Positions 1-64,000 of a stretch of DNA of 64,000 bases are shown one piece after another. The position numbers were made by a program, and so were the translations under genes. The notes beneath the pieces are model-generated. The model saw only the letters and a program-made list of their open reading frames with translations. It was not told the DNA's origin and made no database searches. This stretch comes from Lepidodermella squamata. Taxonomy: Eukaryota > Animalia > Gastrotricha. Position 1 is the stretch's first letter, and every line of letters starts with the position of its first letter. The DNA lies in assembly GCA_047495785.1 (NCBI GenBank), contig JBLDXI010000024.1:4402001-4466000 (forward strand), in the 5' to 3' direction.

Positions 1-710
1 TACATAAAATGCGATATAGCTGTTCTTACTTCTATCGGAACAGTTATACTTCACTCGATTCTAACTGCTGAACTATCAATAATTTAGTTAACACTTCCTT
101 GCGCATCAAGGCGTCGAATAACGCTGTTTAGTAGCGATGAATATGCTAGAAAACCGGACACTAGTATGTCGATTTGCAAAACCTTGTGATCAGTTGCCTT
201 TTTGAAACAAAAACGATTTGGGCTTTACCATTGTGTAATGTTCACAGAAAAGAAAACACTTTGAATAGTGTCGAACGAACGAAAATTACGCTACCAGCAA
301 CAGACAATGCGAACGCCAACGCTCGACAGCATTAAATGTAACGGGCATATCAAATGAAGCCCTGTACGAAAGCAGCCAAGTAATGCGCGCTTCGATGCCG
401 CCAATGAATTGATAATATGTTGTTTAAGATTATGAGGGATTTGGAAATTACACAACTTTCAGGTGATCAATTATGCATGCGGTTAAACAATGGCAACTAA
501 AAAGCTGCTACCGGATCGGGAGAGTTACATTTAGAGAGACGCAGTAATGCAAAATTCATGATAGAACAATTGATGGCCAGGATAAGGGGATGATTCGAGA
601 CGTTTGTGTGAAGGGGCGTAGGCTGGGAATTTCTAATAAATTGGTGAGAGAAATTGTTTCTAGTTTTAACTCTGCCGGTTTTTTTTCAAAACAACGAAAC
701 ATATTCGAGA

Positions 711-3700
711 ATGTATATCCTATGTGTAATTTTAATACTACTCACCGTTGTAATTCAAGGTTTTTTTGGTAAAAATAAGCCGACTTTGATAAATTTTTTG
801 TTTGCAGGAGCCTGGTGTATTACTTATTGTAATTCTATTGGGGATTGCGAAAATGGGGGAACCTGTTCGAAGGGGCTATGCTATTGCCCCGTGCCGTGGG
901 GAGGCCATCGCTGCGAAAATAATAGTTGGTGACCGCTCTAGTCTCACAAGCAATTTGATAAGTGATAAATATACATCGTACAGACGGGAGATATTGTAAG
1001 GAGTCCGGCACCAACTATCCCGCGTGTAAAAACGGTGGATCCTGCATAAACGATGACCTTGGAGCATCATGCCTTTGCCCTCCTTTATTTACTGGGCGTT
1101 TTTGCGAGTTATGTAAGCTCAGCACGCTTACGCAAGTTGCTCATTATTACTTACTACTCATTATCACAGATAATTGTTCAACACCCTGCCAGAACAATGG
1201 TACTTGCACTGCTCAGTTAACTTGCAACTGCACAGCAGGATGGACTGGGTCAACATGCGCATCAGGTATAAGTGAAAGCTAAAATTATAACTTTTGATTC
1301 TTAACAAATTGAAAAATATTCATAAAAGATTATTCCCTTTAAGTCAGTCTCCAGCAAACTACAAGTGCAAATGTAGTCAGCATTGCAGGACGCTAAAAAA
1401 TCCAAAAACAATTTGCTTGTTCCTCGCACAGTGCGCGAAGTAGTATCCTCGAACTATTATCGGGGTTATTTTCGGGCCCTAATTTGTTGTCCAAAGGGTC
1501 CATTCTGTGGGTTTTTCCGGGGTTTTTTCTACTTTGGTATGCCGAACTGGGGGGGTACGATACCCCTCATTCCCCTTGTACGTCGCGCCCTCGCAGACGT
1601 TTCTCAGTTAGTGTTCGCGCGTTCGACAATTTCATCCAATTCCAGCGGGCGAATTACCTTGATAGCTTTGAGGTGTACACTTGAGTTGGTGGTGGGTATT
1701 GTGCTATTAACAGCTGCTACCGTAAATTGGTGCAAAATGGCCACGGAAAAAATGACCCCCTGGGGTTTTCGCATTTTGACTCGTTTCAGAGGGGCCTGAT
1801 TCCAATCTTAAAGAAAGCTCAATTTACCCCAGTTTGGGAAAAATTGGCAACGCGTACACTTATATTGGGTTTTTATTATAACGCGATTGTGAGGGTTGAA
1901 TGGTCGAGTGGCTTTAACGCGCCATCAGAATGACTATTGATTGAATTGATTGCGATTTCATATAATGGCATTCTGAAAATGATTGAACAGCTGTTTCGTC
2001 GCATTCTGTTCAATGACTGTTTTGATTTCCTAACCTGAACTCGTACTGCCGACTTGAGGTGATTAAGAACTCAGATCAAAATTCATGGCACTTAATCAGC
2101 CGCAATCGTCCGTTGATTTCAGGCGCTAACAAAAAATAGGCTTGCGTCGGGGTGTTTTCCAAATTCAATGTGCCCTTCAATGTGCCCTTTGTGCCTTGTT
2201 AATCAGCCATTTGTTCGAGTCCGTGCCTGAACGGCGGTAATTGCACAGCGCAAAATACATGCACATGTCCAGCTAGTTGGACTGGCTCAACTTGTGCCAC
2301 TCCTATCTGCTCGCCTGTGTGCTCCAACGGCGGAACCTGTAACGCCCAGTTGACGTGCAACTGCACTGCGAGCTGGACTGGCTCTCGATGCACGACTCGT
2401 GAGAAATTTCGAAAATTCAAGTTAAATTTGAGAAAGATTGTTTCATTCTCAGCAAAATGCTCGTCTCCATGCCAGAATGGAGGCACTTGCGTAGCTCCAA
2501 ACACTTGTTCCTGCCCTGCCGGTTGGACTGGTACAACATGTGGCACATTCACGTGCCCAGGAGGCTGCGCCAATGGGGGAACTTGTGCGGGTCCCTCAAC
2601 CTGTACATGCACGGGGCAATGGCAGGGTTCAAACTGCAGTTCTCGTAATCTATTTTCAGAGAGCAATTTATTTGATAACAATTTTGACTAATAACAGCTG
2701 TCTGCTCCTCACCATGCCAGAATGGTGGCACATGTTCGGCGCCTGGCGTTTGTTCGTGTGCGCCTACGTGGATGGGAGCAATTTGTAACACGCAAACGAC
2801 GACTAGTGAGTGATCAGCGACCAAAAATCTGCTGATTAATTTGTTTCTATTGCAGTTTGTACGCAAAATTCAGAGTGCGCGAACGGTGGAACGTGTACGA
2901 GTGGGTTGTGCTACTGTGTTGCTCCATACACGGGACCAGCTTGTTCATTAACAGGTAGGTTATTTTACCGGTGGTAGCGATGTAATTATGCAGTCAGCAC
3001 GAAGGGACGAGCATCTGCTCTACAAACGGCCTCGATTATCCGTGGTGTTCAAACGGAGGGACTTGCATCACCGTAGGCTCGGCGACACAATGCAGCTGTC
3101 CCCCAGGCGTTAGCGGTAGATATTGCGAAACTGGTACGTCTTTTGCATTTTAGTAGATTATTTTTTTAAATCCTCTTTCTCACAGTTTTGCCCCGTAAGT
3201 GACCCGCTTTCTTAGCTCAGGTCAGATGTATTCAACCTTACGACAGGATGCGAAAGTATAGAACTAACCGCAATGCCATGGTGCGGTCTCATTGGCTCGA
3301 CTGGTAACGGATCTAACGCTGTGACACCACTTGGCTGGGCCCCAGTGAACCCCGATAACAGACTATTTTTGACCGTAAACTTACCTTACGAGTTCACCGT
3401 TTCAACAATCGAAGTCGGGAAAGGCACCCTTTTCGCAGGATATGTCAGTTCTTACGCGATTTCCTTTTACGTGAAGCAGGCTCGGCTCGGCAATTTTTAT
3501 TATCCTGTCTTAACCAATCAAAACGACTCGTCGTCGCCATTGAAGGTTTGCGAACAATATTGGTATACAGTCGTAATTTCGCTGTTTGTTTAGTTATTTC
3601 CTGGTTACAACGGTGTCAGCTCTGGCACATCCAGACTATGTCCGAATATCCGTACTTCAGGACTTCGGCTGTGGCCGAAAAATTACACGAGTTTAAATTT

Positions 3701-6700
3701 CGCTATGACTGTGAAAATTTGGATCTGCCTACCCCACACTGGCTGCGTCACGTCGGGCATAGGACTGTGCGCGTCAACTTGCACGTGCCCTGTTGGCTAC
3801 AAGAGCAGCTACGGTTCAAACTGCGGTTAAATTACAATTTTCAAATTCAAATTTGTGAACATGTATACATTTCATCAACTTCAGATATATGGAGTATGCC
3901 ACCAGTCGATTGCGAGGATATTCTGATGCGGGACCGGACATCCCCCGATGGGGTTTACACGATCTATCCCCCTTCATTCCCTTCAATGCAAGTTTATTGC
4001 GACATGACAAGCATGGGAGGCGGCTGGACAGTGTTCCAGAAGCGCATCGATGGCTCGACGGATTTCTACCTGAATTGGGCAAACTACAAAGCAGGCTTTG
4101 GCAATCTCACTGCTAATTTCTGGCTAGGAAACGATAACATTCGCCGGTTGACTGCGCAGAACTACAATAGCATCCTTGCACTTTACATGGTCGCTCCTGA
4201 TGACGACCGCGGCGTCGCTGTGTACAAGGATTTCTATATTGAGGATGAAACTGATAATTACAGGTTCAGATCTAATGGATTTTTGGGTGGAAATGCTGGT
4301 TGGTTTAAAGCACTAAGATCCCTTCATATTCCACCTTACTGATACTCTTTCTACAGGAGATTCTATGACGTACCACTTTGACACCGTCTTCAGTACAGAA
4401 GATCACGATGGTTCGAACCTGGGTAACTGTTCAGTTACATTCAAAGGCGGTTGGTGGTAAGTCGGGACAATAGCCGAGCTATTTGCAGTGATCCCACTAG
4501 GTCTAGCTCTGAGGGGGGTAAATAGAGCCATTTTGAGCCCAAAATTAGCAAATCAACAGGGGGGACCCATACGTTTTTCAGAAATTTTCGAACGCCAGGG
4601 GGGTTTGTTTACCCCCCTTCCCCCCGTACTCGGAGCGCTGGCTATTTGTATCTGACAGTGAAATTTTCTCTTTGTTGACGTTATGACTATGCCAGATTAT
4701 ACCCTAATCACCCTAATCAGGCGTAGTCAAAAAGCGGGGCCAAGGTCTCTAGCCACCACGTAACATTTAATTTGGTATTGGGTTCTCGCAATCGACGCAA
4801 TCGATTCGGGCAGGTTTCAGAGGATTTCACTTTTCTTCCTGTTTTATTTCGCTATAATGTGCCTAATGGCCTAATTAGTCTGATTTGATTCGGCCTTAAC
4901 CAAATCCAAAATCCAAAGGTACTGGTGATTTATTTGTTTCACTGGGTGATTAGTATATACTTCTCAAATGAAGCAAAATTCCAAGCTAACAAAACACTGC
5001 CAAAACCGTTTGCTTTGACTCTACCATAACTGTAATTGCTCGGAAGTTGAATCAAAATTTCAACTTTCCTTCAACTCAACAACCTTGTTTGTCTTTTGGT
5101 GAAGTATTTGCATCCTCAGAAGACATTGACGGCAAAGCGGGAATCTCTTTAGGTTTTAGGCTTTCTTGTTTTTTCCACCTTCTTCTATTGTGTTACTGCA
5201 TAGATATCGTGTATAAGTATTCCAAATGCCTAAAATAGCAATAATCCATTATCTTGTTTTCAGGTACAAGGATTGCCACAGTGCCAACTTTAATGGGTAA
5301 GCGGGGGTTTAGATTTCATAGTTCACTGAGACTGGGGTGTAATTAAACAGGCGTTATGGCGCTACTGCTCGGGCGCAAATGCTGAATTACAACAGCTTCA
5401 AGAGTGACTACGTTGGCATGAAAACGACGAGAATGATGCTCCGAAGGAACAAGCCACAGGATACTTTGCCCTGTTAGTTTATGTTTTTTCCAACTTAACT
5501 GGGTATTAACAATTGATCTTACGGATTTCAGCGCAAGCTTTCCCGAAACCCCTAGATTGCGAGGAGATCCTTGTAGGCAATCCTCACGCCCCGAGCGGTG
5601 TATACCAAATATATCCGATTGGCTCTATTGGTCCAGTCTCTGTTTTCTGTGAAATGGTAGCCCACAGTGGGGGTTTTACAGTGATCCATCGAAACAAAAA
5701 TGATGGTTTAGACTTCAATAAGACATGGGCAGACTACGAAGTTGGGTTCGGGAACCTAAATGGCTCGCACTACATTGGCAACTCGATAATCTACCAACTC
5801 ACAAAAGGGACTGGCCTAAATTATATGCTAGTCATTTTTCTAGAAGACACTACAGGGGACCAGCGATCGGCTGTTTATACTGGATTTTCACTGCTGGACA
5901 CAATTAACTACACGCTGTCGATATCCGCAATGAATGGGGATGATCAGGGTGATTCCATGGCGAGTTCAAATAACCAACCTTTCCAGACCTATGACCAACC
6001 GAAAGGACGCTCTTGTGCTACGATGCGACCAGGAGCGTGGTGGTTTAAAGTGCCAACAAATGCAGACCCAGTCAACCCGGATTGCTCTGATGCTAACATG
6101 AATGGTATTGTTGGGGCCAACTCGTGGGAGAGGGGACTGTTTTGGAGCACCTGGAAGGGCAGGAACACATCCCTTGCCTCAAGCCTTATGATGATACGAT
6201 CTGGTAAATTGTGCAAAAACTCATCGCCATTCTGAACAGCAATTGTGTTTTAGTGAGCTACAAAGCTTCGGACTGCGTGGAAATATATTTCGGCAATTTC
6301 AATACAAGCGATGTATTTTGGCTTTTCCATCCGTCAGTTGGGTCTCTACAGGTTGTTTGTGATCCGCTGAACTACGTGACAGGATGGAAGGGATGGATCG
6401 TGAGTAACTTCAATGACTTTTGGGGTTTTTTGTTATAATTAGGACAACCTGCTTATCTGTTTTCTGACGCTTACACATTTCCTTTACCCAGTTACCGCGC
6501 TATTATTGTCGTGTCACAAAGATAGAATTGTGCTCAAAAATATAGGTCGAGTAGCTTTGCCAATTCGATATTTTACGAATATAAAATTGCAAATAATTCT
6601 AACAAATTTGTCAAGAGAATAACGACAACAGACGACGTTGTAAAAGAATATTGATTTGACTTCAGGCATCAATAACTTTTTTATGGATGAGAGTAATGAC

Positions 6701-9700
6701 CAAATGACTCCACAAAGGCTCTTATTGTCATTATTGTTATTATGACAGTGCGCCATTATAACATATCATTTTCTTAGGTTATCCAGCAACAGTATTTCAA
6801 TACGACATCATTTGCCAGAACCTGGTCGGAATACAAGAATGGATTCACGGCCCCGCCGTTCGCATTGACAAAGGATTTTTGGATCGGTGAGTTTTTGATA
6901 ATTTTTCCAAAATCGAGATCAAATTCTTCGCAGGTAACGAGATACTTTACGAATTGACCAAAGATAGCGCCTATCAGTTAGCTATCAGAATTATTCTGCA
7001 AAACAATACTGAGCTTCGTGCATATTACGGTGATTTCCAAGTCGGCAGCGAGGATGATGGTTACAGGCTATTTGTCAGTAATTACCAAGGCACTGCTGGG
7101 GATATGCTGTCAACCAAGCACAACTACCAGCAATTTTCGACCTCGGATCGAGGCCCTGCATCTGGGTGTTTCGCTCCGTATGGATTCACGGGGGGCTGGT
7201 GGTTCCCGAGTAACTGCGACTTTGATTCGAATTTGAATAACAAAATGTCCTCGAGCGCTGTCAATGCGACTTTGAAATGGGGAAACTTAGCAATAAAATC
7301 CATCAGAATGTTAATTCAACGCAAAAAATATCGTAAGCGTGAAGAGCTCTTAGATTCAAAGTTATACATGACATTTTCACAACAGCTAATCTCAAGAATG
7401 TTGCCAATGCTACAACGATCAATTTAAATTCGGCAGACTACGGCGTGGCAAGGTACGAATGCAACAGAAAGTATTACCCAGTTGGCGGTAGCGAAGAGAG
7501 AGTGCAAATCGTTGGCCCCTGGATATATTCCGGGAATCCACTTTCGTGCAGTCGTAAGTTGATTAGCTTTTCCCACGTTAGCCTTTATTATTTGTATTTG
7601 TCCTGCAGCTCGGCCTTTACCATACGACTGCAGTTCTATCCAGGATTACAACTCAGCACTGGGTTTTACTAGTGAATCGGGCGTATTCACGCTGAATGAG
7701 ACAACAGCCGGAAGCTTTGTCGCGTATTGCGATCAGGATACTATGGGTGGAGGCTGGACAGTAATCCAACGACGAGCAGATGGGAACCAGAGTTTCGCCC
7801 AAGACTTGGCTACTTATGAAACAGGCTTTGGCGATCCATTGGCTAATTATTGGCTTGGAAACGCTAAAATCAGAGCCATGACACAGGCTGGAGACTACGA
7901 ACTGCTGGTGCAGGTCGGAATGACCAACAATTTGGGCTATGCAGTGTATAGCAGCTTCTACCTCTCGGGAGCTAATAGCAGACTTGGTATCGCTGGTTAC
8001 AGCGCAGATTCAAAAATAGGAGATTCCCTCACAGCTCTCCAGGGAAATCCTTTTGTATTGGACACGTGTGGGATGGGTGGCTGGTGGATCAGTTCATCGT
8101 GCAATATAACCACGATTCAGAGCAATTTAAACAATTTGTATGGCTCTCAGGCTCAGGGATACATGAACATCTTCTGGCAGACTTTTACCACACCAGCTAC
8201 GACACCATTAGCTCGCACTGAGATGAAGATACGGCGAATCGTGCCGAGCGGAAAGTACATCAAGGCTCCGAACTACCAATGTAGCAATGGCGGCCAATCC
8301 ACTACTCTGACTAACATCTCCAGTCCCGAGCTTTGCATGGCTAAGTGCACCAACTTTACTACATATGCTTGCGTTATTTTCGTTTACAATCGCAATACTA
8401 AAGCTTGCAGTTTACGAAACCCAATCTGTAAGAATGGTGAAGGAGCTGTCAGCAGTGCGTCAGATACTTACTATCGAAATGAGCTTCTTAGCCATGTCAC
8501 AGCCGACTGCGGTCCTCCTCCTGGGATGATGAATACGCGGATGGAGATTGCCGGAATGCCAACTGTCATGTCTGTAAATTACACTTGCAAATACATTCCA
8601 TACTACAAAAATACACTGACTGCCCAAGATTGGTCTGCACTAACTTGCAATCAGACCACAGGACGCTGGACAGGCAACGCCCTTGACTGCCGAGGGGTAT
8701 GCGGCTTGTTGCCTGATACTACCGGTTCGAATTCACACATCGCCTCTGTTACAAACAATGCTGGTACTTTTACCATCTTATACGAATGCGATGAAAACTT
8801 CGAGTTGGGTTCAGGAGATCTCACCAAACTCTGCGCTTCTCCATATAGCTCTTTAACTGGTGCCGCGCACAATTGCGTCTCCACTCGTTGCAAAGATCCT
8901 CCAATTTTCTCGAACACCACTAATAACTTCACCGCTCCAACAGTAGTGGCTCCAGAACTGCGAAACACGCGAGGCAGTGTATGGGAATATCGATGTGACA
9001 CGCCTGGCTACGTTTTCCGTGACACAGGTCTAACATCCGCAACTTTGACCTGCGCGGTCTCCAAGCAATGGGAAGGAAACGTCGGGATTTGCAAACGTGA
9101 GTTTTTTTAATAAAACTGAGGAACAGAGCATTCGCACGTTTTAGTTTTTCTGACGTTTTGAGAAATTTCATCATTATTTCCCTCTCAGCTGACTGCTCTG
9201 CTATCGGCGGTTGTCAAAACGATGGATATTGCTACTTCCCGAACTCATGCGAGTGTATTGATGGTTGGACTGGTGCGAATTGCTCTATCGGCAAGATTTC
9301 GATCCTAATTGAATCAGAATTATTAAAGCGTATTTCAAACAGCTGATTGTTCGACACTGTCCAACTGCAGTACACATGGATTTTGCGAACAACCTGGCAA
9401 CTGCACGTGCGATGCTGGCTGGTCAGGGCCTGATTGCTCAACCCGTAAGTTCTGCGTATATTCGCTGGAATTCATTTGCTAGCTGAGTTGTGGTATTCAG
9501 CTATCTGCATTGGCGGTTGCAAAAATGGAGCGACATGTATTAGTCCCAACTTGTGCACTTGCACAGTTGGATGGCGCGGTGCAGATTGCAGCACCCGTGA
9601 GAATTGATAGGTTAACATATGTTGGTTGTCTAATTCATACGATTATTTCACAGCTAGCTGCTCGGCTACAACCGGCCTTTGCTCGAATGGCGGCTCATGT

Positions 9701-12700
9701 GTCGCCCCAAATACTTGCAGCTGTGCATCTGGTTGGAAGGATCCCACTTGTGACACATGTAATCATAGACCCCAATTAACAACTTTCTTCTTCCCACCTT
9801 TAATTTACAGTGGATTGTTCAGCTATTGGCAACTGTGCCAATGGCGGCACTTGCACCGGGCCGAACATTTGTACGTGCTCACCGGGCTGGACTGCGTCGA
9901 ACTGCACAACCGGTTAGTTCGGAAAAGGATTAATCAGTAATTTGTAGCGTGGTTATTTTCCAGCAATCTGCTCTGCCGTTTGCTTGAATGGCGGTACTTG
10001 CACTGCTCCCAACCTCTGCACTTGCGCGGCTGGCTGGACCGGTTCGGCATGTAGCAATCGTGAGTTTCCTTATTCTAATAGGCATAATTTCTTCGAATGG
10101 TGATTAAATCCCTAGCTGTTTGCTCACCACCTTGTTCAAACGGTGGATCATGTACTGCACCGAAGACATGCGCGTGCAAACCAGGCTGGATAGGCAGCAC
10201 ATGCGCCCAGGGTAACACCTGAACTCCAATAGCATGTTCACGGATTGATAAAGAATTTTTCAGCTGACTGTACAGCCTTGGGTGGCTGTTTGAATGGTGG
10301 GACCTGTAGTTCTCCTGGGAATTGTACTTGCTCGAAGGGATGGACGGGTGACAACTGCACAACACGTAAGGGCACTGATCGAATCGATAAAATAGATAGA
10401 CATTAAAATCTCTCAGCGGACTGTTCGGCAATTGGTGGCTGTTTAAACAACGGTACTTGCTCAGCACCTGATAACTGTACCTGCGATGCCAGCAAATGGC
10501 GTGGCACGAGATGCGAGAATCCAAATGTTAACTGCTCCAGCTTTGGATCTTGCTACAATGGAGGCACTTGCGTTGGGATAGATGTCTGCAGTTGTGCAAC
10601 TGGATGGAATGGTACAAGCTGCGCATTTCGTAAGTCCTTCGGGTTTTTCTTCAAGCTATTCCGATGGGCCATTCACCATTTAGCATATTGTTCAAGCATT
10701 GGAGAGTGCAAAAACGGCGGAATTTGTGCTCAGCCCAATGTTTGCACCTGCATTGGAGGTTGGACGGGCAGAGATTGTTCGGAGAGGAAGAACGAAACAG
10801 ATCCATCTACTGCCGTTTCGATCTCATTCATAACAGCGATGCCACCTCAAACTTTGATAGCAGCAGCGACTCCTTTCAGTGCTGTCGCAATTGAGGCTTC
10901 AATACGCATCAGCTCCACGGAGAATACAACAGCTCTAGCTGCGTCATCCGCGGCATTCATCGCAGACTTGGGCCCTGTAATGGCAAGATACGCCGAGCTA
11001 GCAAATCAGATGGCCCCGGAAGTTGTCGCCAACATTACAGTTGCTTACGCTACGGCGGCTAGTTCAGTCATGTTTGCTGTATCTGAAGCAGTCAGTAGCA
11101 ACGAAGAAACAACATCGAGCCCGCTATCCCTTGATCTCAACGATAAAAGCATTAAATGTACCACAGAATCGGCCGCGGCCACGACACCAAGCCCTAAAGC
11201 TGCGATGTCAACTGAAGACGTGAGTTTTGTAAGGAGGGATATCAAACCTATGAATTCTCATGTTTTGCTCAGTCATCGAAGCTGTATGGGAATTTCAACC
11301 AAATGATTGATGTCATGTTAAAGATGGTTGAGGCTAATGTTAAAACGGGCAAAAACTTCACATTCAACGGCAAATTTTTCTCAGTGGTTTTGAGTGTTAT
11401 CGATGCTAAGAAGCTACCGAGTTTGAGGCTGGAAACAATCCACGCGGCTGTGGTGTTTCCAAATACGACATCGACAGCGGAGTTTATTGATTCTAAGGCT
11501 TCGCGAGTTTCCATCAAAGACTCTGACATTGTCACCGTTGCAATCACAGCCTACATTGTTAATGTACTCGATCCTAAGCAGACGTTCAACATGCCAACTA
11601 TTTCGGTCAAAGTTCTCTACCAGAAGAAAGAGTTGATTCTAAAGAAAGGCTATCCAACGAAAATTACTGGAAAGCCAGTTGTCTCCAGAGCTGCTATGCT
11701 GAAATTGCAAAAATCTGACGCTCAGTGCGATGTGAGCAAGATTACATGCGACGTCAGCACAAACGCGGATACTATGGGATCATTGGCTCTTTTCCCGGTT
11801 TCTTCGGATTCAGGCGATTTTGTGCTGATATTCCCAGTCATCAAGTACAACTACACGGCTTATCTATCCCTGAATAGCACTCCTACAGTCAAGAGCTATA
11901 CTTGGTCTGTAAATGTTACTCAAACGAATGTCAATATGAGTGTTAATGCCAGCCTCGGAGAACTCAAGTTCAACTACAATACAGATGTCGAATTGAGAAT
12001 ATTGATCCCACAATCAGCATTGCAGGATTTCGTTGATATGCAAGGATTTTCTTCAAATGAAAATGTATCTTTCAAAATGCAGGTTTATACAAAGAAAGAC
12101 TTCTCAAGCCTTTCGACTTTTGAGGACTTGCCAGCCGATGCTTGCGAATTACAACGATGCTACGGTTACCATCTCAAGGTAGGATTCGCCAAGGCGCGGA
12201 ACACCCATTCAAGGAAAAAGCGCGATGCATCTGAAGCGAACGCTGATGATGATTTCGAGCTTGATCCCAGTTCGACTGAATCCGCAGTTACTTTCAAATC
12301 GTCATATTTTGGAGATTTTGGGGCCGATCTGGTGATATCCCCCAACACCATTGAATTCTCTGACATCTTCGCAAATTTCGCCACGCTAGTGTCAGACAAC
12401 GCATTCGTTCTCGCATTCCAAGTTGCCGCTGTTGTGTTCTTCATCGTCGGAGTTATTGTCGTTTGGCGATTTGACAAGCTGGACATCAAGGACTGGGCTT
12501 TCATGCCCTTGAAGAGCAATAAGCCATACGAGACGCACAAATATCTCGTTTCCGTCGATCACTTCGGCGTTAAAAATTATCATCTGAAGCCTGTGGTCCT
12601 ACTTCGAGCTTACGGTGATATCAGTGATACAAACTGGCGGGTCCTTGAAGATTGCGAGAGAGAATCGAATTTCGACGGAAGGAGACCAGCAAATTTCATG

Positions 12701-15700
12701 ATGACTACAACGCTGCCAATTGGTCACATCGAAGCAATTGAAATTCGAATTCACAGCCGATTCAGGGCCCCCCATGGAAGCAAGCCTCTTCAGATGCAGA
12801 TAGACAAAGTTGTGATGGTCGATATCGAAAAGGGGCAAAAGTTCGTTTTCTTGACCAAGGCTCCCATGAAAAGTGGAGAGATGAAGTTCAAAGAGCTTGC
12901 GACTGAGGATGAGATCAAAGGCTTCAAGTACTTGGTCAGCGCTCATTCTCGAGTTGGCTTGTTCAGCTCTCATCCATGGCTATCGATCGGGAGACGCCCC
13001 CTCCCAAGTAGCTGGACCAGATGCGAACGCCTGGCATGTGTGGTTAGTGCCCTTTTCATGGCCATGCTAGTGAATGCAATGTTTTACGGGAAAGAGAGCA
13101 AATCACCCCGAGTCGGCGTCAATATCGGAGGATTCTTCCGCCTGTCCTGGTTCACGGTCTACACAAGTTTCATCGGATGCGTCATCGTCATCCCTCCAAC
13201 TGCGATAATGGCCTTCATTTTCAAACGAATTCGACGTCGATCGGCTGAGAATAGCCAATACACAACAATATTCAACGTGGCTCTGGGATTAAAGCGAAGA
13301 TATGTCGACAGTAATGATGAGAAGAAGTCATTTCAGCTTCCTTACTACTGCGCTATCATTGCATGGATTTGTAAGTCTATCATCTTATATCAATTTCTTG
13401 TTAAATTAAGCGTGTTATAGTGGTCGCTGGCTGTGTTGGAGTCTCTTCATTCTTCATCGTCATGTACAGCCTGATGTGGGGCAAGGAGAAATCGCTGCAG
13501 TGGCTCAGTGGAATGGTCATGAGTGTTGTTCAGGACATAGTTATCATTCAAACAGTCAAGGTTGCATTGTTGTCTATCTGCAGTTCAACTTTGTTGTCTC
13601 TGCCTGATGACGGTCTCGACATTGGCAAGGTGACATTCTCGAAGAATAGCTCCAATAAGAAATCAGAGCTTTTCAAGCGCATGCGGAACATCATCGCAGG
13701 AATTTTCCACCACATCATTTACGTTGTTGCGTTTGCAATTGTGATCTCAGCAACGCAGAACAGGCTGGCCTATCAACAAATCGGGGACTTGAAGCCTTTG
13801 GTTGAGATGCGTGATGTAGCCCAGATGGGCGTGATCAATGAATACAGTAAAATTTACTCGTGGCTGAATAACAAACTTCTGCCGCAATTTTTCACTGCCA
13901 ACCAGTTGAGCAAGGGCTTGAAATTCAACTTGAAAAATATCTATCAAGTTTTAAATCACGATGTGGTAGTTCTCGGCCCCGTTCGCTTGCGACAACATAG
14001 AGTCCAATCGGGTAAGTAGGCTTCATTTCATTAGAAAATGCATGTGAAAGCGTTGGAATATTCCAGCGCCTTGCCTGTTAGAGACTTCCCCGGCTCCTCA
14101 GTATGTCAAGAAATTTGCAGATCTTCTCGTGGTCAATACAACGAAATGTCAGAATCAATACGTTGGTCAACTTGGAGTCGGAGCGGACACTGAGACCAGA
14201 CAGTTTTCGAATTTCAATTGGACGTACAACGTGGATACCAATGCGTGGTTGCCAGAGAACGTAACGACAGAGCAGGCTCCGTGGATTCATCGAGAAGACA
14301 GTGGGATTCCTTACTCGGGCTGGCAAGCTACCTACACTAGCGGTGGTTACTACGTCGACATACCTGTCACCCTTGCGAAGGCTCAAGCCTTCGTTGCTGG
14401 GCTTCAGTCAAGGAGATGGCTTGACAATGCAACTTCAGTCTTGTTCGTCGATATGGTTTTATTTAATGCCCAGGTCAACTTGTTTATAGCAGTTAAAGTT
14501 GTGTTCGAAGCCTTGAGTGCTGGAGGAATGACTTATCACGCGAGAATGTACCCTCTGCAGCTGTACCAATACATTGGAGCCGGTTCAATCTTCATCTTCG
14601 CCATTCAAGCCATCTGGATATTGCTTGTTTTCTCGCATCTGGTCAAGGTTTTCATCAAAATGAAGAAGGAAGGATTCACAAAGTTCCGAAAAGATGGATG
14701 GAACTTGTTGGAGCTGTGCCAGATATTGATAGCCTTGGCCATCGTTGGCTTGTTCATTGCTCGAATTCTTGTTGTTATGAAGGCTGTTACTAGACTTCAA
14801 ACCGATCGAACTTCATTTGTAAATTTCGATCTTCTGGTCAATTGGGAAGCTTTGATGGCCAACTTGTACGGCATCACTTTTTTCATGACGATGTTGCTGT
14901 TTTTTCGCCATCTCACCTTCAACAAATATTGGTGTATCTTCTTGGGGACCCTCTCCAAGGGCAAAGGCGACCTGTCATCTTTCCTCTTCGCTTTTGTTCT
15001 AATAACTGTTCTTTTCGCTGAACTTGGTTACCTGAGTCTAAACACGACTTGTGACGAGTTTCAATCGTTCACCGCTTCGATTATGACCCTGGTTCAGAAT
15101 ATCATCGGAGTAACTGGGTCTCTGATGTCACTGAGTTTCACATCGCGCTTCATCATGTTGTTCTGCATGGCTTACTCAACAATTGTCATGTTTCTGGCTG
15201 TTCAGGTCTTCATGACAATCATTTCAGTTACATACAGCCAAGTTGCAGAAAATGTTGAAGAAAACACCAACTGGGACCATGAACTATCGAGCTACATGGC
15301 AGAAGAATTAACCATCACTGTTGCTAAACCCAATGTTGAGCAACGAACCACTGCTCCAGTTTTTAAACCTGTTGGAGAACGCAATTTGGCAAAACGTGAG
15401 AATTTTCAAAAAATGATGCTTCCATTACATCCTATTACCTTAGTGGAACTTTCAATCCACCGCTTGACGCGGCTTGTTGAGGCGAAAATATCGGACGAAA
15501 CCCTTGAACGCGTTGCGAAACGCGAACGTTGCCTAATGCATTGGATGGATTTGAAACTGCGCGCATTACGCAATCGAAGATGGACGAAACCTGCTCAGTT
15601 TAAGGTCAATGCTATGCCTAGTCCGAAATTGCTTTTGGGAATGCCCAGTAAGAAGCTGCTTGCCAGCTTCCCGGTCGGACAGGTTCGTGGAATGTACCCC

Positions 15701-15748
15701 AAGAAACAGGGCGGTGACAGACAATTGAATCCCTACTCTACACATTGA
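711..15748 (+). CDS. Polycystin-1-like receptor/channel subunit, copy 1 (multi-exon; EGF-discoidin-4xFReD-PAN-sushi-EGF ectodomain, PLAT, PKD channel domain); appears intact
   Basis: ATG 711 with signal peptide [17 protein letters not shown]. Many CxNGGxC EGF exons. FReD motifs ([31 protein letters not shown]). PNTIEF-TM1-PLAT (VLLRAYGD...[14 protein letters not shown]) followed by HPWLS..R...S.WTRCERL..., [40 protein letters not shown], which are PKD1/PKD1L hallmarks. About 30 GT-AG introns that keep the frame, plus one GC-AG intron. Stop at 15746-15748. Confidence 0.9.
1720..1935. mobile_element. Truncated, diverged copy of the 33653-34696 family (opposite orientation) in an intron of copy 1
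   Basis: TA|CCGTAAATTGGTGCAAAATGGCCACGGAAAAAATGACCCCC matches the reverse complement of ~34610-34696. Also carries GATTGTGAGGGTTGAATGGTCGAGTGG. Confidence 0.75.
3186..3194 (+). other. 9-nt phase-1 microexon (equivalents at 22749-22757, 48196-48204, 41274-41282)
   Basis: cacag|TTTTGCCCC|gtaagt. Reading through the downstream intron hits TGA. Exon length and flanking splice sites are conserved in all four copies. Confidence 0.8.
4486..4640. mobile_element. hAT-like MITE in intron of copy 1
   Basis: 8-bp TSD GCTATTTG on both sides (4478-85, 4641-48); short imperfect TIR CAGTGATCC / GGAGCGCTG. Confidence 0.75.
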
Positions 15749-16713
15749 AAGAGCTTTAATGACATATCAAAACGACTCATGTTAACATGACATAGACATT
15801 TCCAAGATTATTTTGATTGAAATTTGAAATGGAGATTTTATTCGCTTTTTTTATCGCAGCTAAGCTTCTGAATCCTTTTCAGTTTTCTGACGATAGTATT
15901 GAATAAAAACTGACAGGCATTGTAAAGACTTGTCCGCGATTCAAAGAGCAGTAACTTCCTTTCCAAATATATGCATGATTCTCTCCCAGAAGATGTAAGA
16001 TGTAACGATAGCATGCTGATAATTTCGAATCAGCGTAGATTTCTGGGCCGGAATAGCAATCCTGCAAATCCGGTTTCCTGGCTTGGCCTATTCCCTCTCG
16101 TAAGAAAGGCCAGTCGAGCCACTGTTAACACTTGACACATACTTGCAAATCCTCAGAGGGACCATTGGGCTTTCATTCGAGCAGTCTCAGAGGGAGATGC
16201 TGAGAAGGAGGCCTCGGATGTGAGGGTTGTCTCCTCATAACAGTTCACAATCCAACAGGCATATGCGAGATTCTGATTTAGCAAGCCGCCACCTCAGAAA
16301 AATTGAAAAAATCGCATATTGGTTGCGCATACACAGCAAACGTCTGCAGTTGTAGCTGCAAAGCGAGTGGTTGAGATAAGGTCTTAATGGATAAGTCTTG
16401 AGACAGCAGTCGCGGACTTTCGACTTTGTAATTGGTTTTTTACCCCTGGAAAAATCTTGCTGATAATTTCCTGACTTACTTCAACGAAAAAAATAGCGCC
16501 GTGGGATTTAGATTTAAGACACCTGGGATTTAAGACATGTTGACAACTTTGTTTACAGTAATTTGTCGTGTCTGTTTTTTTTTAGTTGCTATCTAAATGG
16601 CTAAAGCACGCCACCATATCAACGGCCTCTTAAGTAAATACTTTTAAAGTCCCGATAATTCTTTATCACCCTTCCAGAAAAAAGAGAGCCCTGTATCAAG
16701 ACAGAAAATCACC

Positions 16714-16750
16714 TATATAAACCCTGGCTACCGCAACACAGGATCATTTT
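16714..16750 (+). promoter_or_regulatory. TATA box plus Inr-like element of the transglutaminase gene
   Basis: TATATAAA at 16714-16721, TCATTT ~30 nt downstream (16744), ATG at 16778. Confidence 0.6.
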
Positions 16751-16777
16751 TTCACAGCGAGTAACTAATTTCCGACA

Positions 16778-18217
16778 ATGAGATCCGTCACAGCAGTCGC
16801 AGTATTCGCGCTATTCGCAGCTGTTGCATTCGGTGCTAAATGGGATAGAAACAACGACCCATCGAGATGGAGCCCAGCCTTCGAATATAAGCTCGAAAAA
16901 CTGCCGCTGAAGGGCAGCACAAAAACCAAGCCGTGGAGTGACACATATTGGCCAAGCTACCAAGGTGGCATCGCCAACCGTTGGCAAGACGAGCAGAACG
17001 ATTCGCCCGGCTTCAACTACCAGCTGCACACTCTGGACGAGCTGAAAAACGGCAGCATTAACATCAACATCCTGTCACCCGCCGAGAAGTTCGACATCTT
17101 CAACTCTCGCTACGACTACCCACTGCTAAACTCTGAATGGCAGCGTTGCAGCCCTGACGATGCGACGTGGGAGGGCATCTGCCACGGCTGGGCTCCAGCT
17201 GCGGTCTTCTACCAACAGCCGAATCCAGTGACGCTTAAAAACAAGGAAGGCCTCGACATCCAATTTGGCTCCAGCGATGTCAAGGCGCTGTTGTCCTATT
17301 TCTTGGCGCAATTCGCTCAAAACCAGGAGAAGACGCAATTCATCGCCAACCGCTGCAACGTCGATCTCAGGAAAAACCCGGAAAAGGGCAACAACCCCGA
17401 GTGCTGGGATGCCAACCCCGGAACATTTCACATCATGCTGGCAAATATGCTAGGTCTGTCTAGCACTGGTTTCGTCGCTGATATCGATCGAAGCTTGGAG
17501 GTCTGGAACCAGCCCATCGCCAGTTACGAGTACACTCTTGGCAACACCAGCGCGCCCAGCCAGAACGCCGCTCCAGGTACCGCGAAGGAGCAATCTGTCA
17601 GCTTCACAATGCACTACACTAAGGAAACCAGGCCAACCGTTTCAGCCCACGATGCGCTGATCCTAGACAAGCAGTACGAATACGTTCTAGACCTGGACGC
17701 CGATGGCAACATTCTCGGCGGCTCGTACGACGAGGAGCAATGGGATCGTCTCGACTTCATGTGGGCCGAGGAAGTGCCGGCTTTCTATGGCTACTTCGCG
17801 TCGCTGGACGCCATCTACAGGGCGGCGACTGGCACCCAAGACCAGCCACGCTTCTACTCTCGCGCGAGAACTCTGGCGAACTTCCACCCGAATGTCGTCA
17901 CCACCGGTAGCATCAGCCTGCCGTCGTACGACGACAACTCGCGCCATGCGTGGTTCGTGCCAGCTGCCACTGACTCGAGTCTCCGTCTTCGCTTCAATTC
18001 GTTCAACACTCGTCGCCACACGGACTTTGTTCGCGTTTTCGAGGTCGAGAACGGCAACATCGGCGCCCCTCTGGCTGTGCTCCACGGAAACACGCTGCCG
18101 AGTGAAATCGTTGTTCGCCCGGGTGTTTCTGCTCTCATCACGTTCAACGTCGACCATATGGCTGCTCGCCGCAAGTCGTCTGTATTCGGAACTGGTTTCG
18201 AGCTTTCTGTTTTGTGA
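16778..18217 (+). CDS. Secreted GP42-type transglutaminase ('transglutaminase elicitor' family) with C-terminal CUB-like domain, intronless
   Basis: 479-aa single ORF with signal peptide. Family motifs PWSDTYWPSYQGGIANRW, LSPAEKFD, WEGICHGWAPAA (catalytic Cys-His), DVKALLS, NPGTFH, VWNQPI (Pep-13-like) and YEYVLDLDADGNILGG. C-terminal GSISLPSYDDNS..W..LRLRFNSFNT...DFVRVF...ITF..D....GF pattern typical of CUB. Confidence 0.88.
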   Translation: MRSVTAVAVFALFAAVAFGAKWDRNNDPSRWSPAFEYKLEKLPLKGSTKTKPWSDTYWPSYQGGIANRWQDEQNDSPGFNYQLHTLDELKNGSININILSPAEKFDIFNSRYDYPLLNSEWQRCSPDDATWEGICHGWAPAAVFYQQPNPVTLKNKEGLDIQFGSSDVKALLSYFLAQFAQNQEKTQFIANRCNVDLRKNPEKGNNPECWDANPGTFHIMLANMLGLSSTGFVADIDRSLEVWNQPIASYEYTLGNTSAPSQNAAPGTAKEQSVSFTMHYTKETRPTVSAHDALILDKQYEYVLDLDADGNILGGSYDEEQWDRLDFMWAEEVPAFYGYFASLDAIYRAATGTQDQPRFYSRARTLANFHPNVVTTGSISLPSYDDNSRHAWFVPAATDSSLRLRFNSFNTRRHTDFVRVFEVENGNIGAPLAVLHGNTLPSEIVVRPGVSALITFNVDHMAARRKSSVFGTGFELSVL

Positions 18218-18307
18218 TCTGTAATCGGAAATACTTGATGAATATCAATTTGAGTGACACGCTTGTCACGACTTCCAGAAAGATAATGTTTCATTTCAAG
18301 AAGTTCC

Positions 18308-18313
18308 AATAAA
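18308..18313 (+). promoter_or_regulatory. Polyadenylation signal of the transglutaminase gene
   Basis: AATAAA ~90 nt after the stop codon. Confidence 0.5.
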
Positions 18314-19922
18314 TAATACCTATGTTTATTGCTGCACTATTTTTTCAGCCCGCATCTTGTTGGTGTCATCAGTGAGCGGCTTTCAGAGGAGGGGAGGAGG
18401 GAGAAGAGTACAGGGGCTATCATCGTGCGAAGCATGATCCGAAGAAAACCCAGCCGAAGAAACTAAATGTTCCAAGAAAAATGAGCGTGTTCGTTTTGAG
18501 CGTGTTCCAGTTTGCAGTGGAAAATGTTCAAAGTTTCCCGCATCGATCGTTTTCCGGGTGCAATCATTAGTCATTGAGGCAAAAGGCAAATACAGCAGAC
18601 AATTTCCCCTCCAGCGTCCAGTTATTTTCACCTCCATTTACTATATATCAGAGTTACTATATAAGGTTACAGGGACTGCGCTAAATGATGCAGCCTTAGC
18701 AAACAGTAACAATGTAGATTATTTTTACATTTTGCGCGTTTTGCGCGCCATAGCAGTGAGCCGGTAATAGAAAAAAATGGCGTAAAACTTTATTTTTGCA
18801 TCTTCGCCAAGTCAGTCGTGAGCCTGATCGCTAGAAAACAGTATTTTTATCTACGCATCAAACGCATTACGCAGTGCGTAGAATTTTCGACCACTCTCCT
18901 TTTTTATCGTACATTTCGTTAGAAGCGTTGGGTAGAACGTCGCCATTATTCGGCCTTCACTTGCTCCACCGTTGCGAAGGTTGGCGTGCGATCAAAGTTT
19001 TGACTCAGTCGAACAAACTCAATGGTGGCCAAGCATGACGTAAGCTTCGTCACGGTGCACGGTGCGTTCCAGTCGTCGAAACTGGTCCAGCAGGCCATCA
19101 CACTCCAATGATTTTATGAGATCTTTCTTCTTCGAGATATTTAATGCTAAAAGAATTGCGGAAATTTTCGACCATTCTCCTTTTTAATTGTCCCATTTCC
19201 GGCACGCTGTTATGGTACGTAGTTTCTTATGTGTAGCGCAGAGGAAGAAGTTCGCCTACAGTATCGATTTCGAAAGAGCTGAATTTCGAAAGGCCGAGAA
19301 TGTCTGCAAGCTACAGCGTTCCAACAAACAATACAATGCGACAAAGTTGCTAATCGTAAATTATTAATTAAATTCGCAGCGAAAAAAGAGCAAGTGAACC
19401 ACCTTGATGGAACGGGGCCAGCACATAATGCTTGTCTGTTTGACATACTTCCCTCTTATTTACGTGTAAATATTCTGATGCGGTGCTCATGTTGGTTGGG
19501 AAATAAAAGCAAAGGCAAAGCGTATTTCGATCTAGATCTAGATAGCTATCGGCTTGATCGCAGTAACGCGTCTTTGGTTAGCGAAAATCACATTAGATCA
19601 AAATCCACGCAATAACACAAATGTGGATTATGAAAATGAGCGTTCATTATAATAAAATGTTTACTAGGAGCGGGGAGTAAGACTAATAATCTTATTGCTT
19701 ATCGAGAAAGACGTAGGCATGTTCAAAGACTCGTGATTCTTATAGTCTGATTCGACAGCATGCGTGAGTTTCCAATTTCCAATAATTTCGCATATTTCAT
19801 TATATCTCTAGCGAATGCAATGCTAAATAGAGATACATGCAAACAACAAGATTTATTCTGAAATTTGAAAGTCTTACTTATATTGTAATCTTCATATCAA
19901 GCTACTTCAAAATTCGAAGTGC

Positions 19923-20221
19923 TAGGGTGTTGAAAAAATAATGGTTGGGCTATTTTTGGAGTTGAACTTTGGCCAGACAACACGCGATTGATGTTTAGCT
20001 AACCTGTCCGACCTGTCCACTTTGAGCATAAAAAGTGGTTATACAATTCCCGTCAATAATCTTCAAAGAGACTAAATTCTTACTTGAAATCTCATTGCCA
20101 ATTTTACCGAGAAAAACTGTGAAGAAATCCTAGAAGACGGATTTTGAAAAACAGACCCGTATCCGCCCAAACTCGGCCCGTGGACAACTCTGAGGCCAAC
20201 CATTATTTCTTGAACACTCTG
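19923..20221. mobile_element. hAT-like MITE upstream of copy 2
   Basis: Imperfect TIRs TAGGGTGTTGAAAAAATAATGGTTGG / CCAACCATTATTTCTTGAACACTCTG; no clean TSD. Confidence 0.55.
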
Positions 20222-23200
20222 GATACAAGTTTTCATCTTTTTGCGGTGCCACCGCTCTTATATAAAGTGCGTATCCAAATATAAGAGCGATGAGCTGATA
20301 AAAAATTGATTAGGATCCAATAGCTATGTAATACCAGTAATAGGAAAACGCGAAAGTTTCTCATTGTTCATAAACAGTGGAGATAAATTGTAGACATCAA
20401 ATGGAACCGCAGTTAGACTCGTAGACATTTGTTGTTAGCATAAAAAATGCGATACAAGTACCATATCTTCATAAAATGCTGTGGATTCAAAAATAACTTG
20501 GAGGAATACAGACGAAATGTATCTGTTTAATTATGAATGCCGGCCAACAATGGCTGACATCACACGAAGGAGCTGGCCAACCTCGAAGACAATTTACATT
20601 TTGAAATGTGTAAATAAGGAATGCAACATTGATGACAAAGCTATTGCTAGCCGGAAAATTCTAGCAAAATGAATGGATCTTGCTTGGCAACACGAGCTGG
20701 AGTGAATAAAATATAAGAAATACTGATGATTTTGCTGTCTACTTCCAATAACAATCCAGCATGAAATTTCAATTTGCCACTTTCATATTGATTGTAGCTG
20801 GAATCGAAGGTTTGTTTCGAATGAGTTAACCTCAATTAGGTTGTTTTTTTTGTAGGAGTAGGATGCTGTAGTCTCAATAGCGAATGCCTCAACGGAGGAA
20901 GCTGTATATCTAGCATTTGCTATTGCGCCGCGCCGTGGGGCGGATTGAACTGCCAAAGCAGTGGTTAGTAATAAAGTTTTAGTTTTCGTTCAAATCACAT
21001 CTTGGCAAATATTTGTCGCAGGCGGGACATATTGCAAATCCACTGGTAGCCAATATCCCCTATGCCTTAACGGTGGAACGTGCCCTAGTAAGGGCAACAA
21101 TGGTGGATCATGCTCTTGCACTGCTTCTTATACCGGGCGCTTCTGCGAGTCATGTTAGCTCAGCGCTTTGACATTTTCAAGTTCTATTACTCATTAGCAC
21201 AGATAATTGCCCAACACCCTGCCAGAACAATGGTACTTGCACGGCCCAGTTAACATGCAACTGCACAGCCGAGTGGACTGGGTCAGCATGCACATCAGGT
21301 AATTGATAATTCAAAAACGTTCAAGCTCAGATGTTTAGAAAATCTGAATCCTTGCTGCTTGGGCATGGGCTTGGGGCCTTTGGTTTCTTCGGCTGTGTGC
21401 TAGAAAGCACCTTGGCTCTCGGATCCTACTTCGCACACTGATTGCGATGAAGCAACTAATCCATGCTGCCTGATTCCTGATTTTGAACTTGCTTCATTGC
21501 TATATTCCCCACGCTCGCCCTAAAATTATGAAGAAATTACCTCAAATTAGATTCCCTCTACCCTCTGAATCTCACAACGTTAGGACCTGGCAGTTTCTCA
21601 CGGATTTTAATATCTGTGCTAAATTTGCCATCCTTTTATGAATACGATTCAAGCTTCAGACCCGCTACATGAATAGCATCCTAGCCTAATATCATTTTCC
21701 AGGCAGTGGTCCAAGCTCATAATTTTTGCCCAGACTAATGCTATACATTCATATTTTAATCAGCAATTTGTTCGAGTCCATGCCTGAATGGGGGGAACTG
21801 CACGGCGCCAAATACATGCACATGTCCAGTGAATTGGAACGGCTCAACTTGCGCTACATCCGCCTGCTCGCCTGTGTGCTCCAATGGCGGAACCTGTACA
21901 ACTAGCCTCACGTGCAACTGCCCTGCTAGCTGGACTGGTTCTCGCTGCACGACTCGTGAGAAAATTTGAAAATTCTGTTGAACTCTGAGACTAAACTTTG
22001 TGTATCATCAGCAATATGCACGTCGCCTTGTCAGAATGGTGGAACCTGCGTTGCTCCGAACACTTGCTCTTGTCCTGCCGGTTGGACCGGTCCAACATGT
22101 AGTACGTTCACATGCCAAGGCGGGTGCGCGAATGGTGGAACATGCGTTGGCCCTTCAACCTGCTCTTGCACCGGGCAATGGCAGGGTTCCAACTGCACTA
22201 CTCGTAATCTATTCTCAGAGAGCAATATGTTTTATAATAAAGTTCACTGAATTTAGCTGTCTGCCCTACGCCGTGTCAAAATGGTGGCACATGTTCATCG
22301 CCTGGCGTTTGCTCGTGTGCGCCAACGTGGATGGGAGCAATTTGTAACACGCCGACACCAACAAGTCCCGATAAAACGATGCTAAATAGTCTTTAGCAAT
22401 TTTTCTCTATTCTAGCTTGCACACAAAACTCAGAGTGCGCGAACGGTGGAACATGTACGAATGGGCTATGCTACTGTGTTGCTCCGTATACAGGGCCGGC
22501 TTGTTCATTGACAGGTAGGTGTTTTTCCTGGGTGAGTGATGTAATTATACAATGAAAAACGAAGGAACAAACATTTGCTCTTCGAACGGCCTGGATTATC
22601 CGTGGTGTTCAAACGGCGGAACCTGCATCACTGTTAACTCGGTGACTCAATGCAGCTGTCCAGTCGGAGTTAGCGGTAGATATTGCGAAATAGGTATTCC
22701 TGTTGCGTTACTGTACTATTTATATTTATCAAAACCCTATCCGTACAGCGTCGCCCCGTAAGCGATCCGATTAATTAGCTCATGTAAGGTAATGTCACTC
22801 TTCACGACAGGATGCGACAGTATAGAACTAACCGCAATGCCATGGTGTGGTCTTATCGGCTCGACTGGAAACGGATCTCTTGCTGTGACACCACTTGGCT
22901 GGGCCCCAGTGAACCCCGACAGCAAGCTGTTTTTGACTGTCAACTTGCCTTACGAGTTCACCGTTTCAACAATCGAAGTTGGAAAAGGCACCCTTTACGC
23001 AGGATACGTCAGTTCTTATGCAATTTCCTTCTACGTGAAGCATGCTCGGCTCGGCAATTCCTATTATCCCGTCTTAACCAATCAAAACGACTCGTCGTCA
23101 CCGTTGAAGGTTAGCATACTGTGTCAGATGATGGCCGTAATTTCATTACTATGTTTAGCTATTTCCTGGGTACAACGGTGTTAGCTCTACTACATCCAGA

Positions 23201-26200
23201 CTATGTCCGAATATCCGTACTTCAGGACTGCGGCTGTGGCCAAAAAATTACACAAGCCCGAATTTCGCAATGACTGTGAGAATATGGATCTGCCTACCTC
23301 ACACTGGCTGCGTCACTTCAGGCATAGGGCTATGCGCGTCAACTTGCATATGCCCTGTTGGCTACAAGAGCAGCTACGGTTCAAACTGCGGTGACAATTT
23401 CAATGCTCATTTCGAATTCCATTATGTTTTAAAATTCAGATATCTGGAACATGCCCCCCGTGGATTGCGAGGATATCTTGATGCGAGACCGCACAGCACC
23501 TGATGGCGTTTACACTATCTACCCGCCGGCGATGCCATCAATGCAAGTCTATTGCGACATGACAAGCATTGGAGGCGGCTGGACGGTGTTCCAGAAGCGT
23601 ATCGATGGCTCGACGGACTTCTACCTGAATTGGGCTAACTACAAAGCTGGCTTCGGCAATTTCGCTGCTAATTTCTGGCTGGGAAACGATAACATTCGAC
23701 GGTTAACTAGCCAGAATTACAACAGCATTCTTGCACTTTACATGGTTGCGCCAGACGACAGCCGCGGCCTCGCTGTGTACAAGGACTTCTACTTAGAAGA
23801 TGAAACTGATAATTACAGGCTCAGGTCTGGAAGCTTTTTAGGCGGAAATGCCGGTTGGTTCAAACCCTTAGAATATATTGTTCACTTTACGGGACCTCTT
23901 TACACAGGAGATTCCATGACGTACCACTTTGACACTGTCTTCAGTACAAAAGATCACGATATTTCGACCCTTGGTAACTGCTCAGACACTTTCAAAGGTG
24001 GCTGGTGGTAAGTCGTAACAATGCCCATGCGATTCATACTTGACAGATGCCATCGGGCGACTGTTGGGGCTATTTTAGTTGGCAAAATGCGGCATAGGGC
24101 ATAACAGCTGATCCCGAACAAAAAAGTGCACATTGTTTAAGAGTTTTTTGGGTTCGCATTATTTTTTACGGGTTTTGTGGCTATTTTTTTTATCGAAAAC
24201 GATGATTCATTCAGTCATTTGGAGGTTTTATTATTATTATTGGAGTATTTCTGTCTTAGTGCGAGAAATGCCCAAAAAAGTAGACTATTCCCAGTTTTTT
24301 GCGAGGTTGATCGTCATGAAAAAAATTGCACAGTGATATCACACAAAAATACGACTTTTTCTGCCATTCATAGAGTGGCGTTTTTTCGACGGATATCGAC
24401 CCTGTGATATATGGGGATACTCACCTTGAAGCTTCACTTAATTACAGTAATATTTAATTACAGCAATACGTTCTGGCATATCAACCATACTGGAAACAGG
24501 AACAGTCCCCCAAAAATGTATAGTTTTCGCAAATCATGAATCAATTCAGATGGGCCGATTCTAAGGCCCTTTTGATCCATCGACGATACTTTTTATTTTA
24601 CAGTACAATATTTTACAGGTACAAGGCTTGTCACACTGTCAACTTCAATGGGTAAGTAGTTTACAGCTTTGAAATTTCATAAACAAATGAATGGGCATGA
24701 TTTATCAGACTGTACGGCGCAACTGCTTGGGCCAAAATGCCGATTTACAACTCGTTCAAGGGCGACTACGTTGGTATGACGGAGACGAGAATGATGCTTC
24801 GAAGGAACAAGCCACAGGACGCTTTGCCCTGTTAGTTTATGTTTTTCTAATTTGACTGGATCTTTACATTTTATCTTACGGATTTCAGCGCAAGCTTTCC
24901 CGAGACCGTTAGATTGCGAGGACATTCTTGTGGGTAATCCTCATGCTCCGAGCGGTGTATACCAAATATATCCGATTGGCTCTCCTGGTCCTGTCTCTGT
25001 TTTCTGTGAAATGGTAGCCCACAGTGGGGGTTTTACGGTGATCCATCGAAACACAAATGATGGATTGGACTTCAATAAAACATGGGCTGAGTATGAAGCT
25101 GGGTTCGGGAACCTAAATGGCTCGCACTACATTGGCAACTCGATCATCTATCAACTCACAAAAGGGGCTGGCCTAAATTATATGCTAGTCATTGGGCTAG
25201 AGGACACCACTGGGGACCAGCGATCGGCTGTTTATACTGGATTTTCATTACTGGACACAATCAACTACACGCTGTCGATTTCCGCTATGAATGGCGATGA
25301 TCAGGGAGATTCCATGGCAAGTTCAAATAACCAACCGTTCCAGACCTATGACCAACCAAAAGGCCGCTCCTGTGCTACAAAACGACCTGGTGCGTGGTGG
25401 TTCAAAGTACCAACAAACGCTGACCCGGTTAACCCGGATTGCTCTGATGCTAACATGAATGGAATCGTTGGCGCCAACTCGTGGGAGAGGGGACTGTTTT
25501 GGAGCACCTGGAAGGGCAGAAACACATCCCTAGCCTCAAGCCTTATGATGATAAGATCTAGTAAGTTCTGAAAACGTTCATCAGCATTCCGATTAGCAAT
25601 TGTGTTTCAGTGAGCTTCAAAGCCCAGGACTGCGTTGAAATATATTTCGGCAATTTCAACACAAGCGATGTATTTTGGCTTTTCCACGCGTCAGTTGGGC
25701 CTCTGCAGGTTGTCTGCGATCCGCTTACTTACGTCACAGGATGGAAAGGATGGATCGTGAGTAGACTTAGGATTTTTCTAGCCTTGTGAAATCGAACTTG
25801 CTTTCGTTGGTAATTGAGGCCAGTGCTCAAACCAGTGAACAAACATTGATTACACGGTGGTTATAAGACACTTGCGTACTGCATTGCGCTCGATAACTAC
25901 TTGGATGGTCGTTGTATAAGCTGTGTACCAGCTGATAGAATATCGCGGCGTAGTTGCTCATTGATTTGAGTATTTAGCCTCCATTACCAACGAGCGATTC
26001 CATAATTTCGATTCGACAAGGCTTCATTCCTTCTATTTTTCTCTTTGAATAACGAATAATATAAAGAATAGCCGGAACAGCCAGCGTTAAAAAATATTAT
26101 TTAATTTGAATTGCTGGACTTGTGCTTCTGGGATGAAACATTTACATTGTAAGAAGTGATTACTTCAGTTGATGTGTTTAGGTCATCCAGCAACAGTATT

Positions 26201-29200
26201 TCAACACGACATCATTTACCAGAACCTGGCAGGATTACAAGAATGGTTTCACTGTTCCACCCTTCGCATTAACTAAGGATTTTTGGATCGGTATGTATTT
26301 GATAACTTTTCTAACAGCATGATCAAATTCTTCACAGGTAACGAGAATTTGTACAAATTGACCAAGGATGACGCCTATCAGTTGGCTATCAGAATTATCT
26401 TACAAAACAATACAGAACTGCGGGCATTTTACGGCGATTTCTCAGTCAGCAGCGAGGAAGATGGCTATAGGCTATTTGTCAGTAATTACCAAGGCACTGC
26501 TGGGGATATGCTGTCAGCCAAGCACAACCATCAGCAGTTTTCGACATCGGATCGAGGCCCTGCATCCGGGTGTTTCACTCCGTATGGATTCACGGGGGGC
26601 TGGTGGTTCCCGAGTAATTGCAGCTTTGATTCAAATTTGAATAACAAAATGTCTTCGAGCGTTGTCAATGCAACTTTAAAATGGGGCAACTTGGCTATAA
26701 AATCCATCAGAATTCTAATTCAACGCAAGAAACATCGTAAGCGTGAAGAGCTCTGAGAATCAAAGATATAAATGTAATTGTTACAATAGCTAATGTCAAG
26801 AATGTTGCCAATGCTACAACGATCAATTTAAATTCAGCTGACTACGGCGTGGTAAGGCACGAGTGCAACAGAAAGTATTACCCGGTTGGCAGCGCGGAAA
26901 GAGTTCAAATCGTGGGCCCTTGGATATATTCCGGCAATTCGCTCACGTGCAATCGTAAGTTGATTCGCTATTAGCTTCTAACACGTTAGGCTAAGCACTC
27001 GCCCCGCAGCTCGGCCGTTGCCATACGACTGCAGTTCAATCCAGGATTACAACTCAGCGATGGGTTTTACTAGTGAATCGGGCGTATTCACATTGAATGA
27101 GACCACAGTCGGCAGCTTTGCGGCGTATTGCGATCAGGATACAATGGGCGGAGGCTGGACAGTAATTCAACGACGCGTAGATGGAAACCAAAGTTTTGCA
27201 CAAGACTTGGCCACTTATGAAACAGGTTTCGGCAATCCATTAGGGAATTTTTGGCTTGGCAACGCCAAAATCACAGCAATGACGCAGGCCGGAGACTACG
27301 AACTGCTGGTTCAGGTTGGATTGGCCAACACCTGGGGCTACGCACTGTATAGCAGCTTCTACCTCTCAGGAGCTAACAGCAGACTGGGTATTGCAGGCTA
27401 CAGCGCTGTTTCAAAAATAGGAGACTCCTTAATCCCTCTCTTGGGTAATCCTTTTATATTGGACACCTGTGGTTCGGGTGGTTGGTGGATCACTTCGCCG
27501 TGCAATCTAACTACGATTCAGAGCAATTTAAACAATTTGTATGGCTCTCAGGCTCAGGGATACATGAACATCTTCTGGCAGACTTTCACTTCGCCAACAA
27601 CAGCGCCATTAGCTCGCACTGAGATGAAGATTCGGCGAATCGTGCCAAGTGGGAAATACATCAAGGCTCCGAACTACCAATGCAGCAGTGGCGGACAATC
27701 CACTACTCTGGCTAACATCTCCAGCTCGGAACTTTGCATGGCTAAATGCACGGCCTTTACTACATATACTTGCATTCTTTTTGTATACAATCGCAACGTC
27801 AAATCTTGCAGTTTGCGTGATTCTATCTGCAAGAATGGCGAAGGAGCTGTCAGCAGTGCGTCAGATACTTACTATCGAAATGAGCTTCTTAGCCATGTCA
27901 CAGCCGACTGCGGTCCTCCTCCTGGGATGATGAATACGCGGATGGAGATTGTCGGAATGCCAACTGTCATGTCTGTGAATTACACGTGTAAATATATTCC
28001 ATACTACAAAAATACACTGACTGCCCAAGATTGGTCTGTACTAACTTGCAATCAGACCACAGGACGCTGGACAGGCAACAGCCTGGACTGCCGTGGTTTA
28101 TGCGGCTTGTTGCCAGATACCACCGGGTCGAATTCACACATCTCCTCTGTTACAAACAATGCTGGCACTTTTACTATCTTATACGAATGCGACGAAAGCT
28201 TTGTGTGGAGTTCTGGCGATCTCACAAAACTTTGCGCTCCCCCTTATGGCTCCTTGACTGGTGCCGCGCTCAGTTGTGCCTCAACTCGCTGCGTAGATCC
28301 TCCAATTTTTCCAAACACCACCAATAATTTTACGGTTCCCGCGGTAGTCGCGCCAGAGCTACGAAACACACGAGGCAGTGTATGGGAGTATAAATGTGAC
28401 ACGCCAGGCTATGTTTTCCATGACACCGGCCTAGCATCGGCGATTTTGACTTGTGCAGTCTCCAAGCAGTGGACGGGAAACGTCGGGTTTTGCAACCGTA
28501 AGTTTCCTGAAGGCTGATTTTATAAAAGTGATCCTCTTCACACTCTCAGCCGATTGTTCCTCGATCGGAGGTTGTCAAAACGATGGCTATTGCAGCCTGC
28601 CGAACACATGCGAGTGCCCCGTTGGTTGGTTGGGGGCAAATTGCTCTATTGGCAAGCTCACAGTTCACTTGTTGAAAATCATATTCTATAATTTGTTCAT
28701 CAGCCGATTGTTCATCACTTGCAAACTGCAGCACGCATGGATTTTGCGGCCAACCTGCCAACTGCACGTGCGATGCTGGCTGGTCAGGGCCTGATTGCTC
28801 AACCCGTAAGTTTGTGCATATTTACTGGAATCAATTTGCGATCTAAACGTGCATTCAGCTATCTGCATTGGTGGTTGCAATAACGGAGGGACATGTACCA
28901 GTCCTAACCTATGCACTTGCATAGCAGGCTGGCGCGATGCAGACTGCGGCACCCGTAATAATGCGATAGATTTGTGTTTCCAGTGTGACGTTTGATTTCA
29001 CAGCTAGCTGCTCGGCTACAACAGGTCTTTGCTCGAATGGCGGCTCATGTGTCGCCCCGAACACTTGCATTTGTGCATCTGGTTGGAAGGATCCTACGTG
29101 TGATACAGGTATCCCTGGATATAATTTCGCACGGAGCTTTTTCCCCTATCGTCAATTTACAGTGGATTGTTCTGCTGTTGGCAACTGTGCTAACGGAGGC

Positions 29201-29284
29201 TCTTGCACTGGACCGAACACTTGTACATGCACAGCGGGCTGGACAGGGTCGAATTGCACAACCGGTTTGTTATGATTAGTAGGG

Positions 29285-30098
29285 TAGAGCTGCGTCGATC
29301 CGAAAAATCCCGGGGACTGTAGTACGTTGGACTGAAAGTACCGGGTCTCGGTCGCCTTTTAAATAGTTGCTGGTTAACCCGGTTAACCGGGTTGTAACAT
29401 ATATTTTCAAATTAGCCGTGACAAGCGGTTAAAGGTACTCGATATGAGATTGATGAAAAGACACCAAATCAATGACTTTTTTGCGCAATACATTGTGGAT
29501 TGAGGGAGAGCACTTCACAAATTAACAACCAATCAAACGATTGCCTATAATCAATCATCGATAATCGACAGTTATAGACAGTTCATAGAAAATCTGACAT
29601 CGCCAATTAATTCTTCGTCAGAAGATACCCAAGAGTACGTTTCTTTCCGATATTCCTTTAGAAGTGTTAAGATTTTATTTGAATTATCAATTGCGGAAAA
29701 CCGTTCTTCTTTGATGAAAAAGATTATGGAAATTCCGAAAAAGTGACTCCTTCTGCTAAAAAATGCCCTTGGAAATCACGAAGAGAAAAATTATATGCAC
29801 TGTTTCGAAATCCGTTTTCAAAGAGAATTTCAATAGCTCTTTTCAATTTTGAGATAATCACACTTATTGCTTTATTGCAGCAATCGAAATGTCATAGTTT
29901 TTCTGTAGTGTAACATATCGTTTCCCTCAAAATTTTGCTTAGAATCTAACGGCGAAATCGGATCGAAATCAGAGATACTGGCAATGTTTTGTGATCTCCG
30001 ATGTGTAGCCCCGCAAAGCAACCGGCTAACCGGTGGTCCTTACGAGGACCGAAAGGAACCGGACCCGAGGCTCTGAAATCAGGACCAGCACAGCTCTA
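29285..30098. mobile_element. hAT-like non-autonomous element in an intron that is ~50 nt in copy 1
   Basis: TIRs TAGAGCTGCG / CACAGCTCTA, subterminal AACCGG motifs, degenerate 8-bp TSD (TAGTAGGG / GAATAGGG). Confidence 0.65.
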
Positions 30099-33000
30099 GA
30101 ATAGGGATGAGGGGATATAATATAGAAAACGCTTTATCGACGGTTATTTTCCAGCAATCTGCTCTGCCGTTTGCTTGAATGGCGGTACTTGCACTGCTCC
30201 CAACCTCTGCACCTGCGCGGCTGGCTGGACTGGTTCGGCGTGTAGCAATCGTAAGTCTAATATTAGACATTAGATTTTCCTTTGAATGATAAAATTCCCA
30301 GCTGTTTGCTCGACGCCATGCTTAAACGGAGGTTCGTGCACTGCGCCGAGTATATGCACATGCAAACCAGGCTGGATAAGCAGCACGTGCGCCGAACGTA
30401 AGACTTTTGAACTCTGATCGCATTTATAGGATTCATGATTGGATTTTTTTAGCTGACTGTACAACCTTGGGTGGCTGTTTGAATGGTGGGACCTGTAGTT
30501 CTCCTGGGAATTGTACTTGCTCGAAGGGATGGACGGGTGACAACTGCACAACTCGTAAGGGCACTGATCGAATGAATAAAATAGATTGACATTAACATCT
30601 ATCAGCGGACTGTTCAGTGATTGGTGGCTGTTTAAACGACGGCACTTGTTCAGCGCCTGATAGTTGCACCTGCAATACGAGCAAATGGCGTGGAACGAGA
30701 TGTGAGATTCCAAGTGCTAACTGCTCTAGCCTCGGCGCATGCTACAACGGTGGCACATGCGTGGGGATAAATGTATGCAGCTGTGCCCTGGGGTGGAATG
30801 CGACAAATTGCGCATTGCGTAAGCTTGGCCTTCATCGACTCTACCGCAGGAAATAAAGATTACTATGTAGCATCCTGCTCTGATATTGGAGAATGTAAAA
30901 ATGGAGGAATCTGTGCGCAGCCCAATGTTTGCACCTGTACAGGAAGCTGGGCCGGCATTGATTGTTCGAAGAAGAACAATGAAACCGCGCCATCAACTGC
31001 GGCTTCGATTTCATTCATCACCGCGATGCCACCTCAAACTTTGATAGCAGCAGCGACTCCTTTCAGTGCTGTTGTTGTTGAGGCTTCAATACGCATCAGC
31101 TCCACAGAGAACGACGCTAGCTGCTGCGCTAGCTGCGTCGTCTACAGCATTCATCGCAGACTTGGCCCCTGTAATGGCGAAATATGCTGAACTGGCGAGT
31201 CAGATGGCCCCGGAGGTTGTTGCCAACATTACAGTTGCTTACGCTACGGCGGCTAGTTCAGTCATGTTTGCTGTATCTGAAGCAGTCAGTAGCAACGAAG
31301 AAACGACATCGAGCCCGCTATCCCTTGATCTCAACGATAAAAGCATTAAATGTACCACAGAATCGGCCGCGGCCACGACACCAAGCCCTAAAGCCGCGCT
31401 GTCAACTGAAGACGTGAGTTTTGTAAGGAGGAAAATAAAACCTGAATTGGCATGTTTTACAGTCATCAAAGCTGTATGGAAATTTCAATCAAATGATTGA
31501 CGTCATGCTGAAGATGGTTGAGGCGAACCTTAAAACAGGCAAAAACTTTACATTTAACAGCAAGTTTTTTTCGGTGGTCCTGAGTGTTGTCGACGCTAAG
31601 AAGCTGCCGAGTTTGAGGCTGGAAACAATCCACGCGGCCGTGGTGTTTCCAAATACGACATCAGCAGCTGAATTTGTAGATTCTAAGGCATCGGGAGTCT
31701 CAATTGTAGACTCTGATACTGTCACTGTCGCTGTCACAGCATACATCGTTAACGTCCTCGACCCCAAACAGCCGTTTAACATGCCAACCATTTCTGTCAA
31801 GGTTCTCTATCAGAAGAAAGAGCTTGTTCTCAAGAAAGGCTATTCAACAAAAATTACTGGGAAACCTATCGTTTCACGAGCAGCATTGCTAACCCTGCAA
31901 AAATCCGACTCTCAGTGCGATGTTAGCAAGATTACTTGTGATGTCAGTACGAATGCGGATACACTTGGATCGTTGGCTCTATTCCCTTTTTCAACGGATT
32001 CTGGCGATTTTGTGCTGATATTCCCAGTCATCAAGTACAACTACACGGCATATCTATCTCTCAATAGCACCCCAACTGTCAAGAGCTATACCTGGTTTGT
32101 TAACGTTACTCAAACCAGTGTGAACACGAGTGTTAATGCAAGCCTGGGGGGGCTCAAGGCGAGCTACAACAAAGATGTCGAATTGAGAATATTGATCCCT
32201 CAATCAGCATTGCAGGATTTCGCAGAAATGCACGGAATGTCATCGAGTGAAAATATCTCATTTAAGATGCACGTTTACACAAAGAAAGACCTTTCCAGTT
32301 TCTCAACTATTGAAGACTTGCCATCAGATGCTTGCGAATTACAACGATGCTACGGTTACCACCTCAAGGTAGGCTTCGCAAAGGCAAGAAACACGAATTC
32401 AAGGAAAAGACGCGATGCCTCACAAACGAGCTCTGATGACGATTTCGAGCTTGATCCTAGTTCGACTGAATCCGCCGTTACTTTCAAATCATCTTACTTT
32501 GGCGATTTCGGAGCTGATCTCGTGATCTCACCTAACACCATTGAATTCTCGGACATCTTCGCCAATTTTGCAACGCTTGTATCGGATAACGCATTCGTAC
32601 TCGCTTTCCAAATTGCCGCAGTTGTTTTCTTCATAATCGGAGTGATTGTCGTTTGGCGATTTGACAAACTGGACATTAAGGAGTGGGCATTTATGCCTTT
32701 GAAGAGCAACAAGCCTCACGAAAGACACAGATATCTCGTATCCGTAGATCACTTTGACGTTAAAAACTATCATCTGAAGCCCGTGGTCCTACTTCGAGCT
32801 TACGGTGATATCAGCGATACGAACTGGCGAGTGCTTGAAGATTGCGAGAGAGAATCAAATTTCAACGGAAGGAGACCAGCTAATTTCATGATGACTACCA
32901 CCCTTCCCATTGGCCATATCGAGGCAATCGAAATCCGACTTCACAGCCGATTCAGGTCACACTATGGCAGCAAGCCTCTTCAGATGCAAATAGACAAAGT

Positions 33001-33652
33001 TGTCATGGTTGACATCGAAAAGGGACAGAAGTTTGTTTTCTCGACCAAAGCTCTCATGAAAAGTGGAGAGATGAAGTTCAAAGAGCTTGCGACTGAGGAT
33101 GAGATCAAAGGCTTCAAGTCCTTGGTTAGCGCTCATTCTCGAGTTGGCTTGTTCAGTTCTCATCCATGGCTATCCATCACAAGGCGTCCTCTTCCGAGTA
33201 ACTGGACCAGATGCGAACGACTGGCTTGTGTTGTTAGTGCCCTCTTCATGGCCATGCTTGTGAGTGCAATGTTTTACGGAAAAGAGAGTAAATCACCCCG
33301 AGTTGGAGTCAATATCGGGGGATTCTTCCGATTGTCTTGGTTTACAGTCTACACTAGCTTCATCGGATGCGTCATCGTCATCCCTCCAACTGCGATCATG
33401 GCCTTCATTTTCAAGCGAATTCGACGTCGATCGGCTGAGAATAGCCAATACACAACTATTTTCAACGTGGCCTTGGGATTGAAGCGAAGAGATGTCGACA
33501 GCAAAGAGAAGAAGCCATTCCAGCTTCCATACTACTGCGCTATCATTGCATGGTTCTGTAAGTTTCAATTCAATTAAATCCATCCTTGCATTTAGTTTAC
33601 TTCTAGTGGTTGCTGGTTGCATTGGGGCATCATCGTTTTTCATTATCATGTA

Positions 33653-34696
33653 CCGTCATTTGGGGCAAAATGAACTTTTGGGGCTAATTGGCCAAAAATT
33701 GAGGTTTTCACATTTTTATCGATAGCTCAAAAACTACAAGATAAAACTTCACAAAAATTTACGGGGACGATTATCAACAAGCCTTTTACAAGCCTGTAAA
33801 TTTTCAGCCAGGTATGTCCCGGAATGAGGTCACAGCATGTTGTTGTTTAAAGGTGAGTTTGGGGAGGTAAAAACGACTCCTCTAAATTGAATTACCTGGA
33901 GCCAATCACGAGGTTTGATGTTCAGATGAAATTTTTTCCTTCGACCATTTTCGTCGTAGATGACAGCAAAAAAAACCGCGACCCCAGGCGATGCACAGGT
34001 ATGGCTAGGTGATTGTGGCCAAATTACCCCATGGAAAACTCAATGATGGGGGCTAATTGGCCACCCTTATCCTTATAATGGGTTTTTAATATTTGATGAT
34101 TGTGAGGGTTGAATGGTCGAGTGGTTGTGATGCGTCATCAGAGCTTGCGAGTGATCTGATGAGCGACGGTTCGAATCCTCATAAAGTAGCATTTTTTTTG
34201 CTACGCATTTAATTTTTTAATTTTTTCTGTTAATTTTCCATTTTAATTATTCTACTAACACCACGTATCCCAGGCATTTCTTTTGTTCGGGAGGCGTTTA
34301 AAAGTTGCTCAGCAGTAAAACTATCAGAAAAAACGGAGAAACTAATTAAAAATTATTAGTAAAATGGACAATTGAAACCAAAAAATTAAAAATTAAATGC
34401 GTAGCAAAAAAAATGCTACTTTATGAGGATTCGAACCGTCGCTCATCAGATCACTCAAGTTCTGATGACGCATCACAACCACTCGACCATTCAACCCTCA
34501 CAATCATCAAATATTAAAAACCCATTATAAGGATAAGGGTGGCCAATTAGCCCCAAAACACCTGTCCAATTTGCCCCAAACCTGGGGCAAAATGAGCTTC
34601 CTATAAAATCGGAATCAGGACCCTCTGAAACGTGTAAAAATGCGAAAAAAACAGGGGGTCATTTTTTTCCCGCGGCCATTTTGCCCCAATTTACGG
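33653..34696. mobile_element. Non-autonomous Tc1/mariner(pogo)-superfamily-like element inserted in a coding exon of copy 2
   Basis: TA target duplication (33651-52, 34697-98). TIRs CCGTCATTTGGGGCAAAATG / CATTTTGCCCCAATTTACGG. Removing the element restores ATG TAC AGT TTG ATG (MYSLM). Confidence 0.92.
34049..34554. repeat. Internal inverted repeat (~180-bp arms), each arm with a tRNA-derived A-box/B-box unit
   Basis: 34049-34227 is nearly the reverse complement of 34380-34554. A box TGGTCGAGTGG (34114), B box GGTTCGAATCC (34168), T-run at 34192. Confidence 0.85.
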
Positions 34697-37600
34697 TACA
34701 GTTTGATGTGGGGCAAGGAGAAATCTTTGCAGTGGCTCAGTGGAATGGTCATGAGCGTTGTTCAGGACATCATTCTCATCCAAACAGTCAAAGTCGCATT
34801 GTTGTCTGTCTGTAGTTCAACTTTGCTTTCCTTGCCTGATGACGGCCTTGATATTGGCAAGATGACATTCGCAAAGAACAGCTCCAATAAGAAATCGGAG
34901 CTGTTCAAGCGCATGCGAAACATCATCGGAGGGATTTTCCACCACATCATTTACGTCGTCGCGTTTGCTATTGTGGTATCTGCAACGCAGAACAGACTTG
35001 CCTATCAACAAATTGGGGACTTGAAGCCATTGGTAGAGATGCCTTCTGTACCTCAGATAGGTGTGATCAATGACTACAGCCAGATTTATTCGTGGCTGAA
35101 TAACAACCTTCTGCCGCAGTTTTTCACTGCCAACCAGTTGAGCAAGGGCTTGAAATTCAATGTGAAAAACATCTACCAAGTTCTTAATCACGATGTGGTA
35201 GTTCTCGGGCCCGTTCGCTTGAGACAACAACGAGTCCGATCTGGTAAGTTGGATTTAACTCAAATGAACCGAATGATTCATATGATTACATACCTTGTTA
35301 TTCAGCCCCCTGTTTGTTGGAGACTTCGGTGATTCCTCAGTATGTCAAGAAATTCACAGATCTTCTCGTGGTCAATTCAACAACGTGCCAGAATCAATAC
35401 GTTGGCCAACTTGGAATTGGCGCGGACACTGAGACCAGACAGTTTTCGAATTTCAATTGGACGTACAACGTGGATAATACTGCTTGGCTGGCTGAGAACG
35501 TCACGACTGATCAGGCTCCATGGATTCATCGAGAAGACAGCGGAATTCCTTACTCCGGCTGGCAGGCAACCTACACCAGCGGTGGATATTACGTCGACCT
35601 GCCCGTGAATCTCGCGAAAGCTCAAGCTTTCGTCGCTGGGCTTCAGTCAAGGAGATGGCTTGACAACGCAACTTCAGTCTTGTTTGTTGACATGGTTCTG
35701 TTCAATGCTCAGGTCAACTTGTTCATCGCTGTGAAAGTTGTGTTCGAAGCTTTGAGTGCTGGAGGCATGACGTATAATGCGAGAATGTATCCTCTTCAGC
35801 TGTACCAATACATCGGAGCCAGTTCGATCTTCATCTTCGCGATTCAGGGCATCTGGATTCTGCTAGTCATCTCGCATCTAGTCAAAATTTTCATAAAAAT
35901 GAAGAAGGAAGGCTTCAACAAATTCCGAAAAGATGGATGGAACTTGTTAGAGCTGTGTCAGATATTGATATCCTTAGCTATCGTTGGACTGTTCATTGCT
36001 CGAATTCTTGTTGTTATGAAAGCTGTTACTCGGCTTCAGACCGATCGAACTTCATTTGTAAATTTTGATCTTCTGGTCAACTGGGAAGCTTTGATGGCTA
36101 ACCTGTACGGCATCACCTTTTTCATGACGATGCTGCTGTTTTTCCGCCATCTCACCTTTAACAAGTACTGGTGCATCTTTTTGGGAACACTCTCCAAGGG
36201 AAAGGGCGACCTGTCATCGTTCCTCTTCGCTTTCGTCCTGATCACTGTTCTATTTGCCGAACTTGGTTATCTGAGCCTAAATACGACTTGTGACGAGTTT
36301 CAATCATTCACCGCTTCGATTATGACCCTTGTTCAGAATATCATCGGAGTAACTGGGTCACTGATGTCTCTGAGTTTCACCTCGCGTTATATCATGCTTT
36401 TCTGCATGGCTTACTCAACTATTGTCATGTTTTTGGCTGTTCAGGTCTTCATGACAATCATATCAGTTACATACAGCCAAGTTGCAGAGAATGTTGAGGA
36501 AAACACAGACTGGGACCATGAACTGTCGAGCTACATGGCAGAGGAGTTATCATCCACTGTTACCAAAGCACTCGCGAGGAAAGAAAAGCCTGCGTCCGTT
36601 TTCAAACCTGTTGGTGAACGAAACTTTGCAAAACGTAAGCCCTTTATTGTACTAATATTGCGCTTCGTATTTCATGCTACAATAGTGGAACTTTCAATTC
36701 ACCGCTTCTCCCGATTCATCGAGACGCGAATTGCGGACGAAAGCTATGAAAGAGTAACGAAACGCGAACGCTGCCTAATGCATTGGATGCATTTGAAACT
36801 GCATGCTTCACGGCTGCGAAGATCGAACCAATGTCAGGTACCTGCCAACAACACCTCAATGAAGATCAGAGACCCCAAGATGTTCTTACTTGGAGACAAA
36901 ATTGTGACGCAACGAGGTAATTTTGTTAAGGATATTGAACTACCTCGACTCCCAGAGACGATTCTTCTAGATTGGTCCCATAGGATGAAAACAGTTAGCA
37001 ATGTCGAGCCATCAATCTTGCCGGAGCAGATAATCATGCCTCAAATCGCAAAACCGGACATCTTGTTTAATGATAGAGCTATCAAGAAGGAAAGTCCAGT
37101 AGAAAAACCGCCAGCTCCAAATCCATCACAAAAAGAACCGCCAGCTAAAACGCAGGCTAATCCGGGTCACAAATCGTTGTGGGGTATGTTCTTCCCAAGC
37201 AAGAAACAGCCTGGCAGTTTGCCAGTCGGACCAGTTCGTGGAATGTACGACCCTAAGAAACAGGGCGGTCGCAGTCAATTAAATCCCTACCCATCACATT
37301 AAATGACAAAACTTGATGACAGCTTGGAACAATTTATTAATGAGATTGCAAGTGAGTGATTTTTTGAACCCATTACATATTGACGAGGCAAATGAATAAA
37401 GACGCAAGACATTGGATGATCCCCCACCCCCCTGAAAGTCCACACCGGAAATGGGATAGAAATTGAGCGAGTAATCAGTTTAGATTCAGAAGTGAAGCTT
37501 GCACATGCAGGTGTGGACTGTTTACGGTCAAAATATGAGCCCAAGGGACCGCATGGTTTAAGAATGGCAAGGGTTTGAAAATAGTCGATAGTGGAAACAA

Positions 37601-38819
37601 ATAAGTAACGAGTTGAAGAGTCCCAGTCCTCGAAAGCTGATAGCCGAGGCGAGGCGTAATCGATTCTAGTTGTTGGAACTTCTGAGGTGACATCCAAGTT
37701 ATGTATTCTCCCTTTTTTCCTCATCTCTTCTCATATAAGCGTTCCAACAACCGACTTGAGGCGCTTTGCATCTCAACAAGCGACGAAGTTACCAGCTGCC
37801 TGCCGATTTGTAGGCGACTTAATAAAGCAAATGGTCGTTTTATTCCTGAGTTGCGCTGAGTTATAGTAAGTTCGCGAACATTAGCTGGCAGCACTATAAG
37901 TGTTATGGTGCTTTCACAAATCGCTAGCGTTTCGGTATAACTCTCTATTTGACGGTATTTTACCGCAGCACGCAACCAAGGTTACCTTAATGCTAGTGCG
38001 GTAAAACTAACGCCGCCGCGTATTTTAATTTTTACCGCACGCGGCATTAGTTTTACCGCAGAAGCATTCGCGGCTTGCGGCTTGCAGCAACGCACTACAG
38101 CGGATGCGTAACACGCTCTATTGTAAGTACGCGCATTCGAATTGGCGCTATAAGGTAGTGGTCCAGATTTTCTCGAATGATTGATCGCCGAGTTTTAATT
38201 AACGAAACGATAGGTCACCCATGATGGGCGAGTCAGACTAAGATGTAAAGAAATTAGCAGAATTTTCTCCGAAATTCCTTTTTCTTACCATATCCTGCCA
38301 TCGTGGGTTCGAAAGCTGAAGCCTTTAATTACGCGATATTACAAGACTTGCATGCCTTTCTGAAGCGATTCATCTTGGGCCTCAACTTAATCCCAGTCAT
38401 TGAATTCTGGGGCTCTGCAACCTTAAAATAGAAAAGAAAAATCATTAAAATGGCAATTGTTGACAGGGTGCACAAAACATTTCGATATATGATTTGGGTT
38501 CTAATGAATTTCGTAATAATTTCTGAATTCGATCTGCTCCTTTTTTTATAAAATGCACTATAAATTTAATTTAAAATTGTTCCGGAATTAATTTTGAAAT
38601 AATTCTTAAATATTGTATAAAACATTTCCGACTATAAAATAAATATTCCTATTTAAAAATTATGTAAGGTATTAATTTAAAATGCTACATTCATTATTGT
38701 AGGCTGGAATTATTAGGCGAATTTCTCAGGTTTTAAAGCCTAGAAAAAAAGCCTAGAAATCGAGTTCAGCTGAATTTTGCGTCCAGTTTTACCGCGCTTT
38801 CAATTGAAAAATAAGGGAA

Positions 38820-38882
38820 TACTCTATGGCAAACCATGGAGAAATATAATTATTATATTTCTCCATGGTTTGCCATAGAGTA
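38820..38882. repeat. Perfect 63-bp palindrome (31-bp arms, 1-nt centre); related hairpin at ~39725-39790 suggests transposon ends
   Basis: TACTCTATGGCAAACCATGGAGAAATATAAT-T-ATTATATTTCTCCATGGTTTGCCATAGAGTA. Inverted ATTCCCACATGCGCA / TGCGTATGTGGGAAT pair at ~38890 and ~39775. Confidence 0.8.
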
Positions 38883-39109
38883 ATCCTATTCCCACATGCG
38901 CACGACACCTGTAGGCTCCCTAAAAGGGTGTAATAGGCACATAGGGGTGAATTCACAGTAACCATTTTGAGAAAATAAAACATCCAACTTAAAATTTCAC
39001 GAAAACAATTCTTCGTTTGCAAAAGAAAATCACTTTTCATTCGGCGAATTTTTTCTTGTTTGCAACTTGATTTTTGGTCAACCCTCATTCGTCGTCGAAA
39101 TCGTCATGC

Positions 39110-39320
39110 CGTCCGGCTGGCCGAAGAATCAGTTGTCAAGATTCATGAAACAGAGCGCCGATATCAAGCCCCGATCATCAAGCCGAAATCATCAGATGCC
39201 TTGGTTCGATGGAGTCTGGAAACGAACAAATCGTTGCCTCGAAGAATCCACTCAAATTGCTCGCCAGCCAGCCGGTTTCGCACAGAAATCAATGGATCTA
39301 CATCGCGCCGTTTGGAAGAC
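39110..39320. repeat. Dispersed repeat shared with 63530-63730
   Basis: CCGGCTGGC.GAAG.ATCAGT...AACAGAGCGCCGATATCAAGCCCC...TTCGCACAGAAATCAATG occurs downstream of both copy 2 and copy 3. Confidence 0.75.
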
Positions 39321-40124
39321 TGAAAGCCATCTGCTCGCTGCATGGTATCCAGTGGTATCCAGGTCGCAGTAGAAATTAATCATGGACATGGGGCAATTTT
39401 GCCGGATGACTCGCCGAGAAACCAGTCATTGTCGCCTCTAACGTTGCTATGACTAGTCGCTGAATTTCTGTTGCTGCTCATAACCGCGATTCCGGAGCGA
39501 AAACCGGATCTGCATCCCGACAGCTGTCAGCAAGAGATTTCGACGACGCCGTTTTTCGCCTCATTTTGTCAAATTTGTAATTTTGCACGTGAAATTGCTT
39601 TTAAATAAAATTGGGGTTTTCACTGTTCTGGTGACTTTCTAGTGACTTTTCTGGGGGTTTTGAGGCCAATTCCGAGCAAAATGCTGCCCAAATCTGTGGC
39701 AGTTTCAACCCAAAGAGAAATTATTGGTTGCCATAGAGAAACATATGTTTCTCCATGGCAAAATTTAACCATGCGTATGTGGGAATTCACAATTTTCGTT
39801 GAATTTTTTGGCGATCGATTTGGTTGATATTTATTTGATAATGAGGCCCTGCATTTGCGCCGGTCTGCATTATTAACCATGAATCTGTGAAGTCGACGGT
39901 TATTCTGTTTCGCAGCGGCATTAATGCGACTCCCGCGCTTATTTTTGAATCGACCAATAGCGTGCGAGCAATTAATTGTTAGAGAAAACTAGCCTTTCAC
40001 GACCTTTTAGTGGCCGGAGGAAACCACCGCGGATCCGTAAATGTGCAGATGATAACCTGGAACTCCTGTTGTCATCGGGCGTCTGTTTCGGGGCAATGGA
40101 GCCGATTATTTCCATCTCAACATC

Positions 40125-41114
40125 CATAGACAACACTGTAACAGATAGGACACTAACGATCTTTCCATAGTGAATTTATTCGAGCTGTTATTGCAAAAAG
40201 GGCGGCACGCGACCACTTTTTTGATCACCCAACGCCCTATCCGCCCATTATAATTTTAATTAATTTCAAAAATTGAAAAAGCCACAGGTACCTCTTCCAA
40301 AAAGTTTGGATTTTTGCTCATAAATAATAGACGTGGCCCTCTATCTAATGATACCAGGCACACCTAGTGTTCCCCTATGGATAATATTCTAAAATTCGGC
40401 AAAATGGGCTATAATTGGTGATTTTCGGCAAAATTGCCATTCTTTTGCGGCGGCTGGCTCTTTCGGAAAATTTTTAAAAAATTTGAAAAAATCAGTTTAT
40501 CCATGTTGACATTTTTCTCTATCCGACGATATAAAATTTGCCCCACAAATGGTTTATTTTGATTTTCCGATTTTTTCTGGGACCGAAAAATTATTATTCG
40601 CAAGAATATCTCCGAACAAAGTGACGCTGTGAGATAATTCAAAGTCCAATATGCACGGCCGAAAATAATCGGAAATTCAAAATAAATTAATTAACCGACA
40701 AATTTTACATCGCCGGATAGAGAAAATTCTCAATATGGATAAACTAATTTTTTCAAATTTTTCAAAAATTTTCCGAAAGAGCCAACCGTGGCAGAAGAAT
40801 GGCAATTCTGCCCAAAAACACCAAATATAGCACTTTTTGGCGATTTTTAGAAAATTATCCATAAGAGTACACAAGATGAACCTGGCATCATTAAATAGAG
40901 GGCCACTTCTACTATTTATGAGCAGAAAATGAAATTTTTCTAAAGGGGTACCTGTCGCTTTTTTTATTTTTGAAAATAATTAAAATTATAATGGGCGGAT
41001 AGGGCGTTGGGTGATCAAAAAAGTGGTCGCGTGCCGCCCTTTTTGCAATAACAGCTCGAATAAATTCACTATGGAAAGATCGTTAGTTTCCTATCTGTTA
41101 CAGTGTTGTCTATG
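40125..41114. mobile_element. Foldback non-autonomous element, probably P-element superfamily
   Basis: Exact 8-bp TSD TCAACATC (40117-24, 41115-22). Ends CATAG...CTATG. Near-perfect TIRs >130 bp, with imperfect inverted similarity over most of the element. Confidence 0.88.
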
Positions 41115-41139
41115 TCAACATCAGCTCCTTCGGTCTTTT

Positions 41140-41514
41140 TTCGTATTCTGCCGCAAGTGGGCGACAATAAATGGCTACTCCGTGTAGTTGTCCGTATGGA
41201 GCTACTGGTCGAAACTGCGAAAATGCGTTATCATCATAGTTGTCATCATTCGCAATCTGCCTTCATTTTGTAGTTACTCCCCGTAAGTGACCTTTCAGCC
41301 TATGCAAATTTTCATTCCTGTGGGAATTATGCGGGACAGGATGTGACAGCGATGAAATTACAGTCAAGTATAGTTTTTGGGGCGGAAACCTTATAAGCTC
41401 TAACGCGACGCTCTAGGAACAAGAGATTGTTATGGGGTCTATTGTTGCTATCCAAAGTCACAAAATCTATCATCCAAGTCGGAAATGGCGCAAATGCTGC
41501 AGGTTATGTGACAG
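41140..41514 (+). pseudogene. Relic fragment of a fourth PKD1-like paralog (EGF exon end, 9-nt microexon, start of discoidin exon)
   Basis: Encodes ...CSCPYGATGRNCEN, then ag|TTACTCCCC|gtaagt (microexon), then ag|GATGTGACAGC (RCDSDEITV) and IQVGNGANAAGYVT (cf. [14 protein letters not shown] in copy 1). Confidence 0.65.
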
Positions 41515-41817
41515 GCACTACACAAAGGGAACCAGACCAGCGGTGACAGCTCTCACGATGCGTTGATCCTAGAAAAGCAGTATGAATATGAATACGTCCT
41601 TGACTTGGATGCGGATGGAAACATTCTCGGCGGTTACGACGATGAGCAATGGGAACGTCTCGACTTCATGTGGGCCGAGGAAGTGCCGGCATCCCATCAC
41701 GTTCAACGCCGACCAGATGGCTGCTCGCCGCAAGTCGTCTGTATTCGGAACTGGTTTCGAACTTTCTGTTTTGTGATCTGTAAATCGGTAATACTTGATG
41801 AATATCAATTTGAGTGA
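41515..41817 (+). pseudogene. Deleted relic of the transglutaminase-CUB gene (3' part and 3'UTR)
   Basis: Strong nucleotide match to 17611-17781, then jumps to ~18133-18257 (~350-bp internal deletion at ~41690). Small indels are present and the 5' half is missing. Confidence 0.9.
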
Positions 41818-42699
41818 AGTTTGGCGAAAAGGAATTTCATGGCCGTTTTCAAGACTGCACTTCGATGAAAACAATAAAACTTGATTTTGAAACTTTTAAA
41901 GCAAGCATATTTTATTCACGCGCTTTTCTGTCTGACGTTGTTACGGCTTCTAATCAAATAAAGTACGCGTGAACTTCGTAAACTGTCCTTGCTTTGAGCC
42001 CTCAGGTAAATCATTTCAGCGATCTTTCATTTTTCTCAAAAACGATCCTTCGCCAATAGAGACTGTCCACAAAATAAGCATTCTCGAACGATCGTTAACA
42101 ATCGGAAAACATTGGGCGTACATATTTGATTATTTTTCTTTCTCACATCAATCCATTTAAATATTGAATGATGGTATCGAAATCGCATGGGGCGTTTCTT
42201 TTGATTGTTTTCGAATCGATTCGGAGCATTGCGGCGCTGAAGCCTAAAACCCCAAGTGCGACCTAAAAGAACGTCGCCCCGGCGAACTGTTCGTTCGATC
42301 AATCGATTGAAAGACGAAAGACGCGTCTTCTGCATTTATCATTCATAGTTTCGTCCGTTTTAACAATCTTCGGGCAGCATATCAAAGAGAGCGATTTCTG
42401 CATTAGGCTATTAAAAATGCATAAGGGGTTGCGTGTCAATGCGTACAAAGGAGAATTGGTTTTCTTATAATACTACCAAAAAATAATGGAAAAAAACAAA
42501 ACAGTAGGAAAATTTAAAACCGGAGCATTTCGGGTTTCTCGATCAGAACGTGTGATTCACGAAAACATAATTGTCAATTTTATATTGAAAGTTTAAGGAG
42601 GATGGACTCATAGGTTGACTGAATTTAGGCCATACCCCACAAAAGTAGCGGAAAGGTTTTAGGCTGAAAAATAAGGCCAATTTTGTCCGGTGTGAAAAT

Positions 42700-43668
42700 A
42701 ACTACATCTTTTTTAATTTGCATTTTCATTATATCGTTAGCGACGCGCCAAAACAACCACTTCACTATTTATAGATTTTATGAAGAAAAAAATCGGTGTT
42801 CAAAAGGCCTAACGTACTTCACCATTACGTTAGGCGACTAAAAGTACGATCAAATGAGTCATCTAAGTGGTTGTTTTGGCGCGTCGTTAACGATATGCAA
42901 AACAAATTTCACAAGTAGTTTTTTTCTCCTTCTCTGCCTATTCATTGTTTTCATCTTCTTATTCATTTTATTTAAAGAAACTAGCTCAACTTCTAACCGA
43001 CGTAGAATAGCAGCCCGAGCTCAGTTTTTGATGATTAAGATATCAAATTGAAGGTCTCTTCAGTGGTAAAGTTGGCGACTTCAAAGATAACTATTTTATC
43101 TCAAAATCCAGCCACGAACCCAGTTTATTTACAGGATGAAACTACTCTGACCGGTACGAGTATTGCAGAACCACACCGACCACCGTGGTTAAAAGCTCAG
43201 TGCCAAACATTCAATAAATCAAAGTCGGCCCCAAGTTCGGCTGTTTTTGTCCAGGGCATACTTCAAATTTTAGAAACAAATAAAACTTTTTTTCTGTGAG
43301 ATTTGAACCCTCGATCACACTTTCTACACCCAGCCTCTCTCACCACTACGCCACCTAATCTCTTGACAATAGTGCTCCATTTTTTGCTACTTGACTGATG
43401 CTCCTTAAAGGAGAAATGGGAATTTCTTTGCATTGATTAATTATCGTTCCTAATTAATTGATCCATCGAGTGGATCCAATTATAAGCCTCAATTTGATAT
43501 CTCAATCGTAGAAAACAGAACTTGCGTTACTGTTCTACATCGGTTAGAAGTTACTTTAAATAATTAGAGTAAGAAAATGAAAGAAATGGATACGCAGAGA
43601 AGGAGAAAAAAACTACTTGTGAAATATGTTTTGCACATAATGAAAATGCAAATGAAAAAGGTGTATTG
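42700..43668. mobile_element. Diverged foldback MITE with a nested ~165-bp hairpin MITE (42731-42896) and a tRNA-derived segment (43296-43357, minus strand)
   Basis: 42700-43052 is inversely similar to 43487-43668 once the ATATCGTTAGCGACGCGCCAAAACAACCACTT...AAGTGGTTGTTTTGGCGCGTCGTTAACGATAT insert is removed. Minus strand has TGGCGTAGTGG (A box) and GGTTCAAATC (B box). Confidence 0.7.
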
Positions 43669-45043
43669 GTGCGTGCTCGTGGTGGTGAAGCTGCCGCGAT
43701 ATGATTAGCGTTACTGGAAAAGGTTGGTTACTTAGCTGACGCCTTGCTCCTTTTTATCTTTTTTGCCTGGTTTTTAGCTACGCCAAGTGAGTCATATCAC
43801 CACTAGTGTCGGCCAACTGTGTTTGCATAAAATATGCATTACTGTAGCGCATCTGCTCGTTCAGACAGCGTCAAAAAGAGCTGTTTCGATCCTTTCATCC
43901 ATAAATCATGATTTGTAATTTTGTTCAAATCTCAAACATTCAGTCGGTAAGAACATATCTATATGCATAAGGTTATCAAAAATGCACGCTTTCAGGCTCG
44001 TCCACGGTTCCATCAAGCTGGTATGAATAAATGAGAAAAAATCGATTTTGTCATATTACGGGACTGTACTCGCAATATAGTGCACGAGGGTTGTAACCTA
44101 CACTAGTTTCGTTGCACTAAATGTTCATTCAAGTTGGCACAATGACAATGCCGCAGTTTCCCATGTTCAACGTTTCTTCAAGCCAGGCCATCGAGGAAAC
44201 TCGCCAAACCTTTATTATTTCTCTAATTTTCATAACACATTTCATTGGAGCGATTTCATTTTTGAAAATCCCTCATTTGTTCGCGCGCTGCTGGTTTTGC
44301 AATGTATGACATAGTGATAAGCAAAATAAAAAGTTCAAGTCGGAAATGGCCGATAATCACAATAAATCGTTACGGCTGGTACGATAGTCCAGATCGCTGT
44401 AATATAACACTTTTGCGCCCGGTTTAGTAAGAAGTCCGCCTAAAGGGATGAAATGTGAAAATATCCAATTCTAATTCACTTCATGCCATTCAGAGGAAGG
44501 AAATAAACGTAGTTCGCATTGAGCTGATTCGCAATGATAAATTTTGAATGTACTATGTTGCCTAGCTATTCACAAGAAAACCGCGTTGAATAAATACAAA
44601 AATTGCTCGTACAAGACAATTTCGCGCGCTGTGAACCGGACAAGAGACGTCTCGATGCGCGTTGCAAGGCTTGCATTAAAATATATGATATATGATATAT
44701 CTGTAAAATGTCGGCAATGCTACGGTGGAATATAGAATACTTTTTGCTGTTTAATAATAAATGCGGGCAGACAATAGAATAAGGTAACAGCTGATATATT
44801 TAAATATTTATTGTTACGTTAACTGAAGAACTAAAAAATTTTCGGGATAAGCAGCAATGCAAAATTGATGACAGACCCAGGTTGCTTTAGAAAATTGTGG
44901 CAATCCTAACGTACTGAGCGAAGAAGTTTTGCTTGGCAACGCAGAACTTAACTGGAAAATTCGTAAGAAATAAAGTAACGAATGAACTCAGCCTTTTCGG
45001 ACAGAATGTTGTTCATTTTCAGTATGGCGGAATGTATTCGAGC

Positions 45044-48000
45044 ATGAATTTCCGATTCACCGCTTTCATATTGGTCGTTGCTGGAATTCAAGGTTTTCAG
45101 TTAAACTTAAGCTAAACTTGATGTCAATTACTCATTTGATTTTACAGGAGTACGATCCACCTGTACAAGTACTGCTGATTGTCAAAACGGAGGAACCTGC
45201 ACCTCAGGACTATGCTATTGCGTTGCGCCGTGGGGTCTAGGTGGCTGCGCAGGTGGAAGTGGTTGGTTACTCCGTTGTAGCATCGACCACTACTTGAACT
45301 ATACTTATCACAGGCACGAAATTTTGCAGCAATAGCGGTTCCAACTACCCTGCATGCCAAAACGGTGGAACGTGTCCGACGACTAGTAATCCGGGAATTA
45401 CATGTAATTGTACCGCGTCTTATACCGGGCGCTTCTGCGAGTCACGTTAGTTGAGCCCTCTCACGTTATACCTGATCTTTACAACTCATATTCACAGCCG
45501 TTTGTCCTACGCCTTGCCAAAACAATGGCACCTGCACAGCTCAGTTTACATGTAACTGTACAGCAGGATGGACTGGTTCATCATGCTCATCAGGTAATTA
45601 AAAGCTAAACTAGAGCGTTTTTAATTTCAGAGTTGCACTTGTATAAACAGTCTGTTAAAACACACGTGTTTAAACACATGATTAAACAGTATAAAGTCTG
45701 AGGTTTGAGCTTCATCGATATCTTTTTCTATAAGTAAGGTCACTGCAATCATTAAACAGATATCACCATTGAATTCCTCGTCAAAAGTTACCCTAGGTAA
45801 TAGCCTAGAAAACAACTAACAGCAATTTTTGGTCAATTTTTATTGCTGCAATAAAGTAATCTAGACCGGAAGCAAACCTATCTCGGAAGCGGCGATGGGT
45901 ATGAAAATTCTGCAAAAGCCATTCGATCCGGCGGGTCCAACTTCCTTTTCTGTGTTAACTTTCTTTGTTGGCAAGAGCTCAACAGTCCAGCGTGAAATAT
46001 CGACAAGTTAATGTTGCTTAGCGAATTCCACCAGCAGATCCGTTCGCCTCGTGGCTCGAGAGTTTGAATTACCCTCACTTGCGCATTTATCACTTGCGCA
46101 TTTGAAAATTATCACTTGCGCATAAAATATTGATTTTTCAGCCTGTTGTTCACCAGTTGATGAATTATTATGAAATTTTTTATAAATTTTTATTTGCGAT
46201 ACCTGACGCAGTTATTACTCAATCGACGTCTTATTACAAAGTAATGACGAAAGTAAAGAGCAATTAAAAGAGTAAGGTCGAGCGAAAATCAAGCATTATT
46301 CTTCATTAGTCGTCGGTTGCAAGAGCCCTCGTCTTGGGCCCGTGAGCTGGGCGTATTTTGCCGTTCTGCCCGATGAAGCCTGCCAACTTGTCCAGGTGTT
46401 CATAGGCATTCATGCCTTTTTGCCATTGCTCGTCAAAAAGAAGCGTCAGTGTGGTAATTTCGTTGTTGATCTCGCGATATTTCTTCAGCTGGCGACAGAC
46501 TCTCTCGCCTTTTTTCTCTGGTTTTTTCTATTCTTTTTTCTATGGTGGCAAGACAACCCGCGAGCATCTTGGCACACGAAGCCACATTTCATAACGCAAG
46601 TTAAACGCATTTTGAAAATGAGTTAAAATGTAGAAATGATTTTGAACATTTGAAAATTTGAATTTGGGCAGTAACGCACCATATGTCTACACACACGCGA
46701 CTAACAGATGTGACACCTGCCTGTCTTATTTTATAAAAATTTCATAATAATTCATCAACTGGTGAACAACAGGCTGAAAAATCAATATTTTATGCGCAAG
46801 TGATAATTTTCAAATGCGCAAGTGATAAATGCGCAAGTGAGGGTAACCCCGAGAGTTTGCATCTCGAGCATCTGGAGTAAATGCTGCTAATGGTTTTCTA
46901 GGCAACCCCGAGGGAAACTTTTGACGAGGAATTCAATGGTGATGTCTGTTTTTTTGCGGCGGACCGCCACAATAGCAAATACCCAAAACAGCAACAGCGG
47001 CAAAGCAGCAAATTAGTCATAATGCGACATATCTGCAGAGACACTTTGCATATTTTACAGAGCTGTTGCTGTTTTGTCGCGAAATAAACCTTTTCGCATT
47101 TTTGTCTCATTCGCTGTTCTGCGCAATTGCTGTTTTAGCGCTGTACCTTAATTCTGATCTACTGTAAACCAAGGCAAAGGAATCATATTATTTTTTATTG
47201 TGCCTTTTCATCAGCTATTTGTTCAAGCCCGTGCCTGAATGGCGGCAGCTGCACAGCGCCAAATACATGCACATGTCCAGGTAATTTTAGTGGCTCAACT
47301 TGTGCCAATCCAATCTGCTCGCCTGTGTGTTCCAATGGCGGAAACTGTACAAACACCCTCAAATGCAACTGCGCCGCGGCCTGGACTGGTTCTCGATGCA
47401 CGACTCGTGAGAAAATTCGTTGATTCAAAAAATTAAGACTAATTTTTTGTTTTCAGCAATATGCTCGCCTGCTTGTCAGAATGGAGGCACCTGTACGGCT
47501 CCCAACACGTGCTCATGCCCTGTCGGTTGGACCGGTCCAACATGTGGTACATTCACATGCCCTGGTGGTTGCGCTAACAGCGGAACTTGCGCGGGCCCTT
47601 CAACCTGTTCTTGCACCGGGCAATGGCAGGGCTCTAACTGCTCTATTCGTAATCTATTTTCAGAGAGCAATATGTCTGACCTCATTTTTTTTGAATAAAG
47701 CTGTCTGCTCCTCACCGTGTCAGAATGGTGGCACATGTTCGGCGCCTGGTGTTTGTTCGTGTGCACTCGGGTGGATGGGAGCAATTTGTGACACGCAAAC
47801 GACGACTAGTAAGCGACCAAATATTTTGATGAAATGCAATCCGTCAATGTTTGTCTATTGCAGCTTGCACGCAAAATTCAGATTGCACGAACGGCGGGAC
47901 GTGTTCGAATGGGTTATGCTACTGCGTTGCTCCATACACAGGACCAGATTGTTCATTGACAGGTAAGTTATTTCAAGGGTTAGCGATGTATTAGTACAAT

Positions 48001-51000
48001 GAACACAAAGGAACGAGCATATGCTCTTCGAACGGCGTCGATTATCCGTGGTGTTCAAACGGCGGAACTTGCATCACTGTTAGCTCGGTGACGCAATGCA
48101 ACTGTCCCGTCGGATTTAGTGGTAGATATTGCGAAACAGGTATTTCAGTCGTAATTCAGTAGCAATTTAAGCTCATAAAGCCTTTATCCGAACAGCTTAC
48201 CCTCGTAAGTGATCGGATTCTCTCGGAAAATCCGGGTAATATTAGCCTTACGATAGGATGCGAGAGTGTAGACCTAACAGGAATGTATTGGGCCGTCACT
48301 TTTGATGCTTCGACTGGAAACGGCTCTTATGCTGTGACACCAACTGGCTGGGCCCCAGTGATCCCCGACAACAGGCTCTATTTGACTGTGATCTTGCCTT
48401 ACGAGTTTACGGTGTCATCAATCGAAGTTGGAAAAGGCACTCTCGCGGGATACGTCAGCTCCTACGCGGTTTCCTTTTACATGAAGTACAGACTCGGCAA
48501 TTATTACTATCCCGTCTTAACCGATCAGAACGACTGGTCGTCACCAATGAAGGTTTGCTTTCATCACAGCTTGACGGTAGCAATCGATCTCAATTCTTAT
48601 CCTAGTTGTTTCCCGGCTACAACGGTGTCAGTAATGGAACATCAAAATTGTGCCCCAATATACGGACAGCAAGACTGCGGATTTGGCCAAAAAATTACAC
48701 AAGCGTGAATTTTGCTATGACTGTGAAACTATTGGGCTGCCTACCTCACACTGGTTGCGTCACGTCGGGCATAGGACTGTGCGCGTCAACTTGTCTGTGC
48801 CCTGTTGGCTACAAGAGCAGCTACGGTTCAAACTGCGGTGAGAATTTCAATGCTTAATTTCAAATTTCAAAACATGTTAGCATGTTGTCAACTTCAGATG
48901 TATGGAGCATGCCACCCGTCGATTGTGAGGACATCCTAATGCGAGACCGCACATCACCCGATGGCATTTACACCATCTATCCTCCTTCTTTTCCTTCAAT
49001 GCAAGTTTATTGCGACATGAAAAGCATAGGAGGCGGCTGGACAGTGTTTCAGAAGCGCATCGATGGCTCGACGGATTTTTACCTGAATTGGGCCAACTAC
49101 AAAGCTGGCTTCGGTAACCTCTCTGCTAATTTCTGGCTAGGAAACGACAACATTCGCCGGCTAACTGCGCAGAACTACAATAGCATCCTTGCACTTTACA
49201 TGGTCGCTCCTGATGACGACCGCGGCCTCGCTGTGTACAAGGACTTCTACTTAGAGGATGAATCTGACAACTACAGGTTCAGATCTGGTGGCTTTTTGGG
49301 TGGAAACGCTGGTTGGTTAAAAGCATATGAATGTATGTTTTTCTTTTTCCACTCAAGTAAATCTCTTTCTACAGGAGATGCCATGGGGTACCACTTTGAC
49401 ACCGTCTTCAGTACTAAAGATCGCGATCTGTCGACCTTGGGTACCTGCTCCGTCACATTCAAAGGCGGCTGGTGGTAAGTCTTAACTTAACCTACCCGGG
49501 GGATTTACTTATTAGTGAAGCCACCGGTGGCCTATGGGAACCAGGTCCTGCTTAAAACACACGAACAGGGCATAAAAGATCATTAGAAGAAGATCTTTAG
49601 GACGCCGCGGCCTGCGGAAAATCAGAAAAAGCGTGACATTTTTAACGAGGTCCAAAGTTCAACTCGACCAATGAATCATCTCATTACACTTATTACAATC
49701 ATCTTAAACTTCTTTTTTGCTTAAAATTAAAACGAGATCAACACATCTTTACACAACATCCCGCTGATCATTAACTCTAAATTGATGCTCAGCAGTAGTT
49801 AATTATTGACATTTAAAAAATTAAAATTTCATTTATTATAAAAATTTGAATTTCGAAAATTATGGACATAAAATTGAATCGTATTCACAGAATAATTATT
49901 CGCGGCCGGGTAGCAACCGAGCGTTCATGTGATGGGAACTTCGAAGCCTATAGTACGTCTCATGTACAGCGACAATCAAAAGATCCGCACGGTGGAATTG
50001 AGACGAAGCTAGTTGAATTTTATCGCACGCCTTTATCACGAGCTCCAAAAATAACTCCAAGAAAAGGGGGATCGTTTCAATAATATCTCTGTAAATTTTT
50101 CTGCAATTTTTGGCACCTATAATGAGATGTCATGAAACTAGGACATTCTTATTAAGGTGCCAAAAATTGCAGAAAAATTTGAGCACTTGGAATAAGGTTT
50201 ATAGCAAATGAACATTATTTTTCCGGAATTTTTCTGACATAATTGCCAACATTGAGGGCTTCGGAGTTTTAATCAGCACGTTATGAATATTCATGTTTTT
50301 GAAACTATTGAAACTTCTTAGTCTTAGCCACTAGCCTATGTACATTTTGCGACATAGCGCAAAGTCTTGTCGGAAACGTCTAATTTCTAGAGGACTAATT
50401 TCTAGAGTCCTAGTTTTTTACATCTTTAATAATGAGGCACCTTCAATCGATGAATTGCAGTCCGGGGTCAGGGGCAACCAGCGGAATTGCCTGCATATTG
50501 CTTTTTATATCAATCCACCTGGGAACCAACACCATCTTCTTAATTGTTAAATTTTGAAAAGATTCTGTTATTTTATAATAGTTGCGTGGCGAGGGTGAAA
50601 TTACTAATTCCTAAAATTCCTAAGGTATCCAATTATCCAACAATACTTTATTTTACTTTACAGGTACAAGGGATGCCACACTGTAAACTTTAATGGGTAA
50701 GTAAGGATAAATTTTCAAGATTTCAGCGACAACTTTTGGATGTTCTAGGCTGTATGGCTCAACAGCTTGGTCGCAGATGCTGATTTACAACACCTTCAGG
50801 AGCAACTACGTTGGCATGACGACGACGAAAATGATGATTCGAAGGAACAAGCCACAGGACACTATGCCATGTTAGTTTTTGTTTTTCTAACTTAACCCGG
50901 TCTTTACATTTGATCTTACGTGTTTCAGCGCTAGCTTTCCCGAAACCCCTAGATTGCCAGGAGATCCTTGTAGGCAATCCTCACGCCCCGAGCGGTGTAT

Positions 51001-54000
51001 ACCAAATATATCCCATAGGATCTACTGGTCCAGTTTCTGTTTTCTGTGAAATGGTAGCTCATAGTGGCGGTTTTACGGTGATCCATCGAAACAAAAATGA
51101 TGGCTTTGACTTCAATAAAACATGGGCAGACTACGAAGCTGGGTTCGGAAATCTCAACGGTTCACATTACATCGGGAACTCGATCATCTACCAGCTCACA
51201 AAAGCGGCTGGCCTAAATTATATGCTAGTCATTGTGTTAGAAGACACCACTGGGGACCAGCGATCAGCTGTTTATACTGGATTTTCACTGCTGGAAACGG
51301 TGAACTACACGCTATCCATTTCTGCCATGAATGGGGATGATCAGGGTGATTCCATGGCGAGTTCGAATAACCAACCTTTCCAGACCTACGACCAACCGAA
51401 AGGTCGCTCTTGTGCTACGATGCGACCTGGTGCGTGGTGGTTCAAAGTGCCAACAAACGCAGACCCAGTCAATCCGGATTGCTCTGATGCTAACATGAAT
51501 GGAATCGTCGGCGCCAACTCATGGGAGAGGGGGTTGTTTTGGAGCACCTGGAAGGGCAGAAACACATCCCTTGCCTCAAGCCTTATGATGATACGATCTG
51601 GTAAATTGTGCAAAAACTCATCGCCATTCTGAACAGCAATTGTGTTTTAGTGAGCAGCAGAGAATCGGACTGCGTGGAAATATTTTTCGGCAATGTCAAC
51701 ACAAGCGACGTATTTTGGCTTTTCCATCCGTCAGTTGGGCCTCTACAGGTTATATGTGATACACTGAACTACGTGACAGGATGGAAAGGATGGATCGTGA
51801 GTCCCTTTTTATGACTTCGGGGGTTTTCAACTTAGGCTTCTGACTGGACTGAGCTGTTTGACTGGAAATATTTGACAGCAAATATGTAGAGCTTCTCAAC
51901 CTGGGTTCTCAGGCGTGGGTCGCGATGAGTATCTGATCGTTTACTTGAAACACAGAAATTCCGGAGAAATACCTTTGTTACATGATATTTTTAATGGATC
52001 GCGGCCTGTCGAACAAATTCAAACAAATGTTACGGGAAAAAGAGTGAAAGCCGAATGAAGAAAATTGAGTCTGAAACTTCATTCGCTTAGGTTATCCAGC
52101 AACAATTTTTCAATACGACATCATTTATCAGAACCTGGTCGGAATACAAGAATGGTTTCACTGTTCCACCATTCGCGTTAACTAAGGATTTTTGGATCGG
52201 TTAGCATTTAATAATTATTTCAACAGCGTGATCAAAGACTTTACAGGTAACGAGATTTTGTACAAATTGACCAAGGATAGTGCCTATCAATTGGCCATCA
52301 TATTAATCTTGCAAAACAATACTGAGCTTCGGGCATTTTACGGTGATTTCCAAGTCGGCAGCGAGGAGGATGGTTACAGGCTATTTGTCAGTAATTACCA
52401 AGGCACTGCTGGGGATATGCTGTCAACCAAGCACAACTACCAACCGTTTTCGACTTCGGATCGAGGCCCAGCCTCCGGGTGTTTCCCTTCGTATGGATTA
52501 ACGGGAGGCTGGTGGTTCCCGAGTAATTGCGAATTCGATTCGAACTTGAATAACAAAATGTCCTCGAGCGCTGTAAATGCGACTTTAAAATGGGGAAACT
52601 TGGCTGTAAAATCCGTCAGAATGTTGATTCAACGCAAAAAATGGCGTAAGAGCTTTGAGATGAGACTTGAAACTGTATATGAACTCCCTGAACTAGCTAA
52701 TGTCAAGAATGCTGCCAATGCTACAACGATCAATTTAAATTCGGCTGACTATGGCGTGGTAAGGTACGAATGCAACAGAAAGTATTACCCAGTCGGTAGC
52801 CCAGAGAGAGTGCAAATCGTTGGCCCTTGGATATATTCCGGGAATTCACTTTCGTGCAATCGTAAGTTGATTAGCTCATGACACTTCAGCCTAAAAACTT
52901 CTTCCGCAGCTCGGCCTTTGCCATACGACTGCAGTTCTATCCAGGATTACAACTCAGCAATGGGTTTTACTAGCGAATCGGGCTTATTCACTTTGAATGA
53001 GACAACAGTCGGCAGTTTTGCGGCGTATTGCGATCAGGATACAATGGGCGGTGGCTGGACTGTGATTCAACGGCGCGTAGATGGGAGCCAGAGCTTTGCC
53101 CAAGACTTGGCTACTTATGAAACAGGATTTGGCGATCCGTTAGCGAACTTTTGGCTAGGTAACGCTAAAATCAGAGCCATGACACAGGCTGGAGACTACG
53201 AACTGCTGGTTCAGGTCGGAATGGCAAACACATGGGGCTACTCACTGTATAGTAGCTTCTACCTGTCGGGAGCTAACAGCAGACTTGGTATTGCAGGCTA
53301 CAGCGCTGATTCAAAAATAGGAGACTCGCTCACGCCTCTCCAGGGTAATCCTCTCGTATTGGACGCATGTGGGTTGGGTGGTTGGTGGATAACTTCGCCG
53401 TGCAACTTAACTACGATTCAAAGCAATTTGAACAACCTGTATGGCATTCAGGCTCAAGGATACATGAACGTCTTCTGGCAGACTTTTACCACACCAGTTA
53501 CGACACCATTAGCTCGTACGGAGATGAAGATACGGCGAATCGTGCCGAGTGGGAAATACATCAAGGCCCCCAACTATCAATGCAGCAATGGTGGCCAATC
53601 AACTACCCTAACTAACATCTCAAGCCCGGAACTTTGCATGACTAAATGCACGACCTTCACTACATATACTTGCGTTCTTTTTGTATACAATCGCAACGTC
53701 AAGTCTTGCAGCTTGCGAAGCTCTATCTGCAAGTATGGCGAAGGGGCTGTCAGCAGTGCGTCAGATACTTACTATCGAAATGAGCTTCTGAGCCATGTCA
53801 CAGCCGATTGCGGTCCTCCTCCTGGGATGATGAACGCGCAGATGGAAATTGCTGGAATGCCAACGGTCATGTCTGTGAATTACACGTGTAAATACCTTCC
53901 GTACTACAAAAATACGCTGGCTACTCAAGACTGGTCCTTACTAACTTGCAACCAGACCACAGGACGCTGGACAGGCAATGCCGTTGACTGCCATGGGTTA

Positions 54001-57000
54001 TGCGGCTTGTTGCCAGATACCACCGGGTCGAATTCACACATCGCTTCTGTTACATACAATGCTGGCATTTTCACTATCTTTTACGAATGCGATGAAAACT
54101 TTGCGTTAGATGTTGGTAATCTTACCAAAACTTGCTTTTCGAATGGCTCTTTGGCTGGTGGTGTGCACAGTTGCGTCTCGAGTCGTTGCAAAGATCCTCC
54201 TGTTTTCCCAAACACCACCAATAATTTCACCGTTCCAACAGTAGTCGCGCCAGAGCTGCGAAACACGCGAGGCAGTGTATGGGAGTATCAATGTGACACA
54301 CCTGGATACGTTTTCTATGACACTGGCCAGGCAACTGCAACTTTGACTTGCGCAGTCTCAAAGCAGTGGGAAGGAAACGTCGGGTTTTGCATTCGTAAGT
54401 CTTAAAATTGTTCGAATTTTCAAAACTGATCCTCTCAATAACCTCAGCCGATTGCTCTTCTATCGGCGGCTGTCAAAACGATGGCTATTGCTACCTGCCG
54501 AAAAAGTGCGAATGCATTGACGGCTGGTTGGGTGCAAATTGCTCCATTGGCAAGCTTATAGTTAAATATTCAGAATAAATATCATATTACGCCATTTTCG
54601 TTCATCAGCTAATTGTTCGTCACTGTCTAACTGCCACGGGCATGGATTTTGCGGCCAGCCTGGCAACTGCACGTGTAATGCAGGCTGGTCAGGGTCTGAC
54701 TGCTCGACCCGTAAGTTCATCGTACGTTTCCCGGATAGAACTTCTCCGACTATTGTTTTTCAGCCATCTGCTCTCTCGTTTGCATGAATGGAGGTAACTG
54801 CACTGCGCCTAATGTATGCACCTGCGCAACGGGCTGGACCGGTTCGGCGTGTAGCAATCGTAAGTCTCAACTATCTAATAGATGTTAATAATGATGAGTC
54901 CCCAGCTATTTGCTCGACACCTTGTTCGAACGGAGGATCATGTACTGCGCCGAATACATGCACGTGCAAAACAGGCTGGACGGGCGGTACATGCGCCCAG
55001 CGTAAGACTCGACTATTTTCAGCACATCAGATTTAGATAAATGAAGAGTCTTTTCAGCGGACTGTACATCCTTGGGTGGCTGCTTGAATGGCGGAACTTG
55101 CAGCGCTTTTGGAAATTGCACATGCTCGAAGGGATGGACGGGTGTAAACTGCACGACGCGTAATAGGGCACTGATTAAACCCATGACATTGATTGAGATA
55201 CAATTGTTTTGTATTAGCGGACTGTTCAGCAATTGGCGGCTGTTTAAACAGCGGCACTTGTTCAGCGCCTGGCAACTGTACCTGCACAAGCAAATGGCTT
55301 GGACAAAGATGCGAGATTCAAAATGCTAATTGCTCCAGCCTTGGATCTTGCTACAATGGAGGCACGTGCACTGGGATAGACGTATGCAGTTGTGCTTCCG
55401 GCTGGAATGGAACAAATTGCGCATTGCGTAAGCTTGAAATTTGTCAAATATCGAGCAGAAGAATAATCATTTCTGTAATGTAGCCTCTTGCTCCAACATT
55501 GGGGATTGCAAAAACGGAGGAATTTGTGCTCAGCCCAATGTTTGCACCTGTACGGGAATGTGGACCGGCAAGGACTGTTCGGAGAAGAAAAACGAAACCG
55601 CCATAACTACCGCCGTTTCAATCTCATTCATAACAGCAATGCCACCCCAGACATTAATAGCAGCAGCCACTCCCATCAGTGCTGTAGCTGTAGAGGCTTC
55701 GATTCGTATAAGCGCCACGCAAAACACTACAGCTCTAGCCGTGTCGTCAACAGCATTCATCGCAGACTTGGCCCCTGTAATGGCGAAATACGCTGAACTG
55801 GCGAGTCAGATGGCCCCGGAGGCCGTAGGCAATATTACCGTTGCTTACGCAACAGCTGCAAGTTCCGTCATGTTCGCAGTGTCTGAATCAGTCACTACTA
55901 CCGAGGAAACGACTTCGAGCCCGCTATCTTTAATCCTTACCGAAAAAACCATAAAATGTAGAGCAGATCCAGATGAGGCTACGATACAAAACCAAAAGAC
56001 TGCGTTATCAACTGAAGATGTGAGTTCGGTAAACAGGTGCCTTTATTGCACTGTACTTAATTTGTAGAACCTAATCAGTCGCACATGTCCACATCCCACC
56101 TCGAAACGTGCCAGGGGAAAAATTAAAAAATTCCGCATTTTCCTCATCTTCTGCACTCAAAAGTTTAATAATTTTAATATTTTTGAATAAAATTTAATTT
56201 ATATAATTAAAATTGATTAAAAAATTTTAAAACTATTTTTGATGGCGACGCATTTATTTGGGAAAACTTTTTCATCCGACCAATGTCTTCTTTCATCCGA
56301 AAACAAAACCTGTGACTAAAACATTCTGACATGCTATTTCATATTTTAATAAAAAAATACATTTAAACAGTGACTACTCGGATCGCCATAAATCTTTTTT
56401 TTTAAATATCATGTTTTATTTGGGTTCAACCCCGCGATTATGTAAAACCGTGGAATCTTATAACCGCTAATTGTTTTTAGGTTAGTATTGGTGTTTTGAT
56501 TACTTTGAGTGTATATATTAACTGTCATTATAGTATCAGTTTGTTCTTCAAAAATGTAAAATCGTGAAATATTATTATATGCGAAGAGTATAAAAAAACC
56601 AAGATCAAGTAAGATAGGAATAGTCAATGCATGCGGAAGTACGAACTGAAATGTGTCAGTTTACAGGATATTCGTTTCACCTCATTATTCTTTCCTTTTC
56701 TCTCTGGGAAATGGGATCCCCGGGGACAACTGAGCGCATAGCTAAGGAGGCCCGACAAAACAAGGCTCGCGCTAGCCCACCGGCTGACAACGAGAGCCTC
56801 TACGGGCCATCAGAGCCACGCTCACGCTCCGGGGGGCCATGTCCGAGAGAGAAAATTTCATTTTTTTTTCAATGATTATTCGCAGGTTTTTTTCAGTTGT
56901 AATATGAGGTAGTAGTAAAAATCTTTCATTATAAAATTCTGCCGTTTTAGGGGCCAAAATAGGGTGCATAAAAGGGGTACGCCCTCACTAAAAAATCGAA

Positions 57001-60000
57001 CTCGAGAAAATCGGAAAATAGGTACCTTCCATATCGGATGATTCTAGTCACATTTTTGGTTCTCGGATGAAATAAGACATTGGCCTGATGTAAAAAGTCA
57101 CACCCCATTTATGAGCCCCGCAGGCGCTCGTAAGCCACGGTTTATTAATTCCGGTTCTGGCCTATATTTAGGTGCTGTCTAGTAATTCGTAAAATACGGT
57201 ATACAGTTCTCTCTCGATAACTGCGCGGGGTTCGAGTCCGTGAAATAATCGAGGGAAACAGTTAACGAGGCGTTTTTTGCTTAAAACAGATGGTGCCACG
57301 TGACCTTATTTATTTTAAAGTATACTTTCATCATACGACCAGGGTCGAACCCATACGATCTCTCATCTATCCCAGTGTCAAATATAGATTTAGCCTACTT
57401 TATGAGACTTGGAAATAGGAAATAGGAAACAAATGCTCTTCCTTTTTCAGTCATCCAAGCTATATGGAAATTTCAATCAAATGATTGACGTTATGCTAAA
57501 GATGGTTGAGGCGAATCTGAAAACAGGCAAAAACTTCACATTTAATGGCCAATTCTTCTCTGTGATTCTGAGTGTCATCGACGCCAGAAAGCTCCCAAAT
57601 CTGAAGCTAGAGACCATTCACACAGCTGTCGTCTTCCCTAGCACGTCAATGGCTGCTGAGTTCATTGATTCCAGGGCTTCAGGAGTTGACATTAAAGACT
57701 CTGATACCGTGACCGTTGCAATCACAGCCTACATCGTTAACGTCTTCGACCCTAAACAGCCGTTCAACATGCCAACCATTTCTGTGAAGGTTTTCTACCA
57801 GAAAAAAGAGCTGGTTCTTAAGAAAAACTATCCTACGAGAATAACAGGTAAACCTGTTATTTCTCGAGCAGCATTGCTAGCTTTGCAAAAATCCGACTCT
57901 CAATGCGATGTGAGCAAGATATCATGCGACCTGACTACGAATGCGGATACACTTGGATCATTGGCCCTCTTCGCTGTTTCTTCGGATTCTGGCGATTTTG
58001 TGTTGATATTCCCGGTCATCAAGTACAATTACACGGCTTATCTATCTTTGAATAGCACTCCTACAGTTAGGAGCTATACCTGGTCTGTTAATGTTACTCA
58101 AACCAGTGTCAGCACGAGTGTAAATGCCAGCCTTGGAGAACTCAAGTCAAGTTACAACACAGCAGTTGAATTGAGAATATTGATCCCACAATCAGCGTTG
58201 CAGGATTTTGTTGAAATGCATGGATTGCCATTGATTGAAAATGTGTCTTTCATACTGCATGTTTACACCAAGAAAGATTTCTCAAGCTTTTCGACGATGG
58301 ACGACTTGCCAGCTGATGCTTGTGAATTACAACGATGCTACGGTTACCATCTCAAGGTAGGATTCGCCAAGGCACGAAACACGAACTCAAGGAAAAAGCG
58401 TGATGCGTCACAAACGAGTTCTGGTGACGATTTCGAGCTTGATCCCAGTTCGACTGAATCTGCAGTTACTTTTAAATCATCCTACTTTGGCGATTTCGGA
58501 GCTGATCTATTGATCTCACCCAACACCATCGAATTCTCTGATATCTTCGCCAACTTTGCCACCCTTGTATCAGACAACGCATTTGTTCTCGCTTTTCAAG
58601 TTGCTGCGGTTGTGTTCTTCATCATTGGAGTGATTGTCGTATGGCGATTCGACAAACTCGACATCAAAGAGTGGGCGTTCATGCCCCTGAAGAGCAACAA
58701 GCCTTACGAAACTCACAAGTATCTTGTTTCTGTCGATCACTTTGGCGTTAAAAACTACCATCTGAAGCCTGTGGTTCTACTCCGAGCTTACGGTGATATC
58801 AGTGATACAAACTGGCGAGTCCTTGAAGATTGCGAAAGGGAAACGAATTTTGACGGAAGGAGACCAGCCAATTTCATGATGACTACAACTCTGCCTATTG
58901 GCCATATCGAAGCAATCGAAATTCGAATTCACAGTCGATTCAGGGCGCCACATGGAAGCAAGCCTCTTCAGATGCAGATCGATAAAGTTGTGATGGTGGA
59001 TATTGAGAAGGGACAGAAGTTTGTTTTCTTGACCAAGGCTCCAATGAAAAGTGGAGAGATGAAGTTCAAAGAACTCGCGACTGAGGATGAGATCAAAGGC
59101 TTCAAGTACTTGGTCAGCGCTCATTCTCGAGTTGGCTTATTCAGTTCTCACCCTTGGCTATCGATCGGGAGGCGTCCTCTTCCAAGTAGCTGGACCAGAT
59201 GCGAACGCCTGGCGTGTGTGGTTAGTGCCCTCTTCATGGCCATGCTGGTAAACGCAATGTTCTACGGGAAAGAGAGCAAATCACCCCGAGTCGGCGTCAA
59301 CATTGGAGGATTCTTCCGCCTGTCCTGGTTTACAGTTTACACGAGCTTCATCGGATGCGTCATCGTCATCCCTCCAACTGCGATTATGGCCTTCATTTTC
59401 AAGCGAATTCGACGTCGATCGGCTGAGAATAGCCAATACACAACTATTTTCAACGTGGCATTGGGATTAAAGCGACGAGATGCCGATAGCAAAGAAAAGA
59501 AGCCATTTCAGCTTCCTTACTATTGTGCCATCATTGCATGGATTTGTAAGTTTATCAGCTTATGCCTGTTCATTCTTGAATTTAGTTAATTCTAGTGGTC
59601 GCTGGCTGTGTTGGAGTCTCTTCCTTCTTCATCGTCATGTACAGCCTGATGTGGGGCAAGGAGAAATCGCTGCAGTGGCTCAGTGGAATGGTCATGAGTG
59701 TTGTTCAAGACATCATTCTCATCCAAACAGTCAAAGTCGCATTGCTGTCCGTCTGCAGTTCAACTTTGTTGTCTCTGCCTGATGACGGTCTCGACATTGG
59801 CAAGATGACATTCTCTAAGAACAGCTCCAACAAGAAATCGGAGCTCTTCAAGCGGATGCGGAACATCTTCGGCGGAATTTTCCACCACATCATCTACGTC
59901 GTTGCATTTGCTATTGTCGTCTCAGCTACGCAGAACAGACTTGCTTATCAACAAATTGGGGACTTGAAGCCGCTTGTCGTGATGCCTACTGTACCTCAGA

Positions 60001-62734
60001 TGGCCGTGATCAATGATTACAGCCAAATTTATTCGTGGCTGAACAACAACCTTTTGCCGCAGTTTTTCACTGCCAACCAGTTGAGCAAGGGCTTGAAATT
60101 CAACGTGAAAAACGTCTACCAAGTTCTAAATCACGATGTGGTAGTTCTCGGGCCTATTCGCTTGAGACAACAAAGAGTGCGCTCAGGCAAGTTAGCTTAA
60201 ACAGTTCTCCCTTAAGCAGTTGAACAGTTAAAAACTTAAAAACCAAAATGGCTTGCTGCTGGCCCTGAAACGCATCCCAAACAAATTGAGAAGCCCAAGT
60301 TTAATAACTGTAGCCCTTGGATATTTCTAGCTCCACTAGCTCTATTTCTTGATTATCATTATAACATTGAAGAAACTAATTCGCTAAATCTGTGGCCTTT
60401 TTGACTAATCTACTGTTTGCCCTCAAGAGATCACCCCAAAACAAGTGATAATAAATTTAAAGTTTAAAGGCACCAGGACATTACACGATAACAGCTGTAC
60501 GGTTATTAACGAGCTTTCCAACAAAATCATTGTTGAGATTTTACTATAGTTGTAGCTATAATAGTGGCCGAAGGCGCCCAATTTAATATCCCACTCCACA
60601 CAAAAATATTGCAGCATTTAAACAATACAATATAAACACAAACAAATTTGGTTTTACACCAATAAGGGTCTTGAGGACAACACTCAACGTAACCGAATGA
60701 TTCACATGATTACCTCATTTCAGCCCCATGTTTGTTGGAGACTTCGGCGATTCCTCAGTATGTCAAGAAATTCACAGATCTGCTCGTTGTCAACACTACA
60801 AAGTGTCAAAATCAATACGTTGGCCAGCTTGGAGTTGGAGTGGACACTGAGGCCAGACAGTTTTCCAATTTCAATTGGACTTACAACTTAAATACTACTG
60901 CTTGGGTACCAGAGAACGTCACAACTGATCAGGCGCCATGGATCCATCGAGAAGATAGTGGGATCCCCTACTCAGGCTGGCAAGCTACCTACACTAGCGG
61001 TGGGTATTACGTTGATCTACCTGTGAATCTTGCGAAAGCTCAAGCATTCGTTTCTGGGCTTCAGTCGAGAAGATGGCTTGACAATGCAACTTCAGTCCTT
61101 TTCGTCGACATGGTTCTGTTCAATGCACAGGTCAACTTGTTCATTGCGGTGAAAGTAATTTTTGAAGCCCTGAGTGCTGGAGGCATGACTTATCATGCGA
61201 GGATGTATCCTCTTCAGCTCTACCAATACATCGGAGCCAGTTCGATCTTCGTTTTCGCCATTCAAGGAATTTGGATTTTGCTTGTTTTCTCGCATCTGGT
61301 CAAGATTTTCATCAAAATGAAGAAGGAAGGATTCACAAAGTTCCGAAAAGATGGATGGAACTTGTTGGAGCTGTGCCAGATATTGATAGCCTTGGCCATC
61401 GTTGGATTTTTCATAGCTCGAATTGTCGTAGTTATGAAAGCTGTTACGAGACTTCAAACCGATCGAACTTCTTTTGTGAATTTCGATCTTCTGGTCAACT
61501 GGGAAGCATTGATGGCCAATCTGTACGGCATCACCTTTTTCATGACGATGCTGCTGTTTTTCCGCCACCTCACCTTCAACAAGTACTGGTGCATGTTCTT
61601 AGGCACCCTTTCTAAGGGCAAAAATGACGTTCTCTCATTTCTGTTTGTTTTCACGCTGATCACGATTCTCTTCGCACAACTTGGCTACCTGAGCATGAAC
61701 ACAACTCGCGACGAGTTCCAGAGTTTCAGTGAATCGATTCTGACCCTTATTCAGAATATTATTGGCGTAAGCGGCTCTCTGATGTCGCTCAGCTTCACAT
61801 CGCGATTCATCATGTTATTTTGCATGGCTTACTCAACTATCGTCATGTTTTTGGCTGTTCAGGTCTTCATGACAATTATATCGGTTACCTATGGCCAAGT
61901 TGCCGATAACGTTGTGGAAAACACCGACTGGGACCACGAACTATCGAGTTACATGGCAGAGGAGTTATCATCCGCTGTTACTAAAGCGATCGCGAAGCAA
62001 GAAATAGCTCCGCCAGTTTTCGAACCTGTTGGAGAACGCAACCTTGCAAAACGTAAGCCCTCATCGAACTAATATAGCGCTTTTTATTCCATGTTACAAT
62101 AGTCGAACTTTCAATCCACCGCTTTTCACGATTCATTGAGACGCAAATTGCGGACGAAACCTATGAAAGAGTAACGAAACGCGAGCGTTGTTTGATGCAC
62201 TGGATGGACCTGAAGTTGCATGCTTCACGACTGCGGAGAGTGATGAACCCTCCTGCTCAGCGTCAGGTTCCTGCAACCATCGACAGCTCAACGAAGATCA
62301 AAGACCCTAAGCTGTTCCTACATGGCGACAAAATTGTAACGCAACGAGGTCATTTCGTTAAGAACATCGAACCACTTCCCGAGCCGATTCTTCTAGACTG
62401 GTCCCGCCAGATGCAAGTTAGCAATGCCAACCCACCAGTTTTGCCGAAGCAGATATTCATGCCTCAAATCGCCAAACCGGCTGTGCCTGACATCATGTTC
62501 AAGGAAAAGTATGTCACGAAAGAAAGCCCAGTAGCAAAGCCACCAGCTCCGAATCTATCACAAAAAGGACCGCAAAAAGGACCGCATGTCAGTCCGGGTC
62601 AGAAATCGCTGTGGGGTATGCTCTTCCCTAATAAGAAGCAGCCTGACAGTTTGCCAGTCGGGTCAGTTCGAGGAATGTACGACCCTAAGAAACAGGGTGG
62701 TCGCAGTCAGTTAAATGCATATCCAACACATTGA
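45044..62734 (+). CDS. Polycystin-1-like paralog, copy 3; apparently intact, three EGF exons fewer than copies 1/2
   Basis: ATG 45044 ([17 protein letters not shown]). Exons collinear with copy 1. Long ORFs 52918-54405, 57409-59589, 59595-60200 and 60732-62072; stop at 62732-62734; AATAAA ~62813. Confidence 0.88.
46066..46849. mobile_element. Mutator-like (MULE) internal-deletion element, nested within an older inverted-repeat element (~45753-46950)
   Basis: 9-bp TSD CGAGAGTTT (46057-65, 46850-58). ~120-bp TIRs with TCACTTGCGCAT subrepeats. Minus-strand remnant [40 protein letters not shown] resembles the C-termini of animal MULE transposases. Confidence 0.78.
50093..50180. repeat. Hairpin/inverted repeat in expanded intron of copy 3
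   Basis: AAATTTTTCTGCAATTTTTGGCACCT...AGGTGCCAAAAATTGCAGAAAAATTT. Confidence 0.7.
56260..57107. mobile_element. Inverted-repeat element(s) expanding the post-stalk intron of copy 3 (intron ~56020-57450)
   Basis: TCATCCGACCAATGTCTTCTTTCATCCGAAAACAAAA.. is inversely matched by ..TTTTGGTTCTCGGATGAAATAAGACATTGGCCTGATG. The same intron is ~50 nt in copies 1 and 2. Confidence 0.6.
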
Positions 62735-64000
62735 ATGCAGAAACTGTAAAGCGATGACAACTTGGAAACATTTGTGAGTGATTTTTTGAACCAATCATTG
62801 ACGGTGCAACTGAATAAAAGACGTATCAATTTCTAATAACATTTCAAGTTTTTAAATCCGAATAAGCATTGCAGCAACAGACTGTATTAATGAATTCCAC
62901 GCGTGAAAACAGGAAACAGGAAACTACAGTATTAGAAATGATTTGTACCAACAAATTGTCTGATTATCTTCTGTCCAACGTCCAACAAAATGAACCTTTG
63001 CTGGGCATGAGTAATGCAAGTATCTTGAACAAAAGGCCAATCCAAGGCGCACGCTGATTGGTCATTCGACTTCCGGATGAGACATTATGGTCGTGCGAAC
63101 AAAAAGGTTTTTTGCTGCAAGCAATTTACCACCATTAATAAGGAGTTTACGCTCGTGGCCAATGGAAACCGTGCAGAGGGTATGGCAAGGTTAAACTTAC
63201 CGCAGCGGTACCACAATGAAACACATAAACATTAAAAATGCGAATAGTGCGACCTTGAAGCAGGCTGCCTCTCCTGTGCACCTGTTCGTTAGATATGAAT
63301 ATATGAAATGTCAAATATAGAAGAGGTGTTTGATCCTTAAATCATTCATAGTTTCCTGCATATCACACAAATTTCGATTAGTAAATGACTATATAGACTG
63401 TGTTAGTTAGTTCTCCGCATGAAAAGAGGAAACAGGAAACCATATGATTAGCAGTGATTTTGTCTTTCGAAAAACAAGAATAATGCTTTTACTTCAGGGG
63501 TTTCAGAGAGGGGGCCTCCGGCTCTCCGGCCCTCCGGCTGGCTGAAGCATCAGTGGTCGATACTCATGGAACAGAGCGCCGATATCAAGCCCCAAGATCA
63601 TCCGTCGCCTTGGTTCGATCGAGTCAGGAAACGAAAAAATCTTTGCCTCGAAGAAGCCACTCAAAGCGGTCGCCTGCCAGCTGGGTTCGCACAGAAATCA
63701 ATGCATCAACATCGCGGCGTTTGGATTGACTGCCGCATACACGAATGTCTCGACTTCTCGAATCTAAGAAGGCTGGTTTTGACCAATTATTGCAAGTTTT
63801 AGCCGATAGCCCCCATCCATTTCGAAAAAACACTTGTTTTGAAAATCGATTATTGGAATCGATATTAGTTCTACAGGCTTAACCTCAATTCGTAAAGCCA
63901 AGTGAAATAATGCGAACTTTCATTCACTAAGTTTTTCAGCATAATAGCGCATTTCTCAAACTAGTAGCAATTTACAGCAGTTTACCCATTTTAGTAGCGC

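Follow-up and report, generated by a model that had tools for sequence, protein, structure and literature searches.

A tandem array of polycystin-1-like genes with a four-fibrinogen-domain head in the gastrotrich Lepidodermella squamata

Extracellular heads are routinely swapped in the polycystin-1 (PKD1) family (PMC1934368). In sea urchins, the SpREJ proteins form an expanded family of 10 dissimilar genes with variable, partly lectin heads. They are defined by the REJ domain and their C-type lectin/SUEL heads are under positive selection, and SpREJ1-3 have been linked to the acrosome reaction; REJ is also missing from PKD1L3 (PMC1934368). Human PC1, PKD1L2 and PKD1L3 assemble 1:3 with PKD2 or PKD2L1, in line with one PKD1-type and three PKD2-type chains per complex in PDB 6a70 and 7d7e. 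An N-terminal fragment of PC1 that includes the C-type lectin domain activates PC1/PC2 (PMC7728438). Planarian mechanosensation depends on pkd1L-2, which is expressed together with pkd2 genes, and chemosensation on pkd1L-1 (PMC11448475). Platynereis PKD1-1/PKD2-1 act in ciliated mechanosensors (PMC6294549). The locus described here bears on the gating of the channel by PKD1-family ectodomains and on the natural ligands of these proteins.

The window, a 64-kb stretch of the L. squamata genome, contains three tandem paralogs on the + strand, A (711..15748), B (20761..37302) and C (45044..62734), in nucleotide blocks that are 77-90% identical. Paralog mapping reproduced exactly the outer bounds given in the initial annotation (711 and 62734), and all parts of the architecture listed there (four fibrinogen-type FReD domains, discoidin, PAN, Sushi/CCP, two EGF arrays, PLAT and PKD channel) were found in the array. 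Paralog A has 35 exons and a single open frame of 3,721 aa; its introns are GT-AG (one GC-AG) with a median length of ~53 nt. C is likewise open (32 exons, 3,724 aa), with three EGF exons fewer than A and a longer tail. B has the 35-exon layout of A but two lesions, so that of the proposed array of three receptor-channels the three copies and their shared architecture stand, whereas the channel gene of B is broken. We discarded duplication during amplification or assembly as the origin of the array, as the copies are no more than ~80-87% identical and differ by a dS of 0.3-0.9. The domain order is signal peptide, 10 EGF, discoidin, four FReD, PAN, Sushi, 8-11 EGF, GAIN, and PLAT plus 11 transmembrane segments with the PKD channel. 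Pfam and other database searches were run exon by exon, and the joined models were used in local scripts. These sequences are best explained if A and C each encode, as intact genes, a receptor subunit of the polycystin-1 family with 11 TM segments.

All coordinates below refer to the + strand and, unless stated otherwise, to paralog A. The 3′ part of exon 32 encodes TM1, a cytosolic PLAT domain and TM2-TM3 (12410..13370), exons 33-34 encode TM4-TM5, S1, the TOP domain and S2-S6 of the PKD channel with the pore helix kept (13421..15395), and exon 35 encodes a cytosolic tail, the most divergent region between paralogs (15444..15748). Hydropathy analysis gave 11 transmembrane peaks and one in the TOP region. 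The PLAT-plus-channel module proposed initially was recovered by different routes: Polycystin_dom and PKD_channel were matched by Pfam, with further matches in the PDB, while for PLAT, which gave no Pfam match, alignment to human PC1 (E 7e-11) and a predicted fold resembling lipoxygenase/lipase PLAT domains (Z 5.4-7.0; best, lipoxygenase PLAT, Z 7.0) support the assignment. The selectivity filter reads I-I-G-V and lacks the acidic Asp of PKD2 (L-G-D), unlike PKD2/TRPP homomeric channels, which makes a homomeric channel unlikely. By analogy with the family, each intact product would join a PKD2/TRPP partner in ciliated sensory cells, contributing the one PKD1-type chain of a channel with 1:3 stoichiometry; the 64-kb window holds no PKD2 gene.

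Upstream of TM1, the 5′ part of exon 32 (11273..12330) is modelled as a GAIN-fold domain with a beta-rich insert. We used the alignment-based AlphaFold model (pLDDT 83) and not that from the single sequence (pLDDT 32); it resembles the GAIN domains of CD97 (Z 12.7), CELSR1 (10.8), GPR126 (10.5) and BAI3 (10.2), and Foldseek alone gave a weak GAIN match (BAI3, E 1e-4). This domain had not been named in the title of the initial annotation. In all three copies the GPS site is degenerate, with S-Y-F-G-D-F (12302..12319) replacing the autoproteolytic H-L-T, and Pfam found no GPS match in the array. A furin-type motif, R-K-K-R, lies in a low-confidence loop of the GAIN model (12212..12223) and reads RKRR in B and RKKR in C; furin rather than self-cleavage may cut this loop.

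Neither REJ nor PKD repeats were matched by Pfam in the array, although control relatives do score REJ. Only ~144 aa lie between the last EGF module and the modelled GAIN domain, and the absence of both from the initial by-eye reading is thereby borne out. The array therefore lies outside the REJ subfamily (SpREJ, PKDREJ, PC1). This bears on a role in gamete or conspecific recognition, for which the sea-urchin REJ proteins, PKD1-family members with lectin heads, would be the precedent. The SpREJ genes and the array share an expanded invertebrate PKD1 family, but the array consists of near-identical tandem copies without REJ, PKDREJ-named rows fall elsewhere in the channel-domain tree, and positive selection was looked for in the paralog domains and not found. 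L. squamata is moreover mostly parthenogenetic, and we regard a gamete role as very improbable.

In the channel-domain phylogeny, a check proposed with the initial annotation, the array shares a 13-row set with Schmidtea PKD1L-2, Lingula and Owenia (support 100/99), in a tree with an arbitrary midpoint root and long branches. The planarian PKD1L-2 (AKN21725.1) and the Lingula and Owenia proteins share with the array an 11-TM, PLAT-bearing PKD1-type core, a dead GPS and no Pfam REJ match. In them, as in the array, F-K-S-x-F/Y-x-G-x-F stands in for the GPS motif; H-L-T/S, usual but not universal in the PKD1 family, is missing from the planarian row, the Lingula row and one of the Owenia rows. 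Their heads differ, consisting of TSP1 repeats, C-type lectin, CUB+FN3 or PAN without FReD; the GAIN-loop furin motif is absent, and TM1-PLAT-TM3 identity to the array is only 28%. The furin motif is kept in four environmental relatives and is specific to the subclade of the array. Human PC1, PKD1L2 and PKD1L3 have the same GAIN-TM1-PLAT-11TM-TOP-channel order and lectin-type ectodomain modules; the array has no LRR, WSC, C-type lectin, PKD repeat, REJ or H-L-T autoproteolysis motif, and its head consists of FReD, discoidin, PAN and Sushi domains on EGF arrays. The placement is best explained if the array belongs to a REJ-less, GPS-dead invertebrate PKD1 branch that includes planarian PKD1L-2. 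Its own branch would have acquired a lectin-like cassette (discoidin-EGF-4xFReD-PAN-Sushi), borne by a long arm of EGF modules.

The head begins with a hydrophobic, signal-peptide-like N-terminus (exon 1, 711..759; sequence pattern), followed by 10 EGF-like modules (exons 2-9, 808..3133; exon and Cys counts, Pfam) and a discoidin (F5/8 type C)-like domain with one EGF-like module (exons 10-11, 3247..3825). Both Pfam and a PDB sequence search missed the discoidin domain; the assignment proposed initially is supported by ESM Atlas features (0.95 for F5/8 type C) and 32% identity to a discoidin-rich relative. After the first three FReDs, exon 20 encodes a small two-Cys linker module (7386..7553), Sushi-like by eye only and without a Pfam match, and exon 21 encodes FReD4, with a shortened P subdomain, PAN and about three Sushi repeats by Cys pattern (7609..9096). 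Pfam matched PAN_1 and Sushi in the paralogs, in agreement with the PAN/apple and CCP domains claimed. Eleven further EGF-like modules form the membrane-proximal array (exons 22-31, 9189..10790). By exon and Cys counts the EGF modules number 10 + 1 + 11 in each of A and B but 10 + 1 + 8 in C, in keeping with the two arrays and ~20 modules described earlier. The long EGF arm would hold the head away from the membrane. An Ala/Ser/Thr-rich stalk, encoded in frame with the last EGF by the 3′ part of the same exon (exon 31, 10791..11219), is too short for REJ and may correspond to the helical part of GAIN; a search of it in ESM Atlas returned nothing usable.

As claimed, each copy carries four FReDs (Pfam Fibrinogen_C, E 1e-14 to 1e-39). 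FReD1 (exons 12-15, 3885..5472) alone retains both the D-x-D motif for Ca2+ and the acetyl (S1) pocket with x-C-H. FReD2 (exon 16, 5532..6203), FReD3 (exons 17-19, 6254..7332) and FReD4 have lost the Ca2+ and Cys-His ligand motifs and would act as scaffold or protein-binding modules. In FReD1, the residues matching the FIBCD1/ficolin Ca2+ and S1 sites include the two Ca2+ aspartates (Asp393/Asp395 in FIBCD1), x-Cys-His and aromatic residues, one of them before the GGWW motif; the likeness extends to tachylectin-5A, and on these motifs FReD1 would bind acetylated sugars in a Ca2+-dependent manner. Ficolins, tachylectin-5A and FIBCD1 are, however, oligomers of single-FReD chains without a channel, whereas the array has four different FReDs in tandem per chain. 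Against such binding, the position of the FIBCD1 pocket residue Tyr431 is Arg in A (Trp in B and C). In the P subdomain of FReD1, 20 of 55 columns (36%) vary between paralogs, against 97 of 752 (13%) elsewhere in the FReDs (Fisher p 2e-5), making it their most variable part. The FReD1 pocket is thus where the paralogs diverge most, which suggests that they are tuned to distinct ligands. Against this, the dN/dS of the subdomain is only 0.2-0.3, estimated on three sequences, and loops are generally more variable (24% in the FReD4 P subdomain).

Our best reading, to which we assign as a whole a probability of about 0.5, is that the intact products are ciliary sensory receptor subunits that partner PKD2 and sense glycans by contact. 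Channel opening would change when the head touches, or is pulled by, a surface coated with glycans, such as that of food bacteria, a biofilm or the substrate. A ficolin-type acetyl pocket, whose chemistry is well understood, here varies between paralogs that are otherwise 90% identical, on a core with a furin motif in place of self-cleavage, so that the coupling of ligand to gating is open to test by head swaps. If this reading holds, it would show how a little-studied phylum, Gastrotricha, assembled contact chemosensors out of polycystins. The loss of lectin motifs from three of the four FReDs also fits a pure mechanosensor, in which an angiopoietin/tenascin-like adhesion head, rather than a foreign-ligand lectin, tethers the protein to cuticle or matrix of the animal itself and the PKD2 partner is gated by force along the EGF arm. 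FReD2 is 95-96% identical between paralogs, its best-scoring matches are angiopoietin-2, tenascin-R and MFAP4, and the nearest named relative is mechanosensory. Such a tether leaves unexplained the paralog expansion, the variation of the FReD1 pocket and a relative's channel-less protein (contig L008) that joins the same cassette to a C-type lectin and three discoidin domains, and we consider it unlikely.

The variable, ficolin-like pocket and the channel-less protein would also suit immune pattern-recognition channels, which detect pathogens at the epithelium or gut and signal defence through Ca2+, with secreted heads as opsonins or decoys; immune gene clusters characteristically show tandem expansion, gene conversion and pseudogenisation. 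However, dN/dS is well below 1 in every domain, indicating purifying selection throughout, only one lectin pocket is intact, and in the polycystin papers examined the roles described are sensory, gamete or renal rather than immune. We rate a purely immune role below the sensory one and as decidedly unlikely overall. The microbe-sensing function proposed initially keeps the FReD1 pocket in its favour, while the three motif-less FReDs, the low dN/dS, the mechanosensory relative (PMC11448475), the routine swapping of heads in the family and the broken state of one of the three channel genes weaken it.

A more far-reaching proposal, which we consider speculative and unlikely, is that these genes belong to a large family of ionotropic pattern-recognition receptors undergoing diversification. 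The acetyl pocket, with its own tuning in each paralog, would gate the polycystin directly at microbial surfaces, furin would replace GPS cleavage in releasing or loosening the head, and channel-less cassettes would be soluble partners or decoys.

No FReD was present on any of the 169 polycystin relatives scanned, a JGI metagenome scan gave no relative, and the literature searched, which left out most subscription papers, held no description of fibrinogen with polycystin or of a gastrotrich polycystin. The multi-FReD polycystin, not recognised from described proteins in the initial annotation, thus had no counterpart in these sources. It is an unusual fibrinogen head on a known receptor family in which head shuffling is already well known. 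Of the lineage-specific, expanded receptor-channel family proposed, the tandem PKD1-family set and its singular head are upheld, with one of the three channels a broken gene.

Head and channel could also be transcribed as two units, separated by polyadenylation or trans-splicing, with a gene for a secreted lectin lying upstream of a short PKD1-like one. Intron 21 of A contains an in-frame stop and AATAAA, and L008 shows that a relative has a head-only gene. The junction introns are nevertheless ~50 nt, canonical and conserved in position and phase in 3/3 copies; AATAAA occurs in 8/87 short introns; no second signal peptide was found between head and channel; and in relatives L003 and L004 ectodomain modules also run straight into GAIN. 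A split is improbable, and from the open splice models we infer that head and channel share one mRNA. The only sequencing run matching the stretch is of DNA, its contigs crossing introns without difference and without splice joints. Because intron 21 of B and of C lacks the AATAAA seen in A, we discarded the idea of a poly(A) switch conserved in the intron.

The lesions of B were taken from the assembly sequence; a read comparison (5,951 letters) covered A. In exon 31 of B, a 7-nt insertion near 31113-31119 (31110..31125) shifts the frame and leads to a stop at aa 2205, before GAIN. B is probably a recent pseudogene, or at most the source of a secreted head. Its exon 33 (TM4/5) is further interrupted by a 1,044-nt non-coding, MITE-like element without assigned strand (33653..34696), which has terminal inverted repeats and a TA duplication.

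Self-comparison of the window (GC content 43.9%) showed three collinear, same-strand copies of a unit of approximately 15-17 kb, with blocks that are 77-90% identical. Splice models, built with local scripts and with a few junctions chosen by agreement between paralogs, yielded for paralog A (711-15748, plus strand) a single open frame of 35 exons encoding 3,721 amino acids, and for paralog C (45044-62734, plus strand) 32 exons encoding 3,724 amino acids, three EGF exons being absent. Paralog B (20761-37302, plus strand) has the same layout as A, but its frame is broken. Thus, the array of three polycystin-1-like paralogs described in the initial annotation is present as three copies, of which only two are intact genes. 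Introns are GT-AG or GC-AG throughout (median 53 nt), and their positions and phases are kept between copies. Hydropathy indicated an N-terminal signal peptide and 11 transmembrane segments (TM). Exon-wise Pfam searches matched EGF arrays, four Fibrinogen_C domains (FReD1-FReD4), PAN_1, Sushi, Polycystin_dom and PKD_channel in each copy, in agreement with the domain content previously read by eye.

Head and channel are very probably joined in a single gene, as judged from the splice models; the sole read run is genomic. The introns linking the Sushi exon, the EGF exons, the stalk and the GAIN domain are about 50 nt long and canonical in all copies, the stalk lies in the same exon as the last EGF, and no second signal peptide was seen in the gene models. 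In metagenome relatives the ectodomain likewise leads to GAIN: contig L004 carries a long EGF array, an N-gap and then a GAIN-PLAT exon at 47% identity, and L003 carries EGF, a LamG-like region, a Thr-rich stretch and Sushi. For these reasons we favour the single-gene reading, and two split genes for head and channel are highly unlikely.

The PLAT and discoidin domains, both proposed earlier from the sequence, are real, yet have diverged beyond what Pfam recognises. Exon 32 aligns with TM1-PLAT-TM3 of human PC1 (E 7e-11), and in its alignment-based structure model (pLDDT 83) residues 1-356 match GAIN domains (CD97, Z 12.7) and residues 406-499 match PLAT (lipoxygenase, Z 7.0). Exon 10 scored 0.95 against F5/8 type C clusters. 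A beta-sandwich insert in the GAIN region (approximately 11720-12170, model residues 150-300) gave weak matches to pilin and SIDT-like folds (Z about 6) and not to GAIN domains of adhesion GPCRs. Neither REJ nor PKD repeats are present in the paralogs, as had been supposed. Their 11 TM, GAIN, PLAT and channel place them in the PKD1 family, outside the REJ subfamily.

FIBCD1, ficolins and tachylectin-5A recognise acetyl groups with a Ca2+ site (Asp393, Asp395) to which an x-Cys-His pocket is connected (PMC3908420). FReD1 resembles these proteins in its Ca2+ and Cys-His residues: all three paralogs retain both aspartates, the aromatic residue before the GGWW motif and Cys-His, and exon 13, which encodes part of it, scored best with ficolin-2. 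In contrast, FReD2-4 lack the aspartate and Cys-His ligand motifs. Among the three paralogs, the P subdomain of FReD1 (FReD1-P) is variable at 36% of its columns; the figure for the remaining FReD parts taken together is 13% (p 2e-5), and for FReD2-P it is 2%. For FReD1-P dN/dS is 0.2-0.3, and it does not exceed about 0.3 in any well-sized domain; two short modules gave higher point values with wide intervals. The FReD1-P pattern fits ligand tuning or relaxed loops, but does not demonstrate an arms race. An immune receptor, in line with the microbe sensing considered in the initial annotation, is distinctly unlikely.

The closest channel sequences (43-46%) come exclusively from metagenome contigs. 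The channel-domain phylogeny proposed in the initial annotation was run, and A, B and C formed one group with these relatives (100/100), nested in a set (100/99) with planarian PKD1L-2, two Lingula proteins and one Owenia protein. In the named members of this set the H-L-T autoproteolysis motif is replaced by a Phe/Tyr-containing strand, so the loss of GPS cleavage is an ancient, shared trait. An R-x-K/R-R furin motif in a low-confidence GAIN loop is restricted to the genes of the window and to their metagenome relatives and is therefore a later feature of this subclade.

In the wider polycystin family, heads vary freely (TSP1, C-type lectin, CUB+FN3, PAN, F5/8C, Frizzled, WSC; PMC1934368). 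A FReD profile that readily detects the window's own FReD exons matched none of 169 polycystin relatives (48 longer than 1,500 amino acids), a limited sample and not a census of architectures, and neither the papers nor the proteins searched contained a four-FReD head on a polycystin. The marine contig L008 (1-6400) encodes three discoidins and a C-type lectin together with EGF, FReD, PAN and Sushi modules, 32-44% identical to the corresponding exons; this cassette, apparently a secreted protein, stops without a channel and is followed by an unrelated gene on the opposite strand. The head cassette itself is old. Two further contigs of the same polycystin subclade (L001:691-1647, L003:1-1395) carry another head (Sushi, LamG/pentraxin-like by eye, Thr-rich stalk), so head exchange occurs inside the subclade. 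As head swapping is the rule in the PKD1 family, the four-FReD genes are a variant of a known family and not a new kind. New are the placement with planarian PKD1L-2 in a GPS-dead branch, the one intact lectin pocket among four FReDs (FReD1), which is also the most variable, the head cassette without a channel in the marine relative, and the finding that B is broken.

Architecture, folds, motif status, selection pattern and tree position were established directly here. We give a probability of about 0.5 to contact sensing, in which glycan binding by FReD1, or pull, would act on the channel. The A and C proteins would each combine, as the PKD1-type subunit, with three PKD2 chains, given that solved complexes show this 1:3 ratio and that the filter lacks the acidic residue. 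They probably reside in ciliated sensory cells, as do planarian and Platynereis PKD1-like proteins; a role in gamete recognition is most improbable. The EGF arm would present the head, and FReD1 may bind acetylated glycans. Binding or pull might then pass via a putatively furin-cut GAIN domain to the channel, a route proposed by analogy with the PC1 N-terminal fragment, which activates PC1/PC2 (PMC7728438). A self-tethered mechanosensor is an unlikely alternative.

In B, a 7-nt insertion in exon 31 ends the frame at amino acid 2205, upstream of the membrane part, and exon 33 carries an inserted element of 1,044 nt, which has inverted repeats at its ends and a TA duplication. Exons downstream of the lesion still show dN/dS values of 0.05-0.10 and no internal stops, suggesting that B was damaged recently; the broken form could be an allele in the individual that was sequenced. 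A 200-nt tract (A 11037-11236, B approximately 31230-31430) is 98.5% identical between A and B and about 74% identical to C, likely a trace of recent gene conversion adjoining the frameshift. Non-coding, MITE-like inverted-repeat elements lie at 1718-1930, 33653-34696, 40125-41114 and 45754-46951; the element disrupting B has a relative in intron 4 of A. Between A and B lies an intronless transglutaminase gene of secreted type (16778-18217, plus strand, 479 amino acids; TGase_elicitor E 8.5e-33, CUB domain weak), whose GC3 is 0.69 versus 0.50 in gene A and which was possibly acquired horizontally. A relic between B and C (41140-41817, plus strand), a decayed piece resembling EGF exon 9 and, after it, two transglutaminase-gene fragments, suggests that the duplicated unit formerly included this gene. 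A non-coding block is conserved (82%) downstream of B (39108-39316) and of C (63529-63725). In the genomic run, summed contig depth over the PLAT-TM3 part (12475-13270) rose to 10-20 times the single-copy level, which, depth not being equal to copy number, is consistent with many further paralogs.

What the first reader, a model, noticed from the sequence alone, without database searches (positions are those of the whole stretch)
16714..18313. Intronless GP42/Pep-13-type transglutaminase-CUB gene: probable domesticated horizontal transfer inside the receptor array
Seen: an intronless, visibly GC-richer ORF amid intron-dense genes. It has intact WEGICHGW catalytic Cys-His, a downstream DVKAL Asp, and VWNQPIASYEYTL aligning with the oomycete Pep-13 epitope VWNQPVRGFKVYE. 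It also has a signal peptide, TATA/Inr and polyA signal. Known: this family is described from oomycetes and bacteria, not as a typical animal gene. A decayed second copy at 41515-41817 argues it is chromosomal rather than contamination. Inference: a secreted cross-linking enzyme acquired by HGT and fused to a cysteine-free CUB-like domain.
Basis: partly seen in the sequence, partly recalled or inferred. Interest (0 to 1): 0.85.

Follow-up and report, generated by a model that had tools for sequence, protein, structure and literature searches.

The report
Foreign transglutaminase-CUB gene in an invertebrate
A small invertebrate, probably a rotifer, carries an intact, expressed gene for a secreted GP42-type transglutaminase with a CUB domain; it most likely came ready-made from a free-living protist, which adds one well-documented case to the known gene borrowing of such animals.

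Summary
Window 16778-18217 (+) is an intact, intronless 479-codon gene. It encodes a signal peptide, a GP42-family (Pfam TGase_elicitor) domain with the Cys-His motif, the Asp and VWNQP all conserved, and a cysteine-free CUB-fold domain.

cDNA contigs place a capped 5' end at 16746, 32 nt after the TATA box. Coverage stops at the AATAAA signal. DNA contigs join the gene to the neighbouring polycystin-1-like genes at the same depth. A decayed fragment lies at 41458-41817. Selection is purifying.

- Oomycete GP42 is a distant cousin (22% identity).
- The nearest relatives are Adineta-type bdelloid rotifer genes (64-67%).
- Next come unnamed sequences and the euglenid Petalomonas, inside a large group of protist TGase-CUB genes.
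- The closest bacterial relatives, mostly Bdellovibrionota, have the enzyme domain only.

So the CUB fusion predates the animal copy, and a protist donor is most likely. Horizontal transfer is well supported. It is a known phenomenon in such animals, so interest is moderate.

Enzyme activity and biological role are untested, and the host species was not identified.

The parts
16714..16721 (+). TATA box (TATATAAA), 32 to 25 nt upstream of the mapped transcript start
   Evidence: Sequence; position relative to the cDNA 5' end
16746..16777 (+). Transcript start (A of TCATTT, Inr-like) and 32-nt 5' UTR
   Evidence: run X2 contig begins at 16746 and is preceded by GTATCAACGCAGAGTACATGGGG. I recognise this as a SMART-type template-switch oligo tail (my own knowledge), so the library is cDNA and this is an mRNA 5' end.
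16778..18217 (+). Intronless coding sequence, 479 codons plus stop
   Evidence: cDNA contigs cover it without gaps or joints.
16778..16834 (+). Predicted signal peptide (residues 1-19, hydrophobic core, A-F-G before the likely cleavage site)
   Evidence: Translation. Low-confidence N-terminal helix in the model. Every homologue inspected has a similar N-terminus. Inferred, since no signal-peptide predictor was available.
16838..17812 (+). GP42-type (TGase_elicitor) catalytic domain, residues about 21-345
   Evidence: Pfam E 8.3e-33. HMMER against 3TW5 E 4.4e-21. Foldseek against 3tw5_A E 2.3e-20, TM 0.69 by target. ESM Atlas Bdellovibrionota TGase_elicitor cluster TM 0.84, rmsd 2.0.
17180..17185 (+). 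Catalytic Cys135-His136 ('CH' motif)
   Evidence: Aligned to the Ser(Cys)-His of 3TW5. C135 is invariant and H136 is present in at least 90% of 45 relatives. The CH motif is described for GP42 in PMC10318531.
17276..17278 (+). Asp167 (DVKAL), candidate third catalytic residue on the neighbouring helix
   Evidence: Aligned to DLKAL of GP42. Invariant in alignment A1. The role is inferred from the GP42 description in PMC10318531.
17501..17515 (+). VWNQP motif (residues 242-246), the conserved start of the stretch that is Pep-13 in Phytophthora
   Evidence: alignment. V242, W243, N244 and P246 are invariant and Q245 is present in at least 90%. The Pep-13 sequence is taken from PMC9879208.
17891..18214 (+). 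C-terminal CUB-fold domain without cysteines (residues about 372-479)
   Evidence: Pfam CUB is below cut-off for this protein, but 33 of 45 relatives match CUB, best E 4.2e-13. Foldseek matches TSG-6 CUB 2wno at TM 0.71, and C1r, MASP and neuropilin CUBs at TM 0.64-0.71.
18308..18313 (+). Poly(A) signal AATAAA; transcript coverage ends just after it
   Evidence: Sequence. Contigs of X2 and X4 end at about 18267-18316, with zero depth beyond 18473.
41458..41817 (+). Decayed fragment of a second copy. It holds pieces matching codons about 261-335 (frame-shifted, 83% nt) and 454-479 plus 40 nt of 3' UTR (95% nt). About 354 nt are deleted between the pieces, and the first 260 codons are absent.
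   Evidence: The same deleted form is seen as a joint in the DNA contigs of run X1.
1060..15748 (+). Context: polycystin-1-like receptor gene, unit 1 (Fibrinogen_C, PAN, Sushi, Polycystin_dom, PKD_channel exons). Units 2 and 3 lie at about 21101-37404 and 45038-62823.
   Evidence: Pfam on exons. Self-comparison gives 77-90% nt identity between units.

Best explanation
This is a real, transcribed, single-exon animal gene for a secreted two-domain protein.

Domains: the N-terminal domain is a GP42-family papain-like enzyme (Pfam TGase_elicitor) with its unusual adjacent Cys-His pair and partner Asp intact. The C-terminal domain is a disulfide-free CUB beta-sandwich.

Origin: the gene was not inherited from animal ancestors. 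It belongs to a group of TGase-CUB genes of free-living heterotrophic protists. The enzyme domain of that group is sister to enzyme-only genes of bacteria, mostly Bdellovibrionota. The animal copy and its closest relatives, the genes of Adineta-type bdelloid rotifers, nest inside the protist group. Next to them sit unnamed sequences, one on a GC-rich contig made of tandem gene copies, and the euglenid Petalomonas. The most likely history is therefore a eukaryote-to-animal transfer of an already fused gene. It then gained a TATA/Inr promoter and a poly(A) signal, was kept under purifying selection, and was duplicated locally, with one copy decaying.

Mechanism (inferred from GP42, not shown here): after secretion, Cys135 forms a thioester with protein-bound glutamine and passes the acyl group to a lysine or another amine, cross-linking extracellular proteins. 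The CUB domain serves as the binding or targeting module.
For: Identity and fold. Catalytic residues and VWNQP are invariant or nearly so across 45 relatives.

Expression and gene ends: the cDNA contig carries a template-switch tail at 16746. Summed contig depth is 289-925 over the gene against 0-14 in the flanks, and coverage ends at the poly(A) signal.

Chromosomal location: X1 DNA contigs 15520-17582 and 18172-19978 join the gene to both flanks at the same depth, about 60-84. The relic lies in the same array.

Selection: 19 synonymous against 3 non-synonymous differences among the variants seen in runs. dN/dS is 0.10-0.16 against the Adineta-type genes.

Phylogeny, careful tree on enzyme-domain columns only:
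- bacteria versus CUB-bearing eukaryotes: 100/99
- window + Adineta-type: 100/100
- plus P0019/P0020: 99/91
- plus P0017: 99/95
- plus Petalomonas/P0032: 100/99

The AU test rejects placing the animal clade outside all other CUB-bearing sequences (p 0.0009).

The CUB-bearing relatives sit in eukaryotic contexts. These include SPX/EXS, RhoGEF and RING genes, separase and HECT genes, and the Acrasis gene, whose called span (1,471 nt for 475 residues) suggests one short intron.

In the genome-contig scan, 437 bacterial or archaeal loci encode a relative. The best 80 are nearly all Bdellovibrionota, and none is matched beyond about residue 390.

Adineta ricciae is the only named animal among the best 120 hits.
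Against: - The host species was not identified, and most relatives are unnamed environmental sequences. P0017, P0019, P0020 and P0032 could themselves be animals or protists.
- Petalomonas and Stygamoeba are transcriptome-only records, so contamination cannot be excluded.
- The backbone of the CUB group is poorly resolved (open forks).
- The group used in the AU test was chosen after the tree had been seen.
- No complete survey of animal proteomes was possible. 'Absent from other animals' rests on the named hits and on the lack of papers.
- GC3 is far above the host's in both the window and the Adineta copy. That would be odd for an old, ameliorated transfer unless codon bias keeps it high.
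- Enzyme activity, substrate and site of expression are untested.
Confidence: 0.72

Rival explanations
1. Vertical inheritance. A TGase-CUB gene was present in early eukaryotes, was kept in a few protists and in rotifer-type animals, and was lost everywhere else.
For: The architecture occurs in Discoba (Acrasis, Petalomonas) and Amoebozoa (Stygamoeba) as well as in animals. The CUB-bearing sequences form one clade against bacteria (100/99).
Against: The animal clade sits next to a euglenid and apart from the amoebozoan and from Acrasis, which does not follow organismal relationships. Holding the animals outside is rejected. The only named animal among the best 120 hits of a 5.8-billion-protein search is Adineta ricciae. 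The gene is intronless among intron-bearing neighbours and has a deviant GC3. Neighbours differ completely between the window, A. ricciae and the P0273 contigs.
Confidence: 0.1
2. An enzyme-only gene came directly from an oomycete or a bacterium, and the CUB-like domain was added inside the animal.
For: Bacterial relatives are numerous and 37-46% identical over the enzyme domain. CUB is a common animal domain. The literature knows the family from oomycetes and Vibrio.
Against: The C-terminal domain of the window protein is homologous to that of the protist proteins, with BLASTP E down to 1e-15 for non-animal members. Searched alone, it finds only this family. The enzyme-domain tree puts the animal genes inside the CUB-bearing clade, not with bacteria. 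GP42 is far more distant, at 78 bits and 22% identity.
Confidence: 0.04
3. Same gene and same origin, but the protein works as a hydrolase (a papain-like protease or glutamine deamidase) or as a non-catalytic binding protein, not as a cross-linking transglutaminase.
For: The fold belongs to the papain-like superfamily, in which proteases, amidases and transglutaminases share the Cys-His chemistry (PMC10318531). To my knowledge, activity has been measured only for Phytophthora GP42, which is 22% identical. Many relatives in predatory Bdellovibrionota and in Myxococcota are fused to P-domain or PPC modules typical of secreted proteases.
Against: All residues tied to GP42 catalysis, including VWNQP, are conserved. 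Purifying selection on the catalytic motif argues against a non-catalytic role. No evidence favours hydrolysis over acyl transfer.
Confidence: 0.2
4. Artefact: a contaminant contig or a chimeric assembly placed a microbial gene among animal genes.
For: The higher GC, the lack of introns and the microbial affinities are the usual warning signs.
Against: Short-read DNA contigs of X1 cross both junctions with no mismatch and at host depth. A decayed paralogous fragment lies 23 kb downstream in the same array. The gene has a TATA box, an Inr-like start with a cap-type extra G in the cDNA, and AATAAA. Transcripts at least 95% identical are found in three other runs from two other studies.
Confidence: 0.02

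Closest known systems
GP42 Ca2+-dependent transglutaminase of Phytophthora sojae (PDB 3TW5; Pfam PF16683 TGase_elicitor), the source of the Pep-13 plant immune elicitor
   Same: Same Pfam family and fold. Same adjacent Cys-His motif, same aligned Asp and same VWNQP core. Both are secreted.
   Different: Only 22% identity in the structural alignment. GP42 has no CUB domain. Residues 7-13 of Pep-13 are not conserved. GP42 is a cell-wall protein of a plant pathogen, whereas this is an animal gene. GP42 is a distant branch of the family, not the donor.
Unstudied TGase-CUB proteins of free-living protists (Acrasis kona, annotated 'Csmd3'; Petalomonas cantuscygni; Stygamoeba regulata; many metatranscriptome sequences)
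   Same: Same two-domain architecture, length (about 460-490 aa) and signal peptide. Identity is 38-52% over the full length. The animal genes nest among them.
   Different: The hosts are protists. At least the Acrasis gene seems to have an intron. Most of them match Pfam CUB clearly, while the window's CUB is more divergent and has no cysteines.
Adineta ricciae uncharacterised protein (P0010) and 12 related environmental sequences
   Same: Sister clade (100/100). Identity is 64-67% over the full length. Intronless, with the same architecture and a GC3 likewise above the host's.
   Different: Different genomic neighbours: Ty3 element and AIG1 GTPases, or TPR/ART genes, against polycystin-1-like genes here. 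dS between them is saturated.
TGase_elicitor proteins of Bdellovibrionota and Myxococcota
   Same: Enzyme domain 37-46% identical, TM 0.84. Secreted or lipoprotein-type N-termini.
   Different: No CUB domain. Some carry P_proprotein or PPC domains instead. They are bacterial genes, often several per genome.
Horizontally acquired genes of bdelloid rotifers (general phenomenon, from my own knowledge of the field)
   Same: Intronless foreign gene with a eukaryotic promoter, expressed, near repeats, and shared with Adineta.
   Different: The probable donor here is a eukaryote, not a bacterium or fungus. I found no paper reporting this family in animals. The host was not shown to be a bdelloid, and its GC of about 44% exceeds that of the Adineta loci (38%).

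Membership tests
GP42 / TGase_elicitor (PF16683) | Profile match above Pfam's gathering score | tested here: met
   114.1 bits against a cut-off of 25, E 8.3e-33
GP42 / TGase_elicitor (PF16683) | Adjacent Cys-His ('CH') catalytic motif on the helix, plus an Asp on a neighbouring helix | tested here: met
   C135-H136 and D167 align to the GP42 positions. They are invariant or nearly so in 45 relatives. The motif is described in PMC10318531.
GP42 / TGase_elicitor (PF16683) | GP42 fold | tested here: met
   AlphaFold model pLDDT 88.7. Foldseek against 3tw5_A gives E 2.3e-20, TM 0.69 by target.
GP42 / TGase_elicitor (PF16683) | Ca2+-dependent transglutaminase activity | not testable with these tools
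   Needs a recombinant protein and an amine-incorporation assay
GP42 / TGase_elicitor (PF16683) | Complete Pep-13 elicitor epitope (VWNQPVRGFKVYE) | tested here: not met
   Only VWNQP plus I-for-V are shared; the remaining seven residues differ. This defines the Phytophthora elicitor, not the enzyme family.
CUB domain (PF00431) | Profile match above the gathering score | tested here: not met
   16.5 bits against a cut-off of 21.4 for the window protein. However, 33 of 45 homologues match at E up to 0.01, best 4.2e-13.
CUB domain (PF00431) | CUB beta-sandwich fold | tested here: met
   Foldseek matches TSG-6 CUB 2wno at TM 0.71 and rmsd 2.9, C1r CUB2 at 0.65, and neuropilin and MASP CUBs at 0.64-0.71.
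CUB domain (PF00431) | Conserved disulfide-forming cysteines (typical of canonical CUB domains, from my own knowledge) | tested here: not met
   No cysteine in residues 345-479 (translation)
Horizontally acquired, domesticated animal gene | Physically linked to bona fide animal genes | tested here: met
   Polycystin-1-like genes lie on both sides. DNA contigs bridge both junctions at host depth.
Horizontally acquired, domesticated animal gene | Nested within non-animal sequences in a phylogeny | tested here: met
   Caveats: many rows are unnamed, and the backbone is weak.
Horizontally acquired, domesticated animal gene | Absent from most other animals | tested here: inconclusive
   Adineta ricciae is the only named animal among the best 120 hits. 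No paper reports the family in animals. No taxon-labelled survey was possible.
Horizontally acquired, domesticated animal gene | Transcribed and under purifying selection | tested here: met
   cDNA 5' end and coverage. 19 synonymous against 3 non-synonymous variants. dN/dS 0.10-0.16.

The most novel reading that the evidence does not exclude
A ready-made secreted cross-linking enzyme (GP42-type domain already fused to CUB) passed from a euglenozoan-like protist into rotifer-type animals; such protists are plausible prey (my inference). Its closest non-animal relative sits in a head-to-tail tandem array with pyrimidine-rich spacers. The gene was kept as a highly expressed extracellular enzyme. 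The second copy may still be intact and expressed in other strains while it has decayed in this genome, which would be a presence/absence polymorphism of a foreign gene caught in the act.
Probability: 0.3. Interest if true: 0.55.

Novelty: new variant of a known kind. Interest (0 to 1): 0.42.

Why it matters
It extends the GP42 'transglutaminase elicitor' family beyond oomycetes and bacteria, the only hosts in the papers I could search. The family also includes a large, undescribed TGase-CUB branch in free-living protists and a domesticated copy in animals.

It gives a clean example, supported by expression data, of probable eukaryote-to-animal gene transfer. The architecture shows that the fusion came first.

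It also offers a simple assay target: a second, structurally unrelated kind of transglutaminase in an animal. Such an enzyme could matter for extracellular matrices, egg envelopes, adhesives or defence in microscopic invertebrates. None of this changes what is known about how horizontal transfer works in such animals.

Tried and rejected
1. Host identification failed.
- The exact protein is not on record.
- A search with one polycystin exon found a single unnamed hit, because full-length relatives are too long for the length filter.
- Run organisms are coded.
The host is therefore only 'probably a rotifer', taken from other agents' untested notes and from the Adineta sister group.

2. Searches that gave nothing new.
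- The ESM Atlas feature search gave no usable hit.
- The CUB region searched alone returned only the same family.
- Reiss et al. 2011 (PMC3234954) is not held. The catalytic description comes second-hand from PMC10318531.

3. Transposon carriage. I looked for target-site duplications or terminal repeats around the gene and found none of note.

4. Shared flanks. I tested whether gene and relic share flanking sequence, and they do not. The 'duplicated unit' idea stays unproven.

5. Oomycete donor rejected on score and identity. An oomycete sequence could not be added to the tree because none was available by reference.

6. Contamination rejected.

Full report
WHAT IS THERE

The window holds one uninterrupted ORF at 16778-18217 on the + strand, 479 codons. 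Pfam places residues 129-330 in TGase_elicitor (PF16683) at E 8.3e-33, 114 bits against a cut-off of 25. It gives a sub-threshold CUB match for residues 380-462.

Among solved structures, the only significant relative by sequence is 3TW5, the GP42 transglutaminase of Phytophthora sojae (E 4.4e-21). In that alignment:
- the query's EGICHGWAPAA lies on GP42's FGISHAWSPAA;
- DVKALLS lies on DLKALVS;
- EVWNQPIAS lies on EVWNQPVRG.

PMC10318531 describes GP42 as having an unusual 'CH' motif, with the histidine right after the cysteine, interacting with an Asn or with an Asp on a nearby non-core helix. PMC9879208 gives Pep-13 as VWNQPVRGFKVYE.

In an alignment of 45 full-length relatives, C135, D167, V242, W243, N244 and P246 are invariant. 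H136 and Q245 are present in at least 90%.

But VWNQP is a motif of the whole family, and the rest of Pep-13 is not conserved here.

STRUCTURE

An AlphaFold model built on that alignment has mean pLDDT 88.7 and pTM 0.89.
- Foldseek's best PDB match is 3tw5_A (E 2.3e-20, TM 0.69 by target, 22% identity).
- The next matches are all CUB domains: TSG-6 2wno at TM 0.71 and rmsd 2.9, then C1r, MASP, neuropilin, PCPE-1 and enteropeptidase.
- 33 of the 45 relatives match Pfam CUB at E up to 0.01, best 4.2e-13.

The C-terminal domain is therefore a true but divergent CUB. In the window protein it contains no cysteine, which is visible in the translation.

The N-terminus has a hydrophobic core followed by A-F-G, as do all relatives inspected. 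I read this as a signal peptide. That is an inference, because no predictor was available.

IS IT A REAL, CHROMOSOMAL, WORKING GENE?

Laying public contigs on 15300-20300 gave four results.

1. In run X1, probably the source sample, DNA contigs 15520-17582 and 18172-19978 match perfectly. They join the gene to the last polycystin exon upstream and to the downstream spacer. Depth over the gene (about 60-84) equals depth over the flanks.

2. In run X2, a contig starts at 16746 and is preceded by GTATCAACGCAGAGTACATGGGG. I recognise this as the tail of a SMART-type template-switch oligo with one extra G (my own knowledge). X2 is therefore cDNA, and 16746 is an mRNA 5' end. That position is the A of TCATTT, 32 nt after TATATAAA at 16714-16721.

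3. Summed contig depth in X2 is 289-925 over the gene and 0-14 in the flanks. Coverage in X2-X4 stops at about 18267-18316, at the AATAAA of 18308-18313.

4. No joints interrupt the coding region, so it is intronless.

Selection is purifying. The 22 single-base variants listed inside the ORF comprise 19 synonymous and 3 non-synonymous changes. Against the Adineta ricciae gene and a related ENA contig, dN/dS is 0.10 and 0.16, with dS saturated.

Contamination or chimeric assembly is thus very unlikely.

SURROUNDINGS

The gene lies between the first and second of three tandem polycystin-1-like genes. Their exons hold Fibrinogen_C, PAN, Sushi, Polycystin_dom and PKD_channel. The three units are 77-90% identical at the DNA level.

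A fragment of a second transglutaminase copy lies about 4 kb after unit 2:
- 41515-41690 matches gene positions 17611-17781 at 83%, with indels of +2, +6 and -3;
- 41692-41817 matches 18133-18257 at 95%;
- about 354 nt are missing between the two pieces, and the first 260 codons are gone.

Similarity between gene and relic ends exactly at these borders, and neither flank is shared. The relic proves local duplication and decay. It does not prove that the transglutaminase was part of the receptor duplication unit.

The gene's GC3 is 0.69 against about 0.50 in eight neighbouring exons. The Adineta copy shows the same excess, GC3 0.65 in a locus of 38% GC.

RELATIVES AND ORIGIN

A search of 5.8 billion proteins found 833 relatives among the 8,000 candidates that were scored.
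- The 13 best full-length hits (64-67% identity) are short environmental contigs plus Adineta ricciae. There the gene is also intronless and lies beside a Ty3 element and AIG1 GTPase genes.
- A further member occurs on contigs with TPR and ART genes in several metagenomes.
- Next come full-length proteins at 38-52% identity with the same two domains. They include two from Acrasis kona, one from Petalomonas cantuscygni and one from Stygamoeba regulata.
- Two unnamed members lie on gene-dense contigs with plainly eukaryotic neighbours: SPX/EXS, RhoGEF, RING, separase and HECT. The called span of the Acrasis gene (1,471 nt for 475 residues) suggests one short intron.
- Of 267 retrieved relatives, 76 carry the C-terminal domain.

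Proteins of about 370 residues covering only the enzyme domain follow at 42-48% identity. One of them is named, a Silvanigrellales bacterium.

A scan of one genome per bacterial or archaeal species found 437 loci.
- The best 80 are almost all Bdellovibrionota: Silvanigrellales, Oligoflexales, Bacteriovoracales and Bdellovibrio.
- Identity is 35-46%.
- None is matched beyond about residue 390.
- The ESM Atlas shape search agrees. The best cluster is Bdellovibrionota (TM 0.84), and Myxococcota versions are fused to P_proprotein or PPC domains.

A careful maximum-likelihood tree was built on the enzyme-domain columns only: 57 rows, 20 named bacteria as outgroup, LG+C20+F+G4. Supports are ultrafast bootstrap / SH-aLRT:
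- bacteria against CUB-bearing eukaryotes: 100/99
- window + Adineta-type clade: 100/100
- plus P0019/P0020: 99/91
- plus P0017: 99/95
- plus Petalomonas and P0032: 100/99

This set lies inside the CUB-bearing group, whose deeper forks are unresolved.

Forcing all other CUB-bearing sequences into one clade, with the animals outside them, costs 66 log-likelihood units and is rejected by the AU test (p 0.0009). The caveat is that this group was defined after the tree had been seen. An earlier quick tree of 105 rows gave the same picture.

P0019 comes from an 11.5-kb contig of 57% GC. The contig consists of at least seven head-to-tail copies with about 238-nt spacers that end in pyrimidine runs. 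I take this as reminiscent of kinetoplastid-type gene arrays (my own knowledge, an inference).

MOST LIKELY HISTORY

A bacterial GP42-type enzyme entered eukaryotes and was fused to CUB in protists. One such fused gene, from a lineage near euglenozoans, was then transferred into rotifer-type animals.

'Oomycete type' describes only the family's textbook member. Vertical inheritance with massive loss remains possible but fits the tree, the intron pattern, the composition and the lack of shared neighbours poorly.

FUNCTION

What is shown: a secreted-type N-terminus, an intact catalytic motif, the GP42 fold, a CUB fold, expression and constraint.

What is inferred from GP42: Ca2+-dependent acyl transfer from protein glutamine to lysine, that is, extracellular cross-linking, with CUB as a targeting module.

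Because the fold is papain-like, and because many bacterial relatives belong to predatory bacteria and carry protease-type accessory domains, a hydrolytic activity is a serious alternative. I put it at about 0.2.

HOST

I could not name the species. Earlier notes of this scan call the genome 'probably a rotifer' and report other protist-type genes shared with bdelloids. I did not test those notes. They fit the Adineta sister group.

The window's GC (about 44%) is above that of the Adineta loci (38-42%).

UNRESOLVED

In runs X3 and X4, contigs that look like the intact gene run at position 18257 straight into the sequence that follows the relic, window 41818-41847. Those contigs cover 17642-18257, carry 15 differences and lack the 354-nt deletion. 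In X3 all depth at the 3' end is of this type, whereas in X2 none is. Three explanations remain open:
- another strain still has an intact, expressed second copy where this genome has the relic;
- gene conversion has produced mosaics;
- the contigs are chimeric through a 44-nt stretch that is identical in gene and relic.

VERDICT

This is a new, well-supported case of a foreign gene in an animal of a group known for such genes. It has an architecture and a probable eukaryotic donor that I found in no paper of the searchable library. Interest is moderate.

Noticed in passing
L004:1-11453: An ENA metagenome contig of 57% GC consists of at least seven head-to-tail copies of a 475-aa TGase-CUB gene (0-13 differences between copies). 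The spacers are about 238 nt and end in pyrimidine runs. With P0020, this is the closest outgroup of the animal clade. The layout recalls kinetoplastid-type arrays (my inference).
   Followed up: partly
window 41818-41880 and 17642-18257: Contigs of runs X3 and X4 join an undeleted, gene-like coding end to the flank that follows the relic, which has its own AATAAA at about 41874. This suggests an intact, expressed second copy in another strain, gene conversion, or chimeric contigs.
   Followed up: partly
window 17583-17641: The source DNA run X1 holds a minor variant (depth 27 against 63) with five changes. Three of them (17632, 17638, 17641) are the bases found in the relic, which hints at gene conversion between the copies.
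   Followed up: no
window 40125-41114 and 34049-34554: Two palindromic self-matches of about 990 nt and 506 nt, each about 84% identical to its own reverse complement. The larger one ends about 350-400 nt upstream of the transglutaminase relic.
   Followed up: no
window 18640-18973 and 19809-20142: DNA contig depth in X1 rises about 5- to 15-fold above the single-copy level, so these are short, high-copy repeats just downstream of the gene. A 28-nt inverted repeat pair at 19924-19951 / 20193-20220 flanks 241 nt, which looks MITE-like.
   Followed up: no
L008-L087 (genome-contig scan): The bacterial relatives of the enzyme domain are concentrated in Bdellovibrionota (Silvanigrellales, Oligoflexales, Bacteriovoracales), often with several paralogues per genome and lipoprotein-type N-termini. 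Myxococcota versions carry P_proprotein or PPC domains. The published link of this family is to marine Vibrio.
   Followed up: partly
L001, L002, L088-L090: The Adineta-type orthologues have unrelated neighbours: a Ty3 retroelement, a piggyBac-type transposase and AIG1 GTPases in A. ricciae, and TPR_12 and ART-TPR genes in the metagenome contigs. There is no shared gene order with the window.
   Followed up: partly
window 1060-15748, 21101-37404, 45038-62823: Three tandem polycystin-1-like genes, 77-90% identical at the DNA level. Their exons encode Fibrinogen_C, PAN and Sushi modules ahead of the polycystin and channel domains.
   Followed up: partly
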